Shown: positions 1 through 64,000 of the stretch, piece after piece
Position numbering within the stretch: the first letter of the stretch is position 1
Layout: every line of letters begins with the position of its first letter
Assembly: GCA_050251945.1 (NCBI GenBank)
Contig: JBFWLW010000004.1
Location: forward strand, 96,001 to 160,000
From: Deferribacterales bacterium
Lineage (GTDB): Bacteria; Chrysiogenota; Deferribacteres; Deferribacterales; Geovibrionaceae
Length of the DNA stretch: 64,000 nt
Direction of reading: 5' to 3'
Position numbers and translations under genes: made by a program
The notes under the pieces: model-generated
What the model saw: the letters and a program-made list of their open reading frames with translations, nothing else
Database searches by the model: none
Told to the model about the DNA's origin: nothing

Positions 1-336
1 GTGCTTATGCCTGATTCTGTCTATAACCGCCTTTCAACAACCGTTTATTCAACGACAGGTGATAATCCCGCATCAGTTCTTGTTGCACTGCAAAAGAACT
101 TCGCGGGTGTTCAGTTTATAAGCTCTGCAAGGGCGGAAGCTGACCAGCTCGGAGGCACTTCAAAAACGGTGGCATTCTCCAATAATAGAAATGCTATGCA
201 GTTCAGACTGCCTGTTCCTCTTCGTACAAGCAACATCTTCACAAGAGGATTCAGCTTTGAGGTTGAGGGATATTTCAGCGTTGCTGGCTGTGATTTCCTT
301 GAAAATACGGCTTTCAGAGGTCTGTCAGGACTTTAA
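1..336 (+). CDS. Major capsid protein, C-terminal part (partial)
   Basis: Open from window edge; capsid-like C-terminus; hairpin 344-364 after it; precedes head-tail genes. Confidence 0.6.
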   Translation: MLMPDSVYNRLSTTVYSTTGDNPASVLVALQKNFAGVQFISSARAEADQLGGTSKTVAFSNNRNAMQFRLPVPLRTSNIFTRGFSFEVEGYFSVAGCDFLENTAFRGLSGL

Positions 337-382
337 ACAATACGGCGGGGTTTATAGCCCCGCCATAATTTAAGGTGACAAT

Positions 383-670
383 ATGGCAATGTCAGAAAGA
401 AAAAAATGGCTTATGGAAGAATATGAAAGACTTTCGGATAAGAAAGGTAGCCCTGCAATGACGGAAGAATGGTACGAAGAGAAGATAGCGGAGCTTGTGG
501 CGGACGAAACAGCAAGATACATGAACGAAAGTGGACATCCGTTTTGCCTGGGTCATAAAACATATGCAATCAACGAAGTTTTCAGCCTTGAATCTCCGCA
601 ATTGGGCAATCCTAATGTTATGGATCAGTTTAATCACGCCGTAAGCCTTGGCATGTTAAAACAGGTGTAA
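383..670 (+). CDS. Phage hypothetical protein
   Basis: AAGGTG RBS; 95-aa ORF in late operon. Confidence 0.6.
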   Translation: MAMSERKKWLMEEYERLSDKKGSPAMTEEWYEEKIAELVADETARYMNESGHPFCLGHKTYAINEVFSLESPQLGNPNVMDQFNHAVSLGMLKQV

Positions 671-671
671 T

Positions 672-1040
672 ATGGCTCTTATAGATGATTTCAAGACACG
701 TTTTCCGGAGTTTAACGTAACGGTGGTAAATAGCAGAGTGCCAGTATTGGAGGGTATATATCCGTCCTATTATGGTGATTCATATACTGCCGCAAATAAA
801 GAAATCATCTTAAACCTTATTGCCCATTTGCTTGTTTTAGATAGCCCTACGAGCGTGTCTACTACTAACAGCTCTGTAAAGAAGTTTGTGACTTCAAAGT
901 CAACAACATCCAATGGATTGAGCACAGATTATGCAAAACCGGAATCATTAACTTTTCAGCAGGAGTTTTTCTCCTCAACTTCATATGGTCAAAGATTTCT
1001 GTATCTGTCCAGTTTCAACATTGGTGCTAGATATGCTTAA
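672..1040 (+). CDS. Head-tail adaptor (DUF4054-like)
   Basis: FKTRFPEF ... LIAHLL ... STSYGQRFL pattern and position. Confidence 0.7.
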   Translation: MALIDDFKTRFPEFNVTVVNSRVPVLEGIYPSYYGDSYTAANKEIILNLIAHLLVLDSPTSVSTTNSSVKKFVTSKSTTSNGLSTDYAKPESLTFQQEFFSSTSYGQRFLYLSSFNIGARYA

Positions 1041-1350
1041 TCAGATCATTGAAGACGGCGAAAGTATAACTTTTACCTCTATTTTATCATCAGGTGTAGA
1101 TACGAATGGAGATCCGATAACTACGACTGCGACTTATAGCGGCTTCGGATGTCCGTTTGCTTATATGGCTGACGAAATAAACGGCACAAGCATCTTGTCA
1201 ACAGATATCAAAATGCTCTGCACAGTTGATACAGAGCCAAAGCAAGGCTGGAAATGTACGACAAGAAAAGGAACTTTTAGGATTATGCGTGTTATTCCGA
1301 TAAGCGAATCCGGCATAGATGTTCTTTATTCCTGCCAGTTGAGGGTTTGA
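1033..1350 (+). CDS. Head closure / head-tail joining protein
   Basis: Size, position and C-terminal LYSCQLR; ATG 1033 overlaps upstream gene. Confidence 0.55.
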   Translation: MLNQIIEDGESITFTSILSSGVDTNGDPITTTATYSGFGCPFAYMADEINGTSILSTDIKMLCTVDTEPKQGWKCTTRKGTFRIMRVIPISESGIDVLYSCQLRV

Positions 1351-1352
1351 GT

Positions 1353-1745
1353 ATGAGTAATACTCTCATCCACAAAGCACTCAGAAAAAGATTACAGACT
1401 CTTTCGTATCCGATTGCGTTTGAAAATGTTTCTTTTGCTCCTGCGGACGGAACATTGTATCTGCGGGAAAACTTTCTTCCGGCAAAATCCGTTGACTTGG
1501 TTGTTGGTTTTACAGATGGAGTAAGAGATTTTACGGGCATTTATCAGGTTACGATATGTTCGCCAAGCGGCGGCGGTAAAAGTGTGGCAGATGCGGCGTG
1601 TGACGTTGTGGAAGAGCTTTTCAAGCGTGGATCAATGTTCGATGGAGTGCAGATACTCAAAAGTCCCGACAGGCATAGCGCAAAAATCAGCGGTGCATGG
1701 TTTCTCGCACCCATCAGTATTTATTACAGGAGCTTTATGTCATGA
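1353..1745 (+). CDS. Tail terminator-like protein
   Basis: IAFENVSF..P ... GIYQVTI..P.G.G pattern and position. Confidence 0.6.
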   Translation: MSNTLIHKALRKRLQTLSYPIAFENVSFAPADGTLYLRENFLPAKSVDLVVGFTDGVRDFTGIYQVTICSPSGGGKSVADAACDVVEELFKRGSMFDGVQILKSPDRHSAKISGAWFLAPISIYYRSFMS

Positions 1746-2218
1746 CCTTTGCTGACGAGATTAAGAGAGCATTTCAAAGACAGAAAGAAGCTATTGAGGA
1801 GGTTATGATAAATTCTGTAAAAGAGACCTCTGAAATGGTGATTCTTCGTGACCCTGTTGATACAGGAAAGAACAGAGCAAATATGCAGGCTATGCTGAAT
1901 GGTGAGCCGACAAGCTCGGTAAACTGGCAGGGCGATGACAACGGATTACCGGAAGGCGGCTCTTTGCTTTTACAGTCAATGCTGGGGCGGCAATATGAAG
2001 CTCCCATGCCTTCACCTGCTTCTGATTTTGCCATATCAAGAATGATTCCCGTTGCAGAGCAAGCACCGGGGAATGTTTTTGTTCTGGCAAACCCTGTGAC
2101 ATATACGGAGGATTTGGAACTATACGGTAAATCTCCGCAAGCCCCACAGGGAATGTTTCGCCTTTCGGCGGCGGAATGGCAGAACACGGTAAAAGAAAAC
2201 GTTAATAAAGTTAAATAG
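1742..2218 (+). CDS. HK97 gp10-like tail completion protein
   Basis: PVDTG..RAN, Y...LE.G.S.QAP.GM motifs. Confidence 0.75.
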   Translation: MTFADEIKRAFQRQKEAIEEVMINSVKETSEMVILRDPVDTGKNRANMQAMLNGEPTSSVNWQGDDNGLPEGGSLLLQSMLGRQYEAPMPSPASDFAISRMIPVAEQAPGNVFVLANPVTYTEDLELYGKSPQAPQGMFRLSAAEWQNTVKENVNKVK

Positions 2219-2232
2219 GGGAGGAATTTAAA

Positions 2233-2901
2233 ATGAGTGATGGTTACACAGCATCCGGCGCAACGATAAGCCTTACTGCATCATTGCCCGCTACAGTTGA
2301 TAGGGCAGGGTTTGAGGCGTTGACAGGTTGGGCGGTAGTGGGCAAAGTAAGAAGCCTTGGCGATCTCAATAATTCTTGGAACACAGCGAGTTTTACACTC
2401 GTTTCTGAAGAGAGAGAGTTCAACAAGAAGACGTTTAAAACATCCGGAGACATGACGCTTACCGTTCTGGCAGGATCCACAGGTCCGGGGCTGACGCTTC
2501 TCGAGGAGGCGTATAATTCAAAAAATGATTACAGCGTGAAGGTTGAGTTCCCGAATGGCGATATTTACTATCTTTACGGCATCGTAATCGGTAAAAATAT
2601 CCCGCTCGGCGATGGCTCGGCAGTTGTTGATAAGCAGAGGACAATCAAGCCAAACAGTGATACTGTTGAAGTTCTGGCTGGCGATAACTACGTTGTGACC
2701 TTTGCGGCAGGAGCGAACGGCTCTCTCATAGGCGACACAAACCAGACCATAGCTTCCGGCGGAAGCACTACGCCCGTTTATGCGGCGGCGGCATCCGGCT
2801 ACGTCTTCAGCGCATGGTCGGACAGTAGCACCGTGAACCCCAGAACACTGACCAATGTCACGGCGAATGCCTCTTTGACTGCCTCGTTTGTAACAGAGTA
2901 A
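2233..2901 (+). CDS. Major tail tube protein with C-terminal InlB B-repeat/Flg_new-like domain
   Basis: GGAGG RBS; tail-tube-like N-part; C-terminal YVVTFAAGANG...GYVFSAWS...LTASF. Confidence 0.75.
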   Translation: MSDGYTASGATISLTASLPATVDRAGFEALTGWAVVGKVRSLGDLNNSWNTASFTLVSEEREFNKKTFKTSGDMTLTVLAGSTGPGLTLLEEAYNSKNDYSVKVEFPNGDIYYLYGIVIGKNIPLGDGSAVVDKQRTIKPNSDTVEVLAGDNYVVTFAAGANGSLIGDTNQTIASGGSTTPVYAAAASGYVFSAWSDSSTVNPRTLTNVTANASLTASFVTE

Positions 2902-2911
2902 TCAACACAGG

Positions 2912-2938
2912 GAGGGCGGCGCGCAGTCGCCCTTTTTT
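2912..2938 (+). terminator. Intrinsic terminator
   Basis: AGGGCGGC-GCGCA-GTCGCCTT hairpin plus T run. Confidence 0.7.
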
Positions 2939-3010
2939 CAACTCACCTCGTCTTGAACTCCCGCTATTTTCGTGTTAGCATACTGCATTTACTATTTACG
3001 AGGTGCAGAT

Positions 3011-3667
3011 ATGAGGAAGATTCTGTTCATAATCATATTGTTATTATATTTAATGGTGCTTTCTGGATGCGGAGCAGCGGTAGCAAAGTACGATTTACTA
3101 TCTCCACAAAGAAACATTCCTGATTTATTTCCTAAAGATCCCGCATCTGTGGTTATTGTAAGAGAAAATGAGAAGCCTGAACTGGGTATAATAAGAATAG
3201 CAAATATTGGTGTTCATGGAAATGGGTATGCCGATAGAGCTTTATTAGAAAACAAATTGATACAGCAGGCGGCATATCTTGGGGCTGATGTTGTAGTTAT
3301 TGTTGGAAGTGAAGTAACAAGAGATGAAACTGTGGGCATTTATAATCAAGGTGTATTTACGTCCTCACAAGTTCAAAGACCTCATTTATATGGGGTCGCA
3401 GGCGTATGGTCAAAAGTTATAATTGGCATACATTTTGACAGTAATGGCAATATCGTCTATGTAAAAAACGCATCCCCCGCTGAAAAAGCAGGATTGAAAG
3501 AGGGACATAAAATATTGGCTATGGATGGTAAGTTTTTTGATCCAAAATCCTATATGCTAGATAACCTTCTTGCCGTTAAAAAACCGGGGGATTCACTCAT
3601 TATAGAATACCTTGATGACCAACAAATAAAAAGAAAAGTAAACGTATTGCTGGAAAGTTTTATGTAA
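3011..3667 (+). CDS. PDZ-domain lipoprotein (phage moron)
   Basis: Lipobox LSGC; PDZ signature SPAEKAGLKEGHKILAMDG; candidate promoter TTGAAC-17-TAGCAT at 2953-2981. Confidence 0.7.
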   Translation: MRKILFIIILLLYLMVLSGCGAAVAKYDLLSPQRNIPDLFPKDPASVVIVRENEKPELGIIRIANIGVHGNGYADRALLENKLIQQAAYLGADVVVIVGSEVTRDETVGIYNQGVFTSSQVQRPHLYGVAGVWSKVIIGIHFDSNGNIVYVKNASPAEKAGLKEGHKILAMDGKFFDPKSYMLDNLLAVKKPGDSLIIEYLDDQQIKRKVNVLLESFM

Positions 3668-3751
3668 TACCATGACAGAGCGGATGTGAATCGGGATATT
3701 CTTTTTTCTACGTCCTCAATCAGCACTGGGGCGTTAATTAAGAGGTTAAAA

Positions 3752-4255
3752 ATGAGATTTATTCGTAATGCTTTTATTGTTTTAGCTATTTTGTTTATAA
3801 TTCTACAATTAAATACATGGCAAAAACGAGAGTTTATGAAGAAATGGCGTTATTATGAAACTAAAGATGCTATAAGTGAAAAACCTATATATATTGCAAG
3901 TGTTTTTTCTTCAGATTATAAAAGCGAACTTATTATTAGATGTGATAAAGATAAAAAAACTTTTGATGTGTTTATTGATTATGGTCGATATTTAACAGGT
4001 TTAGATAAAATTGAAATAAGATATAGATTTGATCAGGACGATGTTATTAACATGCAATGGTATTTATCTGATAAAAGTAAATCAATATTCTCTCCTGAGC
4101 CATATGTTTTTGCTAAAAAATTAATAAAACATAATAGCTTCATAGTTGAAAATGAAAGTCGTGGTTTTGAAAGAGAAAAAATAATAGCTCAATTTAAATT
4201 AAAAGATGGACATGACAAGATTCAGGAAGTTTACGATAAATGCATAAGAGAATAA
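3752..4255 (+). CDS. Hypothetical exported or membrane-anchored protein (AT-rich moron)
   Basis: GAGG RBS; N-terminal hydrophobic segment; visibly low GC. Confidence 0.6.
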   Translation: MRFIRNAFIVLAILFIILQLNTWQKREFMKKWRYYETKDAISEKPIYIASVFSSDYKSELIIRCDKDKKTFDVFIDYGRYLTGLDKIEIRYRFDQDDVINMQWYLSDKSKSIFSPEPYVFAKKLIKHNSFIVENESRGFEREKIIAQFKLKDGHDKIQEVYDKCIRE

Positions 4256-4315
4256 AGACAGGCTTTCTTTGAAAAAACTCTTTTCATGCCGCCTAGCAAA
4301 TTTTTGCAACTAAAC

Positions 4316-4344
4316 TTGACACTCCCAACGATATTTGTTATCCT
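4316..4344 (+). promoter_or_regulatory. Sigma70 promoter of antirepressor cassette
   Basis: TTGACA-17 bp-TATCCT with extended -10 TG. Confidence 0.7.
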
Positions 4345-4457
4345 CACGCCAACAACAATCCATTTAGGCGGTCACCGTGCTGATTGAGCGGTAATCCCCT
4401 TTAAAATTTGAATTTTCAAATCATTGCGACTTATGTCGTTTTTTGGTTTGAGAGTGT

Positions 4458-4531
4458 AAAACCCCAGTGTCGCATTGCCGTGAGGCGTGCGGTGGATGTC
4501 CTAAGTGGTCCATTGTTAACACTGGGGTTTT
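4458..4531 (+). ncRNA. C4-like phage antisense RNA
   Basis: 13-bp closing stem AAAACCCCAGTGT/ACACTGGGGTTTT, GCC-GTGA-GGC hairpin, internal segments complementary to flanking sites including the next RBS. Confidence 0.65.
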
Positions 4532-4581
4532 GTGTCTAACAAGCACAATGCCCTAAATAATCACTTAGGAGGGGCATTATC

Positions 4582-4830
4582 ATGTCCAAATCTAAAGCCG
4601 TATCCGGCGACACGATCCTTCTCGATATCCAGTATTGCGTGTGCGATGTCTCCGCATCTCTCAAATTCATCATTAAATCCTTGGAAGAGGAAGAGGGTAG
4701 ACTTGGGCAGGTCTCCTGTCTGCTTAATGTTCTGCAAAGAAACCTGCACAAAGCCGAATCAGAGCTGATTGAGTACACCTTTGAAAAGAACATTGTGTAT
4801 CCGGTAGATTGTCGGGAGGTGTCGGCATGA
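4582..4830 (+). CDS. Small protein upstream of antirepressor
   Basis: AGGAGG RBS; stop overlaps antirepressor start (ATGA). Confidence 0.6.
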   Translation: MSKSKAVSGDTILLDIQYCVCDVSASLKFIIKSLEEEEGRLGQVSCLLNVLQRNLHKAESELIEYTFEKNIVYPVDCREVSA

Positions 4831-5609
4831 GTGCGGTACAGCTTTTCAACAATGCCGAGTTCGGTCAGGTGCGAATCGTAGACAATGAGGGACAGCCCTA
4901 TTTCGTGGCTGCTGACGTTGCCAAGGTGCTTGGGTATTCAAACCCGAGTGACGCAACACAGAAACATTGCCGGTGTATAGCGAAACACGACATACCCCAC
5001 CCGCAGAATCCTGATAAGGATTTAGAGGTAACCATCATCCCCGAATCAGACGTATACCGTCTTATCATCCGGTCTAAGCTTCCGGCAGCGGAACGGTTTG
5101 AACGGTGGGTTGTTGAAGAGGTGTTACCATCCATTCGCAAGCACGGAGCGTATATGACGCAGGATGTCATAGAAGATGCCCTATTGAACCCTGACACACT
5201 GATCAGACTGGCAACCAACCTGAAGGAAGAGCGGGAGAAACGTCAGGCTCTTGAACAGAAAGTGGAAGCCGATAAAGGAAAGGTAGCCTTTGCCGACAGC
5301 GTTAGCCGGACAGTAGACAACCTGAGCGTGAGGGACTATGCGAAGGTGCTGTGTGATGAAAATATCAACATCGGTGAAAAGCGGCTGTATCACATGCTCC
5401 GGTCGAAGGGGATTCTGGATAAGCAGAATAAGCCGTATCAGCGGTATATCGACAATGGATGGTTTGTTCTGAAACTCTCGACCTACAAGAACTCATCCAC
5501 TGACAACGTGATTGAATATACGCAGTCACGGATAACCGGAAAAGGTCAGATAGCCCTGCGGGAACGAATAGTTCGCTGGCTCGGCGGCGAAGACGCAGAA
5601 AGTTCATAA
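4827..5609 (+). CDS. Phage antirepressor (BRO-N plus KilAC/ANT domain)
   Basis: FVAADVAKVLGYSNP, FERWVVEEVLPSIRKHGAY, ITGKGQ motifs. Confidence 0.92.
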   Translation: MSAVQLFNNAEFGQVRIVDNEGQPYFVAADVAKVLGYSNPSDATQKHCRCIAKHDIPHPQNPDKDLEVTIIPESDVYRLIIRSKLPAAERFERWVVEEVLPSIRKHGAYMTQDVIEDALLNPDTLIRLATNLKEEREKRQALEQKVEADKGKVAFADSVSRTVDNLSVRDYAKVLCDENINIGEKRLYHMLRSKGILDKQNKPYQRYIDNGWFVLKLSTYKNSSTDNVIEYTQSRITGKGQIALRERIVRWLGGEDAESS

Positions 5610-5612
5610 CAC

Positions 5613-5640
5613 GAAGGCGGGGAAACACCCCGCCTCTTTT
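5613..5640 (+). terminator. Intrinsic terminator
   Basis: AGGCGGGG-AAACA-CCCCGCCT plus CTTTT. Confidence 0.7.
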
Positions 5641-5747
5641 AATAAAATCAATCAAGATTAATCTTATCGGTCTCTGCGTCCTCTGCGTCCACGCGTTTTT
5701 TAAAAATGTTTTATCTTAGGGGTGTAATAAAACTCCCCGAGGTAGAC

Positions 5748-6224
5748 ATGAAAAAAGAGACCAAAAAGATTTTCACAATTGAAGATGATGCGGTACAGAT
5801 GAAAGATACCGCTATCTTCATTCCCATTCATCCCGTCCACGGGAAAATAGAATCACTTTCAATCACATTCAAAAGTCCGGCAAGTGCCGAGTTTAAGAGC
5901 TATGTCCGCAACAAACAGCTTGAGCTTATTGAGAAAATGACCTTTGACGAAGGAAAGGCAAACAGCGAAGAGGAAACAGACAAGGCAAAAAAAGCAAAAA
6001 TTGCAGAAAACATAGATAACGGAAAAAAAGAAGACATAGCCACGCTGGCAAGCATGGTTGTCTCGTGGGGCGAAGGCTATGTTCAGGACGGCAAAGCCCT
6101 TGAACCCACAAAAGAGAACTGCATGGCTGTGTTCTCCAATCCTAAACTGGACTGGATGTTCGACCAGGCTTTTATGTGGTTCAACAAGAGTGCTAATTTT
6201 TTTACCGAGGACAGCAACGGCTAG
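5748..6224 (+). CDS. Tail assembly chaperone (gpG-like)
   Basis: Position before tape measure; ends NFF at a slippery T run. Confidence 0.75.
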   Translation: MKKETKKIFTIEDDAVQMKDTAIFIPIHPVHGKIESLSITFKSPASAEFKSYVRNKQLELIEKMTFDEGKANSEEETDKAKKAKIAENIDNGKKEDIATLASMVVSWGEGYVQDGKALEPTKENCMAVFSNPKLDWMFDQAFMWFNKSANFFTEDSNG

Positions 6225-6718
6225 AGCAGCGGATATTAATATGTGTCAGGCATATTGCATGGCTGAACGCTGTCCCGGAAGACGATAAAGAGAAGCGAAC
6301 ACGCTACGAGCTGCTGAAAAGAGAGAAGGAACACTTTGAGCAGGACGGCAATCAACCGGAACTTTTAAAGTGTATCCGTCTGCTCATGGAAACACCGAAT
6401 ATACCGGATTCCATGCAAATTTACATGGAATATATGAATGAACTGGGTTTTTTCATTGAAAATGGGTTCGGGATAAGCCCTTTGCCATATGCGGAAATAA
6501 AAGCATGGGCAGAGTTGCAGGAAATAAGCCTGACACCGTTTGAATCAAGACTTCTCAGGCGTATTTCCCATGCATATGTGAGCCAATACAATTCAAGCTC
6601 CAAGCCCGGTTCCGAAAGCCCATACAAGGTTGAGGAACAACGCAAAAGAAAAGATATTTCGGCACAGATTATCCAGACTGAGGGTTTGAAAAATAAAGGA
6701 AAAAAGGGGGAGGAATGA
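6197..6718 (+). CDS. Tail assembly chaperone extension (gpT-like, reached by -1 frameshift)
   Basis: -1 frame is open from 6197 through ORF 6386-6718. Confidence 0.7.
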   Translation, partial: FFYRGQQRLEQRILICVRHIAWLNAVPEDDKEKRTRYELLKREKEHFEQDGNQPELLKCIRLLMETPNIPDSMQIYMEYMNELGFFIENGFGISPLPYAEIKAWAELQEISLTPFESRLLRRISHAYVSQYNSSSKPGSESPYKVEEQRKRKDISAQIIQTEGLKNKGKKGEE

Positions 6719-9700
6719 TTGATTTAGCCACGCTGGGCATAAAGATTGACCTTACCTCTCTCAATGACTTTGTAAAAGCATCAGAATCAGCCATCAAGAG
6801 CGCGAATAGCCTTGAAGCGGCTGTCGGCAAGATAGCTCTTAAATCTATGAGTTCCGGCTCTAATGGCGGTTTAAGCGAGACTGCGAAAGCGGCGAAGGAA
6901 GCCGAAAACGCTGTCAGAGAATACCAGAAAACGATGGAGAAGTCCCAAGCTCTCGCATCCAAAACAAATCTCGGAACAAGTTTCAATGAACAGAAAGAGG
7001 CAATACGCCAAGCGGCAGATGAGGCTAAATCATACAGCAGGATTGTTGAAGATTCTCAGAATAGAGCCATAAAGACCAACCTGCGCGTCAGTTTCAACGA
7101 ACAGAAAGAGGCAATAAGAGAGACTGCGCAGGAAGCAAAGAAGTATGGACTATCTTTGCAGTCATTAAATCGTCAACGAAGCTCCGCGCTTATAAGCGAA
7201 TTTAAGCAACAGGCGGTTGTTACAAGACAGGCGCAAAACGTAATAGACAGATATGCCGGAAGTGTCCGCACTCTGGACGGAATACAGGAACATTACAGAC
7301 TTGAACTTGAAAGAGTTCGCCAAGCCTACGCGCTGGCAGGTGGTTCAGCGGAAAGGCTTCAGCTTGCCGAACGAAATCTGGGCGATATTCGCGACCAGCA
7401 GATTGCCAGATGGAAAGCATACAATTCACAGATAACCGGAACTGGCGAAGCGGCACAATTCAGCCGTCACCACCTTATCAACCTTGGTTATCAGCTACAG
7501 GATATTATTGTTGGTTTTACGAGTGGTCAAAGACCGATGACAATCTTTATCCAGCAGGGTGCGCAGGTGGCGGGCATCGCCTCCAATGCTGGGGTTGGAA
7601 TAAAAGGGCTTGCCGCCGCAATGGGAACGCTGGCTCTTTCTGCGGCAAGAGCCAGCGTTGTAATGATGGCAAATCCTTATTTTTTAGCCATAACGACAGT
7701 TGTTGGTGGAGCTACTCTTGCAGTTTCAGCATTTAAAAAAGAATTAAATGATTCTGGAGGTTTTGATTCTTATGTCAATTCTTTAGGATTGTCTATTGAA
7801 CAAATAAATTCTTTTGAAACGGAAATAGAAAAAGCTGGAGGTGTAGGCGTCTCTTTCCGTGATATTATGGGTACATTGTTTGATGAATTAGATTTTACTG
7901 AAGCCAAAAAAGAGTTTGCAGAATTTGGGGTATTTGTTCTTCAAGAAGGTATTAATACATATGTATCATATAAAGCTATTGGCAAGGCAGTCCAGACATA
8001 TTCAAACAGAACATATTTTAACCTTATAGCCAATATGTTCGGTAAAAAAGATCAAATTAAAGATGCCGGCAATGAAGCTACTATGGCGATGTTCGCAGAA
8101 GAACAAAAAATATATGAAAATATAGATAAATTTAAAAAAGAGGTTCAGGAGAGAACAAAAGCAAGATATGATTTAATTTTAACTCCAATAGTTGAATCTA
8201 ATTCTGAAAGACTTACCAACAAAAGCCTGTCTCAAGCTGAACAATATTATAAACAATATCAAGATACTCTTACTGCGATAAGAGCTGAAGCTAAGGTGCA
8301 TAATTTAGGCATATCCTTTCTTCGTGCAAAAGAAGTTGCGGCTTATGATAAATATACTGAACAAATGTCTAAATTGCATGATAAAGAAAGAAGAGATGCG
8401 GAAAGAGCCAATGCGCCATATGAAAGGCGAGCCGACACTATCCGCACATATATTGCCGCTCTCAACATGGAAATCAGCAGAACCGGTATTCTTACAGAAG
8501 AGAGAGAAAGGCTTCAGAAGATAGACCAGCTTGATACGCAGCTCACCAGAAAAGATGAAAAGTTTAAACTCACGGAGAAAGAACGCGAAAGCATCAATGC
8601 TTTACTGCTTCAGCAGCAGCAGGCGGCAAAAATCCAGAAAGAGGTTGACGACCTTTATAATAATTCTTCATCAAAAGCTATTGAAAACTATTATACAAAA
8701 ACTCAATCCGCAAACATAGCTCTCGAAAAAGGGTTTATTACTCAAGAAACATGGGCTGCAATACTCGGTCGCGAGGGAGAAGCATTAAAGAGCGCGACTG
8801 ATAAAGTCTACGCTTATAAAAAAGCACTTGATGAAACGGTCCGTATCTATGACATGTTTGGCGATGATTTGGCGGTTGCAAAAGCTTTAACACCGGAAGT
8901 TAAAGCTGGCATGACAGATGAACAAATCAAAAAAGCTGAACAATATATCAGAACAACAGAAAGCATGGGACGTGTGAATGCTGAACTTGGGAAGATATGG
9001 GAAGAAACAACCGGAAAGGGAGCCGCTTTTGAGGCAAGGATAGAAGCCATTAAGAAAAAGATGGCTGATACTTCTATAACTCTCGAATATTATAATTCGC
9101 TTGAACAGGCAATAAACTCTGAAAAAAACCAAAATAAATTCACTCTTGCCGGAGCAGGGTCAGTATATTCAGAAACACAAGGCAAGATAGATAGCATAGT
9201 CCAGTCTCAGATAGATTGGAATAACGCCTCGAAGGCAGGTCTTGTCACTGCTGATCAATATTTATCTAAAGCTCGCGAACTGTACGCTCAGGAGCTTCAA
9301 CTTGCCGCCCTTCGCGGTGAAAACCTTGACGGGTCGGCAATGACCTATTGGGGTGCTTTCAGCAGCGGTCTTGACCTTTATGCCGCGAACTACGAAGGAA
9401 CGTTTTCCCGTCTTCAAGCAATCGGTCAAAACTTCTTTAATAGCCTCTCTTCCGGTGCTGGCGATGCTTTCTCAAGCATGATAATTGATGGCAATAGCTT
9501 TGGGGATGCAATACAGGAATTAAACAGAACTGTGCTGAGAACTCTTATAAGCTCTCTTGTGCAGGCGGCTATTCAGGCGGCTATCTTTAGGGCTGTTCTG
9601 ACAGGCTCATCTATGGTGGCTATACCGTCGATCTCAAATACTTCAACTGCCACTACGTGGGGAAGTGGCGGGGTTGGTTTTGCTGCCGCAGGCGGGTATA

Positions 9701-10095
9701 TTTCCGGCGCAGGGACAGGCACATCTGATAGCATCCCAATGAGACTTTCTAACGGTGAATTTGTTACAAACGCCCGTGCAACCTCAGAATACCGCCCCTT
9801 GCTTGAAGCAATAAACAGCGGACGCAAGATAACGCCCGCTGACATACCAACCCCGTCAAATCAATCATCCATGGTTGGTAATACCTCTGCCGGTTCGCTT
9901 TCTACGGCTTCTCCGACAATCATAGTCCAATCACCCATAACAGTCAGCGGCAATGGCGATAGGCAGTTAGCCGCCATGCTTGAGCAGACCGCGCGGACAG
10001 CCGCACAGCAAGGCGCACAGATGGGCTACCAGATGGTCTATAAAGACGCAAAAGATAATGGCAGTATCGCTAAAAAAATAAAGGGTAAGGCTTAA
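6715..10095 (+). CDS. Tail tape measure protein
   Basis: 1126 aa, helical; NLGYQLQDI...GQRPMTIFIQQGAQ and GGYISGAGTGTSDSIPMRLSNGEFV motifs. Confidence 0.93.
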   Translation: MIDLATLGIKIDLTSLNDFVKASESAIKSANSLEAAVGKIALKSMSSGSNGGLSETAKAAKEAENAVREYQKTMEKSQALASKTNLGTSFNEQKEAIRQAADEAKSYSRIVEDSQNRAIKTNLRVSFNEQKEAIRETAQEAKKYGLSLQSLNRQRSSALISEFKQQAVVTRQAQNVIDRYAGSVRTLDGIQEHYRLELERVRQAYALAGGSAERLQLAERNLGDIRDQQIARWKAYNSQITGTGEAAQFSRHHLINLGYQLQDIIVGFTSGQRPMTIFIQQGAQVAGIASNAGVGIKGLAAAMGTLALSAARASVVMMANPYFLAITTVVGGATLAVSAFKKELNDSGGFDSYVNSLGLSIEQINSFETEIEKAGGVGVSFRDIMGTLFDELDFTEAKKEFAEFGVFVLQEGINTYVSYKAIGKAVQTYSNRTYFNLIANMFGKKDQIKDAGNEATMAMFAEEQKIYENIDKFKKEVQERTKARYDLILTPIVESNSERLTNKSLSQAEQYYKQYQDTLTAIRAEAKVHNLGISFLRAKEVAAYDKYTEQMSKLHDKERRDAERANAPYERRADTIRTYIAALNMEISRTGILTEERERLQKIDQLDTQLTRKDEKFKLTEKERESINALLLQQQQAAKIQKEVDDLYNNSSSKAIENYYTKTQSANIALEKGFITQETWAAILGREGEALKSATDKVYAYKKALDETVRIYDMFGDDLAVAKALTPEVKAGMTDEQIKKAEQYIRTTESMGRVNAELGKIWEETTGKGAAFEARIEAIKKKMADTSITLEYYNSLEQAINSEKNQNKFTLAGAGSVYSETQGKIDSIVQSQIDWNNASKAGLVTADQYLSKARELYAQELQLAALRGENLDGSAMTYWGAFSSGLDLYAANYEGTFSRLQAIGQNFFNSLSSGAGDAFSSMIIDGNSFGDAIQELNRTVLRTLISSLVQAAIQAAIFRAVLTGSSMVAIPSISNTSTATTWGSGGVGFAAAGGYISGAGTGTSDSIPMRLSNGEFVTNARATSEYRPLLEAINSGRKITPADIPTPSNQSSMVGNTSAGSLSTASPTIIVQSPITVSGNGDRQLAAMLEQTARTAAQQGAQMGYQMVYKDAKDNGSIAKKIKGKA

Positions 10096-10096
10096 T

Positions 10097-10681
10097 ATGT
10101 CGGCTATTGAGTGGACCGCGAGAAAACCAGAGACGCAGGTGTTCACGCCCAATGATGGCAACCGTATCTTCGGTGCTGATTCAGGTTCTCAGACTGTGCT
10201 TGAATACAGCCGTGCATACTGGACAGCAACATTGAGCTATGGCAGTTCTTTAAGTCTACAAGAAGAACGCGCCTTAACATCTATGCTTGGAAAACTTCGC
10301 GGAAGATTCGGAACTATAAAAGTCCCATGCTGGACACGATTTAGAGACGACGATGTAGGCTCAATAACAACCTTGGTAGCGAATAAAGATTCTTTCACCA
10401 TGACGGTTTCAGCTCCCTCCGTATTGTCGCAAAAGATATTTAGCGCAGGGGATTATATCGCCTTCGCAGGTGAGCTTATAGAGGTTCTTGACGATGTTGT
10501 CACGAATGCGGATGGTGTCGGCTCTGTAACCATGCACCGCAGGCTTAGAGCGACGTATTCTTCTGGTACAGCCATAGAATATAAAGAACCTTACTGTGTT
10601 ATGAGGTTAACGGATGTTTACAGTCTCAACCGTGAAAACATAGTCAGCGGAACCAGTCTTTCTTTAATGGAGGCGTTTTGA
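10097..10681 (+). CDS. Distal tail protein-like
   Basis: Immediately after tape measure; 194 aa. Confidence 0.55.
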   Translation: MSAIEWTARKPETQVFTPNDGNRIFGADSGSQTVLEYSRAYWTATLSYGSSLSLQEERALTSMLGKLRGRFGTIKVPCWTRFRDDDVGSITTLVANKDSFTMTVSAPSVLSQKIFSAGDYIAFAGELIEVLDDVVTNADGVGSVTMHRRLRATYSSGTAIEYKEPYCVMRLTDVYSLNRENIVSGTSLSLMEAF

Positions 10682-11274
10682 TGATAATAGCCCCATACAG
10701 CAATGAATCTCTTGCGATTATCAGTACGGGTAAGTTTAAGGCGTTTTACGCTGCCCGTTTGGATTTTAAAGACGGCGTAACCCGTATCCATACAGACACC
10801 GGAGATATTGTAATCAATGGAGAGACATATAACGGCATCGGGAATTTTGGCAGTGTTGCGGATACTTCGGAAAGCGTTGATTCTAAATCGGCATTGAGTG
10901 TTGAGTTAACCCTTTCGGGGCTTAACGCAGACATAATCAACGAGGCAAACGTTAAGGGTTGCCGAGGCAGAGAAGGCAAATTATTCCTCGTTGTTGTAGA
11001 TGAAAACGGAAATTATGCCGCTGATATAATCATGAGCGGACGTATGGATGCCGCACAAACCAAACTTGGCAAAGACGATTCCGAAAACTCCATTGTTATC
11101 CCTCTTGTTGACAGAATGGCAGAGTGGGAAAACGCAGGAACTAAACGAGTTACCGACGAAAGCCAACAGGCACGAAATAACGGCGACAGAATATTTTATG
11201 CTGTCGGGCAGATGGCTTCATGGCCAATATATTGGGGACAGAAAAAAGACGCTCAGAGTTTTACATATGAATAG
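10678..11274 (+). CDS. Minor tail protein
   Basis: G.TY.G.G..GSV ... LTLSG ... GRMD ... D..F pattern of siphoviral tail modules. Confidence 0.65.
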   Translation: MMIIAPYSNESLAIISTGKFKAFYAARLDFKDGVTRIHTDTGDIVINGETYNGIGNFGSVADTSESVDSKSALSVELTLSGLNADIINEANVKGCRGREGKLFLVVVDENGNYAADIIMSGRMDAAQTKLGKDDSENSIVIPLVDRMAEWENAGTKRVTDESQQARNNGDRIFYAVGQMASWPIYWGQKKDAQSFTYE

Positions 11275-11677
11275 AAATCCTGATTGGGCAAAACAACTGC
11301 CCGATAAAATAAAAGACTATATGAACAAGCCATTTCAATGGGGAACAGCGGACTGCTGTGTGTTTATTTGCGATTGCGTTATCGCCACAACAGGGATTGA
11401 CCCTATGGAGCAACACAGGGGGCGGTACAAAACAGCGATCGGTGCGGCTAAGGCTCAAAAAAACTACGGAAGTATAGAAGAAAGCCTTGATAGGTATTTT
11501 GATAGAATAATGCCAAAAATGGTTCAGAGGGGCGACGTATGCACCCATAAGCTTGAGGATGGAACAATCTCTGTGGCTGTCTTTTGGGCAGGCGGCTGGT
11601 GGTGCATGACAGACGAAGGATGCAGGAAGGTGTCCTTGGAACCCATATATACATGGAAGGTCGAAAATGGGAAGTAA
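11267..11677 (+). CDS. NlpC/P60-like tail protein
   Basis: PFQWGTADCCVF ... QRGDV motif. Confidence 0.75.
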   Translation: MNRNPDWAKQLPDKIKDYMNKPFQWGTADCCVFICDCVIATTGIDPMEQHRGRYKTAIGAAKAQKNYGSIEESLDRYFDRIMPKMVQRGDVCTHKLEDGTISVAVFWAGGWWCMTDEGCRKVSLEPIYTWKVENGK

Positions 11678-14600
11678 GGTTATTGGTGGAATTCAGACAG
11701 CCGCAACAGGAGCTATTCTGGTAGCTTCTCTTATGACTAACCCCGCGGGCTGGGCTATTGCAGCTGGGGCAATAGTCGGTTTCGGCGTAGGTTATCTGAC
11801 AACCAAGAACACATCTCTCAGCCTAGATACATCCCCATCTTCTCAAACAGTCAGAGGCTCTAAAGAACCTGCAAGGTATGCCTTCGGGCGATTCTCTACG
11901 GGCGGTATTCTATTTTTCTGTCAGGAACAATCAGGCGAGCAAGATACAAACGAATGGCTTCACTTGGCGTTTTATATATCAGAAGGTGCTATTACCTCTA
12001 TTGATGAAATATATCTGGATGAAGTTAATATAAATACTTACATAGTATCAAATATTCCAACTTTTGATGTGAATGAAGCAAGCATATCAGAAGGCACGCA
12101 GCGCGTATATAAAGGCAGAGTATATACGGCTTTGCAGAACATGACCGCTCCGCTCCCTATCCCATACACAATCGCGGGATATGATTATTGGGAAAGAGGC
12201 GGCAAAGTTGATGATCTTAACAAGGCTTCGTATGAAGTTCATATAAACAGGACAACTTGCGACCCCTTTATGCTTGAAAACTGCTCGGACTGGCACGACA
12301 GTATGATTGGCAGAAATATTTCATGGGTTCGAGTTTCTATAAAATATTGCGATGAAATATCAAGCCTGCCCACTTTTCGCTTTGTTGGCAAAGGGCTTGC
12401 CGTATATGACCCCAGAACAGACACGACTGAATATTCTGAAAACCCTTCCTTAATCGGAAGACATTATCTGAAAGAAATTCTTAAAACTCCTGATGATGAA
12501 ATCATAGACGAATACTTTATTGAAAGTGCAAATATTTCTGATGAAACCGTCGTTAATGCAGACGGAAGCGCCAGTAAACGTTATGTAATGGGCGGGATTA
12601 TTGGCGATAATGAACGCCGCGCAGACATTATGGGCAAAATTGAAGATTCTTGTGCCGGACATTTTATTCGATTAGGAGGGCGTTGGGGCTTTATAGCGGG
12701 AGCCTACTATGGTCCATATGACTTAACCATCACAGCAGACGATTTTCTCGGAGAAATATCTTTTCAGACCGAGGTGAACAACTCGGATGCTATTAACACC
12801 GTGACAGGAACATTTGTTGATCCTGATTCTTCATGGGAAGAGACCGATTATCCTCAGGCTCAAAATACAGAATGGGCAGATGAGGACGGAACCGAGCTGA
12901 CCGAAGACCTGAACCTGAGTTATGTCAATAATGTTTATCAGGCACAACGTCTTGCGTGGATTAATCTCAAGCAGAGACGTGCGGCATCTGTTGTCAATAT
13001 GAATCTTAATTTTATGGGATATGCCTGCCGTCCCGGAAGGATTGTCAGAATATATCTGCCAAAGCTCAATATTGACGGTGAATTCATCGTTACAAATTGG
13101 TCGATGGGGCTTGAAAACGCATGTCAGGTGGCGTTCCAGTCCTATGACGCGGACATATTCGATGATGCAGTGGGGGAAGCATATGACCCTCTGGGATTTG
13201 TATCTTTGCCAACAGGCGGCCTGGTTGCTCCTTCTGATCTTGCATGGACAGCCTTATTGGAATCTGTCGTTGCGCAAGGTTATTTGTCATGGACACCTCC
13301 GACAGATACGGTTGATTATTATTCGATAACGATCAGAAACACTGATGAAGAAGTGGTTCAGACATATCAGGTCGTTGGAGATACTTCTATCTGTAATGTG
13401 AGCGGCTTAACGGCAGGCACTTACATTATGTCTGTTGCCGCTGTTTCGGGAATTAAGAAATCTGGAGAAACAACCATACTTTCGGACATAAATGTTCCAG
13501 CGACGCCGCAAATTGTAACATATACAAATACTATTGATTCAATAACCATTATACCGTCAAATCCGACAACAAGTATAAACGGCGGGACATATGAATATTG
13601 GTTTTCAATCTCCACTGTAACTAATCCTCTCACTGAGGCTACAAAGCTGGGGCAAGGTTTATCTTTTACAAAACAGAACCTTGCATTCAATACCACATAT
13701 CACTTCTATATCCGCTCGGTTAATGCGTATGGATACAGCGGATTTTATCATCTTGAGGCATCGACCAGTAACGATGTGTCGGCTCTCCTCTCTGCATTAA
13801 CGAATCAAATCACATCCTCTCAGTTGGCTGAGGATTTGCAATCGGCAATAGAGGACTTGCCTAATATAGTGAACGATATTACAGATTTGCAGGGGGATGT
13901 TACGGGCTTAGAAGATAATGTGAACACTCTGCAAGGAATAATAGACGAACTACTCGGCGCACCGGAATATGATGTAAACGAAACATCTATTGATGCTGGA
14001 GAAATACGCACATATGAAGGACATCTGTATCGTGCTGATGTAAATATGACAAGCCCTATCCCTGTACCGACAGACACGGGATATTGGACAGATTTAGGCG
14101 AGTTTACAAGTATTCAGGAACAGTTGGATGAAGTATCCAGCCAGATAGTTACACTTACGGGTATCGTTGATGGTACTGCTCGTAAGACATATGCCCTAAA
14201 TTCTCAATACAGACGTGACGATGGCAGTACCGAACTGGAAACACTTATTGCGAATCTTCGATCTGACGCTCGTTTCGTTGAAGAGGTTCAAGTCAGAGCC
14301 GATGCTGATGAAGCCCTCGCACAAAGGCTGACAACTGCTGAGGCTAGTGTGGATAGCCTCGGTTCTTCTTTGACTGAACTTGAACAGGTAGTAGCAGATA
14401 ATCAATCATCCACCGCCACGGCATTGACAGCTTTGGAATCACAAATAGACACTGCTGAGGGTAATATTGCTGCCAATGCCGGAGCAATAAACAATTTACA
14501 GACGCATGTGAGTAACATAGACGATGAACTCGAATCCACCGCCACGGCATTGACAGCTTTGGAATCAACAGTAATCGACCCCGATACTGGCTTGTCGTCA

Positions 14601-14966
14601 AAAGCCTCTGCACAAGACTTGACAGAAGTATCAACTACTCTTGATTCCGTTCAGGCGCAAAGAACGCTTAAAGTTGCGACACAAGATAGTGAAGGAAGAT
14701 ATGTTCTCGCTGGTATAGCCTTGAGCGCAGACGGAACAGTTTCTCAAAGCAAGATATACATGCTTGCAGATGAAATAGTCCTTTTGAACGAAGAAGATGG
14801 GACAGCCACTACACCATTTATTGTGTCTGGCGGCAATGTTTATATAAACTCAGCGTTTATTAACCAATTAACTGCTTCCACAATAACAGCGACCTCGCTA
14901 ATCCGCTCTTCTGATGGAAAAATGGTTTTAGACTTCACCAATAAAACCATAACAATAACGGTGTAA
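11667..14966 (+). CDS. Tail tip / host-specificity (gpJ-like) protein
   Basis: 1099 aa; FN3-like segments, coiled-coil repeats, C-terminal PFIVSGGNVYINSAFI. Confidence 0.88.
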   Translation: MGSKVIGGIQTAATGAILVASLMTNPAGWAIAAGAIVGFGVGYLTTKNTSLSLDTSPSSQTVRGSKEPARYAFGRFSTGGILFFCQEQSGEQDTNEWLHLAFYISEGAITSIDEIYLDEVNINTYIVSNIPTFDVNEASISEGTQRVYKGRVYTALQNMTAPLPIPYTIAGYDYWERGGKVDDLNKASYEVHINRTTCDPFMLENCSDWHDSMIGRNISWVRVSIKYCDEISSLPTFRFVGKGLAVYDPRTDTTEYSENPSLIGRHYLKEILKTPDDEIIDEYFIESANISDETVVNADGSASKRYVMGGIIGDNERRADIMGKIEDSCAGHFIRLGGRWGFIAGAYYGPYDLTITADDFLGEISFQTEVNNSDAINTVTGTFVDPDSSWEETDYPQAQNTEWADEDGTELTEDLNLSYVNNVYQAQRLAWINLKQRRAASVVNMNLNFMGYACRPGRIVRIYLPKLNIDGEFIVTNWSMGLENACQVAFQSYDADIFDDAVGEAYDPLGFVSLPTGGLVAPSDLAWTALLESVVAQGYLSWTPPTDTVDYYSITIRNTDEEVVQTYQVVGDTSICNVSGLTAGTYIMSVAAVSGIKKSGETTILSDINVPATPQIVTYTNTIDSITIIPSNPTTSINGGTYEYWFSISTVTNPLTEATKLGQGLSFTKQNLAFNTTYHFYIRSVNAYGYSGFYHLEASTSNDVSALLSALTNQITSSQLAEDLQSAIEDLPNIVNDITDLQGDVTGLEDNVNTLQGIIDELLGAPEYDVNETSIDAGEIRTYEGHLYRADVNMTSPIPVPTDTGYWTDLGEFTSIQEQLDEVSSQIVTLTGIVDGTARKTYALNSQYRRDDGSTELETLIANLRSDARFVEEVQVRADADEALAQRLTTAEASVDSLGSSLTELEQVVADNQSSTATALTALESQIDTAEGNIAANAGAINNLQTHVSNIDDELESTATALTALESTVIDPDTGLSSKASAQDLTEVSTTLDSVQAQRTLKVATQDSEGRYVLAGIALSADGTVSQSKIYMLADEIVLLNEEDGTATTPFIVSGGNVYINSAFINQLTASTITATSLIRSSDGKMVLDFTNKTITITV

Positions 14967-14967
14967 T

Positions 14968-15618
14968 ATGAGCAAAACATTTTATGCTAATGGCAGTGCA
15001 GGCAAGATGGCGATTATGGATGGAGAATTGGATTTATCTGTAATTAATAATCCTTTGAGCAATATCGATAAACTCTATTTTCATAACAGTTTAGATTATC
15101 TTTATAAAATAGGCTCGGTATCGGGAGTGGCAAATTATCCCTCGTTAAACGGCTCATCATCATGGGTTTCTCTTACTACAGTGCCAATTGGCACATTAGC
15201 ATGGAATGATTCATATGTGCCGATTATCATAGGAAGGGTAAATGGAGTAGAGAACAATGGTTCTGTGTTGGTGCAAAAAAACAGCGAAAGCTCTTTTCGA
15301 TTCGTATCTATTACTTCTTCTTTTGCCTCTGGTGTTTTAACCATAGCAGGAACAGAATTAGCTCTAACAGGGTCTCCTTTAAGCAGTATCAATGTCAATA
15401 TTTCTGCTGATATTTATACTTTTGATTATCCTTCGGAAATGAAGATATGTGATATCTCTACTGATTCAGTTCAATTTGGGAATGGTCGGTTTCGTTCTGA
15501 TAGAGAATATCTTCGATTAGGTACATCTTATCATTACGCTAACTACCAAACCATTGAACTTTCCCAAGACAGTTTTCAATTTTTATCTTCTTTCTCTAAT
15601 CTAGGACTAGATATATGA
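14968..15618 (+). CDS. Putative tail protein
   Basis: 216-aa ORF tightly coupled within tail module. Confidence 0.55.
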   Translation: MSKTFYANGSAGKMAIMDGELDLSVINNPLSNIDKLYFHNSLDYLYKIGSVSGVANYPSLNGSSSWVSLTTVPIGTLAWNDSYVPIIIGRVNGVENNGSVLVQKNSESSFRFVSITSSFASGVLTIAGTELALTGSPLSSINVNISADIYTFDYPSEMKICDISTDSVQFGNGRFRSDREYLRLGTSYHYANYQTIELSQDSFQFLSSFSNLGLDI

Positions 15619-16037
15619 GTTTAATAATAGGCGCTGATAAAATAGAAATAATTCAAGACGGGAATACCGCATTCACAACTGAATCCAGAATGATATATAT
15701 CCATTCAAAGGTTTCATTTAGTTTCACTTTACCAGCTATCCCAGCTGGGACTGCTATTACCCATACGAATTATATGGTAGCGACTATCCCTTATTCTGCC
15801 AATGCTTTATTTGGTTACAGTCTTTTAGGACAACCATACACTAACCCAAATGGTAGCTTTGTATGTTCCGCAGCTTTTTTAAATACCACCATTATCGGCA
15901 TGAGGGTAGTAACTCCATTTGTTAGTGGCACTACCATTTATTTAAGGGACAGTGTTTATTTACGGACAGGAGGGACTAGCCAACTAAATACCTTTACCAG
16001 AAGTCTAACCGTCTATGCAGGCAACTACGACTTATAG
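15615..16037 (+). CDS. Putative tail protein
   Basis: Overlaps previous stop; within tail module. Confidence 0.55.
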   Translation: MSLIIGADKIEIIQDGNTAFTTESRMIYIHSKVSFSFTLPAIPAGTAITHTNYMVATIPYSANALFGYSLLGQPYTNPNGSFVCSAAFLNTTIIGMRVVTPFVSGTTIYLRDSVYLRTGGTSQLNTFTRSLTVYAGNYDL

Positions 16038-16049
16038 GAGTTAACATAT

Positions 16050-16970
16050 ATGGCAATTTGGATTAACACAGGAACAATCAGCATCTCCGCAGGTGGAACA
16101 ACCATTACGGGAAGCGGTACGAGCTTTCAGACCGGAGGTACTCAGAAAGGGGACATGTTTCAAGCCCCTGACGGCAGAGAATACGAAATTACAAACATCA
16201 CCAGCGATACGCAAATGTCGATTTACAAAGCATATCAGGGAACAAATGTCACTGGCTCAACCAACTGGGATATAATACCTACTCAGGGTTATGTTAAAGC
16301 TCTTGTTGATGAGGTGAGAGAATACGTTGAAACGAATAACACAATAGTTGAAGAAATAGACGGTTCTGGATTATCGGTAGCTCATGGAGGTACGGGGGCC
16401 ACAACTGCAACAGGAGCGAGAACCAACCTTGACGCTCTAGGGAAGACCGAAACCGCGGCAGACAGTGCAAAACTCGGCGGGGTGGCAGCCGGTGCCTATG
16501 CTCAGTTAGCCGCTGTACAAACATTAACCAACAAAACAGTTCCGAATTTAAAATTTTCAAATACCGCATCATCTGATGTAAATACGCTGGATTGGTATGA
16601 GGAGGGGAGTTTTACCCCTGTCGTGATCGGAACCACTACTGCTGGCGTGGGGACTTACACTTATCAAGACGGTAAATACACAAGGATAGGGAACAGAGTC
16701 TTTTTTAACCTTAGATTTAATGTAACAGCTCATACCGGAACTGGGCAAATGCGCATTACAGGATTGCCGTATACACCTACATCTGAGTATGAAGGTGTAT
16801 ATATCGGTTATGCAAACAATATTACTTTTACGGGTACGCAGTTGGGCGGTTATGTAGACTCAGCATCGCTTAATATTACGATCTATGGGATATCCAGTAA
16901 TGCTACTGTTGCATCTATACCCATAGATACGTCGTTTGCATTAATAATATCAGGCTCATATCGAGTTTAG
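16050..16970 (+). CDS. Tail fibre protein
   Basis: N-terminal GTISI...ITGSGTSF, VAHGGTGATTATGARTNL, C-terminal YEEGSFTP...YTRIGN motifs. Confidence 0.8.
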   Translation: MAIWINTGTISISAGGTTITGSGTSFQTGGTQKGDMFQAPDGREYEITNITSDTQMSIYKAYQGTNVTGSTNWDIIPTQGYVKALVDEVREYVETNNTIVEEIDGSGLSVAHGGTGATTATGARTNLDALGKTETAADSAKLGGVAAGAYAQLAAVQTLTNKTVPNLKFSNTASSDVNTLDWYEEGSFTPVVIGTTTAGVGTYTYQDGKYTRIGNRVFFNLRFNVTAHTGTGQMRITGLPYTPTSEYEGVYIGYANNITFTGTQLGGYVDSASLNITIYGISSNATVASIPIDTSFALIISGSYRV

Positions 16971-16979
16971 GAGGATATA

Positions 16980-17204
16980 ATGTTAGAGAAAAAAATAATT
17001 CAACGGACGGTATCTATAGTCGATGCAGGGTGGGGAAAAACGGCAGAAGTATTGTGGGTTGATATGATAGTTGAAACTGTCAGCGACGTTGAAAATGTTT
17101 TATCAGAAAACAATAGGCGTTGTGCGTATGGTGTAGATGATAAAGAGCGTTTTCTCTCAGAGGTTGCGGACGCGGAAAGTTACATAACGATTCTGGGTTG
17201 GTGA
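16980..17204 (+). CDS. Small phage protein (possible fibre-associated)
   Basis: AGGAGG RBS; 74 aa after fibre gene. Confidence 0.55.
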   Translation: MLEKKIIQRTVSIVDAGWGKTAEVLWVDMIVETVSDVENVLSENNRRCAYGVDDKERFLSEVADAESYITILGW

Positions 17205-17225
17205 TTAAAATAGGGGAGGTGGGGA

Positions 17226-17477
17226 GTGACAGAAAAAGATGCTGAACTTATAGCGAAAAAAGTGGCAGAGGAAATACAGAAAGGGATGTGCAGATGTGGT
17301 CTTAACCATGAGCTTATGCAATATCATGAGGGTGATCATGTATTTATCGGTGAGATACGAAAAGGAATAAGGCTTGGAACAAAAATAGGCATAGGCACCC
17401 TTATCACAGTGGTAACAGGTAGCGCAATAACTGCTTTCGGATACGGCATACGGCATATGCTTAGTGGGGGGAAATGA
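17226..17477 (+). CDS. Single-TM holin/antiholin-like protein
   Basis: C-terminal hydrophobic segment; directly before endolysin. Confidence 0.5.
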   Translation: MTEKDAELIAKKVAEEIQKGMCRCGLNHELMQYHEGDHVFIGEIRKGIRLGTKIGIGTLITVVTGSAITAFGYGIRHMLSGGK

Positions 17478-18040
17478 TGGCGGATTTAAATAAAGCACTT
17501 AAAAAATTGTGGAGCGTTGAGTTCTCAAACAGGGTTGATTTGATGCTTCATACTATCGCGGGAGATAGAGGCGGCATGACGTACAAGGGTATTGCTCGGA
17601 AATATCATCCCGCGTGGGACGGATGGGCGTTTATAGATGCCAACCCGAACCCGGAAATGCTTGAAAAGAACATGGTGCTTCAGGATAAGGTTGAGATGTT
17701 TTACCATCTCAATTTCTGGAACAAGATAAAAGGTGATTCGATAGCATTTCAGGCGGTTGCGGAAGAACTGTTCCTGAGTGCCGTAAACATCGGAATCAAA
17801 AAGGCTGTAATGTTGGCGCAAGAGGTATCTGGCACAAAAATTGACGGAGTATTCGGCGAAAAGACGTTGATGGCTATAAACAATGTTAATGCGTCCGACT
17901 TCTGCGAAAGATACACCGAACTTGAGATGCAATATTACGAGGATATCGTAGAGCGGAAACCGAAACAGAAAAAGTTTTTTAATGGCTGGATTGCAAGAGC
18001 AAATGTAATTAACGGCGATAACGCAGGAGAGATAGCATGA
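17474..18040 (+). CDS. Endolysin, glycoside hydrolase family 108 with C-terminal PG-binding segment
   Basis: DRGGMTYKGIAR, IDGVFGEKTL, FFNGWIAR motifs. Confidence 0.85.
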   Translation: MMADLNKALKKLWSVEFSNRVDLMLHTIAGDRGGMTYKGIARKYHPAWDGWAFIDANPNPEMLEKNMVLQDKVEMFYHLNFWNKIKGDSIAFQAVAEELFLSAVNIGIKKAVMLAQEVSGTKIDGVFGEKTLMAINNVNASDFCERYTELEMQYYEDIVERKPKQKKFFNGWIARANVINGDNAGEIA

Positions 18041-18267
18041 CATTCAAAAACCTCATATCGGAAAATGGCGCACAAATAAGCATAGGTAGACTGACATTCT
18101 GGCTGTTGCTCTGCGTATGCCTCTGGTTCTGGCTCCGAGGTGCAGATACGCCAAACACTCTATTTGAGGCATGGGCGGCTATGGTGCTTTATAATCTTGG
18201 AAAAAAAGGTGTCTGGGCTTTTGATAAAATGAGTGAACGCAAGCACGGAGGCAGGAATGTTGAGTAA
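18037..18267 (+). CDS. Holin-like membrane protein
   Basis: 76 aa, two hydrophobic segments, basic C-terminus, in lysis cassette. Confidence 0.6.
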   Translation: MTFKNLISENGAQISIGRLTFWLLLCVCLWFWLRGADTPNTLFEAWAAMVLYNLGKKGVWAFDKMSERKHGGRNVE

Positions 18268-18877
18268 AATATATAAGTGGGCGCTTGGTCTTGTTGCCCT
18301 GATCGCGGGAGTTTTGGCGCTCTTGCTCGGCATCCAGACGCAAAAAAATAAGACTTTGGCGGCGGAAGCCAACGAAGCAAAAAAAACCGCGGAGAAAGCC
18401 TCTGAACAGCTTGAGACGGTAAATGCCGCTGTGCAGAAAGCCGAAGAGAAACGGAAAGAGGTTTTGGCGTCAGAAGCATCTTTTGACAACATCAAAAAAG
18501 AAACTGCGGCGGCGGTCGAGACTGTTAAGCCGGCGAAGACAGAGCCGAAAGCGACGCGGCATCTTGGCGGCAAGTGGATTATTGTTTTCGCTATACTGTT
18601 TATGGCTTCCGGGTGCGCATCCAATCTTACAGAGTGCAGGACGCAATATCCATGTCCGGACAATGTTTGCGTGCAAGTCACTCCGCCAACTATCCCTTTG
18701 TTGCCGCGCCCGCAGTCGGCGGATGTTAGCGTTGACTATGATTCCGAACTCAATGGTTATCTTATCACAAATGAGCAATTCGATATCATCGAGGCAAACG
18801 AAGCGGCTCTGAGGGCAACAATAGAAGGATATGAAAAGCTTATCACGGTGTACAATGAATGGCGGCTCCGGCAGTGA
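18257..18877 (+). CDS. Spanin-like protein: N-terminal TM, coiled coil, internal lipobox, Pro/Cys-rich C-part
   Basis: Last gene of lysis cassette; internal IIVFAILFMASG-C (Cys codon 18614). Confidence 0.6.
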   Translation: MLSKIYKWALGLVALIAGVLALLLGIQTQKNKTLAAEANEAKKTAEKASEQLETVNAAVQKAEEKRKEVLASEASFDNIKKETAAAVETVKPAKTEPKATRHLGGKWIIVFAILFMASGCASNLTECRTQYPCPDNVCVQVTPPTIPLLPRPQSADVSVDYDSELNGYLITNEQFDIIEANEAALRATIEGYEKLITVYNEWRLRQ

Positions 18878-18905
18878 TGTGCAGAGCGCTTCAAGAAGTA
18901 ATCGA

Positions 18906-18931
18906 GAGGCGGGCGAAAGCTCGCCTTTTTT
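18906..18931 (+). terminator. Terminator ending phage late operon
   Basis: AGGCGGGC-GAAA-GCTCGCCT plus T run. Confidence 0.75.
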
Positions 18932-19108
18932 AATGACCATTTTCGTGATGCCAAGAAAATGGTTCGTCGGAAATTCCAACTATTAAGAATTACTTTATAG
19001 TTCAAAATTTGGCACGCAACTTGGCACGTTTAGAACGGGTATTATCATACATAGGCGGGAATGATTCTGAAAAATAAGGTGTTTTTAACCGCTCTCAGGC
19101 GACCAAAT

Positions 19109-19132
19109 CAGGTTCAAATCCTGTCATCCCGA
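19109..19132 (+). other. Putative attR: 3' fragment of a tRNA (Pro-like)
   Basis: CAGGTTCAAATCCTGTCATCCCGA is a T-arm plus acceptor 3' strand with no 5' half. Confidence 0.7.
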
Positions 19133-19278
19133 TTTGAAAAAGGGACATAAGCCGTCTGGCTTGTGTCCCTTTTTAATTTGCAGGATGGCAGGATTGCCCG
19201 AACTTGTTTTGGGCTCAATCATAGCAAATTTAACGTATATTTTTTCATACAGGACATAAACCTTTTGGCTTGTGTCCC

Positions 19279-19463
19279 CAGACTGGTGACAAAGTCAGAA
19301 AAATGCGAGATCGCGTCGTCGATTTATTCGATAAATAGTTTAAAGTGGACTCATTCAGCCTTCGGCTAGTGCTCCTCGCGAAGACAAAATAGTGTCTCTG
19401 CGAGGGTTTTAACCCGAAGCAGTCTAATGTGAGTCTTTGTAAATTTAGTTTGTCAACAAACTG
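19279..19463. mobile_element. MITE-like element with 15-bp imperfect TIRs and 28-bp flanking direct repeat
   Basis: Ends CAGACTGGTGACAAA / TTTGTCAACAAACTG; AGGACATAAACCTTTTGGCTTGTGTCCC at 19251-19278 and 19464-19491. Confidence 0.7.
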
Positions 19464-19543
19464 AGGACATAAACCTTTTGGCTTGTGTCCCTTTTTAATT
19501 TGCAGGATGACAGGATGCCCGAACTTGTTTCGGGCTGTCCTTA

Positions 19544-20320
19544 TCATTGCCCGGTATTTATTTCCGCAAGGTATTTCTTCGGAGGTTTTCCGAAATTCTT
19601 TTTAAACATCGCGATGAACGCTGTCACCGATTCATAGCCGAGATCCCACGCTATCTGCTGTATGGAATTTCCGGCTTCCAGCTTGCGCAGTGCCGTTGTT
19701 ATCTGGAACTGCTGCCTCCAGTGTCCGAATGTCAGTCCGGTTTCCTTAATTACAAGCCTCGCAAGATTTCTTTCAGACATTCCCATCTTTTTTGCCCATT
19801 GCAGAAGCGTCGTTCTGTCAGCCGGATTTATAGTGAGTGTGTCGGCTATTATGCTAAGCTTTTCGCTGTATGGAATGGGCATGCTGTAACCCGCGACAGG
19901 CAATTGTTCAAGAGTGTGAAGCAAGGCGTTTGAAAACATAAGGTCGCCTGAGTTTTCATAATAGTTTTTTGGCATTTTTGACATATGCAGAACCATTTCC
20001 CGAAGAAGAGAGGATATTCTGAAAAAAGTGCATGTTTCTGCCAGTTTAATTCTTTCCGGATTTATGAATATTAGGCAATACTCTGTGTTCGCTGTCGACT
20101 TTGTTTGGTGGATTACGTTTGCGGGGATAAAAAGAGCGCTCTGCTGCGGAATTATCCATAGGGTATTGTTGATAAGGCAGCTCACATTACCCTTTATATT
20201 GAGAATCAGCTCACATTCCGGATGTGCGTGTGCTTCGCGTATGAAGTCTATATTTCTTGCACGGATGACCGTACGAACTGCGGGACCGCTTTTTTCGTAA
20301 ATAATTGTTTCGTTATACAT
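19544..20320 (-). CDS. AraC-family regulator (cupin plus HTH)
   Basis: HAHPE...WIIPQQSALFIPANVIH; IAWDLGYESVTAFIAMFKK. Confidence 0.92.
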   Translation of the reverse strand: MYNETIIYEKSGPAVRTVIRARNIDFIREAHAHPECELILNIKGNVSCLINNTLWIIPQQSALFIPANVIHQTKSTANTEYCLIFINPERIKLAETCTFFRISSLLREMVLHMSKMPKNYYENSGDLMFSNALLHTLEQLPVAGYSMPIPYSEKLSIIADTLTINPADRTTLLQWAKKMGMSERNLARLVIKETGLTFGHWRQQFQITTALRKLEAGNSIQQIAWDLGYESVTAFIAMFKKNFGKPPKKYLAEINTGQ

Positions 20321-20780
20321 GTACCCAGCTCAATAAATAAAATTTGTCATAATAAAGCTATTTGTTGTCAGGATAGTCGGATTGCGCCTGATTTCAACAA
20401 AGATATAATCGTTGCAGATGCTGAATACACTTCGATAGGTAGATGTATAGCAGATAGTGCAAGGAAAATCAAAGGTGAAATCCTGTATTCCGGTCATGGA
20501 ATATGACGAAATTGTCCAGAATCTATGTGGGTTTTACTTTTTTTCTGCCGCGGCTGACGGCGGCGGGTTCCTTAACGGTTTTTTAACTTTTGTATCAGGA
20601 TGCTGACGGAAGGTAATGTTTCATTCCCGTGTAAGCTTCTGTCATGCATAGATTTGTTATGCGGCATTTTCTGTGTCGGATACGCACGGTGGAGGTGTGT
20701 CCGGACTCAAAGGCGGCATATTGAATTCGGCTATTGTTTTTCTTATTGAGAAATAAAGCGAAAAAAATGGAGGCTAATTT

Positions 20781-23120
20781 ATGGCTAAAAGGATTTTATT
20801 TCTTTTGATGCTTGCTTTCACCTGCATGTTTATACTTGCGGGTTGCGGCGGCTCAGACGGCTCTGACGGCAAAGATGCTGACACCTCTGCTATCATTGCT
20901 GAGCTTCAGGCACAGCTTGAAAGCGGACAGATCACTATCCAGCAATATGAGGATGCTATCGCCGCTCTTCAGGCACAGGCAAACTCAGGAAAAGTTGCTC
21001 AGGTGGAATCATGCTCTGTTTGTCACAACGATGTGGCAGAGATACACAAACAAGAAGCCAGCATCGTTATTTCAAGTGTTTCCGCCACTGATAACGGTGA
21101 CGGTACTGCTTCTCTGGACTTCTCGCTCTCCTATGACGGAAGCCCTGTAACTGATATAACTACAGGAACAGTGCTTGCCACTCGTTATGTATATTATAAC
21201 GATGCAACTCAAAATACTGCTATCACTGGAACCGCGACAACAAAAAGAGGTTTCAGACGTTATAACACAGGTATTACGGCTACAGTCACAAACAACGGCG
21301 GCGGCAGCTACAGTGTCGCTTTTGCCGGGCTGAACACAATTCCTGACTTTACCGCAGGCACAACACCTGCTCGTCTGTTTATCTCCGGTTCATCCACAAC
21401 TGCCGGCGGTTTCACTCTTACGGGCGACACCAACGGCGGTGTTCAGGGTGTTTATATCGACAGCACCGGATGCGAAAGATGCCACACCAGCGTATTCGAG
21501 TCATCACACCACGGCGCTTACAGCCCTCAGGGCGACCAGTGTCTCGTTTGTCACTCAAGATATGACGGCGGTACGGATTCTGAAGCCGGTCACAGACTTA
21601 CAAGATATGTTCACGGTATCCACAATTCCGAGAACATGACCGACGGAATATTTGTAAGAAGCTACACAACTGATACAAACGGCAACCGTGTGCCGGTTAC
21701 AACAACTCCTGACGGTGACGATACTTTTGCTGTTGGCTTTCCCACAAAAATGTCAGACTGCGAAGTTTGCCACACAACTCAGGTTGCAGATGTAACTGAC
21801 AACTCTCAGATGAACCTTACTCTCTGCAAATCTTGCCACAGAGGTTCAAAAGACCCATGGCTGACAACGGATGCAGGCTATGCCGATGCCATTGCAGAGG
21901 TCTGGGCGGCTATCCCCATGCCCAACGACGCTATCCGCAGCATCCACACCAACATGACAGAAGCCACCACTTGTGTCAGCGGTTCTTGCCACGGTTCGGC
22001 AGGTAAAGATCTTGCTGATATCCACTCCGGAAAAAGCAAAGCCAGAGAACTTGGTAAAAACATCTATTACTTCACTCCCGAAACTTCAGTAGCAAACGGC
22101 GTGCTGACTGTTACATGGGGTGCATTTGAAGATGCAAACGGAAACGGTACATACGATTCCGGCACGGATACAATGCTTGATGTAACAAACGCCACAGACA
22201 CAACCAAGCCTGTGTTCATGCAGACATACAGCGAAAGAGTTGTTGACGGTGTGATTCAGTCCGACGGCGTGAGAATTCTTGTGGGCTACTATGGACACGG
22301 CACGAAAGACGTTGCCAACTATGAAGGCTTCACAAAAACCAATTTCACAACAACGGATGCAACAGCATCAGGTTACACAACTGTCAACTCCGACGGCAAA
22401 GCTGTGACAAAAATAAAACTCAGCTCAACCATAATGACGCAATACGATGCGACCGAGGGTATTGTGGGCATTATCGGTATCCCGTGGGTTGACGGAGAGA
22501 ACGCTATCGTTAAAAGCGTTGCGAAAGAGTTTACCCTTGCCGACGGCGCAGACCTTGCGTCACCCCGCACGGCTGTTGCAAGCGACTCTAAATGCGACCA
22601 GTGTCACAACACGATAGCTATCCACATGGAAGAAGATGCTTCTTCGGGTCATGGACACACTGCGATAGGCGCTGTTGACGTATGCAGAATATGCCACGTT
22701 CCCAGTGCGGCGGCAGGACATTATCCTCAGCAGTCAAGATCCATCGACTCCTATGTCCACGCAATCCATGAGGGTGAACCCACTTTTGCCTCATATGGTT
22801 CAGAGGCAATTGAGTACCCGAAAAGCACCGCTGACTGCGAAGCATGTCACGATGCCGGAACATATGAAGTACCGGATCAGACAAAATCTCTCGGCGGCGT
22901 AATAAGCGGTTCCGAAGGTGCGAACACAACTGCTGACCAGTTTGTCACAGGTCCCGCGGCAGTGGCATGCGGCGGATGTCACAGAGCTTACCCTGTTATC
23001 ACAGGAAACTCTTCTGACCTTGCAAGCTTCAATGCACACACAAAAACATTCGGCTACAGAGCTGCTCTCAGCGACATGCCCTATGTTGATGTTCTGGACG
23101 TTGTATTCTCGCTGTTTTAA
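20781..23120 (+). CDS. OmcA/MtrC-type multiheme c-type cytochrome lipoprotein (about 10 hemes)
   Basis: Lipobox LAGC; nine CxxCH plus one CVSGSCH; VHGIH/VHAIH motifs. Confidence 0.85.
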   Translation: MAKRILFLLMLAFTCMFILAGCGGSDGSDGKDADTSAIIAELQAQLESGQITIQQYEDAIAALQAQANSGKVAQVESCSVCHNDVAEIHKQEASIVISSVSATDNGDGTASLDFSLSYDGSPVTDITTGTVLATRYVYYNDATQNTAITGTATTKRGFRRYNTGITATVTNNGGGSYSVAFAGLNTIPDFTAGTTPARLFISGSSTTAGGFTLTGDTNGGVQGVYIDSTGCERCHTSVFESSHHGAYSPQGDQCLVCHSRYDGGTDSEAGHRLTRYVHGIHNSENMTDGIFVRSYTTDTNGNRVPVTTTPDGDDTFAVGFPTKMSDCEVCHTTQVADVTDNSQMNLTLCKSCHRGSKDPWLTTDAGYADAIAEVWAAIPMPNDAIRSIHTNMTEATTCVSGSCHGSAGKDLADIHSGKSKARELGKNIYYFTPETSVANGVLTVTWGAFEDANGNGTYDSGTDTMLDVTNATDTTKPVFMQTYSERVVDGVIQSDGVRILVGYYGHGTKDVANYEGFTKTNFTTTDATASGYTTVNSDGKAVTKIKLSSTIMTQYDATEGIVGIIGIPWVDGENAIVKSVAKEFTLADGADLASPRTAVASDSKCDQCHNTIAIHMEEDASSGHGHTAIGAVDVCRICHVPSAAAGHYPQQSRSIDSYVHAIHEGEPTFASYGSEAIEYPKSTADCEACHDAGTYEVPDQTKSLGGVISGSEGANTTADQFVTGPAAVACGGCHRAYPVITGNSSDLASFNAHTKTFGYRAALSDMPYVDVLDVVFSLF

Positions 23121-23132
23121 CAGTTGACCATG

Positions 23133-23165
23133 AAAGCTCCGTGCGTATGTGCGGAGCTTTCTTTT
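23133..23165 (+). terminator. Intrinsic terminator
   Basis: AAAGCTCCG...CGGAGCTTT plus CTTTT. Confidence 0.75.
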
Positions 23166-23927
23166 AAATATTTTGCTTATACCCGCGGGCAGACGCTGTC
23201 TGTCGGTATGAGAAAAACATACCTGTTTGCACTGGAAGCGGATATGTAAAAAATGTAGCCTCCTTTTGCATTTTTACATAGGTCATTACTTTTAAAAAAT
23301 ATCGTTTCCAGTGCTTCTTTTTTCTTCTTTACAATTTTAACAGAGCAGCCTGTCCGGTTATTATAACAACCGTTATTTTCTTTGTTCCTGCTTATAACTG
23401 TCTTATGAGTGGTGATATTTTCTTGTTTTTGCTGCGGGTTTTTCAAAATTTAAGTGTTTATAAAAAATTAAACACATGTCTCATTGTTAACTTTTTACAC
23501 GAAAGCATATGAGCGGATGTATAATAGGTTGATGTCTAAGATTATATTTCATGAAATATTATAGCATCAATGTTTTTTGAATTAACTATAAGTGATATTA
23601 GTATTTCTAATAGTTTACTGTTAATTTGATATTAACTAAGTTCGTTAATATTTCATAAAAATATTTTATATCTATGTTTTGTATTATTGTTGTATTTTTA
23701 AATATGGCTTTTTGTGATATTGAAATTAACCCTTGAATAAAGCAATAAATGATGTTATCAATCATAGAACATTGTATTATAAAATGAATATAAAAGATGT
23801 TAGAAAATTTAAATGTTTGATTTCAGAAATTTAACCTGAGTGCAGATAAACTCAAACGGGGGTGACGGTTAAACAGGTTTCATGGGTTGACCACCCGCAG
23901 TATCGAAAAATAATGAGGAGGTAATCT

Positions 23928-24182
23928 ATGGAGAAAACTCAAGAACTTTACTGGAAAAAAGTTTTGAGACTGATTCGCAATGTGCTTATCGTGTGGTTCC
24001 TCTGCTCATACGGAGCTGGAATAATGTTCGCAGGCGCGCTGGACAAGATCAAACTCGGCGGATATCCTCTCGGGTTCTGGTTTGCACAGCAGGGTTCAAT
24101 CTACATCTTTGTCGCTCTCATCTTTATCTATGCGAAACTGATGGGCAAGATAGACGAAGAATTTGACGTGGCAGAAGATTAA
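23928..24182 (+). CDS. Small membrane partner of solute:sodium symporter (DUF485/DUF4212-like)
   Basis: GYPLGFWFAQQGSI motif; precedes symporter. Confidence 0.88.
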   Translation: MEKTQELYWKKVLRLIRNVLIVWFLCSYGAGIMFAGALDKIKLGGYPLGFWFAQQGSIYIFVALIFIYAKLMGKIDEEFDVAED

Positions 24183-24192
24183 GGAGGTGCCT

Positions 24193-25995
24193 ATGAGTCT
24201 GCAAGCAATGACATACCTTGTTGTCGGTCTGACGTTCGCGCTTTATCTTGGAATTGCGTTCTGGTCGCGTGCCGGCAGCACTAAAGAATTCTACGTCGCA
24301 GGCGGCGGCGTTCACCCTGTTATAAACGGTATGGCTACAGGCGCCGACTGGATGTCTGCGGCTTCTTTCATATCCATGGCGGGGATGATAGGTTATATGG
24401 GATACGGCGGAGCGCTGTTCCTTATGGGCTGGACAGGCGGCTACGTTCTTCTGGCGATGCTCCTTGCCCCGTATCTCAGGAAATTCGGAAAGTACACTGT
24501 GCCGGATTTCTTCAAATCACGCTATTATTCAAACACAGCCACAGTTGTTGCCGTTATTTGTCTTTTGGTTGCCTCAACCACATATATTATCGGTCAGATG
24601 ACCGGTGTCGGTGTCGCGTTTTCCCGTTTCCTTGGCGTTTCCAGTCAAATGGGCGTTATAATCGGTATGGCGATAGTGTTTGTTTATGCGGTTTTCGGCG
24701 GTATGAAAGGCATCACGTATACGCAGGTTGCACAGTATTGCGTTCTTATCCTTGCGTATACCATCCCCGCGATATTCATTTCGCTCCAGCTTACGGGTAA
24801 CCCCATTCCCCAGCTTGGTCTCGGCGGTCATTATGTCGGTTCCGATATGGCGCTTCTCACGAAGCTTGACCACATAGTGAACGACCTCGGATTCGGCAAG
24901 TACACCACTGCCGTCCCCGGAAGCAAGCTGAACATGTTCGTTTACACTGTTTCTCTTATGATAGGTACGGCGGGTCTTCCCCACGTTATCATTCGTTTCT
25001 TCACCGTACCGAAGGTTAAGGATGCCCGTTCATCCGCAGGCTGGGCGCTGGTGTTCATAGCCATTCTTTACACAACGGCTCCCTCCGTTGCGGCTATGGC
25101 CCGCCTCAATCTCCATGCCACAATCAACACAGAGGTTAAATCAGGCGGCGATATCTTCGCTCCCGAAGCGAGCATCAGCTATGACACACGTCCCGAGTGG
25201 ATGAAGCGCTGGGAAGTGACAGGACTTCTGAAGTTTGAGGACAAAAACGGTGACGGACGTATCCAGTATTACAACGACACGTCCAAAAACCCTGAATTCC
25301 TTGCGAAGGCTGAAGCGGCAGGCTGGAAAGGCAGCGAGCTTACAGTTAACAACGATATTATGGTTCTTGCCAACCCTGAGATCGCAAAACTCCCCAACTG
25401 GGTAATCGCTCTGGTTGCGGCAGGCGGTCTTGCTGCGGCTCTTTCAACGGCTGCTGGTCTGCTTCTTGCCATTGCATCGGCAATATCGCATGACCTTCTT
25501 AAAAACATGCTGATGAAAGACCTCTCGGATAAGGGTGAACTTATGGCGGGACGTATCGCTATGGCATGTGCAATAGTTGTTGCAGGCTATCTCGGGATGT
25601 ACCCTCCCGACTTTGCGGCGGGAACCGTGGCGATTGCCTTCGGTTTGGCGGCATCGTCAATATTCCCAGCTCTTATGATGGGTATTTTCAGCAAAACCAT
25701 GAACAAACAGGGAGCTGTAGCGGGTATGATAGCCGGTCTGGGATTCACAATGATATATGTGTTTGCCCACACAGGTATATTCTATATTCATGGAACTGAA
25801 TACTGGCAGATATTCGGCAAGAAGGATTTCTTCTTCGGCATATCTCCAAACGCTATCGGAGCCATTGGCGCAGTGGTCAACTTTATAGTGGCATTTGCCG
25901 TTAAAAATATGACGGCGCCTGTGCCGGATCACATAGCGGCTATGGTTGAAAGCGTTCGTATCCCCAAAGGGGCGGGCGGCGCAGTAGACCATTAA
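24193..25995 (+). CDS. actP: Cation/acetate symporter (sodium:solute symporter family)
   Basis: GMATGADWMSAASFIS, GGMKGITYTQVAQY, GTAGLPHVIIRFFTVP motifs. Confidence 0.88.
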   Translation: MSLQAMTYLVVGLTFALYLGIAFWSRAGSTKEFYVAGGGVHPVINGMATGADWMSAASFISMAGMIGYMGYGGALFLMGWTGGYVLLAMLLAPYLRKFGKYTVPDFFKSRYYSNTATVVAVICLLVASTTYIIGQMTGVGVAFSRFLGVSSQMGVIIGMAIVFVYAVFGGMKGITYTQVAQYCVLILAYTIPAIFISLQLTGNPIPQLGLGGHYVGSDMALLTKLDHIVNDLGFGKYTTAVPGSKLNMFVYTVSLMIGTAGLPHVIIRFFTVPKVKDARSSAGWALVFIAILYTTAPSVAAMARLNLHATINTEVKSGGDIFAPEASISYDTRPEWMKRWEVTGLLKFEDKNGDGRIQYYNDTSKNPEFLAKAEAAGWKGSELTVNNDIMVLANPEIAKLPNWVIALVAAGGLAAALSTAAGLLLAIASAISHDLLKNMLMKDLSDKGELMAGRIAMACAIVVAGYLGMYPPDFAAGTVAIAFGLAASSIFPALMMGIFSKTMNKQGAVAGMIAGLGFTMIYVFAHTGIFYIHGTEYWQIFGKKDFFFGISPNAIGAIGAVVNFIVAFAVKNMTAPVPDHIAAMVESVRIPKGAGGAVDH

Positions 25996-26056
25996 CAATA
26001 ATATCCCCGCCGGAGTGTTTTCGGCGGGGAACCTTTAAAGTATTAAGGAGTTGCAG

Positions 26057-26434
26057 ATGGTTTTGGATGTCAGTGTGGTTTTAACATGGATACTTTTTCT
26101 AGCGCTTTTTCCCGTTTGTTTCTTCTGGACACGCAGGGCTTACCGTATTTTTATCAGGAAAGATTATTCCGAAGTGGCTCTTAAACGCGGCGAACTTCCG
26201 AAAAACCCTAAGAAATGGGCGCCGTTCACTGGTTTTATAAACCTTGCCGGAGGGCTTGCCGCCGCATGGACGATAGTTGGTGTTCTCTTTCTGGGCTATC
26301 CTTATGAAACATGGTCGGCTCTTGCCGGAAGCACCATCTGGTCGAAAATATTTGCCGATTTCATACTTAGGCAGCAGGCGCATCCATTTGTTTTCGGCAG
26401 GAAAAAGAAAGAGGCTGCGGCTGAATTACAGTGA
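26057..26434 (+). CDS. Hypothetical membrane protein
   Basis: AAGGAG RBS; several hydrophobic segments. Confidence 0.65.
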   Translation: MVLDVSVVLTWILFLALFPVCFFWTRRAYRIFIRKDYSEVALKRGELPKNPKKWAPFTGFINLAGGLAAAWTIVGVLFLGYPYETWSALAGSTIWSKIFADFILRQQAHPFVFGRKKKEAAAELQ

Positions 26435-26560
26435 CCATTCCTCAACTCCCTAGATAAATCTGCACAAAAAAAGTCCTCGAAAGGGGACTTTTTTTGTTAA
26501 ACTTAAACAATACCTTTAGGCACATCCTTGTGCCTCCATACAGGATCGGCGGGGTGACAG

Positions 26561-28477
26561 ATGTCGGAAGTTAAAAATTTAAACAAATACTCACCTTTTG
26601 ATAAGATTCCGGAAGATGCCGCCATGGGCATTGTGAACGCATCAAAGGTTGTTCAGTTTCCCATGGGCACTATTATTTTTACGCAGACTGATAAGCCGTC
26701 GGGCTATTTGTATTTCATTGGCAGCGGAAAGATAGATATCATAGTGGAAACGCCGGAAGGCGTGGAGATGATAGTCGATACGCGGTCGCAGGGCGGTTAT
26801 TTCGGATGGACACCTGTATTTACAAACGACGGATACACAGCGGGAGCGCGTGCGGCGGAGGATTCCGTGTGTCTGCTCATCCCGCAGGAGCTGGTGCTTG
26901 AGAATGCGAGAAAGTATCCGGACATTTCCAATTACTTTAACAAAGCCATCTTTTCGCAGGTACGCAAGCTTTACAGGGAGATGGTTGAGCGCAATTCAAT
27001 GGATCCCGCGGCGCAGATGGAGGCATATCCGTTTCAGAAGCGTCTGAACGAAATAATGTCCAGACCCGTTATGACCTGTATGGTTGACGATAGTGTGCAG
27101 AGGGTGGCAGTTAAGATGACGGAAGAGGGTATCGCGGCGCTTGTGGTTACGAACAGGGAAGGGCGCATGGAAGGCATAATTACAGAGCGCGACCTTGTAC
27201 GCAAAGTGCTGGCACGGGATGTGCAGAACCATTCCGCGTTGCCTGTTTCCGATGTGATGACGCGTAATCCGTATTTCATGACTCCTGAAACGTATATGTA
27301 CGAAGCGGCTACATTCATGTTCCGACACGGCATAAGGCATCTGCCGGTGCTGGCAGGCGACGTGATAGCGGGAATAGTTTCAATTCAGGATCTCATGCGG
27401 TTCCGCAGTCAGAAATCCATGTTGCTCGTGGGCGGCGCAAACGAGGCGGAGACCGTGGCGGAGCTGGCGGAAGTTTATAAGGCTATTGTTAAAGTTGCGC
27501 GGGTGCTTCTGGTTGAGAACCGTTCCCACGTTGAAACTATGGAAATACTCTCTTATGTCCATCACAGTGTGATACGCCGCTGTTTCGAGATAGTTAAGCG
27601 TTCCATGCTCGACGACGGCTACGTTATGCCGGATATCCGCTGGTGTTTCCTTATCATGGGCAGCGGCGGGCGGAAAGAGATGCTTTTGGGACCTGATCAG
27701 GATAACGGGTTTCTGTACGATGATTACCCGGAAGAACTGAACGGGGCTGTGGAGGCGTTTTTTGTTCCGTTCTCGGAGAGGCTGGTGACGGCGCTTGCAG
27801 AGGTCGGGTATCATCTCTGTAATGGTAAGGTGATGGTCAACAATCCTGCATGGCGCGGCAGACTGCGCGAATGGCGGGACAGGGTGGCGCGCTGGATTCA
27901 GGTGCCGGAACCCCAAAGGGTGCGGTATTCGTCCATATTCTTCGATTTTATGCCCATTGCGGGCGACAGTTCGCTCTGTTTTGACCTGCGCGAGACAGTG
28001 AGCAAGCTTATCAAAGCAAATCCGCTGTTTCTGTATCAGATGATGGAACTTGACTATAAACATAAGGTGCCGCTGGGTCTGCTGGACAGATTCATTACCC
28101 ATAAGACAGGTGAGCATAAAGGGCTTCTGTCGCTGAAAGAGAACGGAAGCATTTTTATCGTGGACTGTGTGCGTATGTATATGCTGGAACAGGGAATTCA
28201 TGGTGTAAGCACCTTAGACAGGCTGGACAGGCTGGAAGAACTCGGGAAATTCAACAAGGCGACCGCCGATCATGTTAAGGCGGCGTTTGAATCGTTCACA
28301 TATCTGCGTCTGCAAAACGAGATAAAGTGCATAGACCACGGACTTGCACCCAGTCATTTTCTCGACCCTGACAGTTTGACAGAGCAGGAGGCGGAGCTTC
28401 TGAAAGAAGCGTTCAAAGCAGCCGGAAAGTTACAGGATTCCACCAGACGCTATTTTTCAAAGATAATAGGAAGGTAA
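26561..28477 (+). CDS. cNMP-binding/CBS/DUF294 nucleotidyltransferase-like signalling protein
   Basis: CBS pair (GIITERDL, IRHLPV) and MGSGGRKE...DQDN motif; usual actP neighbour. Confidence 0.88.
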   Translation: MSEVKNLNKYSPFDKIPEDAAMGIVNASKVVQFPMGTIIFTQTDKPSGYLYFIGSGKIDIIVETPEGVEMIVDTRSQGGYFGWTPVFTNDGYTAGARAAEDSVCLLIPQELVLENARKYPDISNYFNKAIFSQVRKLYREMVERNSMDPAAQMEAYPFQKRLNEIMSRPVMTCMVDDSVQRVAVKMTEEGIAALVVTNREGRMEGIITERDLVRKVLARDVQNHSALPVSDVMTRNPYFMTPETYMYEAATFMFRHGIRHLPVLAGDVIAGIVSIQDLMRFRSQKSMLLVGGANEAETVAELAEVYKAIVKVARVLLVENRSHVETMEILSYVHHSVIRRCFEIVKRSMLDDGYVMPDIRWCFLIMGSGGRKEMLLGPDQDNGFLYDDYPEELNGAVEAFFVPFSERLVTALAEVGYHLCNGKVMVNNPAWRGRLREWRDRVARWIQVPEPQRVRYSSIFFDFMPIAGDSSLCFDLRETVSKLIKANPLFLYQMMELDYKHKVPLGLLDRFITHKTGEHKGLLSLKENGSIFIVDCVRMYMLEQGIHGVSTLDRLDRLEELGKFNKATADHVKAAFESFTYLRLQNEIKCIDHGLAPSHFLDPDSLTEQEAELLKEAFKAAGKLQDSTRRYFSKIIGR

Positions 28478-28504
28478 TAAAGAAGCCTCTGTTGCCGGAG
28501 GCTT

Positions 28505-28658
28505 TAGTGTTGCTGACAGTCATAATTTCCATTTTTCTCCCTCCTTTAGCAAAAGGAGGGCTGGGGTGGATTTGACTGATGTTTAATCAAAATCCCCCTT
28601 AATCCCCCTTTTCTAAAGGGGGAGATAGAAACGTAAAATCCAGTTTGTCATCAGTCTG
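28505..28658. repeat. MITE/REP-like palindromic element between convergent genes
   Basis: Right end TTTGTCATCAGTCTG; internal CCCCCTTT..AAAGGGGG-type hairpins; flanked by AAGCCTC...GAGGCTT hairpins. Confidence 0.5.
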
Positions 28659-28685
28659 AAGCCTCCTTTGTCAGAGGCTTTTTAT

Positions 28686-30548
28686 CTATACATTAAACTC
28701 TTTTATCAGGGCGCTGAGGTCTTCCGCCTGCTTTTGAAGGTCGTTTACCGTGTTTGTTATCTCGGAGACAGCGGTTGTGCTTTCGTCTATGCCCGATGCC
28801 AGCACCTGAAAACTGTCGTTAATGTTCTGTATAGCAGAAACCTGCTCTTTGACAGCCACTTCGATGCTGTTGTTGGTTTTGTTCAGTTCGTTTATCGTTT
28901 CGGTTATTTCCGAGAATGACACGCCTGTTTCCTTTGCCGCTTTGAAGACGTTTTCGACCGTCTGAGAAGCCTGTTCCATGTCGGCTGATGCGTATTTTGT
29001 ATCGTTCACCAATGTGTTGATAATTGAGCTTATGCCCTGTATCGCCTGTTGAGTTTTTTCCGCGAGTTTTCTCACTTCGTCTGCAACAACGGCGAACCCG
29101 CGACCGGCTTCGCCCGCTCTGGCTGCCTCAATGGCGGCGTTCAGCGCAAGGAGGTTTGTCTGGTCTGCGATATCGTTGATAACAACGAGTATGTTTCCTA
29201 TCTCTTCAGAGGAGTTGGAAAGCCCTGTTATTGTCTGTGCCAGTTTTTTAGTGTCATGTTCTATCTTATTAATATTTTCCAGCAGGATGTTCAGTTTTTC
29301 TTTTCCGTTGCTGGCGGAGTTGAGGGTTTTTGTGTTTATGCCAGATGAAAGTTCAATGTTGGATATGACATGCTCGGATGATGACGACATCTCCTCCATG
29401 GCTCCTGCGGCGGCTGTCATCTGTTCCGACTGGGAAACGAAGGTTGATGAAAGCTCTTCAGCCGCAGCGGAAAGCTGTGTGTTTCCGGATGTGACGCTGT
29501 GGGAGCTTTCGGTTACGGTTATTATGATGTCGTAAACCTTCTTTTTAAAGCTTTCGAGCAGTTGGGTGATGGTTGTGATCTCGCAGTTGCTCTGTTTTGC
29601 ACTGTCTGTCTTAAGATTTGCAAATATCAGCAGTTCTTTTGTCGTTGAGGTGAGCTTATTTATCAGCGAAATGATATTCATCAGGAGTCCTGATAAAATC
29701 AGGGTGAGCAAAGCCGCGACAGCAACGACTACGGTCAGATTCAGTATCCTGTTCGCCTTTTGTTTCGCGGTTATCTCCGCCGAAAAATCGTTTATGATCT
29801 GGTCTATAGTGATTTCAAGGTCGTGTGCCGCTGCGCGCATTTTGCCCTGAACCCCGTCTGACGACTGGAGACCGAACTCTGTTTCCTGCTGAACGAGCTT
29901 TGTGAAATCTTCTTTATAACTGTCTGACAGGCTCAGCATCTCTGATCTTGTGGTCGGGTCGGAAACGTTGGATTTCACAGAGTTTATGAGAATCTGGAAG
30001 TCTTTGTTAAACGTGTCCAGATATTTCCCTTTGCGGCGGAGCATGAAGTCTTTTTCGTGCCGCCTGAGCATGAGCATGTTCTTTGTTACCTCTGTGAGTC
30101 CCAGTTTGTTTGAAAAATCTTCAACTTTGTGTACTCTTTCGCGCAGGCTTCCGTAATATCCCTGTTCTTCATTGAGACCTATTTTCTTTTTCAAATCGAC
30201 CATTGCTGTGAAATCTGTTTTGTAGTCTGTCAGGTGGGTGTTTATGTCAGACAAAGAGGTGTTTTCGGGGTTCTTTGCCATCAGTTCTTCAAGTTTATCT
30301 TTAAGTACCTGTGAGTGGGTGTCAAATTCGGCGGCATATTGCAGGTCGTTGCGCATCATAAAATCTTTTTCACTCTTTCTCAGAGAAAGCATCTCTGTCT
30401 TTATTTCAAGCGCAGCTTCTTTGTCTTTAAAAAGAGCTGTCAGTTTGTTTGAGCTTGCGATGGTGCTGATAATGATAAGTATCAGACCTGAAAAAACAGT
30501 TAAACCTAATAAAATTATCTTTTTCTTCAGAGACATATTGATTGTCAT
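28686..30548 (-). CDS. Methyl-accepting chemotaxis protein
   Basis: [40 protein letters not shown]; two TM segments. Confidence 0.95.
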
Positions 30549-30733
30549 TGCATTTCTCCTTGTGTCTGTATGCCGTTGAATATCAATTTATAATAATGTG
30601 TATAATTTATGATATTGCAAATATTTTAAAAAGAAAGGGTGATATGAAAGAAAATAAACAGAAATTTGTAAACTGAACCATTATGATATTTAAACAGGAA
30701 AGCCTGCGAATCGGTTCCGCAGGCTTATGGCAG

Positions 30734-31486
30734 TTATCTCAATGTAAAACTGACGGATAAAACTATTGTGATGTCTTCCGTTGGCGCCGGAAGGGGAGCC
30801 GCGTCCAGCACCGCATCTTTTGCGGCATCGTCCAGAATTGAATAGCCGCTCGATTTGTTAACTGAAATTCTTTCAACAGATCCGTTTTTCAATATTCTGA
30901 ACCGAAGATCCGTGACCCCTTTGAGTCCCATCATTTTTGCCTGTCTCGGATAGACCAGTTTGCCGTATATGCTTTTTCTCAGCGAGTCCAGATTTATTCT
31001 CATATAGTTTGAGGCGGCACCCGCACCGCTGTTTTTCGCAGGAGCCTGTTCCTGCGCGCTGTCTTCCGTCGGTTTGCCCACGTATCCGGTGCCTGAAAAC
31101 TGCTCAGGTTTACTGCTTTGCGGCGCTGTCACCGGCACATACTCTTTCATTCCGGTATCACTTACAAGTTTCGGTTCGGACATTTCCACCGGAGCCTGAA
31201 CCTTTTGAGGTACAACAGGCGGGGCGACCACCTTTTCAATTTTTTTCTGCTGAGGCAGAGGTTTTGATTTTGGTTTTGGCGGCATCGGCTCTTTTTTCGG
31301 TAAAACGATCTTTTTTGGTTCTTCCGCAACGGGTTTGCTTTCAGGCTTTTCAATTGTGAATGCCGAAATATCAACGGTTCTGGTGTTATCTTTTGGATGT
31401 TCCAGACTGTTAACACCCAAAATGAAAGCGCCTAAAACCAGTAAGTGAATAGTCAGAGAAACAAAAAAACCTTTCAGATAATTCAT
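30734..31486 (-). CDS. tonB: Energy transducer TonB
   Basis: N-terminal TM with SLTIH, Pro/Lys-rich linker, YPRQA...SSGYSILD C-domain. Confidence 0.9.
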   Translation of the reverse strand: MNYLKGFFVSLTIHLLVLGAFILGVNSLEHPKDNTRTVDISAFTIEKPESKPVAEEPKKIVLPKKEPMPPKPKSKPLPQQKKIEKVVAPPVVPQKVQAPVEMSEPKLVSDTGMKEYVPVTAPQSSKPEQFSGTGYVGKPTEDSAQEQAPAKNSGAGAASNYMRINLDSLRKSIYGKLVYPRQAKMMGLKGVTDLRFRILKNGSVERISVNKSSGYSILDDAAKDAVLDAAPLPAPTEDITIVLSVSFTLR

Positions 31487-31858
31487 TTATCTTTCCGTTT
31501 GAATACTGACCTTTGAGAATCCACCGTTTTTGAGTACCTCAACGGCGGAAACAAAGGGCTGCACGGTTGCGTCCTTGTCTGCACTTATGAGGATTGGGGT
31601 GTTTTTGTCCTTACCCTCAAGTGCGGCGGGCAGGTTTTCGAGACTGACCATTTTTCCCTCAAGGTAGATGGTTCCGTCCGCTGTCATGTCCAGCGTCATG
31701 GTTTCCGCCGCGGAAGGATTTTCAGCATCCGCGCTGGGCAGATTGACAGGGATTACCCCTCTCACCAGAAAGTTCGCCGTAACCAGAACTATAGTGATGA
31801 GAACCAGCATTATGTCAACCAGCGGTATGACATTGATCTCAACAAAACTATCCTTCAT
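31487..31858 (-). CDS. exbD: ExbD
   Basis: EINVIPLVDIMLVL motif. Confidence 0.92.
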   Translation of the reverse strand: MKDSFVEINVIPLVDIMLVLITIVLVTANFLVRGVIPVNLPSADAENPSAAETMTLDMTADGTIYLEGKMVSLENLPAALEGKDKNTPILISADKDATVQPFVSAVEVLKNGGFSKVSIQTER

Positions 31859-32273
31859 TGCTTATATCCCATCTTGTGAGCATTTTTTTTGTGGTTCCTG
31901 AGAGCGTGTTGTAAAGCACAACCGCAATTATCGCCACGACAAGCCCAACCGCAGTAGCTTTAAGCGCCAGCGAAAGGTTTACCATTATTTTTCCGGTGTC
32001 GATCTTTGTGGAAGTTCCGACGTTGTAAAACGTCATCATAATTCCCAGAACAGTTCCCAAAAGCCCTATGTATGGAGAGTTGCTGGCGACTGTGCCTATG
32101 AAAGGCAGGTTTTTCTGAAGGTCAAGTTCCAGCTCTTTTCTGGATTTGTAACTGTCGGTTCTGACGCTTCTGTAAAAAAGGATACGCTCAACCGAGAGCA
32201 TGACAACAACGAAACACAAAACCACCAAAAATCCGATTATTCCGTAGTCCACTAAGTTGTTTACCCATTCCAT
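31848..32273 (-). CDS. exbB: ExbB
   Basis: SPYIGLLGTVLGIM...ALKATAVGLVVAI. Confidence 0.92.
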   Translation of the reverse strand: MEWVNNLVDYGIIGFLVVLCFVVVMLSVERILFYRSVRTDSYKSRKELELDLQKNLPFIGTVASNSPYIGLLGTVLGIMMTFYNVGTSTKIDTGKIMVNLSLALKATAVGLVVAIIAVVLYNTLSGTTKKMLTRWDISNEG

Positions 32274-32566
32274 TAAGTTCCCCCGTTGAAATTATTTGCT
32301 TCCGGACAATCATCGTTCTTTTTAGCATAAACTGCGTTGTATTTGAAGATATATATCGTTATCATTTTGATGACTGGCGCTATGAAAGTAAAAAATATTG
32401 GTGTCGAATTGATGGAGATTGGCAGAGGCTTTGGTGCTTGCGTCATGAATGAAAGTCTCACAGTGAAGAAATATTTGTGAGCATGTTTTGATGACACTAA
32501 GTGTGTTTATGATGTATATTTTGAAAACGAGTATGTTGGAAAAAGCAGATACAGACAGTATCGCTT

Positions 32567-32872
32567 ATGCGGTCACAATGGGGTTATCGCCGCATCGAGG
32601 GCGAGATTGATATTGGTACGAAAATACCTACTTTTTCGGATATGATCTCCGTACTTAAGGAGGACAGACCATACAGAACCAGACTTAACGTTAATGTTGC
32701 ATTCGGTATCATGGATAATTACGCCATGGAGAACATCGATCTGGATATGATAAAGGTCATAGATAAGTATAAGCCTGAAATACAGCGTATCGTGGACGAG
32801 TGCAAAAAGCGGGCTAAGCGCATGTCTGACGAATCGGTTGCATACGACTATAGCCAAGGCTTCGCGGAGTGA
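32567..32872 (+). CDS. Hypothetical protein, possibly a gene remnant
   Basis: 101-aa ORF without clear RBS or recognisable motif. Confidence 0.3.
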   Translation: MRSQWGYRRIEGEIDIGTKIPTFSDMISVLKEDRPYRTRLNVNVAFGIMDNYAMENIDLDMIKVIDKYKPEIQRIVDECKKRAKRMSDESVAYDYSQGFAE

Positions 32873-33057
32873 TTTGTTTGCTTTATTCGTTGCTGTTTGA
32901 TAAATTATGATATTTAAATTGATATAAGTATTTGTTTGTTATTTGTTTTTTGATGGTAAATAATCAGATATGTTTGATGTGTCAATTGAGAAAATTCGTA
33001 ACTTTAATATTATAAGATTTTATGTTATTTATTTGAAGCCTACTAAACAGGTGAATA

Positions 33058-34302
33058 ATGGATAAAAATATAAAAAGAATTACTAGCTGGTTATCAGAAA
33101 TTGATTCAAAGAACAAATTTTTGTTGGAAGAAAGCGAGCATGTAGCAATTTTAACTCATTTATATCATGCATATATATCTAACAGTATCATGGACTACGA
33201 CAATGATTACTATATTACCAAAGGATATGCTAATCAAATAGTAGAAAGTATTCCCGATGATATATTGTCCCATTTAAATTATGCACCTTACAATGATCTG
33301 CATAATCAATATTTTAAATTTGTAGACCTGTTTGCCGGAATCGGTGGTTTCAGGCTGGCGCTAAATAAGCATGGAGGAAAGTGTGTTTTTTCATCGGAGT
33401 GGGATAAGTCTGCACAAATGACATATTTTGCAAACTACGGTGATGTACCTTTTGGTGATATTAGAAGTTTTACGGGAGAACATATTTCAGACAGTCTTCT
33501 CGATATATCAATACCTGACCATGATATTTTAACAGCTGGGTTTCCGTGTCAACCTTTTTCCAGAGCAGGTGTTTCTGCGCGTAATGCTCTCCATAAAAGT
33601 CATGGTTTTGATTGTGAGACACAAGGGACTTTATTTTATGATATAATAAGAATTATCAGTGTAAAAAAGCCAAAAATAGTTTTTCTTGAAAATGTCAAAA
33701 ATCTTATTTCTCATGACAATGGAAGAACATTTAATGTGATCAAAAAAAATATCAACGAGCAAGGTTATAAATTTTACTATTATATTATAAATTCGGAAAC
33801 TTTAGTTCCTCAAAAGAGAATTCGTTGTTATATGATATGTATACGTGATGATATTAATAAGGCACATAATTTTAGTTTAGATATGACTGCTTTTAAAGGA
33901 AATCCTTTGTCTCTTGAAACGATTTTAGAGCCTGCTGATTATGTCAAGGAATATCAAATTTCAGAGAAACTCTGGCAAGGACATATCAACAGAACCAATA
34001 GAAATCTTGAACGCGGGACAGGGTTTACAGCCATGCTTGCAGATTTAAAAAAACCATCAAATACCCTTGTCGCTAGATATGGAAAAGATGGTAAAGAATG
34101 TTTAATTCCCATGCAATATGGTCCACCTCGAAAACTGTCCATAAGAGAGGCTGCAAGGCTTCAGGGTTTTCCTGATGACTTCGTTTTGCCACTTTCAAAA
34201 ACGCCTGTTTATAAACAAATGGGGAATTCTGTAGCTGTTCCTGTAGTTCAAGAATTAGCAAGACAAATTGTTTTATATCTGGAGAATGTAAATGCAATAT
34301 AA
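33058..34302 (+). CDS. C5 DNA cytosine methyltransferase (Dcm/EcoRII/SsoII-like)
   Basis: DLFAGIGG, GFPCQPFS, ENV, QKRIR, QMGNSV; ARYGKDG target-recognition segment. Confidence 0.95.
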   Translation: MDKNIKRITSWLSEIDSKNKFLLEESEHVAILTHLYHAYISNSIMDYDNDYYITKGYANQIVESIPDDILSHLNYAPYNDLHNQYFKFVDLFAGIGGFRLALNKHGGKCVFSSEWDKSAQMTYFANYGDVPFGDIRSFTGEHISDSLLDISIPDHDILTAGFPCQPFSRAGVSARNALHKSHGFDCETQGTLFYDIIRIISVKKPKIVFLENVKNLISHDNGRTFNVIKKNINEQGYKFYYYIINSETLVPQKRIRCYMICIRDDINKAHNFSLDMTAFKGNPLSLETILEPADYVKEYQISEKLWQGHINRTNRNLERGTGFTAMLADLKKPSNTLVARYGKDGKECLIPMQYGPPRKLSIREAARLQGFPDDFVLPLSKTPVYKQMGNSVAVPVVQELARQIVLYLENVNAI

Positions 34303-35365
34303 AACTAGGAATGATTTGAATAGTGTTGAAAAAATATACTGGTATCTCAGGTATATGGTTGAAACTGACAAAGGTGCATTTTTTAAAAGAAAAAAAACAA
34401 TTATTATGTTGCGAGATACTCTGGGGTCAGCCATCAAAAGCTCTTCTGAATTTGGAGATGCAGATAGAGTGATGATTTTGAAGAAGATTATTGAAGATGC
34501 TTTGCTTGGTATATCAAAAAAAACAACTAAAAATTATATGAAATATGTTGAATTGTCTAATTCGATTAATGAGTTAGTTGCATCGGTGCAAGATATTGAT
34601 ATGTTGATATTTTGTTTAGATAAACTTCTTATTCCCAGCTGTGAGGCGCTTGATAAAGTCCCGACGACTGAAGCATCAACAATTGCAAAATCTTATGCTT
34701 CAAGTGTTTTGAAAACTCAGGGAACTATTGGGTTAGCAAATATTTTGAAAGAATGGGACTACATTACATTAGATATTTGTTTAAATAGGGAAAGAGATAT
34801 TGTTACTGAACTGTTTTTGTTGATAAAGAATGAATTATCGAATACTAAGATTTTTGAATTTAATGCTGATAAAGACAAAAACGATGCGAGTGTTACAACG
34901 GCTGTTGTGCAGGAATTTGAAAGACGTTTAGGACAGATGCGCAAACAAAGATCTGGAAAAGATTTGGAAAGTGCGACTGATTTTATTTTTAATTATTATG
35001 GTATTCCTTGTTCTGGTGCACCGGAGCATTTCAATGTTGGGCTTGAAGTTGATAATTGGGTAAAAGATAGTTCAGGCTGGTATGTCGGTTTTAGCTTAAA
35101 GCGGACTTTGAGAGAACGCTGGAAACAAACAGTTGTTGATAAAGATACTCTGACAAGTTTCAGAATAAGGAATATTGTACACTTGATTTTAATGGATTCT
35201 GATTTATCTAACAATAAAATTGCAGAAATGGGTTCAAAAAGGCATTTGTTTTTTGTATCTGATAATTCAGATGTGCTTGAGAGAACGAAAAATGATTCTG
35301 TGCTTAAAGATTACGTCAAGCCTTTTTCATCATTAATTGACTATTTGATGCAGATTAGAGAATAA
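34292..35365 (+). CDS. Type II restriction endonuclease (EcoRII-C/SsoII-like)
   Basis: RKQRSGKDLE ... VD ... SLKRTLRERWKQ; overlaps MTase stop. Confidence 0.75.
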   Translation: MQYKTRNDLNSVEKIYWYLRYMVETDKGAFFKRKKTIIMLRDTLGSAIKSSSEFGDADRVMILKKIIEDALLGISKKTTKNYMKYVELSNSINELVASVQDIDMLIFCLDKLLIPSCEALDKVPTTEASTIAKSYASSVLKTQGTIGLANILKEWDYITLDICLNRERDIVTELFLLIKNELSNTKIFEFNADKDKNDASVTTAVVQEFERRLGQMRKQRSGKDLESATDFIFNYYGIPCSGAPEHFNVGLEVDNWVKDSSGWYVGFSLKRTLRERWKQTVVDKDTLTSFRIRNIVHLILMDSDLSNNKIAEMGSKRHLFFVSDNSDVLERTKNDSVLKDYVKPFSSLIDYLMQIRE

Positions 35366-35366
35366 T

Positions 35367-35792
35367 TTATTTACGCGTTTTATTGTTTAGATTGAAATGC
35401 TGGTCGATAATATCAATAAATGACTTGTTGAGTATTTGGCATTCCCATAAGACGACAATATCCCAGCCTAGATTTTGTAACGAATCATGTACTATGTGGT
35501 CTCTCTCCACATTTTTATTTAGTTTTTTTTGCCAAAATTCAGTATTTGTTTTTGGAATCTTTGCATCTTTACAGTTTTGATGTAAATGCCAAAAACAACC
35601 ATGAATCAAAATCACAGTATGATATTTTGATAAAACGATATCAGGTTTGCCTGGTAAATCTGCTCTATGCAATCTGAAACGCAAACCTCTGTTATGAAGA
35701 TATTTCCTTACTATGATTTCAGGGGTGGTATTTTTACTTTTGATTTGTGACATATTCCAGCTGCGATGCTGTTGTGATATTGTATCGGTCAC
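35367..35792 (-). CDS. vsr: Very short patch repair endonuclease
   Basis: RSWNMSQIKSKNTTPE, LPGKPD, HGCFWH, VLWEC. Confidence 0.95.
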   Translation of the reverse strand: MTDTISQQHRSWNMSQIKSKNTTPEIIVRKYLHNRGLRFRLHRADLPGKPDIVLSKYHTVILIHGCFWHLHQNCKDAKIPKTNTEFWQKKLNKNVERDHIVHDSLQNLGWDIVVLWECQILNKSFIDIIDQHFNLNNKTRK

Positions 35793-35973
35793 TTTGTGCT
35801 CTTATGAATTTCTATATTTTCTTTAATATTAACATCGTTAAGTGTTTTATCATCCAAACTATCTCATTATGTTATTTTAACACATTTATTTCTTTCGATA
35901 AATCCGTATGAGATTGCCGCACCTGCTTGCGCAGGTTTGCGGGCGTCCATTCCGTCTGACAGATTGTTCAACA

Positions 35974-36002
35974 AAAAAGGCAGTCCGAAGACTGCCTTTT
36001 TT
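35974..36002. terminator. Terminator downstream of tRNA-Phe
   Basis: AAAAAGGCAGTC-CGAA-GACTGCCTTTTT. Confidence 0.8.
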
Positions 36003-36008
36003 GTTGAA

Positions 36009-36081
36009 TGCCCAGGGACGGAATCGAACCATCGACACGTGGATTTTCAGTCCACTGCTCTACCGACTGAGCTACCTGGGC
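36009..36081 (-). tRNA. tRNA-Phe (GAA), CCA not encoded
   Basis: GCCCAGGTAGCTCAGTCGGTAGAGCAGTGGACTGAAAATCCACGTGTCGATGGTTCGATTCCGTCCCTGGGCA cloverleaf. Confidence 0.96.
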
Positions 36082-36185
36082 GGTACGCTCTCAAAAGCGA
36101 GGTCTAAAAATATCGAAAAACACCTTAGATGTCAACATCTATTTTGCATTTTTTCAATAAAATATTTCCCGCTTTTATCAGCGCC

Positions 36186-37202
36186 TTATATTGTTCTGCC
36201 AACAGCCAGAGCTATCGAACGCAGGCTGCCCATAAGTTCGAGGAACTGTGTTGGTGTGAGCGACTGTGCGCCGTCTGACCATGCCTTTTCAGGGTTGGGG
36301 TGTACCTCAATTATAAGTCCGTCCGCGCCTATCGCAACCGCCGCCTTGCAGAGCGGTCCGACATATTGCCAATGACCTGCAGCGTGGCTGGGGTCTATCA
36401 TGATGGGCAGGTGGCTTTTTGATTTGATAACAGGTACAGCGCTTATGTCCAGCGTGTTTCTGGTGGCTGTTTCAAAAGTTCTCAAGCCCCTTTCGCAGAG
36501 AATTACGTTTTTGTTGCCCTCACAAAGGATATATTCGCTCGCTGTGAGGAATTCCTCAATGGTTGTGGACATGCCGCGTTTCAGCAGAACGGGCTTATCT
36601 GTCTTGCCCAGCTCTGTCAGAAGGGCAAAGTTTTGTATGTTTCTGGCACCAACCTGAAACATATCGGCGTATTTGTATACCATATCGACATATTTCGGGT
36701 TTGTGACCTCTGTTACCACTGGTAGACCTGTCACTTCTCTTGCCTTTGCGAGTATCTTAAGCCCTTCTTCTGCAAGTCCCTGGAAAGCGTAGGGGGATGT
36801 GCGGGGTTTGAATGCGCCGCCGCGAAGCATGGATGCGCCTGCCGCTTTAACGAATTCTGCCGTTTTGATTGTCTGTTCTTCGGACTCCACCGAACAGGGT
36901 CCCGCTATAACGGGAATGTTCTCTCCGCCGAAAAGAACTCCGCAGCAGTCGATTATGGTGGGTTCGTCTTTAACTTCGCGGCTGGAAAGCTTGTATGGCT
37001 TGCTGATGGGGATAACTTTGTCAACTCCCGCCATCTCGCCTATGACAGTCATCTTGTCCCGCTGTCCGTCAACGCCGACAAGCCCGACCACAACCCTTTC
37101 CTTGCCTTCAATGATGTGGGCGTGGAAACCTATCTCCTCCGCTGTTTCAATAACTCTTGCAACGCTGTCCTGCGCCGCTCCGATTTTCATAACTACTATC
37201 AT
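36186..37202 (-). CDS. aroF: DAHP synthase (type I beta, N-terminal regulatory domain)
   Basis: [37 protein letters not shown] motifs. Confidence 0.95.
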
Positions 37203-37254
37203 TTTATACCTCCGGTATTTGAATTTCAGCGACTTAACGCGCCCCCGCAGGCAT

Positions 37255-37291
37255 AAAAAAACCGCGGGAGCCTGTAAAGCCGCCGCGGTCT
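37255..37291 (-). terminator. Attenuator terminator upstream of aroF
   Basis: Minus strand ACCGCGG...CCGCGGT followed by T run. Confidence 0.8.
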
Positions 37292-37323
37292 TTGGAAATT
37301 TTATATCATTGGTCAGACCGGAC

Positions 37324-37404
37324 TCAGACGGCTACACTCCTATTGCTAAAAAAGCAATAAAAAAAGAAACCAAAAAAGAATCCGTAAAAAAGTCTGCCAA
37401 GCAT
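37324..37404 (-). CDS. Phe/Tyr-rich attenuation leader peptide MLGRLFYGFFFGFFFYCFFSNRSVAV
   Basis: Manual translation; GGAGA RBS; 9 Phe and 2 Tyr codons in 26. Confidence 0.85.
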   Translation of the reverse strand: MLGRLFYGFFFGFFFYCFFSNRSVAV

Positions 37405-37465
37405 TTGTTATTCTCCGTTTAGGGTCTAATATTCCAATTAGAAACGCATGTCAATACAAAAATTT

Positions 37466-37816
37466 TTAAGCTGACTTGTCAATTTTGTTAATTGCAGCTA
37501 TAAGGTCTTCACGTATAATTGGTTTATATATACACGCATTGACCAGCGCACATACTTTTTCAGCCTCTTCCCTGTACGCGGTGGTAATGATTATTGGAAT
37601 TTTTGAATCATGTTCTCTGATCTTATAGATCATTTCAAAGCCATCCATTTCCGGCATTGCAAGGTCGGTTATGATAAGATCCGGTTTAACTTCGAGAAAT
37701 TTCTTTAATCCCAGTACGCCATTTGCCGCTTCGTGAACATTTAATTCTTCTTTTTCCAATAACTTCTTCACGAGCATCCTCGTGAACTTTTCATCTTCAA
37801 CATATAAAATATTCAT
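37466..37816 (-). CDS. Single-domain response regulator
   Basis: ILYVEDE, DLAMPEMDG, KP motifs. Confidence 0.9.
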   Translation of the reverse strand: MNILYVEDEKFTRMLVKKLLEKEELNVHEAANGVLGLKKFLEVKPDLIITDLAMPEMDGFEMIYKIREHDSKIPIIITTAYREEAEKVCALVNACIYKPIIREDLIAAINKIDKSA

Positions 37817-38037
37817 TAAAATAATCTCCGGTGATAGATAAACATTATATGGACTATTTTGCATATTACAAGCGCTTTTTTTCCAAGTGTTTTGTGTATT
37901 ATTTATAAATTTTTAATCAATTCATAATTAACTAATTGTCCATTTTTCAGAAAATGCTCATAAAATTAAAATATTGCGGCTTTTTTGTATGCATGATATT
38001 TTTGCATATAAAATAATGAGATAAAACTGCGGGGATA

Positions 38038-39252
38038 ATGAAAAGTTCAGTTATCGGCTCTAATCCAAGAATAGTCAGTTTTTACAGCTCCTACATGGAT
38101 ATGCTGGGGGTTGTGAACGAAGCTTATAATTCGATCAACGTCGGACTGAAACGCGCTGTTGTAGATAAAAAAATATCATCTCTGGTTGTAATTATTGAAA
38201 ACAGGGACGACCTTGTTACATACAACAGACTGAAAGACCTTATAGACGAAAGGCGAATGAGCACGTTCATCGTTTGTGTGGATGAGTCTCTTGTTCAGCA
38301 GGTTTCAAACAGCCGAGTGATAACCATAAGCCACAAAAGCGTGACTTTGGACTTTTCAGAGATAATGGCAAAATCTGACGTGTGCAAGCCATATCTGAAG
38401 GAAACAGGCGGTACGAGATCGCCTGAAAAAATATTTGAACATATCAAATTTATGCTTGCGCGCGGCAACATCACCCTGCCTGTTGAGGGCGAGTGTGCTA
38501 TCCGCGTTCTCAGCGTCCTTGACCACGATAACATCACATTCAAGGCAATAGACGATATGACAAAACTTGACCCGGCTCTTCATTCCGGTATAATACGAAT
38601 GGCTAACTCTGCTTATTTCAGCGGGACTTACGGAAATATTGCAGACGTCCAGAAGGCGCTGGTGAGGCTGGGTATAAATAACGTTAAGGCATATCTGGTC
38701 AACTTTATAAATAAATCATTGGCAGCTAACAAAAATCTTCTTTTTGCCGACGAGATTGAAGAGGCTATTAAGGACTCACAGACCATAGCCGCTCTTTGTT
38801 ATGTGATGTCGGAATTTTTCAAGGTCTGTGCGAAAGGGCAGATGTATTCCGTGGGACTGCTTTCAAAGATAGGCGAAATATTTATCCTTGCGATAATATC
38901 CGATTATCTTTCCGGGGAAAGACCGGAAGATGTCAAAAACGGGAGCTACAGGAAGATGGCGGCTCAGAATAATATACTTGTCGGCGGAACGCTGATGAAA
39001 AAGTGGAAATTCTCGGAAGAATTTTACATGCCGCTGCTGTTTTCCGGCACTTTGAAAGATAATCAGTTCATGAACGAAACGAAAATACTGCATCTCGCAT
39101 GGAATATGCTGGAATATTTCGACAAAGAAGAAATTACAGACGGACTTCGTGCGGCTATGCATCGCACCGGAATACAGCTTAGTGAGAAGCAGTTACAAAA
39201 GATCAAGGCGGAAGCTGAAACAAAAATCAAAGATTTTGCAGCAGTTTATTGA
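38038..39252 (+). CDS. HDOD-domain protein
   Basis: DPALHSGIIRMANSAYF ... ALVRLG ... GLLSKIG ... KKWKF. Confidence 0.85.
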   Translation: MKSSVIGSNPRIVSFYSSYMDMLGVVNEAYNSINVGLKRAVVDKKISSLVVIIENRDDLVTYNRLKDLIDERRMSTFIVCVDESLVQQVSNSRVITISHKSVTLDFSEIMAKSDVCKPYLKETGGTRSPEKIFEHIKFMLARGNITLPVEGECAIRVLSVLDHDNITFKAIDDMTKLDPALHSGIIRMANSAYFSGTYGNIADVQKALVRLGINNVKAYLVNFINKSLAANKNLLFADEIEEAIKDSQTIAALCYVMSEFFKVCAKGQMYSVGLLSKIGEIFILAIISDYLSGERPEDVKNGSYRKMAAQNNILVGGTLMKKWKFSEEFYMPLLFSGTLKDNQFMNETKILHLAWNMLEYFDKEEITDGLRAAMHRTGIQLSEKQLQKIKAEAETKIKDFAAVY

Positions 39253-39299
39253 TTAGGCTGTTGACAAAGGCATATAAATGCTATATAACTTCCCTCCCT

Positions 39300-39373
39300 G
39301 CGCCTGTCGCTCAACTGGATAGAGCATTTGACTACGGATCAAAAGGTTAGGAGTTCGAATCTCTTCAGGCGCA
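39300..39373 (+). tRNA. tRNA-Arg (ACG), CCA not encoded
   Basis: Cloverleaf with CTACGGA loop; upstream TTGACA-17-TATAAC; terminator from 39380. Confidence 0.95.
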
Positions 39374-39463
39374 TTACTTAAGCCGCTGTATCGGATGATA
39401 CGGCGGCTTTTTTGTTTATTTACATCTTTATCCGTTGCGTTTAATATTGTGCATGAGGACAAT

Positions 39464-40789
39464 ATGACTGAATCGAACCGCATAGAGTTTAAACGGCAAC
39501 TGAATGATGATGACAATAAGTTTGAGAAAGAAGTAGTCGCATTCTTGAACTATAAAGACGGCGGTGTTATTTACATCGGAATTGACAAGGACGGTGCATA
39601 TTATCACATTGACGATATTGACGGTACTCAGCTTAAGATCAAAGACAGGATAAAAAGCAATATAGAGCCGTCAACTATGGGGCTTTTTGATGTGTCTGTT
39701 GAAGACGGTAAAGTTATTAAAGTCACTATCGCCAGGGGTTCAGAAAAGCCGTACTACATTAAAAAGAGCGGAATGACCGAAAAGGGATGTTATCTTCGGG
39801 TGGGTTCTTCCGCTGAGCCGATGCCGCAGAGGATGATTGAAGACCTGTTTTCCAAACGCACCAGAAATTCAATCGGCAAAATTGAATCGCCTATCAATAA
39901 ACTTACTTTTGAACAGCTTAAAATCTATTATCAGGAAAAAGGCAAACTACTTAACGACCAGTTTGCATACAACCTTGAACTGCTGACAAAAGACGAGAAA
40001 TACAACTACGCCGCTTACCTTCTTGCCGATAACAACAGCATATCTATCAAGGTTGCAAAGTACGGCACTTTAACAAAAGCAGAGCTTATAGAAAACAACG
40101 AATACGGCTACTGTTCTCTGGTGAAGGCGACCAAGCAGGTGCTTGATAAGATTGAGATAGAAAACAGGACGGTTGCACAGATAACCTCCAAAGAAAGGAT
40201 AGAGAGCAGACCATATGACCCGAAAGCTCTCAGAGAGGCGATAATCAACGCCATTGTGCATAACGATTATTCCAATGAACGCCCGCCTGTTTTTGAAATA
40301 TTTCCTGACAGGATAGAAATAACCTCTGCCGGAGGATTGCCTTATTCTTTTACAAGAGAGGAGTTTCTGGCGGGATATTCTGCTCCGAGAAACAAGGAGC
40401 TGATGAGAGTGTTTAAAGACCTTGATCTTGTGGAACAGCTTGGTTCAGGAATCCCCAGAATCCTTGAGAAGTATGACGAAAGCATATTTATGTTTACTGA
40501 TAACTTCCTGAAGACCACCTTTATATCCAGCATGAGGTTGGGGGACAGGTTGGGGGACGAGTTGGGGAACAAGTTGGGGAACAAGTTGGGGAACAGGTTG
40601 GGGAACTTGAACGAAAACAGACAGAAAATAGTCATGTTAATGATGGAAAATCCGGAAATATCTACACCTCAATTGTCTGAAAAAATTGGAATTTCTGAAA
40701 CAGCCATAGAAAACAATATCAGATTCCTGCGAGAAAACGGCTATATCGAAAGACAAGGCACTTTCGGCGGGAAATGGATAGTAAAATAA
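39464..40789 (+). CDS. AlbA_2 (Schlafen-like) / HATPase_c_4 / wHTH protein
   Basis: ESNRIEFK...VAFLNYKDGGVIYIGID; ALREAIINAIVHNDY; C-terminal HTH. Confidence 0.82.
   Translation: MTESNRIEFKRQLNDDDNKFEKEVVAFLNYKDGGVIYIGIDKDGAYYHIDDIDGTQLKIKDRIKSNIEPSTMGLFDVSVEDGKVIKVTIARGSEKPYYIKKSGMTEKGCYLRVGSSAEPMPQRMIEDLFSKRTRNSIGKIESPINKLTFEQLKIYYQEKGKLLNDQFAYNLELLTKDEKYNYAAYLLADNNSISIKVAKYGTLTKAELIENNEYGYCSLVKATKQVLDKIEIENRTVAQITSKERIESRPYDPKALREAIINAIVHNDYSNERPPVFEIFPDRIEITSAGGLPYSFTREEFLAGYSAPRNKELMRVFKDLDLVEQLGSGIPRILEKYDESIFMFTDNFLKTTFISSMRLGDRLGDELGNKLGNKLGNRLGNLNENRQKIVMLMMENPEISTPQLSEKIGISETAIENNIRFLRENGYIERQGTFGGKWIVK
40535..40606 (+). repeat. In-frame 12-bp tandem repeat, six copies
   Basis: AGGTTGGGGGAC/AAGTTGGGGAAC-type units encoding (R/E/K)LG(D/N). 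Confidence 0.9.
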
Positions 40790-40805
40790 TTTAATAGGTA
40801 AATAT

Positions 40806-41585
40806 ATGGCATACGATGAATATAACGATATTGATGTAACCAAACTTTCTGACCAAGAAAAAATCGATTATCTGGAAAATATTCTGATTGCAAGAGCAAC
40901 TGGAGGAGATGCGTCAGATAAAGACTATAAATTCTTGAGAAATTATTTCATACAAAATCAGACATTTAAAAAGCTTTTACCAGAAATTGTTATCAAATCC
41001 TATAATATTGATCATTATTGGCAAACAATAAAACATCAAATTTCAAGTTATGCATCTAGGCGGTCATACATATGGGAGGAAATGGCTCCTATCAAAAACT
41101 ATATTGAATCAGGTACAAGAGTATGTAGTGACCATATAATAAAAGCCCATGAGAAGTTTGATTGTGATTATATTATTGAAAAATGGCATAGCGGTGTTGA
41201 GTCAGTGACAACAGACCCTGAAAGAACATTAACACTTGCAAGGACAATACTTGAATCAACTCTGAAATATATTTTAGATGATATGAGTGAGAAATATAAT
41301 GAAAAAGATGAACTGCCCAAACTCTATAAGAGTGTAGCAGATAAATTAAGTTTGTCACCAAGCTTACACCATGAAGAAATTTTTAAGCAAATACTTGGAG
41401 GGTGTCAAAGTGCTGTCACAGGACTTGGGTCATTGAGAAATAAATTAAGTGATGCTCATGGTAAAGGTAAAACCGTTTATAAAGTTAAACCAAGGCATGC
41501 AGAACTTGCCATTAACCTCGCTGGAAGTATTTCTAAATTTTTATTAGAAACATATGAAGACCATGGTCGCAATGAGCATGAATAG
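40806..41585 (+). CDS. Abortive-infection family protein (Abi_C-like C-terminal domain)
   Basis: ARTILESTLKYIL ... LRNKLSDAHG ... PRHAELAINLAG. Confidence 0.75.
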   Translation: MAYDEYNDIDVTKLSDQEKIDYLENILIARATGGDASDKDYKFLRNYFIQNQTFKKLLPEIVIKSYNIDHYWQTIKHQISSYASRRSYIWEEMAPIKNYIESGTRVCSDHIIKAHEKFDCDYIIEKWHSGVESVTTDPERTLTLARTILESTLKYILDDMSEKYNEKDELPKLYKSVADKLSLSPSLHHEEIFKQILGGCQSAVTGLGSLRNKLSDAHGKGKTVYKVKPRHAELAINLAGSISKFLLETYEDHGRNEHE

Positions 41586-41757
41586 ATGCTGCTTCAAAAA
41601 TGCTTCAAATCATTTTGAAGCAGGTTGATAAATAAGCATATTTTGTCATATTTCGTTTTTCTACGGATCAAAAGGTTAGGAGTTCGAATCTCTTCAGGCG
41701 CGCTTTAAAGTATCAATAATGTAAAAGGCAGTCAGTGATTCAAAGCTGATGATGTCT

Positions 41758-42525
41758 CTACAGGTGCATGTATTTTTCTGCCATGAGGATTGATATAAGC
41801 TGCTGACGCTTGGAAACGCCTGTTTTAGCGTAGATATTTTTCAGATGGAATTTAACGGTGTTTTCGCTGATGTTAAGAATTTTTGCAATTTCCCAGTTGG
41901 TTTTTCCATTCAGAATCCAGTGGCATGCCTCATGCTCCTTGTCTGAAAGGCAGTTTAAAAGGAGCACCACGTTAAGCCGCTTTCTTGCTGCCATAATGTG
42001 GGTGACAATTGCAGAAGTAATAGCGATTGTTCTGTTATCAGGCTGCTCTTTTGGGTCGGCAAATGAAATGAGAATCCCGAAGTCTTTTGAATCAGAAATT
42101 TCGTAAACTGAAAATCCATATTCCAGTCCGAATTGTTTTCTTATGCGGATAAGCTCTTTTTCGGATACGGAAAGCTTCCTTTCATAAGCATCCCAGATAA
42201 TAAATGATGCTTTTATGTTATTTTCAATCCGTTTTTCAAGCTCTATCCTGACAGGGTCGCACACGAGCAGGTTGTTTGTATTGTAAAATTCCATCCAGTC
42301 CTTCGGATTTGAAATGTTTATCATCCTGATGCTGTCTTCCGTGACATAATGGTGAGGAGTGTAGCAGCATAGCACATATCGGAACCCGATATATTCTGCG
42401 ATATCTTTTAAAAGATGTTCGAATTTTTCTTCCGATGTCATGTTAAGGCAAGTGTCGAATACAGATAGTATCATTTGAAGATCAGTTTCTTTCAGAAAGT
42501 TCAATTCCTGCCGTTCATCAGTCAT
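41758..42525 (-). CDS. LuxR-family regulator with autoinducer-binding domain
   Basis: NPKDWMEFY...DPV, W and G signature residues; HTH GKTNWEIAKILNISENTVKFHL. Confidence 0.92.
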   Translation of the reverse strand: MTDERQELNFLKETDLQMILSVFDTCLNMTSEEKFEHLLKDIAEYIGFRYVLCCYTPHHYVTEDSIRMINISNPKDWMEFYNTNNLLVCDPVRIELEKRIENNIKASFIIWDAYERKLSVSEKELIRIRKQFGLEYGFSVYEISDSKDFGILISFADPKEQPDNRTIAITSAIVTHIMAARKRLNVVLLLNCLSDKEHEACHWILNGKTNWEIAKILNISENTVKFHLKNIYAKTGVSKRQQLISILMAEKYMHL

Positions 42526-42536
42526 TTGTAATCCTA

Positions 42537-43274
42537 TTACAGGTTAAGATATTTTCCGGTCATAACAGCTGCCGTTGCCTGCTGTCTGTTCAGAACCCCG
42601 AGTTTTGTGCAGACACTTTGCATGTGATATTTAACAGTATTTTCGGCAATATTTAAATCATTTGATATCTCAATGTTGGATTTTCCCGCAAGAAGGTGTT
42701 CGCAAAGTAATTTTTCTTTGTCTGTGAGGGTATTGTATAGAAATACTATATCCAGACGTTTTCTTGCTGCGGTCATATGGTTTATGATTCTGAGCATAAA
42801 TTCCTCCATGCGGCTGTCAGCTGTCATGTTTCTGTCCGCAAAGGAAATGAGGAAAGTGAAATCTGAGTTCGACGAATCCTGATATACGGAAAAACCGTGA
42901 TTAAGTCCGTATGAACAGCGTTCATTTATCAGCTCAATCTCATATCGCGAGAGTTCTCTGTCAAATGAATCCCATTTTATGAATGAAGATTTTATCCCGT
43001 GTTGAAGCTTCAGTTCCATTTCAATGCGCACGGGGTCATTTGCCATATAATTGCAGGTTTGGTATTTAAGCATCCAGTCTGCCGGATTGGAAATGTTGAT
43101 AATATTAACAATTGAGCCTTTAGAATAGGAGATTTTGCAATAGCAGTAAAGAATGAACTGAAATCCCAGATAGTCGGCGGTTTCTCTGATGAGTCGGTGG
43201 TAGTCCTCTTCTGTCTGGATCCTGAAACATGAGTTGATTATGTATATAACCATAAGTAGATCATCTTTGCTCAT
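42537..43274 (-). CDS. LuxR-family regulator with autoinducer-binding domain (paralog)
   Basis: NPADWMLKY...DPV; HTH GKSNIEIS..LNIAENTVKYH. Confidence 0.92.
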   Translation of the reverse strand: MSKDDLLMVIYIINSCFRIQTEEDYHRLIRETADYLGFQFILYCYCKISYSKGSIVNIINISNPADWMLKYQTCNYMANDPVRIEMELKLQHGIKSSFIKWDSFDRELSRYEIELINERCSYGLNHGFSVYQDSSNSDFTFLISFADRNMTADSRMEEFMLRIINHMTAARKRLDIVFLYNTLTDKEKLLCEHLLAGKSNIEISNDLNIAENTVKYHMQSVCTKLGVLNRQQATAAVMTGKYLNL

Positions 43275-43384
43275 TGCCGTCTCCGCTTAAAGCCCCGATT
43301 ATTATATTATAACACTTTCACGAATTTTTCAGATGCCGGTTCTGACTGCAATCCATTTGCTATTACCGTGTCAGTTTTTTATTT

Positions 43385-43411
43385 AGACGAAACTGCGAGA
43401 ACATTGTTACA
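43385..43411 (-). promoter_or_regulatory. ECF-type promoter facing luxR genes
   Basis: TGTAAC-16 bp-CGTCT; same pattern at 62096-62122. Confidence 0.65.
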
Positions 43412-43453
43412 GACCATAATTCAGACTACTCGTCAGGTATTTGCTTAATCAAT

Positions 43454-43470
43454 CCAACTTTCGGGTAGGT
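43454..43470. promoter_or_regulatory. Candidate regulator-binding box (LuxR-type, inferred)
   Basis: CCAACTTTCGGGTAGGT, 14/17 identical to 62162-62178; imperfect palindrome. Confidence 0.45.
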
Positions 43471-43544
43471 ATGGTTCTTTTTCTTGATAGTGATGTTGGC
43501 GCTGTTATAACATTGAAGTGAAATGTAAGAACAAGAGGGGTTTC

Positions 43545-45026
43545 ATGCCTTGGTTATTACTTTATTCACTTCTGTTAAGTATTATTACAGTTTCAAATGT
43601 CAACGCAGAAAGTATTAAGCTTGAACAGGTTTTGTCTGTTGCGATGCAGAAGCAGGCAGACGTTCTCATACAGAAGCTGAACATAGATTACGCAAAAGGG
43701 AAGCGTTTGAGTTCTTCTTCAGCATTCGATGCCGTTTTGTCTGCATCGGCAGGTTACAAGGATGCTCAGTCCCCGCTGACAATTCAGCAGTCCGCCGCAT
43801 ATGGCATATCAACAGCGGACAGCCGTTTGCGGAGTTATATGGTTCAGCTTTCAAAGACCATGAGATCGGGGTTAAGCCTTACCGCAGAGATGAGTCTCTC
43901 AAATGAGATGGATGATACCTACGGAGCTTCGGATGACAATACCAGAACAGTGGGACTTACACTAGGAATCCCCTTTTTTGATCTTTTGGACGGTAATACC
44001 TCAAACTATGCTGAGAAATCAGCGGAAGAGGATGTGAAGTCTGCCATAGAATCGTATTACAGTCAGATAAGCCAAAGCATGTATCAAACCATGTCTGCAT
44101 GGTGGAATTTTACGGCGGCATATGAAGCTTATAAAATTTACAGGCAGAGTCAGCAGCTTAATGAGAAGTATTACGAAGACTACAAAAAGCTGGTTGAAAA
44201 GGATGAAAGACCCAGGTCGGATCTGATCCAGCTTCAGGCGAATATTGCTGTGATCAGCATGGAGACCAAGGCTGCGGAAAAGAGTTATGTATCTGCCGGC
44301 TATTCTCTTTGTTCGTCACTGGGTATTCCTTATGACAGAGAGAAGTTTCTCGATCCTGACACGAGTTGGATATCTTTTAATACGATTATTGAAAAGATAA
44401 ACGGGTATCTTGAAAACCCGTATGAAAGGCGGTTTGATATCCTTGCTGCTAAATCGGATGTCGAAAGTTCTTCCATTCTTATACGGGCGTATAAAAGAAA
44501 CCTGCGACCTGACGTGAATATAAATCTGTCTGCCGAAACCTCATCGAAAACCAAGAATGACCCGTTATATGATACGGACGGACGCAACAGAGGAAACACT
44601 CTTTCTGCGGAGGTCACATATTCCTTTCCCCTGTCGAATTCCTCAGCAAAAGGACTGCTTATGCAGCAGATGTCTCTGAGGCAGCAGAACCTTATTCAGT
44701 ATGAAGAGCTGAAGCGGGCAGCTGACATAGATATTGCGGACGCTGTTCAGGAGTTTCGTCTGGCTGTCGATTCGGTGGCGTTGGCGGAGCAGTCGGTTGC
44801 ATTTTATGAGCAGGCTTTGGTCACCGAGAAAAAGAAACAGGCTATCGGTATGAGCACGGTGCTTGATGTGCTGTCCACAGGGGACAGTCTGCGTGACGTG
44901 ATGCTTGAGAAGATAAGTTACCAGCTCAGTGCGGCTCTTGCCGCTGCAAAGCTCGCCTATGTCTCTGGAGCCATTCTTGAGGTGAGAGGCGGAGAGCTTA
45001 TTATTAACCGTGATTTCTTACCTTGA
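43545..45026 (+). CDS. TolC-family outer membrane efflux protein
   Basis: Signal peptide, ERRFDILAAK, GMSTVLDVL motifs; first gene of export operon. Confidence 0.85.
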   Translation: MPWLLLYSLLLSIITVSNVNAESIKLEQVLSVAMQKQADVLIQKLNIDYAKGKRLSSSSAFDAVLSASAGYKDAQSPLTIQQSAAYGISTADSRLRSYMVQLSKTMRSGLSLTAEMSLSNEMDDTYGASDDNTRTVGLTLGIPFFDLLDGNTSNYAEKSAEEDVKSAIESYYSQISQSMYQTMSAWWNFTAAYEAYKIYRQSQQLNEKYYEDYKKLVEKDERPRSDLIQLQANIAVISMETKAAEKSYVSAGYSLCSSLGIPYDREKFLDPDTSWISFNTIIEKINGYLENPYERRFDILAAKSDVESSSILIRAYKRNLRPDVNINLSAETSSKTKNDPLYDTDGRNRGNTLSAEVTYSFPLSNSSAKGLLMQQMSLRQQNLIQYEELKRAADIDIADAVQEFRLAVDSVALAEQSVAFYEQALVTEKKKQAIGMSTVLDVLSTGDSLRDVMLEKISYQLSAALAAAKLAYVSGAILEVRGGELIINRDFLP

Positions 45027-45035
45027 GGAGGGTGT

Positions 45036-46295
45036 ATGTCTGAGATATTCAGAAGAAAGTCGCTGGAGAAACTTGCCTCTCCCGACAAACTGGATGAGCT
45101 TATGCTGGTCACCGATGCCAAAGGGTGGCTTGCTCTTCTGGCTTTGGGGCTTATTATTGCACTGGCAGTTTTCTGGGGTTTTTTCAGTACAATACCCGAA
45201 AAAGTTGACGGACTTGGTATTTTTCTACGTCCGGAAGGGCTTGCCGATGTGATTGCTCCTTCAACCGGACAGGTTAAGGATATATACGTCAGCACGGGTG
45301 ATATTATCAAAAAAGGCTATCCGGTTGCAAGGATAAACCAGATGGAACTTCTTGCTGAAATAAAAGACCTGCGGAGCGTAATAAACGACCTTAAATTTAA
45401 CCTCGAAAATCTTAAAAAAGCAGAAACTCAATCTGTTTCCATGAAACAGTCAATGAGCACACAGCGAAAAGTAGCTATCCATGAGAAGGTTCTGAATCTC
45501 CGAAAACAGGAAGCATGGCTGAAACAGAAGATAGAAAACCAGAAAAAACTTTACGATGACGGGCTTATCACGTGGCAGACCCTGATTGATTCACAGTCTA
45601 ATCTTGATTCTGTCAGACAGCAGATCAGTGACGCGGAGAGTTCACGCAGTCAGGATGAAATGGAGCTTCATGAGAGATTCGGTCAGAAGGACAAGCAGGT
45701 TGAAGACCTGAACACGCAGATTGCCCAGAAGGAGCGGGAGCTTGAGAAACAGCTGCTTGCTCTGGACAATTCTTCAAAAATAATAAGTCCTTACAACGGG
45801 CGGATTGTGGAGCTTAACGTTGACAGGGATTCTATGGTGAGTAAAGGCTCCCCTATAGCCCGGATAGAGATAAGCGACGACAGCATCAAGAACCTCGAGG
45901 CGGTGATGTATTTTCCGCCTATGCAGGGTAAAAAGGTTAAACCCGGAATGCGGGTCAATATTTCTCCGTCAACTGTCAAGCAGGAGGAATATGGCTTCAT
46001 CGTCGGTATCGTCACTTTTGTGTCCGAGTTTCCGGTGTCGTCTTCCGCCATGGAAAGTACATTACATAACGATTCTCTGGCTCAGAATTTCACCCAGAGC
46101 GGCGCCCCTGTCGAAATAAGAGCCGATCTCATACCCGATCCTTCAACACCAAGCGGATTTAAATGGTCTTCACGCAAAGGACCGGACATAACCATTGAAA
46201 CAGGGACTCTCTGCACTGCGAGCGTCGCTGTTTCGGAGCAAAAGCCTATAAATCTGGTTGTCCCGCTGTTTAAAAAATATGTTTTGGGCAGATAG
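45036..46295 (+). CDS. NHLM bacteriocin-system HlyD-type secretion protein
   Basis: IFRRKSLEKLASPDKLD, EEYGFIVG.V..VS.FP, SGFKWSSRKGP motifs. Confidence 0.9.
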   Translation: MSEIFRRKSLEKLASPDKLDELMLVTDAKGWLALLALGLIIALAVFWGFFSTIPEKVDGLGIFLRPEGLADVIAPSTGQVKDIYVSTGDIIKKGYPVARINQMELLAEIKDLRSVINDLKFNLENLKKAETQSVSMKQSMSTQRKVAIHEKVLNLRKQEAWLKQKIENQKKLYDDGLITWQTLIDSQSNLDSVRQQISDAESSRSQDEMELHERFGQKDKQVEDLNTQIAQKERELEKQLLALDNSSKIISPYNGRIVELNVDRDSMVSKGSPIARIEISDDSIKNLEAVMYFPPMQGKKVKPGMRVNISPSTVKQEEYGFIVGIVTFVSEFPVSSSAMESTLHNDSLAQNFTQSGAPVEIRADLIPDPSTPSGFKWSSRKGPDITIETGTLCTASVAVSEQKPINLVVPLFKKYVLGR

Positions 46296-46298
46296 ATC

Positions 46299-48470
46299 AT
46301 GAAAATTCCGTTTATATCGTCCGGAACAAAAAATTATACCAAAACTCCGACGACCCTTCAGATGGAGGCGGTGGAGTGCGGGGCTGCGTGTCTCGCCATG
46401 ATCCTTGATTATCACGGATTAAAAGTTCCGCTTGAGATTGTAAGGCAGGACTGCGGCGTCTCGAGAAACGGAAGCAAAGCCAGCAATATGGTTAAAGCTG
46501 CACGAAAATACGGTCTTGATGCAAGGGGATACAGAAAAGAAGTCGGCGAGCTTCAGACCATGAAGATGCCTGTCATAATCTTCTGGAATTTCAATCACTT
46601 TGTGGTGCTTGAAGGATTCAGGAACGGCAAAGCGGTTCTTAATGACCCCGGTGTGGGCAGACGTTTTATCGAAATGGACGATTTTGACGATTCATACACA
46701 GGCGTAACTCTGACCTTTAAGCCGACGAAGAGTTTTGTCAGAGGCGGCGAATCCGGATCAATGTATAAAGCTCTTCTTGAGAGATTCCGCGGTTCGGAGA
46801 TTGCCGCGGCATACGTCATTCTGGCGGGGCTGTTTCTTGTTATACCGGGGCTTGTGATCCCCGCGTTTTCAAAGATTTTTGTGGACAGTATCCTTGTCGG
46901 CGGAATGGATGACTGGCTGCGCCCATTGCTGTTCGGCATGGCTGCAACTTTTCTCGTGAGGGGCGGGCTGACATGGCTCCAGCAATATTACCTTCTGCGG
47001 TTTGAAACCAAACTGGCAACTGTTTCCACCGCAAAATTCCTTATCCACGTCCTCAGACTTCCCATTACATTTTTTGCCCAGAGGATGCCCGGCGAGATCG
47101 TCAGCCGCATCCAGCTCAACGATGTGGTGGCGAACCTCATAGCAAACCAACTGACTGTGAACGTTATCAATCTGATGATGGTGGTGTTCTACACCGCTGT
47201 GATGTTCTATTACGATGTAATGCTGACGATTACCGGCATTCTGATAGCTCTCATAAACATTGGGATGCTTAAGCTGGTGTCATCTAAACGAATAATATTA
47301 AACCAGAAATTCCAGATGGAGGGTGGAAAGCTTATCGGAATCTCCATGTCCGGACTTTCCATGATAGAGCCGCTCAAGGCGAGCGGCGGTGAATCTGATT
47401 TCTTTGCGAAATGGGCAGGTCAGCAGGCAAAGGTAATAAACACACAACAGCAGCTGGCGGTTCCGACACAGCTTCTTATGGTGATGACTCCTTTTCTGAT
47501 GAGCGTCAACACGGTTGTAGTTCTGGGGTTTGGCGGGTTAAAGGTCATGAACGGCGAAATGACACTTGGTATGCTGGTGGCATTTCAAAGCCTTATGGCA
47601 AGTTTTATGACTCCGTTTAATCAGATAGTGAACATGGGTTCGACACTCCAGCAGACTGTTTCTGATGTGAACAGGCTGGATGATGCCATGCGCTATAAAG
47701 AGGATATCAGGTTTTCTGAATCACATGTTGTTTCCATGTCCGATAAGCTTGAAGGCGGTCTTGAGCTGAAAGACATCAGTTTTGGCTACAGCAGCCTGGA
47801 AGAGCCTCTCATAAGAGAATTCAGTGTTAAGCTGAACAAGGGGCAGCGTGTTGCCATTGTCGGCGGCTCCGGTTCGGGCAAATCCACTGTGGCGAAACTG
47901 GTCAGCGGGCTATATGAGCCATGGGGCGGTGAGATACTTTATGACGGATATAAAATCAGAGAGATAGAGGATTCCGCTCTTTACGACTCCATCGCAATGG
48001 TGGATCAGGATATTTTCATGTTTGAAGGTACTGTGCGGGACAACATAACCATGTGGGACAGCACGATTTCCGATGCTGACGTTCTTAAAGCCGCAAAGGA
48101 TGCCTGTATCCATGAAGATGTTGCGATACGCCCCGGTGCGTACCGCAGCAGAGTGGAAGAGGGCGGCGGCAATTTCAGCGGAGGGCAGAGACAGAGGCTT
48201 GAGATAGCGCGGGCACTGGTGCGCAATCCTTCCATACTTATTCTGGATGAAGCCACAAGCGCACTGGATGCGCAGACTGAAATGGATGTGGTGGATAATA
48301 TCAGAAAGCGGGGCGTGACCTGTCTGATCGTGGCGCACCGTTTAAGCACAATAAGGGACAGTGACGAGATCATTGTTATGGATAACGGGCTTATAGTCCA
48401 GAGGGGAACCCACGAAAGTATGATTTCCGGGGAGGATAAGCCGTATGCGCAACTCATCAGATCATACTGA
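46299..48470 (+). CDS. NHLM-type ABC exporter with C39 peptidase domain
   Basis: QMEAVECGAACL, WNFNHFVV, GGSGSGKS, FSGGQRQR, LDEATSALD. Confidence 0.95.
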   Translation: MKIPFISSGTKNYTKTPTTLQMEAVECGAACLAMILDYHGLKVPLEIVRQDCGVSRNGSKASNMVKAARKYGLDARGYRKEVGELQTMKMPVIIFWNFNHFVVLEGFRNGKAVLNDPGVGRRFIEMDDFDDSYTGVTLTFKPTKSFVRGGESGSMYKALLERFRGSEIAAAYVILAGLFLVIPGLVIPAFSKIFVDSILVGGMDDWLRPLLFGMAATFLVRGGLTWLQQYYLLRFETKLATVSTAKFLIHVLRLPITFFAQRMPGEIVSRIQLNDVVANLIANQLTVNVINLMMVVFYTAVMFYYDVMLTITGILIALINIGMLKLVSSKRIILNQKFQMEGGKLIGISMSGLSMIEPLKASGGESDFFAKWAGQQAKVINTQQQLAVPTQLLMVMTPFLMSVNTVVVLGFGGLKVMNGEMTLGMLVAFQSLMASFMTPFNQIVNMGSTLQQTVSDVNRLDDAMRYKEDIRFSESHVVSMSDKLEGGLELKDISFGYSSLEEPLIREFSVKLNKGQRVAIVGGSGSGKSTVAKLVSGLYEPWGGEILYDGYKIREIEDSALYDSIAMVDQDIFMFEGTVRDNITMWDSTISDADVLKAAKDACIHEDVAIRPGAYRSRVEEGGGNFSGGQRQRLEIARALVRNPSILILDEATSALDAQTEMDVVDNIRKRGVTCLIVAHRLSTIRDSDEIIVMDNGLIVQRGTHESMISGEDKPYAQLIRSY

Positions 48471-50628
48471 TAAAACAGGTCATTCGCGTAAACTTGACGA
48501 TGCGGTACTTAATGCCGCATTCAGGCGTATGACAGGGGTTATGGACAGGCGAATTGTTGAAACAGAGCCTTCCGATGATCCTGTGTTTGTTGCCGCCGCA
48601 GAGGTTGCGGGGGAGATGGGTTTTTCAATTCCGAATCTGCCTTATGACACAAACTGTTCCAATGTGGAAAAGCTGAAACAGATAGCAAGAATCGGCGGGT
48701 TTAGAACCAGAAACGTTCTGTTGGAGGGTGAGTGGTGGAAATCTGACTGCGGCATTCTGTTCGCTTTCACCCAAAACGATGAACCGGTGAGCCTCTTAAA
48801 AAGGAAATCCGGTTCATATATAATGAAAAACACTGTAACCGGAGAGGTTTCTGCCGTTAACAGACAGGTTGCAGACACTCTGGATCCTCTTGCCGTAACA
48901 TTTTATAAACCGTTTCCATCCAAACCGCTTAAGTTCATGGATATTTACAGGATGACTGTCAAAGAGAACAGGAGCGACTTTTTGTCTATTGCTGTGATCG
49001 GCACGATAGGCGGTCTGATAGGTGTGGTCACTCCCATGGTTTCCGGGGTCATTTTTGACGACATAATTCCGTCGGCAGAGCGGAGCAGGCTTTTTGATTT
49101 TATTCTTATTCTGTTCTGTCTGGCGTTTGTCAATGCACTTTTCGGCATAACAAAGGGACTTTGTTCTGTAAGAATTCAGAGCAGAATCAACAACACTGTC
49201 CAGTCTGCCCTTTGGGACAGACTGCTTGCCCTGCCTGTTCCGTTTTTCAGAAGTTATACGTCAGGCGAGCTGGCGAGCAACAGTCTGGGAATAAACGGCA
49301 TAATACAGGCTCTTTCCGGCGTGACGATGAATGCCATTCTGTCGACTATCTTCTCAATATTCTACCTGTTTCTGCTTTTTTACTACAATGCGGGGATGGC
49401 GGTAATCGCGATACTGATGTCGCTTCTGACAGTGCTGATATCTGCCGGAATCGGTATGTATAAGGTGAAAAGGCAGGGAGAGAGCGTCATAGCTGATAAC
49501 AAATCAGCAGGTTTTCTGTTTCAGGTGATGTTTGGAATTTCAAAAATCAGAATCACGGGAGCATATAAACGTGCTTTCGGGAAATACAGTCTGTTGTTTA
49601 CAGAGAAAAAAACCGCAGATATCAGGATGGGCGGAGCGGAAAACATTGTTGTAACCATAAATGCGATGATACCCATCATAACCAGCATGGTTTTATACGG
49701 CTGGATGTCTGTGAAGGTTGAGAATGTCACTACCGGTCAGTTTATTGCTTTTCTTTCAGCGTTCAGCTCATTTCAGACCTCACTTTTGTCAATGACCGAA
49801 TCGGTCATGACCTCGCTGAAAGTTGTGCCGCTGTATAAAAACATGCAGCCAATAATAGAGACCATGCCTGAGTTTGATGAAGTGAAGGGAATTCCAGATG
49901 GAATCAGAGGCGGAATTTCTGTCAGTCAGGTGAGCTTCAGGTACAGTGCGGATTCGCCGCAGATACTTTCTGATGTGTCCATTGAGGCGAAACACGGTGA
50001 GTTTGTTGCCATTGTAGGCGGGTCTGGTTCCGGAAAATCCACGCTGCTGCGCCTTCTGCTTGGATTTGAAAAACCGGAATCGGGAACTGTTTTTTATGAT
50101 GACCATGATCTGGACACTCTGGATGTGCTTGAGGTACGCAGACAGCTCGGCGTTGTTTTGCAGAACGACGTGCTCATTCAGGGCAGCATTATGGAGAATA
50201 TTGTTGGTCAGTCGGGCAGGCTGACTATTAACGACGCATGGTATGCGGCGGAGATGGCGGGGATTGCGGAGGATATAAAACAGATGCCTATGGGAATGCA
50301 CACGATGATTCCTGCGGGAGGTTCCGGAATATCCGGCGGTCAGAAACAAAGACTTATCATCGCACGGGCACTGGTTAAGAAACCGGCTCTTTTGTTGTTT
50401 GACGAAGCCACAAGTGCGCTGGACAACAAAACACAGGCGGAAGTCAGCAGAAATATCGAAGCGTTGCAAGTCACAAGAATAGTAATAGCCCATCGCCTTT
50501 CTACGATCCGCAATGCTGACAGAATATATGTTTTGGAAAAGGGACGTATTGTTCAGTGTGGGACATTTGACGAACTTATGGCACGGGACGGGCTTTTCCT
50601 GAAACTATCAAGGAGACAGATCGCATGA
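48445..50628 (+). CDS. NHLM-type ABC exporter, second subunit without catalytic C39 motif
   Basis: RNVLLEGEWWKSDCG degenerate N-domain; GGSGSGKS, ISGGQKQR, FDEATSALD. Confidence 0.93.
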   Translation: MRNSSDHTDKTGHSRKLDDAVLNAAFRRMTGVMDRRIVETEPSDDPVFVAAAEVAGEMGFSIPNLPYDTNCSNVEKLKQIARIGGFRTRNVLLEGEWWKSDCGILFAFTQNDEPVSLLKRKSGSYIMKNTVTGEVSAVNRQVADTLDPLAVTFYKPFPSKPLKFMDIYRMTVKENRSDFLSIAVIGTIGGLIGVVTPMVSGVIFDDIIPSAERSRLFDFILILFCLAFVNALFGITKGLCSVRIQSRINNTVQSALWDRLLALPVPFFRSYTSGELASNSLGINGIIQALSGVTMNAILSTIFSIFYLFLLFYYNAGMAVIAILMSLLTVLISAGIGMYKVKRQGESVIADNKSAGFLFQVMFGISKIRITGAYKRAFGKYSLLFTEKKTADIRMGGAENIVVTINAMIPIITSMVLYGWMSVKVENVTTGQFIAFLSAFSSFQTSLLSMTESVMTSLKVVPLYKNMQPIIETMPEFDEVKGIPDGIRGGISVSQVSFRYSADSPQILSDVSIEAKHGEFVAIVGGSGSGKSTLLRLLLGFEKPESGTVFYDDHDLDTLDVLEVRRQLGVVLQNDVLIQGSIMENIVGQSGRLTINDAWYAAEMAGIAEDIKQMPMGMHTMIPAGGSGISGGQKQRLIIARALVKKPALLLFDEATSALDNKTQAEVSRNIEALQVTRIVIAHRLSTIRNADRIYVLEKGRIVQCGTFDELMARDGLFLKLSRRQIA

Positions 50629-51158
50629 AAAATGCGGAAGAATGCAGAAAACTTTTCGTAATGCGGACGGAGGATTTTGAGGAGCTTTACAGAGAGCTGT
50701 ATCCGTTTGTCCGCAGATATCTTTCATGGAGAGTGAGCGACGGCGAGACAGCCGACGATATGGCTCAGGAGATTTTTGCGAAGGTGTGGAAACACAGGCA
50801 GAGTTTTGAAGGGAAATGCTCTCTTAAAACATGGGTCATGAGAATAGCCGCTAACCACTTGAAAGATTACTACAAATCAAAAAGACCCGACATGACTGAC
50901 GATTCTCATTTGTCTGTCATTTGCTCGGATGATGACATAGAAACGGCATATCAGGCAAAATGTAAGCTCAGCGTGGTGCAGAGGATAATTAAATCCATGC
51001 CTCTGTCATATCGTGAGCCTTTTGTTCTCATCCGGTTTGATAACCTTTCATACAGGGAAGCTGCGGATGTTCTCAGCATCAGTGTGAGTCTGGTCAAAGT
51101 CCGTGTCCACAGGGCGCATATGATGCTGACGGATGCCATGAGGGGGGAAGAGATATGA
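50625..51158 (+). CDS. ECF RNA polymerase sigma factor
   Basis: ADDMAQEIFAKVW, LKTWVMRIAAN, LSYREAADVL...VKVRVHRA. Confidence 0.93.
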   Translation: MKNAEECRKLFVMRTEDFEELYRELYPFVRRYLSWRVSDGETADDMAQEIFAKVWKHRQSFEGKCSLKTWVMRIAANHLKDYYKSKRPDMTDDSHLSVICSDDDIETAYQAKCKLSVVQRIIKSMPLSYREPFVLIRFDNLSYREAADVLSISVSLVKVRVHRAHMMLTDAMRGEEI

Positions 51159-51454
51159 AATACGATATTACCCGTTTCAGAGAATCGGTTACGGATATGC
51201 TTGCCGGAGAGCTTTCGGAAAAGGACTCTGCGGGGCTTATTGCTGCAATGAAAAGGGACGTAACTTTTGCGCAGGAGTATCGTCTGATGAATAAAGCATG
51301 GGAAGATGTTGCGTCGGAAGAATACCAAACCCCGCCCATGTCGGACAGACTGGCACAATTTGTTTTCGGCGGTGAACTGACCGAAGATGATTTGGACATG
51401 GTTTCCGGAGGAATAGGACAGGATCCGCTTCCGGACGAAGATGACGACAAATAA
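51155..51454 (+). CDS. Soluble anti-sigma-like protein with C-terminal double-glycine leader motif
   Basis: Coupled to sigma (ATGA); N-terminal DMLAGELSEKD resembles an anti-sigma domain; ELTEDDLDMVSGG-IGQDPLPDEDDDK. Confidence 0.65.
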   Translation: MKYDITRFRESVTDMLAGELSEKDSAGLIAAMKRDVTFAQEYRLMNKAWEDVASEEYQTPPMSDRLAQFVFGGELTEDDLDMVSGGIGQDPLPDEDDDK

Positions 51455-51470
51455 GGATATGGGGTAAATT

Positions 51471-52034
51471 ATGAGTTCAGAAAGCTTTCAGAGTTTTATT
51501 CAGGCAATTTCCGGCGATGTGGAAGCTACAGCCAGATTTAAGGAATGTATATTAAAGGGGAGAGAGTCTGTCGTGGCTTATGCCCATGAACTTGGCTACG
51601 AAATAGACGCAGATGATCTTGAAATTCTTTATGAGAAGTTTAAGCAATCTGTTAAAGACGTTATTGAAACATCGGAAGCCGATGAAAGCGAAGGTATGAA
51701 AAACCTTAAGAGCTTTATGAGGTTTTCCGGCGGCAATGAAGATGTGAAAAGAAGACTTGCAGAACTTGGCTTCGGTGACCCTCAGGCAGTCGTAAATTAT
51801 GCGAAAGAGCTTGGGTATGAGTTTTCGGAGAAGGATCTGGATGAATTCAGCAAACAGCTTCTTGATAAGTCCGAAGAACTCAGCGATGAGGATTTGGAAA
51901 AGGTTGCAGGTGGATTCCTTTTATTAAGCCTCGCACTAACCGCTTTGGTAGGAGTAGTGTCGATGGCAATAGCGGCAGTTTCCGGAGCTGCTGTAGGAGC
52001 AGCAGTGGCAATAGCAGTGACATCAGCAAAATGA
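51471..52034 (+). CDS. RiPP precursor 1, tandem Nif11-like leader, aliphatic core
   Basis: ELSDEDLEKVAGG-FLLLSLALTALVGVVSMAIAAVSGAAVGAAVAIAVTSAK. Confidence 0.9.
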   Translation: MSSESFQSFIQAISGDVEATARFKECILKGRESVVAYAHELGYEIDADDLEILYEKFKQSVKDVIETSEADESEGMKNLKSFMRFSGGNEDVKRRLAELGFGDPQAVVNYAKELGYEFSEKDLDEFSKQLLDKSEELSDEDLEKVAGGFLLLSLALTALVGVVSMAIAAVSGAAVGAAVAIAVTSAK

Positions 52035-52080
52035 TTCTCATAACACTAGCTTTTTTAACAACAAATATAAGAGGTAAATT

Positions 52081-52635
52081 ATGAGTTCAGAAAGTTTTCA
52101 GAGTTTTATTCAGGCAATTTCCGGCGATGCGGGAGCTACAGCCAGATTTAAGGAATGCTTAATAAAGGGTAAAGAGTTTGTTGTGGCTTATGCCCATGAA
52201 CTTGGCTACGAAATAGACGCAGATGATCTTGAAGTTCTTTATGAGAAGTTTAAGCAATCTGTTAAAGACGTTATTGAAACATCGGAAGCCGATGAAAGCG
52301 AAGGGATGAAAAACCTTAAGAACTTTATGAGGTTTTCCGGCAGCAATGAAGATGTGAAAAGAAAACTTGCAGAACTTGGCTTCGGTGACCCTCAGGCAGT
52401 CGTAAGTTATGCGAAAGAGCTTGGGTATGAGTTTTCGGAGAAGGATCTGGATGAATTCAGCAAGCAGCTTCTTGATAAGTCCGAAGAACTCAGCGATGAG
52501 GATTTGGAAAAGGTTGCAGGTGGATTTACGTTAGTTGCAGCACTGTTAGTAGCAGCCGCATTAGCGGCGGTTATAGCGTTGGGAGCTGTCGGAGTCGGAG
52601 GAGCTGTCGCAGTGGCATCTGTGGATTCATTCTGA
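52081..52635 (+). CDS. RiPP precursor 2, tandem Nif11-like leader, aliphatic core
   Basis: ELSDEDLEKVAGG-FTLVAALLVAAALAAVIALGAVGVGGAVAVASVDSF. Confidence 0.9.
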   Translation: MSSESFQSFIQAISGDAGATARFKECLIKGKEFVVAYAHELGYEIDADDLEVLYEKFKQSVKDVIETSEADESEGMKNLKNFMRFSGSNEDVKRKLAELGFGDPQAVVSYAKELGYEFSEKDLDEFSKQLLDKSEELSDEDLEKVAGGFTLVAALLVAAALAAVIALGAVGVGGAVAVASVDSF

Positions 52636-52672
52636 TGATGCAGGTCGGATGCAGATTGCAGGTGGGGAGCAT

Positions 52673-54139
52673 ATGAGAAACATGGATTACTTATCATCTT
52701 TTTCGCAAGAAGAAGTGAGAATATTAGCACAACTCAAAAGAGTTTTTGAATGTACAGATGGCGACCCGGATATCCGGGAAGTTGTTTCTGGTAAAGCAGT
52801 TACTGATAAAGCTGTTGAAAGGTTTAAGCAGATAGGCGTATCTCTGGATATGAAGGATATCGCTTTTATCTGGGAGATACCTTATGAGTGCACCCTTTAT
52901 ATTACAGCTCTTTTGTTAAAAGATAAAATTACTCTGCCGGATGGTGTTGCTGAAAAAGCGGAAAACTACCCTTTGCTTAAGCTTTGGAGAAGATATGTTG
53001 AGGTTGCGATGCAATCCGTGTGCAGCTGTCAGCCGTCAGAAAATATTGTGACAACAAACAGCGCACTGAACAACTGGAGAAAAAGGAGAATTGCGGCTGC
53101 AAAAAGCGAATTGGGGCATTTTGGCAACGTGATAAGCCACCCTCTGTATGCCTTTGAGTTGAGTTCAGGATGCGGTGTGGGGTGCTGGTTTTGTTCCTTT
53201 GCTACAGATAAACTGAAAGATGTTCTGGATTATGAGACAAACAAAGATTATTTCGCAGCTGTAATCGGCAGATGTGTCGAACTGTTCGGGAAACAGGGTG
53301 CAGGCTCGGCACTGCCGTACTACAGGACGGAACCGCATGATAACCCTCATTATATCGATTATCTGAAAGATTTTGAAGAGATAACGGGCTCGGTTTTATG
53401 CACTTCGACAGCCGTTGGAAACGATAAGGATTGGGTTAAGGCTTTGCTGGCATATTATGGTGACAAAAGTCCATGGCCAAGACTCAGTGTTCTGTCTGTT
53501 GGTATGCTTAAAACCATTTATGAGAATTTTACGCCTGAAGAGCTTATACATCGACAGCTTTTAATGCAGATGAAAGAGAATTTACGCCCGAAAGTATCCG
53601 GAGGACGGATTCTGGAGGAGAAAAGCGGCATCAGGGATATTTCACCGGATGCTGATATAAAGCAAACTATTGTTCCTCAGGGTTCAATAGCCTGCGCATC
53701 AGGTTTTCTGATCAACCTTGTCAGACGCACGATAGATGTTTTCAGTCCTTGCTACACGTCAGCAAAATGGCCTTACGGATACAGAGTTTTTGACAGTGCC
53801 GTTTATGAGGACGAAAACGATTTTCCTATTGTAATTCAGAAGCTTATCAACAAAAACATGCATATGTCTCCGCCGATGGACAAGCCTTTGCGATTTCGTG
53901 ATGACATGGTTTATAAAAAGACTGATGCCGGATTTGATCTTGTTACGCCGAACCAGATTCACCATTTCAGGCTGAAAGACAAATGCGGTCCCGTTGGTGA
54001 ACTGATAAATTCCGGCAATATGACCAATGCTGAAATTCAGAGAAAATTAATTGATGAACACGGTATTAATCCGTTTGTGGTTGGAGCTTCCATACAGAAG
54101 CTGTTTGACGACGGCATGATTGATGAGGTTTACAGTTAA
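52673..54139 (+). CDS. Radical SAM peptide epimerase (PoyD/OspD-like)
   Basis: FELSSGCGVGCWFC, WRKRRI, TEPHDNPHY, SIACASGFLINL...SPC motifs. Confidence 0.85.
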   Translation: MRNMDYLSSFSQEEVRILAQLKRVFECTDGDPDIREVVSGKAVTDKAVERFKQIGVSLDMKDIAFIWEIPYECTLYITALLLKDKITLPDGVAEKAENYPLLKLWRRYVEVAMQSVCSCQPSENIVTTNSALNNWRKRRIAAAKSELGHFGNVISHPLYAFELSSGCGVGCWFCSFATDKLKDVLDYETNKDYFAAVIGRCVELFGKQGAGSALPYYRTEPHDNPHYIDYLKDFEEITGSVLCTSTAVGNDKDWVKALLAYYGDKSPWPRLSVLSVGMLKTIYENFTPEELIHRQLLMQMKENLRPKVSGGRILEEKSGIRDISPDADIKQTIVPQGSIACASGFLINLVRRTIDVFSPCYTSAKWPYGYRVFDSAVYEDENDFPIVIQKLINKNMHMSPPMDKPLRFRDDMVYKKTDAGFDLVTPNQIHHFRLKDKCGPVGELINSGNMTNAEIQRKLIDEHGINPFVVGASIQKLFDDGMIDEVYS

Positions 54140-54169
54140 TATATCAAAATGTGTCTACGGAGGCAGCGG

Positions 54170-54511
54170 ATGTCAGTTGAAAAAGTTAAAGAGTTTTTCA
54201 AGCGTCTGGAAGATGACGAGGCATTCAGGGATGATTTCCTGAAAGACGAAAAACTTGAAAAAGGCAACTATGAAGCAATCTGCAAGGCAGCCTCTGCGAA
54301 GGGCTATGAGTTCACCGCCGAAGACTTTAATGTGGCAAAAGAGGAAATGAAAAAAACAGAACTCACCTCCGACCAGCTCGAAAAAATAGCAGGTGGAGCA
54401 GGTTTAGGCATATGTTTTGTCGGCGGATACGGATCCTGGTATTCGAGTGAGAGCGGATATCACGAAGGCAGCTCCTATGGCTTTTGCCTGATATTCGGCT
54501 TTAATTTTTAA
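54170..54511 (+). CDS. Nif11-leader precursor 3
   Basis: GG-AGLGICFVGGYGSWYSSESGYHEGSSYGFCLIFGFNF. Confidence 0.9.
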   Translation: MSVEKVKEFFKRLEDDEAFRDDFLKDEKLEKGNYEAICKAASAKGYEFTAEDFNVAKEEMKKTELTSDQLEKIAGGAGLGICFVGGYGSWYSSESGYHEGSSYGFCLIFGFNF

Positions 54512-54532
54512 TAATTTCGACAGGAGGAAGTC

Positions 54533-54886
54533 ATGTCAGTTGAAAAAGTTAAAGAATTTTTTAAACGCCTGGAAGATGACGAGGCATTCAGGGATGATTT
54601 CCTGAAAGACGAAAAACTTGAAAAAGGCAACTATAAAGCAATTTGCAAGGCAGCCTCTACGAAGGGCTATGAGTTCACCGCCGAAGACTTTAAGGCGGCG
54701 AAGGAAGAGATGAAAGATACGGAGCTTACTCATGAACAGCTCGAGAAGGTCAGCGGAGGGGTCAGCATTTGTATATCTATCGGAGAAAGTCTTACCTGTT
54801 CATCTATATCCACGTATTATCAAACTTGTGCGCATCAGGCATATTCGGAAATGGTGAGCGGTTGTTCAGCTCCTGCGCTCGCATAA
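54533..54886 (+). CDS. Nif11-leader precursor 4
   Basis: GG-VSICISIGESLTCSSISTYYQTCAHQAYSEMVSGCSAPALA. Confidence 0.9.
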   Translation: MSVEKVKEFFKRLEDDEAFRDDFLKDEKLEKGNYKAICKAASTKGYEFTAEDFKAAKEEMKDTELTHEQLEKVSGGVSICISIGESLTCSSISTYYQTCAHQAYSEMVSGCSAPALA

Positions 54887-54962
54887 AGCATACATGTAAA
54901 TAATGACTGGCAAAAAGTAACAGCTTTGAAGGATGCAATTGTGAAGACACTGGAGGCATATT

Positions 54963-55322
54963 ATGTCAGTTGAAAAAGTAAAAGAGTTTTTCAAACGTCT
55001 GGAAGATGACGAGGCATTCAGGGATGATTTCCTGAAAGATGAAACACTTGAAAAAGACAACTATGAAGCAATCTGCAAGGCAGCCTTTGTGAAGGGTTAT
55101 GAGTTCACCCTTGAAGACTTTAAGGCGGCAAAGGAAGAGATGAAAGATATTGAGCTTACTCATGATCAGCTTGATAAGGTCAGCGGAGGAATACCGGGCG
55201 ACCTCCTGTGTGCAGTTCCTCCAATTGGTGGCTGTTCATCTGCAGCCACGTATTATAGTACGTGTGAGCATCAGGCATGGGCGGAAATAAATAGCGGTTG
55301 TTCAGCTCCTGCGCTCGCATAA
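54963..55322 (+). CDS. Nif11-leader precursor 5
   Basis: GG-IPGDLLCAVPPIGGCSSAATYYSTCEHQAWAEINSGCSAPALA. Confidence 0.9.
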   Translation: MSVEKVKEFFKRLEDDEAFRDDFLKDETLEKDNYEAICKAAFVKGYEFTLEDFKAAKEEMKDIELTHDQLDKVSGGIPGDLLCAVPPIGGCSSAATYYSTCEHQAWAEINSGCSAPALA

Positions 55323-55398
55323 AGCATACATGTAAATAATGACTGGCAAAAAGTAACAGCTTTGAAGGATGCAATTGTGAAGATACTGGAGGCATATT

Positions 55399-55758
55399 AT
55401 GTCAGTTGAAAAAGTTAAAGAGTTTTTCAAACGTCTGGAAGATGACGAGGCATTCAGGGATGATTTCCTGAAAGATGAAACACTTGAAAAAGACAACTAT
55501 GAAGCAATCTGCAAGGCAGCCTTTGTGAAGGGTTATGAGTTCACCCTTGAAGACTTTAAGGCGGCAAAGGAAGAGATGAAAGATATTGAGCTTACTCATG
55601 ATCAGCTTGATAAGGTCAGCGGAGGAATACCGGGCGACCTCCTGTGTGCAGTTCCTCCAATTGGTGGCTGTTCATCTGCAGCCACGTATTATAGTACGTG
55701 TGAGCATCAGGCATGGGCGGAAATAAATAGCGGTTGTTCAGCTCCTGCGCTCGCATAA
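55399..55758 (+). CDS. Nif11-leader precursor 6 (protein identical to 5)
   Basis: Identical translation to 54963-55322. Confidence 0.9.
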   Translation: MSVEKVKEFFKRLEDDEAFRDDFLKDETLEKDNYEAICKAAFVKGYEFTLEDFKAAKEEMKDIELTHDQLDKVSGGIPGDLLCAVPPIGGCSSAATYYSTCEHQAWAEINSGCSAPALA

Positions 55759-55834
55759 AGCATACATGTAAATAATGACTGGCAAAAAGTAACAGCTTTG
55801 AAGGATGCAATTGTGAAGATACTGGAGGCATATT

Positions 55835-56143
55835 ATGTCAGTTGAAAAAGTTAAAGAGTTTTTCAAACGTCTGGAAGATGACGAGGCATTCAGGGATGAT
55901 TTCCTGAAAGATGAAACACTTGAAAAAGACAACTATGAAGCAATCTGCAAGGCAGCCTTTGTGAAGGGTTATGAGTTCACCCTTGAAGACTTTAAGGCGG
56001 CAAAGGAAGAGATGAAAGATATTGAGCTCAATGAAAACCAGCTCGCAGGCATAAGCGGCGGTGTAAGTGCCGATTCTAATAAGCCTGTGTCTTATTGTCA
56101 ACCATTTGGTATCGGCGGATACAGCATATATATTCCTGAATAA
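55835..56143 (+). CDS. Nif11-leader precursor 7
   Basis: GG-VSADSNKPVSYCQPFGIGGYSIYIPE. Confidence 0.88.
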   Translation: MSVEKVKEFFKRLEDDEAFRDDFLKDETLEKDNYEAICKAAFVKGYEFTLEDFKAAKEEMKDIELNENQLAGISGGVSADSNKPVSYCQPFGIGGYSIYIPE

Positions 56144-56177
56144 GTGTTTTAACCATCTGATAAAAGGAGCGGTGATA

Positions 56178-57536
56178 ATGGCAAAATATGCGGTTTTGAA
56201 TAAAGACTGGGCTTTGCGCGGCTGGACGACACTTGAAAAAGCGGCAGTTAATACCGTAAGCGGGCGTGTTGTTCCTCTTGTAAACAGGGCGGACTATGTT
56301 TTAAGGTCGTGTGACGGTAAAACGGATTTTGAAATGCCTATTTTTCTGGATACGCATCTTGAAATTCTCAACATCCTCGAAAAACAAAAGATTGTAACGA
56401 TTATGGATACCGAATCTTCAATTCAGCCGTACCAAAAGTTCAGAAAGGCTGAATGCCCGTATGTAATGAATGTGCATTGGGCGATAACCGGCAGGTGTAA
56501 TCTGAAATGTATGCATTGTTTCATGGAGTCACCGTCAATAAGGTCGGATAATCCGACATTTAAACAGATTGAGACGACAGTAAAAAGTTTCATCGAGGCT
56601 AATGTGCCTGCCGTGAGTCTGACAGGCGGTGAGCCGCTGATTAGAAAAGACCTTTTTGACATAATTGCTTTGCTGAACAGCGAACATATTGCAGTCAGAC
56701 AGATTTATACCAACGGAATACTTATTACAGAAGAGATTCTTAAAAAATTTGAGGCATTGCCTTTTAAAGTTCAGTTTAATGTCAGCTTTGACGGTGTCGG
56801 CTGGCACGACAGAATGCGTGGACTGAAAGGAACAGAAGAAAAGACTCTGCGAGCCATACGGATGATCAAAGAGGCGGGGCATGAGCTTTGCGTTGCAACA
56901 ACTATTGACAGATTGAGTGTCGTAAGTCTGTTTGAAACATATGAGACGATGAAACAGTATGGTGTGGGAGTGTGGCGGATAATGACTGCGGAGGATAGCG
57001 GAAACTGGCACGAACACAGAGACCTTTCGCTCACGTTAGACGAGGAACTGAAAGCATATTCGCCATTGTTTAAAAGATGGCATGAAGACGGGCACCCGAT
57101 GGTGGTTCAGTTCGGGTATCTTTTTGACGGACGGAAAGAGGGTTTCGAAGAATTTAAACCTCCGGTAACCATTAAACACGACGCAAAAAGCAAAGCATGT
57201 TCAACATGTGCATATTCCACATATCTTGGTCCGGAAGGAAAACTGCTCCCGTGCCATATTTATACCGGAACTGAACTTGAAAAACAGCTTCCAAGTATTT
57301 ATGAGGTCGGTTTTGCGGGAGCATACAATAACGAACTTCTGCGCAGCATCAATGATATGACAATCGGAGACCTGTTCGGAGAAAATCCGGAATGCGAAGG
57401 ATGTGCTCATCTCGAACGCTGCGGAATAGGCTGTCGGGCGAAAGCGTATTCAGACTACGGCAAGGTTACTGCCAAAGACGGGCAGATGTGTGCTGTAATG
57501 CTCAACAAATATACCGAGAGAATGCAGGAAATATAG
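56178..57536 (+). CDS. Radical SAM/SPASM peptide maturase with probable N-terminal RRE
   Basis: CNLKCMHC, LTGGEP, SPASM Cys set (CSTC, LLPC, CEGC, C-GIG-C, QMC); AAGGAG RBS before ATG 56178. Confidence 0.9.
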   Translation: MAKYAVLNKDWALRGWTTLEKAAVNTVSGRVVPLVNRADYVLRSCDGKTDFEMPIFLDTHLEILNILEKQKIVTIMDTESSIQPYQKFRKAECPYVMNVHWAITGRCNLKCMHCFMESPSIRSDNPTFKQIETTVKSFIEANVPAVSLTGGEPLIRKDLFDIIALLNSEHIAVRQIYTNGILITEEILKKFEALPFKVQFNVSFDGVGWHDRMRGLKGTEEKTLRAIRMIKEAGHELCVATTIDRLSVVSLFETYETMKQYGVGVWRIMTAEDSGNWHEHRDLSLTLDEELKAYSPLFKRWHEDGHPMVVQFGYLFDGRKEGFEEFKPPVTIKHDAKSKACSTCAYSTYLGPEGKLLPCHIYTGTELEKQLPSIYEVGFAGAYNNELLRSINDMTIGDLFGENPECEGCAHLERCGIGCRAKAYSDYGKVTAKDGQMCAVMLNKYTERMQEI

Positions 57537-57545
57537 GGGAATATT

Positions 57546-57824
57546 ATGTCAGCTGAAAAAGTTAAAGAGTTTTTCAAACGTCTGGAAGATGACGAGGCAT
57601 TCAGAGATGATTTCCTGAAAGACGAAACACTTGAAAAGGAGAACACCGAAGCGGTTTGCAAGGCAGCTGCTGCAAGAGGTTATGAGTTTTCTGCCGGTGA
57701 CTTTAAAGCGGCAAAGGAAGAGATGAAAGATATTGAGCTTAGTCATGATCAGCTTGAGAAAGTCAGCGGAGGAGGGGATGTTTATAATGACTCTGATAAT
57801 TGTATGGTTGCGATGAAGTCCTGA
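57546..57824 (+). CDS. Nif11-leader precursor 8
   Basis: GG-GDVYNDSDNCMVAMKS. Confidence 0.88.
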   Translation: MSAEKVKEFFKRLEDDEAFRDDFLKDETLEKENTEAVCKAAAARGYEFSAGDFKAAKEEMKDIELSHDQLEKVSGGGDVYNDSDNCMVAMKS

Positions 57825-57873
57825 AATACAAAATTTTTGAGAAAGGCAATTGTGAAAAACAGGAGGACATACC

Positions 57874-58221
57874 ATGTCAGTTGAAAAAGTTAAAGAATTT
57901 TTCAAACGTCTGGAAGATGACGAGGCATTCAGGGATGATTTCCTGAAAGACGAAACACTTGAAAAAAGCAACACCGAAACAATCTTCAGCGCTGCCGCTG
58001 CAAGAGGCTACAAATTTTCTGCCGATGATCTTAAAGCTGCTAAAGAAGAGATGAAAGATACGGAGCTTACTAATGATCAGCTTGATAAGGTCAGCGGAGG
58101 GGTTGGGCTTGGCATATGTTTTGTGTATGGCATTGGTTTGTTTGGTGTTTCAGACGGAGAAAACAATGCCGTAATTGAGGGAGTTACAGCTGGTGTCTGT
58201 TTTGGTGTCGGATTTAATTAA
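57874..58221 (+). CDS. Nif11-leader precursor 9
   Basis: GG-VGLGICFVYGIGLFGVSDGENNAVIEGVTAGVCFGVGFN. Confidence 0.9.
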   Translation: MSVEKVKEFFKRLEDDEAFRDDFLKDETLEKSNTETIFSAAAARGYKFSADDLKAAKEEMKDTELTNDQLDKVSGGVGLGICFVYGIGLFGVSDGENNAVIEGVTAGVCFGVGFN

Positions 58222-58237
58222 GGTCAAGGAAAGTTTT

Positions 58238-58585
58238 ATGTCAGTCGAAAAAGTAAAAGAATTTTTTAAACGTCTGGAAGATGACGAGGTATTCAGAGAT
58301 GATTTCCTTAAAGACGAAACACTCGAAAAAGGCAATACTGAAACAATCTTCAGGGCTGCCGCTGCACTGGGTTATGAGTTCTCAGCTGATGATCTTAAGG
58401 CTGCAAAAGAAGAAATGAAAGATATTGAGCTTACTAATGATCAGCTTGAGAAGGTCAGCGGCGGGTTTGGTTTCGCTTTTTGTGTGGGATACGGATATGG
58501 ATATTGGACTGTAGTTGATAACGACAATACTGCGTCCGGTTCCGGAGGAGCCGTTGCTTTTTGTCTCGGTTTTGGATTCAACTAA
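58238..58585 (+). CDS. Nif11-leader precursor 10
   Basis: GG-FGFAFCVGYGYGYWTVVDNDNTASGSGGAVAFCLGFGFN. Confidence 0.9.
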   Translation: MSVEKVKEFFKRLEDDEVFRDDFLKDETLEKGNTETIFRAAAALGYEFSADDLKAAKEEMKDIELTNDQLEKVSGGFGFAFCVGYGYGYWTVVDNDNTASGSGGAVAFCLGFGFN

Positions 58586-58596
58586 GGAGAATAATT

Positions 58597-58911
58597 ATGT
58601 CAGTTGAAAAAGTTAAAGAATTTTTCAAACGTCTGGAAGATGACGAGGCGTTCAGAGATGATTTCCTTAAAGACGAAACACTCGAAAAAGGCAACACCGA
58701 AGCGGTTTGCAAGGCAGCCTCTGCGAAGGGTTATGAGTTTTCTGCCGATGACCTTAAAGCTGCAAAAGAAGAGATGAAAGATACGGAGCTTAGTCATGAA
58801 CAGCTTGATAAGGTCAGCGGAGGGGTATCATGCTCATCTTCTACAGCTTTTACCGACACCTGTGACGCTATAATGACGGCTATGCTGGAGGATATGGGAT
58901 TGTTGAAGTGA
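58597..58911 (+). CDS. Nif11-leader precursor 11
   Basis: GG-VSCSSSTAFTDTCDAIMTAMLEDMGLLK. Confidence 0.9.
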   Translation: MSVEKVKEFFKRLEDDEAFRDDFLKDETLEKGNTEAVCKAASAKGYEFSADDLKAAKEEMKDTELSHEQLDKVSGGVSCSSSTAFTDTCDAIMTAMLEDMGLLK

Positions 58912-58992
58912 TAGTTTTCTGCATACGCTTAATATAGTGGCAAAAAGTAAAAGCTTTGAAGGATGCAATTGTGAAAAACAGGAGGACATACC

Positions 58993-59280
58993 ATGTCAGC
59001 CGAAAAAGTTAAAGAATTTTTTAAACGTCTGGAAGATGACGAGGCGTTCAGAGATGATTTCCTTAAAGACGAAACACTCGAAAAAGGCAACACCGAAGCG
59101 GTTTGCAAGGCAGCCTCTGCGAAGGGTTATGAGTTTTCTGCCGATGACCTTAAAGCTGCAAAAGAAGAGATGAAAGATACGGAGCTTACTGATGAACAGC
59201 TTGATAAGGTAAGCGGAGGGACTACTTATTGGCTTTTAAATTGCCAGACGGTTATGTTTCATTGGGTTTCTGGAGAATAA
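58993..59280 (+). CDS. Nif11-leader precursor 12
   Basis: GG-TTYWLLNCQTVMFHWVSGE. Confidence 0.9.
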   Translation: MSAEKVKEFFKRLEDDEAFRDDFLKDETLEKGNTEAVCKAASAKGYEFSADDLKAAKEEMKDTELTDEQLDKVSGGTTYWLLNCQTVMFHWVSGE

Positions 59281-59282
59281 TT

Positions 59283-59579
59283 ATGTCAGTTGAAAAAGTT
59301 AAAGAATTTTTCAAACGTATGGAAGATGACGAGGCGTTCAGGGATGATTTCCTGAAAGACGAAACACTCGAAAAAGGCAACACTGAATCAGTTTGCAAGG
59401 CTGCCGCTGCAAGAGGCTACGAGTTCACAGCTGATGATCTTAAGGCTGCAAAAGAAGAGATGAAAGATACGGAACTTACTTATGAACAGCTTGATAAGGT
59501 AAGCGGCGGTTTTAAGATCGGTTGGTGTTGGGTAACCGGTACTGCTCCTTGGTGTCTCTTAGTGGGATTCGGAGAATAA
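59283..59579 (+). CDS. Nif11-leader precursor 13
   Basis: GG-FKIGWCWVTGTAPWCLLVGFGE. Confidence 0.9.
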   Translation: MSVEKVKEFFKRMEDDEAFRDDFLKDETLEKGNTESVCKAAAARGYEFTADDLKAAKEEMKDTELTYEQLDKVSGGFKIGWCWVTGTAPWCLLVGFGE

Positions 59580-59581
59580 TT

Positions 59582-59911
59582 ATGTCAGTTGAAAAAGTTA
59601 AAGAATTTTTCAAACGTATGGAAGATGACGAGGCATTCAGGGATGATTTCCTGAAAGATGAAACACTTGAAAAAGACAATACGAAAGCAATTTTCAGAGC
59701 TGCCGCAGCAAGGGGGTATGAGTTTTCCGCTGAAGACCTTAAGGCGGCGCAGGACGAAATGAAAGCAACAGAACTTTCGGATGAGGAGCTTGAGAAGATC
59801 CGCGGCGGCTCATACGGCGTCGGTTTTTGTTTCAGGTATGGTGTGTTAGTGTCCAGTGAGGGTGTTGTTTTCGATACTTACGCCGTGTGTTTTACCCTCG
59901 GGTATTATTGA
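59582..59911 (+). CDS. Nif11-leader precursor 14
   Basis: GG-SYGVGFCFRYGVLVSSEGVVFDTYAVCFTLGYY. Confidence 0.9.
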   Translation: MSVEKVKEFFKRMEDDEAFRDDFLKDETLEKDNTKAIFRAAAARGYEFSAEDLKAAQDEMKATELSDEELEKIRGGSYGVGFCFRYGVLVSSEGVVFDTYAVCFTLGYY

Positions 59912-59978
59912 AATCAGAGGAGAATGTCATGTCTGCGTCGAAAAAGAGAATCCATCTAAATTAATTAAAAAATGATAA

Positions 59979-60986
59979 TTAATTGACGGGAATGCCAAGC
60001 GCAGCACGAACCTTTTCAGGGTAATGTTTCTCATAAAAGAAGTAGTTTGAAAACAGCAGAATATCGTTTCCTGCACCTCTGGCCAGTTTAACCGTATTCT
60101 CAAAGCTGTAGTTGTCGGCGATTGCCCCCATCTGAAGATCATCACTTATTACAAACCCTTTGAAACCCATATTGTGAAGCAATGAGATTGTCTTTTCTGA
60201 CAAAGTTGCAGGGTAGTAGGGATCAATCTTTGAATTATAAACATGCGCTGTCATGATCATGTCGGCATAGCCGTCCGCGATAAGCCTTCGGAACGGCTCA
60301 AGCTCAATACTGCTCCATGTTTCGGAAACATCAGTGAACCCCTGATGCGAATCCTTCTTTGCGCTGCCATGACCGGGGAAATGTTTAAGGCAGGTCAGGA
60401 TGCCGTATTTTCTGTGGGCATTGATAAAAGCTTTCGCGTATTCAACCACAACATCTGCATCGGCAGAATAACTCCTCTCTTTTGCGCCGATTACAGGTGA
60501 TTCAGGATTGATATTAAGGTCTGTTACAGGGGCAAAATTAACGTTAAAACCAACGTCTGCAAGGTCTCTTGCGGTGAGTTCATATATTTGTTCAGCCTGA
60601 TCCGGTGTCATATTGCTGGAAATATATTGAGCCGTCGGCTCTTCCGTAAACCCCTTTTCAACGGTCAGTCTCTGCACTTTGCCGCCCTCTTCGTCAACTG
60701 CGATTAAAAGCGGGACGAACGAATGATTATGGCTGTTAAGCTCTGCAATAAGCCGCTTAACCTGTTTTCTGGACTCAATGTTATAACCATAGAACACAAC
60801 ACCGGCAACAAGACCTTTTTCAATCTGATCCTTAAGCTCTTTAAGTTCACTATCTTTATAGTCTGTGGCATGGAAACCGACCATGACCATGCGCTTTGAC
60901 ACAACATTTTTATCTATTGCGGATGTGTCGGCAAATGAGCTGTAAAATGTTGATAATATAAATATAATAATAGACAATTTTTTCAC
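59979..60986 (-). CDS. Exported GH3 beta-N-acetylhexosaminidase (NagZ-like)
   Basis: Signal peptide; DEEGGKVQRL, KHFPGHG, SDDLQMGA. Confidence 0.88.
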   Translation of the reverse strand: MKKLSIIIFILSTFYSSFADTSAIDKNVVSKRMVMVGFHATDYKDSELKELKDQIEKGLVAGVVFYGYNIESRKQVKRLIAELNSHNHSFVPLLIAVDEEGGKVQRLTVEKGFTEEPTAQYISSNMTPDQAEQIYELTARDLADVGFNVNFAPVTDLNINPESPVIGAKERSYSADADVVVEYAKAFINAHRKYGILTCLKHFPGHGSAKKDSHQGFTDVSETWSSIELEPFRRLIADGYADMIMTAHVYNSKIDPYYPATLSEKTISLLHNMGFKGFVISDDLQMGAIADNYSFENTVKLARGAGNDILLFSNYFFYEKHYPEKVRAALGIPVN

Positions 60987-61050
60987 GGTAACATAACTCC
61001 AAGAAAATTTTCTTTTTCTTCAATTCGTTTGAAAACGCCTCAGCTGTTTT

Positions 61051-61413
61051 TTAATAATTAATGCCCAAAACAAAGCATACTCCGTAAGTGACTGTGGTTT
61101 CATTGGAAATCGTGGTCATGTCGGCCGCAACTCCGTCAGTGAAAAAACCGTATCCCCAAATGAAACATATTGCGGCTCCCCAGCCGCCTCCTGCTATCCT
61201 TTGCAGTTCTTCTTCAGACAGTTCAGAGTTTTTTAGCTCTTCTTTCGCCTGGTTGAGGTCTTCAGTTGTAAACGGATAACCTGCCTGTGCTGCCGCATCC
61301 AGAATTGAGTCGGGGTTGCCTTTTTCCAGTTTTTCGTTTTTCAGAAAAACGTTGCGGAAATCCTCTTCCTCTTCGATTCGTTTGAAAAACGCTTTTACGT
61401 TCTCAACTGACAT
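61051..61413 (-). CDS. Nif11-leader precursor 15
   Basis: GG-GWGAAICFIWGYGFFTDGVAADMTTISNETTVTYGVCFVLGINY. Confidence 0.9.
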   Translation of the reverse strand: MSVENVKAFFKRIEEEEDFRNVFLKNEKLEKGNPDSILDAAAQAGYPFTTEDLNQAKEELKNSELSEEELQRIAGGGWGAAICFIWGYGFFTDGVAADMTTISNETTVTYGVCFVLGINY

Positions 61414-61468
61414 AAATTTCTCCTTGTAATAATTTGATAAAGTAACCTAAGACACAAGAGTGACTATG

Positions 61469-61744
61469 TTACGAGTTAATGCCTATCGGAGAGCATTTGC
61501 CACTGATCAGTGGGATCCCGCCTGCAACTTTTTGAAGTTGGTCATCGGTAAGTTCAATGTTGTTGATTTCATTCTTGGCAAGCTCAAATTCTTCCTTTGT
61601 GAAAGGATAACCGACATCGCCGGCCGCTTTAAAAACCGAATCAGGATTCTCTTTTTCAAGTGATTTGTGCTGCACTAATTCGCTGCGGAAATCCTCATCC
61701 GTTTCCAGACGGCTAAAGAACGCTTTAACGTTTTCAATTGACAT
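61469..61744 (-). CDS. Nif11-leader precursor 16
   Basis: GG-IPLISGKCSPIGINS. Confidence 0.88.
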   Translation of the reverse strand: MSIENVKAFFSRLETDEDFRSELVQHKSLEKENPDSVFKAAGDVGYPFTKEEFELAKNEINNIELTDDQLQKVAGGIPLISGKCSPIGINS

Positions 61745-61796
61745 AGATTCTCCATAAAGCTCAGTCAGTCGACGGCTTCTGCCTTAGACTGCAATT

Positions 61797-62063
61797 TTAG
61801 TTGACTATATTGCCGCAGCCGTAAACATAACTCATTCCTCCGCTGACCTTATCAAGCTGGTCTTCGGACAGTATTCTGTTATTGATTTCGTTTTTGGCAA
61901 TTTCAACTTCCTCAGCAGTGAAAATGAATCCTGCCTGCGCTGCCAGCGTTATGACAGATCCGATATTATCTTTTACCAATCTGTCATTTTTTAAGAATTC
62001 TTCTCTGAAATCTTTGTCCTCTTCCAGACGTTTAAAGAATGCATTTGCGCTTTCAATTGACAT
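61797..62063 (-). CDS. Nif11-leader precursor 17
   Basis: GG-MSYVYGCGNIVN. Confidence 0.88.
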   Translation of the reverse strand: MSIESANAFFKRLEEDKDFREEFLKNDRLVKDNIGSVITLAAQAGFIFTAEEVEIAKNEINNRILSEDQLDKVSGGMSYVYGCGNIVN

Positions 62064-62095
62064 TGTTCTCTCCTTACAGGCTGTTCTACATATTC

Positions 62096-62122
62096 AGACG
62101 ACAAAACCATCCGGCAGTTACA
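62096..62122 (-). promoter_or_regulatory. ECF-type promoter for minus-strand precursor operon
   Basis: TGTAAC-16 bp-CGTCT, 32 bp upstream of precursor 17 start. Confidence 0.65.
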
Positions 62123-62215
62123 TGGATATTTATTTTATCAGGATATGATTTATAAACTCAACAAACTATAGGGTAGGTTTGCGCTGATCGCCCGTAACTT
62201 AAACGCCGGTAAATC

Positions 62216-64000
62216 CTATTTGTCGGAAGTCAGAAACAGAAATATACCGGAAGCGAGCAGAAAAAGAAGTCCTACCGCAAAAAGCCCCTTGTCCATAGCT
62301 GTGAAGGAGAACAGTGCGCCCAGAATCAGAGGACCCAGCATCTGACCGAGTTTGTCGGTCGTTCTCTGGAGGCTCACGGCAGATCCGGTTCCGATATATT
62401 TTGACGCTTCCTGTTCATAAGCGTAGACCATCTGCGTCGAACCGAGAATACTGCTGGAAATACCCATGAGGAACAGTGCGACCCCGACGGCAGCGACTCC
62501 CTTTATCATTATTATGATCAGGAGACTGATTCCGCCTATCGCCCCTCCGGTGAAGATCACAAGTCTGCGTTTGTGCCTGAATCTGTCGGAGAGTCTGCCG
62601 ATGTAAGGTGAAAGGTAGACAACGGTTGCTCCGTAGACCATCATAACCCTGCCTATGTTCGATTGACTGACGTTCAGGCTGTGCAGATAAACAGGTGTTG
62701 CAAACAGCAAAAGCCCCATCTGGCAAAGGGAGTAGGGAATGATTGAAAAAGTGAACACCGCAAAAATCCTTTTATCGGAAACATATTGATGCATCTGAGC
62801 TAGGGTTTCATAAATCGGAACGGAAAATGAACCGTGCGGTTTTTCGAAGTATGATTTCATAAAGATAAGCGTAAAAATAAGGGGTATGGTCATCAATGCC
62901 GCAGAACACCAGAATACCGCCGTGAAGCCTATTCTTTCGGCTAACATTGCGCCGACCGCACCGCCTGAAATATGTCCGGTAATTATTCCGGCAACGAGTG
63001 ATGCCGTGTTTGCCGATCTGTTTTCATTATCGGAATTTTTCAGCACGAAGGTGATGGCTGCCGTCCATGTAAGCCCGTATCCTGCACCCGATACGCACCT
63101 TGCGAAAATAAAGGATGATACGTCGGATGCGGCGGCAGAGAAAGCCGCCCCCATAAGGCTGACTGCGCAGCCTGCTATGAACGGTTCCTGCCAGCCCCGC
63201 CTGTCCATCCACCAGCCTGCAAGAAAAATCATGGGAAGAGTGGCGGTTATTTCCGCCGAAACGGGGAGGCTGCTTAAAAACTGCGAGAATGAGGACATAA
63301 CTCCGGATGCCGCTACGAGGCTTTTCATATGCAGCGGGATAAAGGACACTGCAAAAGTTGATGCAAAAAGATATGTCGCGGCTGCCGTGCGCATGAGTTT
63401 CGGTTCGCCTTGTTCTGACGCCGCCGCATTAACACTTTTCCTTGTGAATGCGAAGAGGAAAATGAGAAGTTCCGTCGCGAACATCAGCGATATGACAAAA
63501 ATAGTCAGCCCGTCCATCAGCAGTTTGCGGCTGATATCGCCGAGATATTTATCGGAAACGCTCACGCGTATAAACCCATCGATCTTGTTTTGTCCTCCGA
63601 AAGTGTTTTTGATTGGTTTCAGATCAGTTATATCTGCTGAAACAGATTTTACGGATTCAGTTGTATAGAGCAGCTTCATTCCCGAATCGAAAATGTCGGA
63701 TGAGCCTATTTCGGGAGTGTATGATGTAACCTTTTTCTGGGATTCGTTTATGCCCGCCAGTTTTGAAATCCGCACTCCTTTGGAAAGGAGCATCTCGATA
63801 TCTTTTCTGAACGACTGTTCGATAAACCCGGCGTTCACGGCGGCGTGCGCTCTGTTTTCATGCTCCGATTTGGATGAGATCAGGCAGATGAACACTATCT
63901 GGCTCAGAACCACGATTCCGATAACCGATGCGGCTACGGCGCCCCTTGAAAAACCTTCAGAGAGGCTGTGCCTGAAAAAGAGTTTCAGCAGAAGAAGCAG
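62216..64000 (-). CDS. MFS transporter with additional N-terminal membrane/periplasmic region (5' partial)
   Basis: GWWMDRRG, GRLSDRF, LGQMLGPLILG; frame stays open to window edge. Confidence 0.8.
   Translation of the reverse strand: MLLLLKLFFRHSLSEGFSRGAVAASVIGIVVLSQIVFICLISSKSEHENRAHAAVNAGFIEQSFRKDIEMLLSKGVRISKLAGINESQKKVTSYTPEIGSSDIFDSGMKLLYTTESVKSVSADITDLKPIKNTFGGQNKIDGFIRVSVSDKYLGDISRKLLMDGLTIFVISLMFATELLIFLFAFTRKSVNAAASEQGEPKLMRTAAATYLFASTFAVSFIPLHMKSLVAASGVMSSFSQFLSSLPVSAEITATLPMIFLAGWWMDRRGWQEPFIAGCAVSLMGAAFSAAASDVSSFIFARCVSGAGYGLTWTAAITFVLKNSDNENRSANTASLVAGIITGHISGGAVGAMLAERIGFTAVFWCSAALMTIPLIFTLIFMKSYFEKPHGSFSVPIYETLAQMHQYVSDKRIFAVFTFSIIPYSLCQMGLLLFATPVYLHSLNVSQSNIGRVMMVYGATVVYLSPYIGRLSDRFRHKRRLVIFTGGAIGGISLLIIIMIKGVAAVGVALFLMGISSSILGSTQMVYAYEQEASKYIGTGSAVSLQRTTDKLGQMLGPLILGALFSFTAMDKGLFAVGLLFLLASGIFLFLTSDK

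Follow-up and report, generated by a model that had tools for sequence, protein, structure and literature searches.

Does a locus that encodes 17 peptide precursors beside two radical SAM enzymes let both enzymes act on every precursor, or does it run separate modification lines? The question is raised by DNA from a Deferribacterales bacterium (Geovibrionaceae; assembly GCA_050251945.1, contig JBFWLW010000004.1, positions 96,001-160,000 of the forward strand), the whole 64,000 nt of which is called the window here. We propose, at roughly an even chance, that the locus holds two precursor classes served by two separate modification lines, one for D-residues and one for thioether rings, with one exporter in common, and we consider an all-by-all combinatorial system less likely than two lines.

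The genes concerned lie on a 27-kb island that adjoins a tRNA-Arg gene and was seen in one of the 68 genomes of the phylum (Table 1). The 41-nt repeat of the tRNA at its left edge is likely the remnant of an attachment site, and its right end falls at ~68,760 in window numbering. Nif11 matches from a profile search of the 3.07-Mb genome all fall within this one locus; given this confinement and family scores above curated cut-offs, the locus is beyond chance. Two public sequencing runs contained scattered pieces of the island with differences of a few per cent, in small shares only and too sparsely to portray the array of any one strain; none of the runs listed was of RNA. For the minus-strand part, a promoter and terminator scan came out near chance (19 vs 16.0 +/- 4.6 and 17 vs 10.9 +/- 4.0 in shuffles).

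An earlier, sequence-only reading of this DNA had listed the main parts of the locus, and its inventory was borne out throughout: 17 Nif11 precursors (16 distinct) on both strands by ORFs and Pfam Nif11, a PoyD-like epimerase by its TIGR04517 score, a radical SAM/SPASM enzyme, a C39-ABC/ABC/HlyD/TolC exporter for which TIGR03794, TIGR03796 and TIGR03797 were all passed in one cluster, and dedicated regulators, confirmed by Pfam as two LuxR proteins and an ECF sigma factor. Its suspicion that the locus might run past position 64,000 also proved right. Not in that reading were the doubled leaders, the core-less Nif11 protein that accompanies the ligase-fold enzyme, and the limits of the island.

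Table 1. Features of the island and its borders, in window numbering or, with the prefix C4, in contig numbering
Feature	Position	Strand	Evidence or remark
tRNA-Arg	39299-39374		left of island
41-nt exact copy, 3' half of tRNA-Arg	41661..41701	+	island's left edge
LuxR regulator with autoinducer-binding domain	41758..42525	-	PF00196 + PF03472
Second LuxR regulator with autoinducer-binding domain	42537..43274	-	Pfam scan
TolC-like outer-membrane efflux protein	43518..45026	+	PF02321
NHLP-system HlyD adaptor	45036..46295	+	TIGR03794, 373 vs cut-off 156
C39 peptidase-ABC exporter	46299..48470	+	TIGR03796, 1053 vs cut-off 853; catalytic Cys/His/Asp motifs present
Second NHLP ABC subunit	48445..50628	+	TIGR03797, 858 vs cut-off 709
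ECF sigma factor	50625..51158	+	PF04542 + PF08281
99-aa ORF	51155..51454	+	overlaps sigma gene by 4 nt; outside the 17 precursors
Precursor, doubled Nif11 leader	51471..52034	+	39-aa Cys-free hydrophobic core
Precursor, doubled Nif11 leader	52081..52635	+	36-aa Cys-free hydrophobic core
PoyD-family radical SAM epimerase	52673..54139 (possible start 52649)	+	TIGR04517
Five single-Nif11 Cys-containing precursors	54170..56143	+	starts 54170, 54533, 54963, 55399 (duplicate), 55835
Radical SAM/SPASM enzyme	56178..57536	+	N-terminal RRE-like domain; no named family
Seven single-Nif11 Cys-containing precursors	57546..59911	+	starts 57546, 57874, 58238, 58597, 58993, 59283, 59582
GH3 NagZ-like glycoside hydrolase	59979..60986	-	PF00933
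Three single-Nif11 Cys-containing precursors	61051..62063	-	leaders more divergent
MFS transporter, 768 aa	62216..64000 (3' part); whole gene C4:158216-160522	-	extra ~380-aa N-terminal part
ABC-type binding protein	C4:160506-161630	-	beyond window, upstream of MFS gene
LivK-like binding protein	C4:161627-162808	-	beyond window
GCS2-fold (glutamate-cysteine-ligase-like) ligase	C4:162833-164314	-	beyond window
Core-less Nif11 protein, 63 aa	C4:164359-164550	-	beyond window; without double-Gly motif

The precursor genes, 14 on the plus and three on the minus strand, span 51471-62063. All 16 distinct proteins pass the Pfam Nif11 cut-off (PF07862; each distinct sequence scanned once), and that of TIGR03798 is passed outright by 14 of the 17 and by three only with neighbouring sequence. 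A double-Gly motif ends the leader in every case and is followed by a variable core of 12-44 aa. Two classes can be told apart: two precursors beside the epimerase gene have a doubled leader, an arrangement for which we found no description in the literature, and 15 have a single one. Cys is present in all 15 single-leader cores (1-4 each; a single one in 5 of the 14 distinct cores) and in neither doubled-leader core. Single leaders on the plus strand share 71-96% identity with one another and 16-34% with either half of the doubled leader.

Near-identical leaders likely allow such an array to grow, through duplication and recombination between them. It might even be mostly a by-product of leader-driven duplication, with few real substrates and the rest drifting copies, as a tandem duplicate (54963-55398 and 55399-55834, identical at 435 of 436 nt, the second copy as read in this assembly), unrelated cores behind leaders with as much as 96% identity and the very small size of some cores (12-19 aa) would suggest. 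We consider this quite improbable, however, as set against it are the intact reading frames of all 17 genes, nearly all of them with a purine-rich ribosome-binding-like stretch upstream, the retention of at least one Cys in every single-leader core and the preservation of a two-motif layout in six cores of differing sequence.

For the epimerase, the TIGR04517 score was 336.7 bits (cut-off 325), and the CxxxCxxC motif and two further Cys (341 and 360) are invariant in all 33 rows of its alignment. PoyD-type epimerases have a conserved H-donor Cys (Cys372 in PoyD) and a C-terminal RRE; the C-terminal 79 aa of the island enzyme gave no Pfam match of note. No solved structure close in sequence was found for this enzyme or for the SPASM enzyme. 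The predicted role of the epimerase is to introduce D-amino acids into both hydrophobic peptides of the doubled-leader class.

We compared the island with related loci drawn from the best 80 of 148 and the best 80 of 102 matches in two enzyme searches, of which 77 SPASM and 67 epimerase loci were scored. Among related precursors, the best 20 matches of the doubled leader all came from epimerase loci, compared with 3 and 7 of the best 20 for two single leaders. The epimerase loci have long Ala/Val/Leu/Gly cores and frequently two leader-domain matches, in arrays of up to 12 (by eye); a precursor-like ORF was present in 44 of the 67 from the best-80 matches. Only 19 of these 67 loci reach 10 kb or more, and they are not independent because a single assembly prefix recurs among many of them. 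In SPASM loci the leaders have one domain and the cores are mostly Cys-rich (by eye), with a precursor-like ORF in 71 of the 77 from the best-80 matches.

The SPASM enzyme itself falls below the cut-off of every curated family, scoring 90.4 bits against 625 for the StsB model NF045574 and 77.7 against 725 for TIGR04103, which we take to be the splicease model. Searched against NCBIfam models, 54 of its relatives gave nothing better than E 3e-37, and we found no description of the family in the literature; at least 189 relatives occur under 12 phylum labels, some possibly on mis-binned contigs. Its predicted structure (pLDDT 94.5) aligns from residue 3-9 onward with the RRE-bearing SuiB and SkfB (Z 26-27), and its top structural matches are tied across different chemistries (anSME, SkfB, CteB, ChlB and SuiB). 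Conservation of seven auxiliary-cluster Cys extends to 53-54 of 54 rows, that of an eighth (position 344) to 39 of 54. Thioether enzymes typically leave one auxiliary-cluster site open; the eighth Cys could fill that site, which counts against a thioether step. By motif analogy, six active-site positions (F, T, Y, S, H, I) match StsB at two and CteB at three, a profile that on this comparison is ambiguous as to chemistry.

At the gene level, a sactipeptide or ranthipeptide locus is recognised by an RRE-associated SPASM enzyme together with Cys-bearing precursors, and both are found here. The 14 distinct single-leader cores contain Cys at 27 sites; four residues on, Gly stands at 15 of the 27 (by eye, no chance test) and Gly, Ala or Ser at 21 (by eye), and six cores have CxxxG at both ends (by eye). 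Gly is common in the single-leader cores, which takes weight from the Cys+4 tally. In a quick tree, the enzyme groups with five relatives from outside the loci viewed; the other main branch is where CxxxG cores are more usual, and several sister groups have Cys at other spacings (both by eye), so that neither ring size nor acceptor is constant within the family. The likely chemistry of the SPASM enzyme is the closure of Cys thioether rings, predicted for all fifteen peptides with a single leader.

The enzyme may instead perform a non-thioether reaction, such as tyramine excision at XYG, an aromatic cross-link or Cys oxidation, leaving Cys pairs to disulfides or another enzyme. XYG occurs in 6 of the 14 distinct Cys cores (by eye), and spliceases act at XYG of Nif11 precursors, according to the available part of PMC10849128. 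The structural matches to anSME, SuiB and ChlB, level with those to thioether enzymes, and the mixed active-site profile point the same way. We nonetheless regard this alternative as improbable: the TIGR04103 score is far below its cut-off, XYG is absent from 8 of the 14 cores and Cys from none, cores with a single Cys are incapable of an internal disulfide, and Cys is a recurring feature of relatives' cores.

Whether the two enzymes share substrates is addressed by how often they occur together. Among loci from the best-80 matches, one of the 77 with a SPASM enzyme also has an epimerase, and none of the 67 epimerase loci has a SPASM relative. The sequence-only reading had proposed a radical-SAM-based combinatorial peptide system: its radical-SAM-only multi-precursor Nif11 locus stands, whereas "combinatorial", taken as the action of both enzymes on all precursors, is weakened because the leader and core classes travel apart elsewhere, each with its own enzyme. 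One locus, L024, counts against separate lines, with a lone two-Cys precursor followed directly by both enzymes side by side. The epimerase may also act on Cys cores, giving hybrids with D-residues and thioether rings, the alternative that comes nearest to the sequence-only reading; the genes of five Cys precursors separate those of the two enzymes, with spacers below 80 nt, alternating Gly and hydrophobic residues abound in six cores (by eye), and proteusin epimerases appear leader-independent and promiscuous in the available part of PMC8326336. We consider such cross-talk unlikely, if the least so of the alternatives, given the rarity of joint loci and the low identity between leader classes. 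Moreover, true all-by-all action would be impossible if SPASM chemistry needs Cys, which the doubled-leader cores lack.

Under the two-line reading, the RRE of the SPASM enzyme would bind the near-constant single leader and a radical would be made on the residue four places after Cys; the acceptor there is mostly Gly, hence a sulfur-to-alpha-carbon bond would form. The C39-ABC exporter would then cut at the double-Gly site, and all cores would leave the cell via HlyD/TolC, possibly to act against competitors as a hypervariable arsenal. Both LuxR proteins, together with the ECF sigma factor, presumably control production; no LuxI match was found in a search that was also silent in every control. 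The 99-aa ORF behind the sigma gene is possibly an anti-sigma protein, with weak anti-sigma look-alikes that all fall below naming thresholds. It had no Pfam match, closes with a leader-like double-Gly motif and an acidic tail of 13 aa, and weakly resembles a short leader-motif ORF of locus L041 (29% over 66 aa, pairwise E 0.001); a similar ORF lay directly behind none of 11 ECF genes in related loci.

The genes beyond the window allow a bolder reading. A search with the GCS2-fold ligase as query detected it in one of the 68 genomes of the phylum, and it is in none of 144 related SPASM and epimerase loci from the best-80 matches. We tentatively raise, as a rather doubtful extension, a three-line factory in which the unnamed SPASM enzyme would close Cys-to-Gly rings of five residues in each of 15 unrelated cores, making this the first natural library of the prochlorosin style to be cyclised by radical chemistry, the doubled Nif11 leader would address peptides to the epimerase, and the core-less Nif11 protein would serve as carrier or adaptor for the ligase, adding an amide-linked group. 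No RiPP with amide-linked tailoring by a glutamate-cysteine-ligase-fold enzyme and a core-less Nif11 protein turned up in the portions of the literature available.

Precedents exist both for multi-precursor libraries and for Nif11/radical-SAM clusters in anaerobes; the comparisons in this paragraph draw on the available parts of the cited sources. Nif11 precursors with a peptidase-ABC exporter and radical SAM proteins in anaerobes have been in print since 2014 (PMC4289311); those clusters (Letzel et al. 2014) likewise have radical SAM proteins without a cyclodehydratase, but are genome predictions with 1-3 precursors each, against 17 in two classes here. Arrays of 9-16 Nif11 genes are known (PMC6363468, PMC10783134). 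Prochlorosins (ProcM/SyncM, ProcA) share with the island many Nif11 precursors, with up to 16 consecutive genes (PMC10783134), constant leaders and hypervariable Cys cores, and form a natural library from one promiscuous enzyme (PMC8784127), whereas no LanM was found in the island, where the candidate cyclase is the radical SAM/SPASM enzyme. Proteusins (PoyD, OspD, AvpD, PlpD) share the TIGR04517 epimerase, hydrophobic cores and an NHLP-type exporter (PMC8326336), but have nitrile-hydratase-like rather than doubled Nif11 leaders, and the island showed no gene for a methyltransferase, lanthionine synthetase or arginase. StsA/StsB and BlaA/BlaB, whose Cys-to-Gly sactionines set a precedent, have an RRE-associated SPASM enzyme and a conserved Cys upstream of a conserved Gly (PMC10288494); StsA forms nested CxCxCx4GxGxG hairpins, unlike the isolated CxxxG, Nif11 leaders, fused RRE and 15 precursors here. 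The lah cluster of Lachnospiraceae C6A11 has nine Nif11 precursors with diverse cores, in a description centred on its protease, LahT150, which cleaves each of the 7 Nif11 precursors tested, whose cores are diverse (PMC6363468). The dpr cluster of Desulfotomaculum has seven NHLP precursors with diverse cores (PMC12537861) and, unlike the island, uses a lanthionine synthetase. No radical SAM pair of the island's kind was found in the available descriptions of either cluster.

Membership of several named classes was rejected, in keeping with the earlier view that the locus matches no described product class: no characterised cluster was matched. LanM and YcaO, reported absent from the window, were found among none of the island ORFs. 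An azole-containing peptide was rejected on 0 YcaO matches in the genome, by a search positive in 5 of 14 control genomes, and a prochlorosin or class II lanthipeptide, more tentatively, on the lack of a LanM-type gene among island ORFs and 0 LANC_like matches in the 99.97% complete genome, a weaker absence with the search positive in 0 of 14 controls. A strict proteusin was rejected on precursors that match Nif11 models and no NHLP model at E<=0.001, and a spliceotide and the StsB family on the TIGR04103 and NF045574 scores given above, for the former together with the XYG count.

Should 15 unrelated cores behind a single leader indeed be cyclised by the SPASM enzyme, nature would offer in it a promiscuous radical macrocyclase, a radical-SAM counterpart of ProcM, and this would give a function to an unnamed SPASM family. 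With two leader classes and two enzymes in one locus, substrate routing by long folded leaders becomes directly testable, as does, in the same locus, the doubling of the Nif11 domain as an address label. The epimerase line, in turn, points to an unexplored set of hydrophobic peptides that may be rich in D-amino acids.

The cluster is a real, intact and lineage-restricted RiPP island, and its extent of 27,060 nt follows from synteny breaks in relatives together with the 41-nt tRNA copy listed in the table. In the same-genus genome G034, synteny runs to window position 40779 and resumes at 68762 (window numbering carried on along C4, a contig of the host genome, G000), 11 kb of other DNA filling the gap, and in comparison genomes G033, G036 and G037 it is lost at tRNA-Arg or just after. 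The possible continuation past 64000 suggested by the sequence-only reading is borne out both by this resumption point and by a minus-strand run reaching beyond the window, which comprises a 63-aa Nif11 protein, a GCS2-fold ligase, two periplasmic binding proteins and a 768-aa MFS fusion, along with three precursors and a GH3 hydrolase in the right part of the locus. GC content is 44.6% in the island versus 46.6% in the genome. Among 68 genomes from the phylum, only the host's gave Nif11 matches, and a single landfill-metagenome study contains near-identical DNA in two of its runs, one possibly being the source sample. We infer that the island was gained horizontally at a tRNA hotspot. The tRNA-Arg segment is a small defence-like insertion, and relatives hold other DNA at the same site. 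The two periplasmic binding proteins come without ABC permeases; a LivK-like relative is present in 6 of the 144 loci fetched around relatives of the SPASM enzyme or epimerase (L-numbers).

Features of the island and related segments (window positions unless a contig or locus is named)
Feature	Location	Strand	Remarks
tRNA-Arg segment	39299-41701		tRNA-Arg, then Schlafen/AlbA-HATPase gene, Abi_C gene, 41-nt tRNA repeat
tRNA copy	41661-41701		41-nt copy of the 3' half of tRNA-Arg
Small ORF	51155-51454	+	coupled to ECF sigma gene; weak anti-sigma look-alikes; double-Gly leader-like motif at end
Nif11-type precursors, n = 17	51471-62063	14 on +, 3 on -	double-Gly motif and 12-44-residue core in each
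Epimerase	52673-54139	+	PoyD-family radical SAM
SPASM enzyme	56178-57536	+	radical SAM/SPASM protein
NagZ-like GH3 hydrolase	59979-60986	-	secreted-looking, within precursor array
MFS transporter with two periplasmic binding proteins	62216-64000 and G000:C4:160001-162808	-	~380 extra N-terminal aa in the transporter, which adjoins the binding proteins
GCS2-fold ligase	G000:C4:162833-164314	-	core-less Nif11 gene directly upstream
Core-less Nif11 protein	G000:C4:164359-164550	-	63 aa; no cleavage motif, no core; C-terminal Gln
Outer-membrane efflux gene, n = 1			
LuxR genes, n = 2			autoinducer-binding domains
ECF sigma gene, n = 1			
L024 genes	L024: 8039-11344		precursor, epimerase, SPASM relative

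Most of the proposed gene content held. The 17 precursors on both strands do comprise 16 distinct proteins, all of which pass Pfam Nif11; the PoyD-like epimerase passes TIGR04517; the exporter, read as C39-ABC/ABC/HlyD/TolC, passes all three NHLP-system models, retains the C39 catalytic motifs and has its outer-membrane efflux gene; and the dedicated regulators are the LuxR and ECF sigma genes. The claimed lack of LanM and YcaO stands for YcaO, which a profile search with a working control did not match in the host genome; LANC_like and LuxI likewise gave no match there, but their controls matched nowhere, so that these absences are weaker. The leader-like motif of the small ORF could give the exporter peptidase or a leader-binding enzyme a means of acting back on transcription. 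A similar motif is carried by short ORFs in the neighbourhood of ECF and SPASM genes in four close kin (L037, L041, L042, L055), and by others close to the SPASM gene in L050 and L052.

Two precursor classes can be distinguished. The two genes immediately 5' of the epimerase encode tandem Nif11 domains (doubled leaders) and hydrophobic Cys-free cores, and the remaining 15 each combine a lone Nif11 domain with 1-4 Cys. Identity among plus-strand single leaders is 71-96%, that between them and minus-strand ones 42-61%, and that between either half of a doubled leader and any single leader 16-34%. One tandem duplicate, a 436-nt unit whose copies differ at one position, is collapsed in public contigs, where the second copy is neither confirmed nor refuted; that the array consists mostly of idle duplicates seems very unlikely.

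Relatives number at least 189 for the SPASM enzyme (E<=1e-40); for the epimerase, 186 of 7,999 scored candidates reach E<=1e-30. From different collections, we examined 77 SPASM loci (from the best 80 of 148 matches) and 67 epimerase loci (from the best 80 of 102), only 19 of the latter being >=10 kb and many sharing one assembly prefix. Precursor-like ORFs occur in 71 and 44 of these, respectively. Inspected by eye, the cores in SPASM loci follow one-domain leaders and are mostly Cys-rich, some being Cys-free; those in epimerase loci are long and aliphatic, often with two leader-domain matches and in arrays of up to 12. All 20 best matches of a window doubled leader came from epimerase loci, against 3 and 7 of 20 for two single leaders. 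The reading we favour, at about an even chance, is two predicted modification lines with one exporter.

Of the 77 SPASM loci, one contains an epimerase; of the 67 epimerase loci, none contains a SPASM relative. The exception, L024, has an NHLP exporter followed by a single two-Cys Nif11 precursor, an epimerase and a SPASM relative, a minimal system joining one precursor with both enzymes; this arrangement makes it plausible that the two can share one peptide. It favours cross-talk, that is, hybrids with D-residues and thioethers, which we consider possible if rather doubtful for the island. A SagB-type dehydrogenase lies upstream in L024. Elsewhere, L096, L098 and L157 pair one or two epimerases with arrays of 6-12 hydrophobic Nif11 precursors, many doubled-leader, forming a library that depends solely on the epimerase line. 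A distant SPASM relative accompanies arrays of 7 (L064) and 10 (L076) Nif11 precursors; these are long and Cys-rich, and a multi-Cys layout recurs among them.

As for the SPASM enzyme itself, it fell short of the cut-off of every one of the 25 top-scoring NCBIfam models, and 54 aligned relatives gave nothing better than E 3e-37 against any NCBIfam model. In favour of a putative fused RRE, the N-terminal domain of its predicted structure (pLDDT 94.5) aligns with SuiB and SkfB. Because anSME, SkfB, CteB, ChlB and SuiB tie as structural matches (Z 26-28, 14-19% identity), the fold is uninformative on chemistry; a chemistry other than thioether formation appears unlikely. Thioether formation is the best reading given Cys as the recurring core feature, with ring size and acceptor predicted less surely. 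A raw count by eye gives 27 Cys across the 14 distinct Cys-containing cores, with Gly (15), Ala (5), Ser (1) or another residue (6) at Cys+4, and six cores have CxxxG at both ends of a variable linker. Seven auxiliary Cys are near-invariant among relatives and an eighth is found in 39 of 54 rows; at six active-site positions (PMC10288494; placed by motif analogy), the enzyme equals StsB at two and CteB at three, a mixed profile. A quick tree places it in a supported clade with five relatives, all outside the loci examined, and CxxxG cores are commoner, by eye, in the other main branch.

SPASM relatives in 16 loci (L014-L017, L019, L021-L023, L027, L029, L031-L034, L036, L058) have a Nif11-like precursor without double-Gly and no NHLP exporter in the locus, possibly a non-secreted branch. 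Clusters of 2-5 SPASM paralogs (L035, L038, L040, L060, L066-L068, L071, L073, L080, L081, L086) come with one or two short, Cys-rich precursors of near-constant C-terminus, none being detected in L066.

The ligase shows weak sequence likeness to plant-type glutamate-cysteine ligases (E 9e-5), a strong predicted-structure match to a GCS2 cluster (TM 0.94), and only 9 relatives at E<=1e-10. Clusters of a 54% SPASM relative and a 51% ligase relative have members on equally long contigs in two cases (263,261 and 127,046 nt), which suggests, short of proof, that these relatives travel together. A core-less Nif11 protein ending in Gln beside such a ligase may parallel Pup and its ligase-fold enzymes. 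Casting the ligase and the core-less protein as a third tailoring line is speculative, and a plain part in thiol supply, or in uptake alongside the binding proteins, is no less possible.

Published work defines Nif11 precursors with a three-gene exporter and paralogous expansion (PMC2887384), lists anaerobe clusters with radical SAM genes and 1-3 precursors (PMC4289311), and covers arrays of 9 Nif11 (PMC6363468), 7 NHLP (PMC12537861) and as many as 16 prochlorosin genes (PMC10783134), along with the epimerase mechanism (PMC8326336), Cys-to-Gly sactionines (PMC10288494) and spliceases (PMC10849128); large parts of 2,346 surveyed NHLP/Nif11 clusters lack a known product (PMC8784127). Nothing specific to the island came from PMC10676384 or PMC7470986. 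Searches of open-access literature brought to light no description of the SPASM family, the doubled Nif11 leader or a leader-tailed anti-sigma, and a predicted entry for the SPASM group may exist in the supplements to PMC10288494 and PMC8784127. The island would work like a prochlorosin library yet is probably not a member of that group, and its epimerase line is proteusin-like, yet the island is not a proteusin system. Based on the exporter family and the variability of the cores, we infer that its products would have a competitive, bacteriocin-like role.
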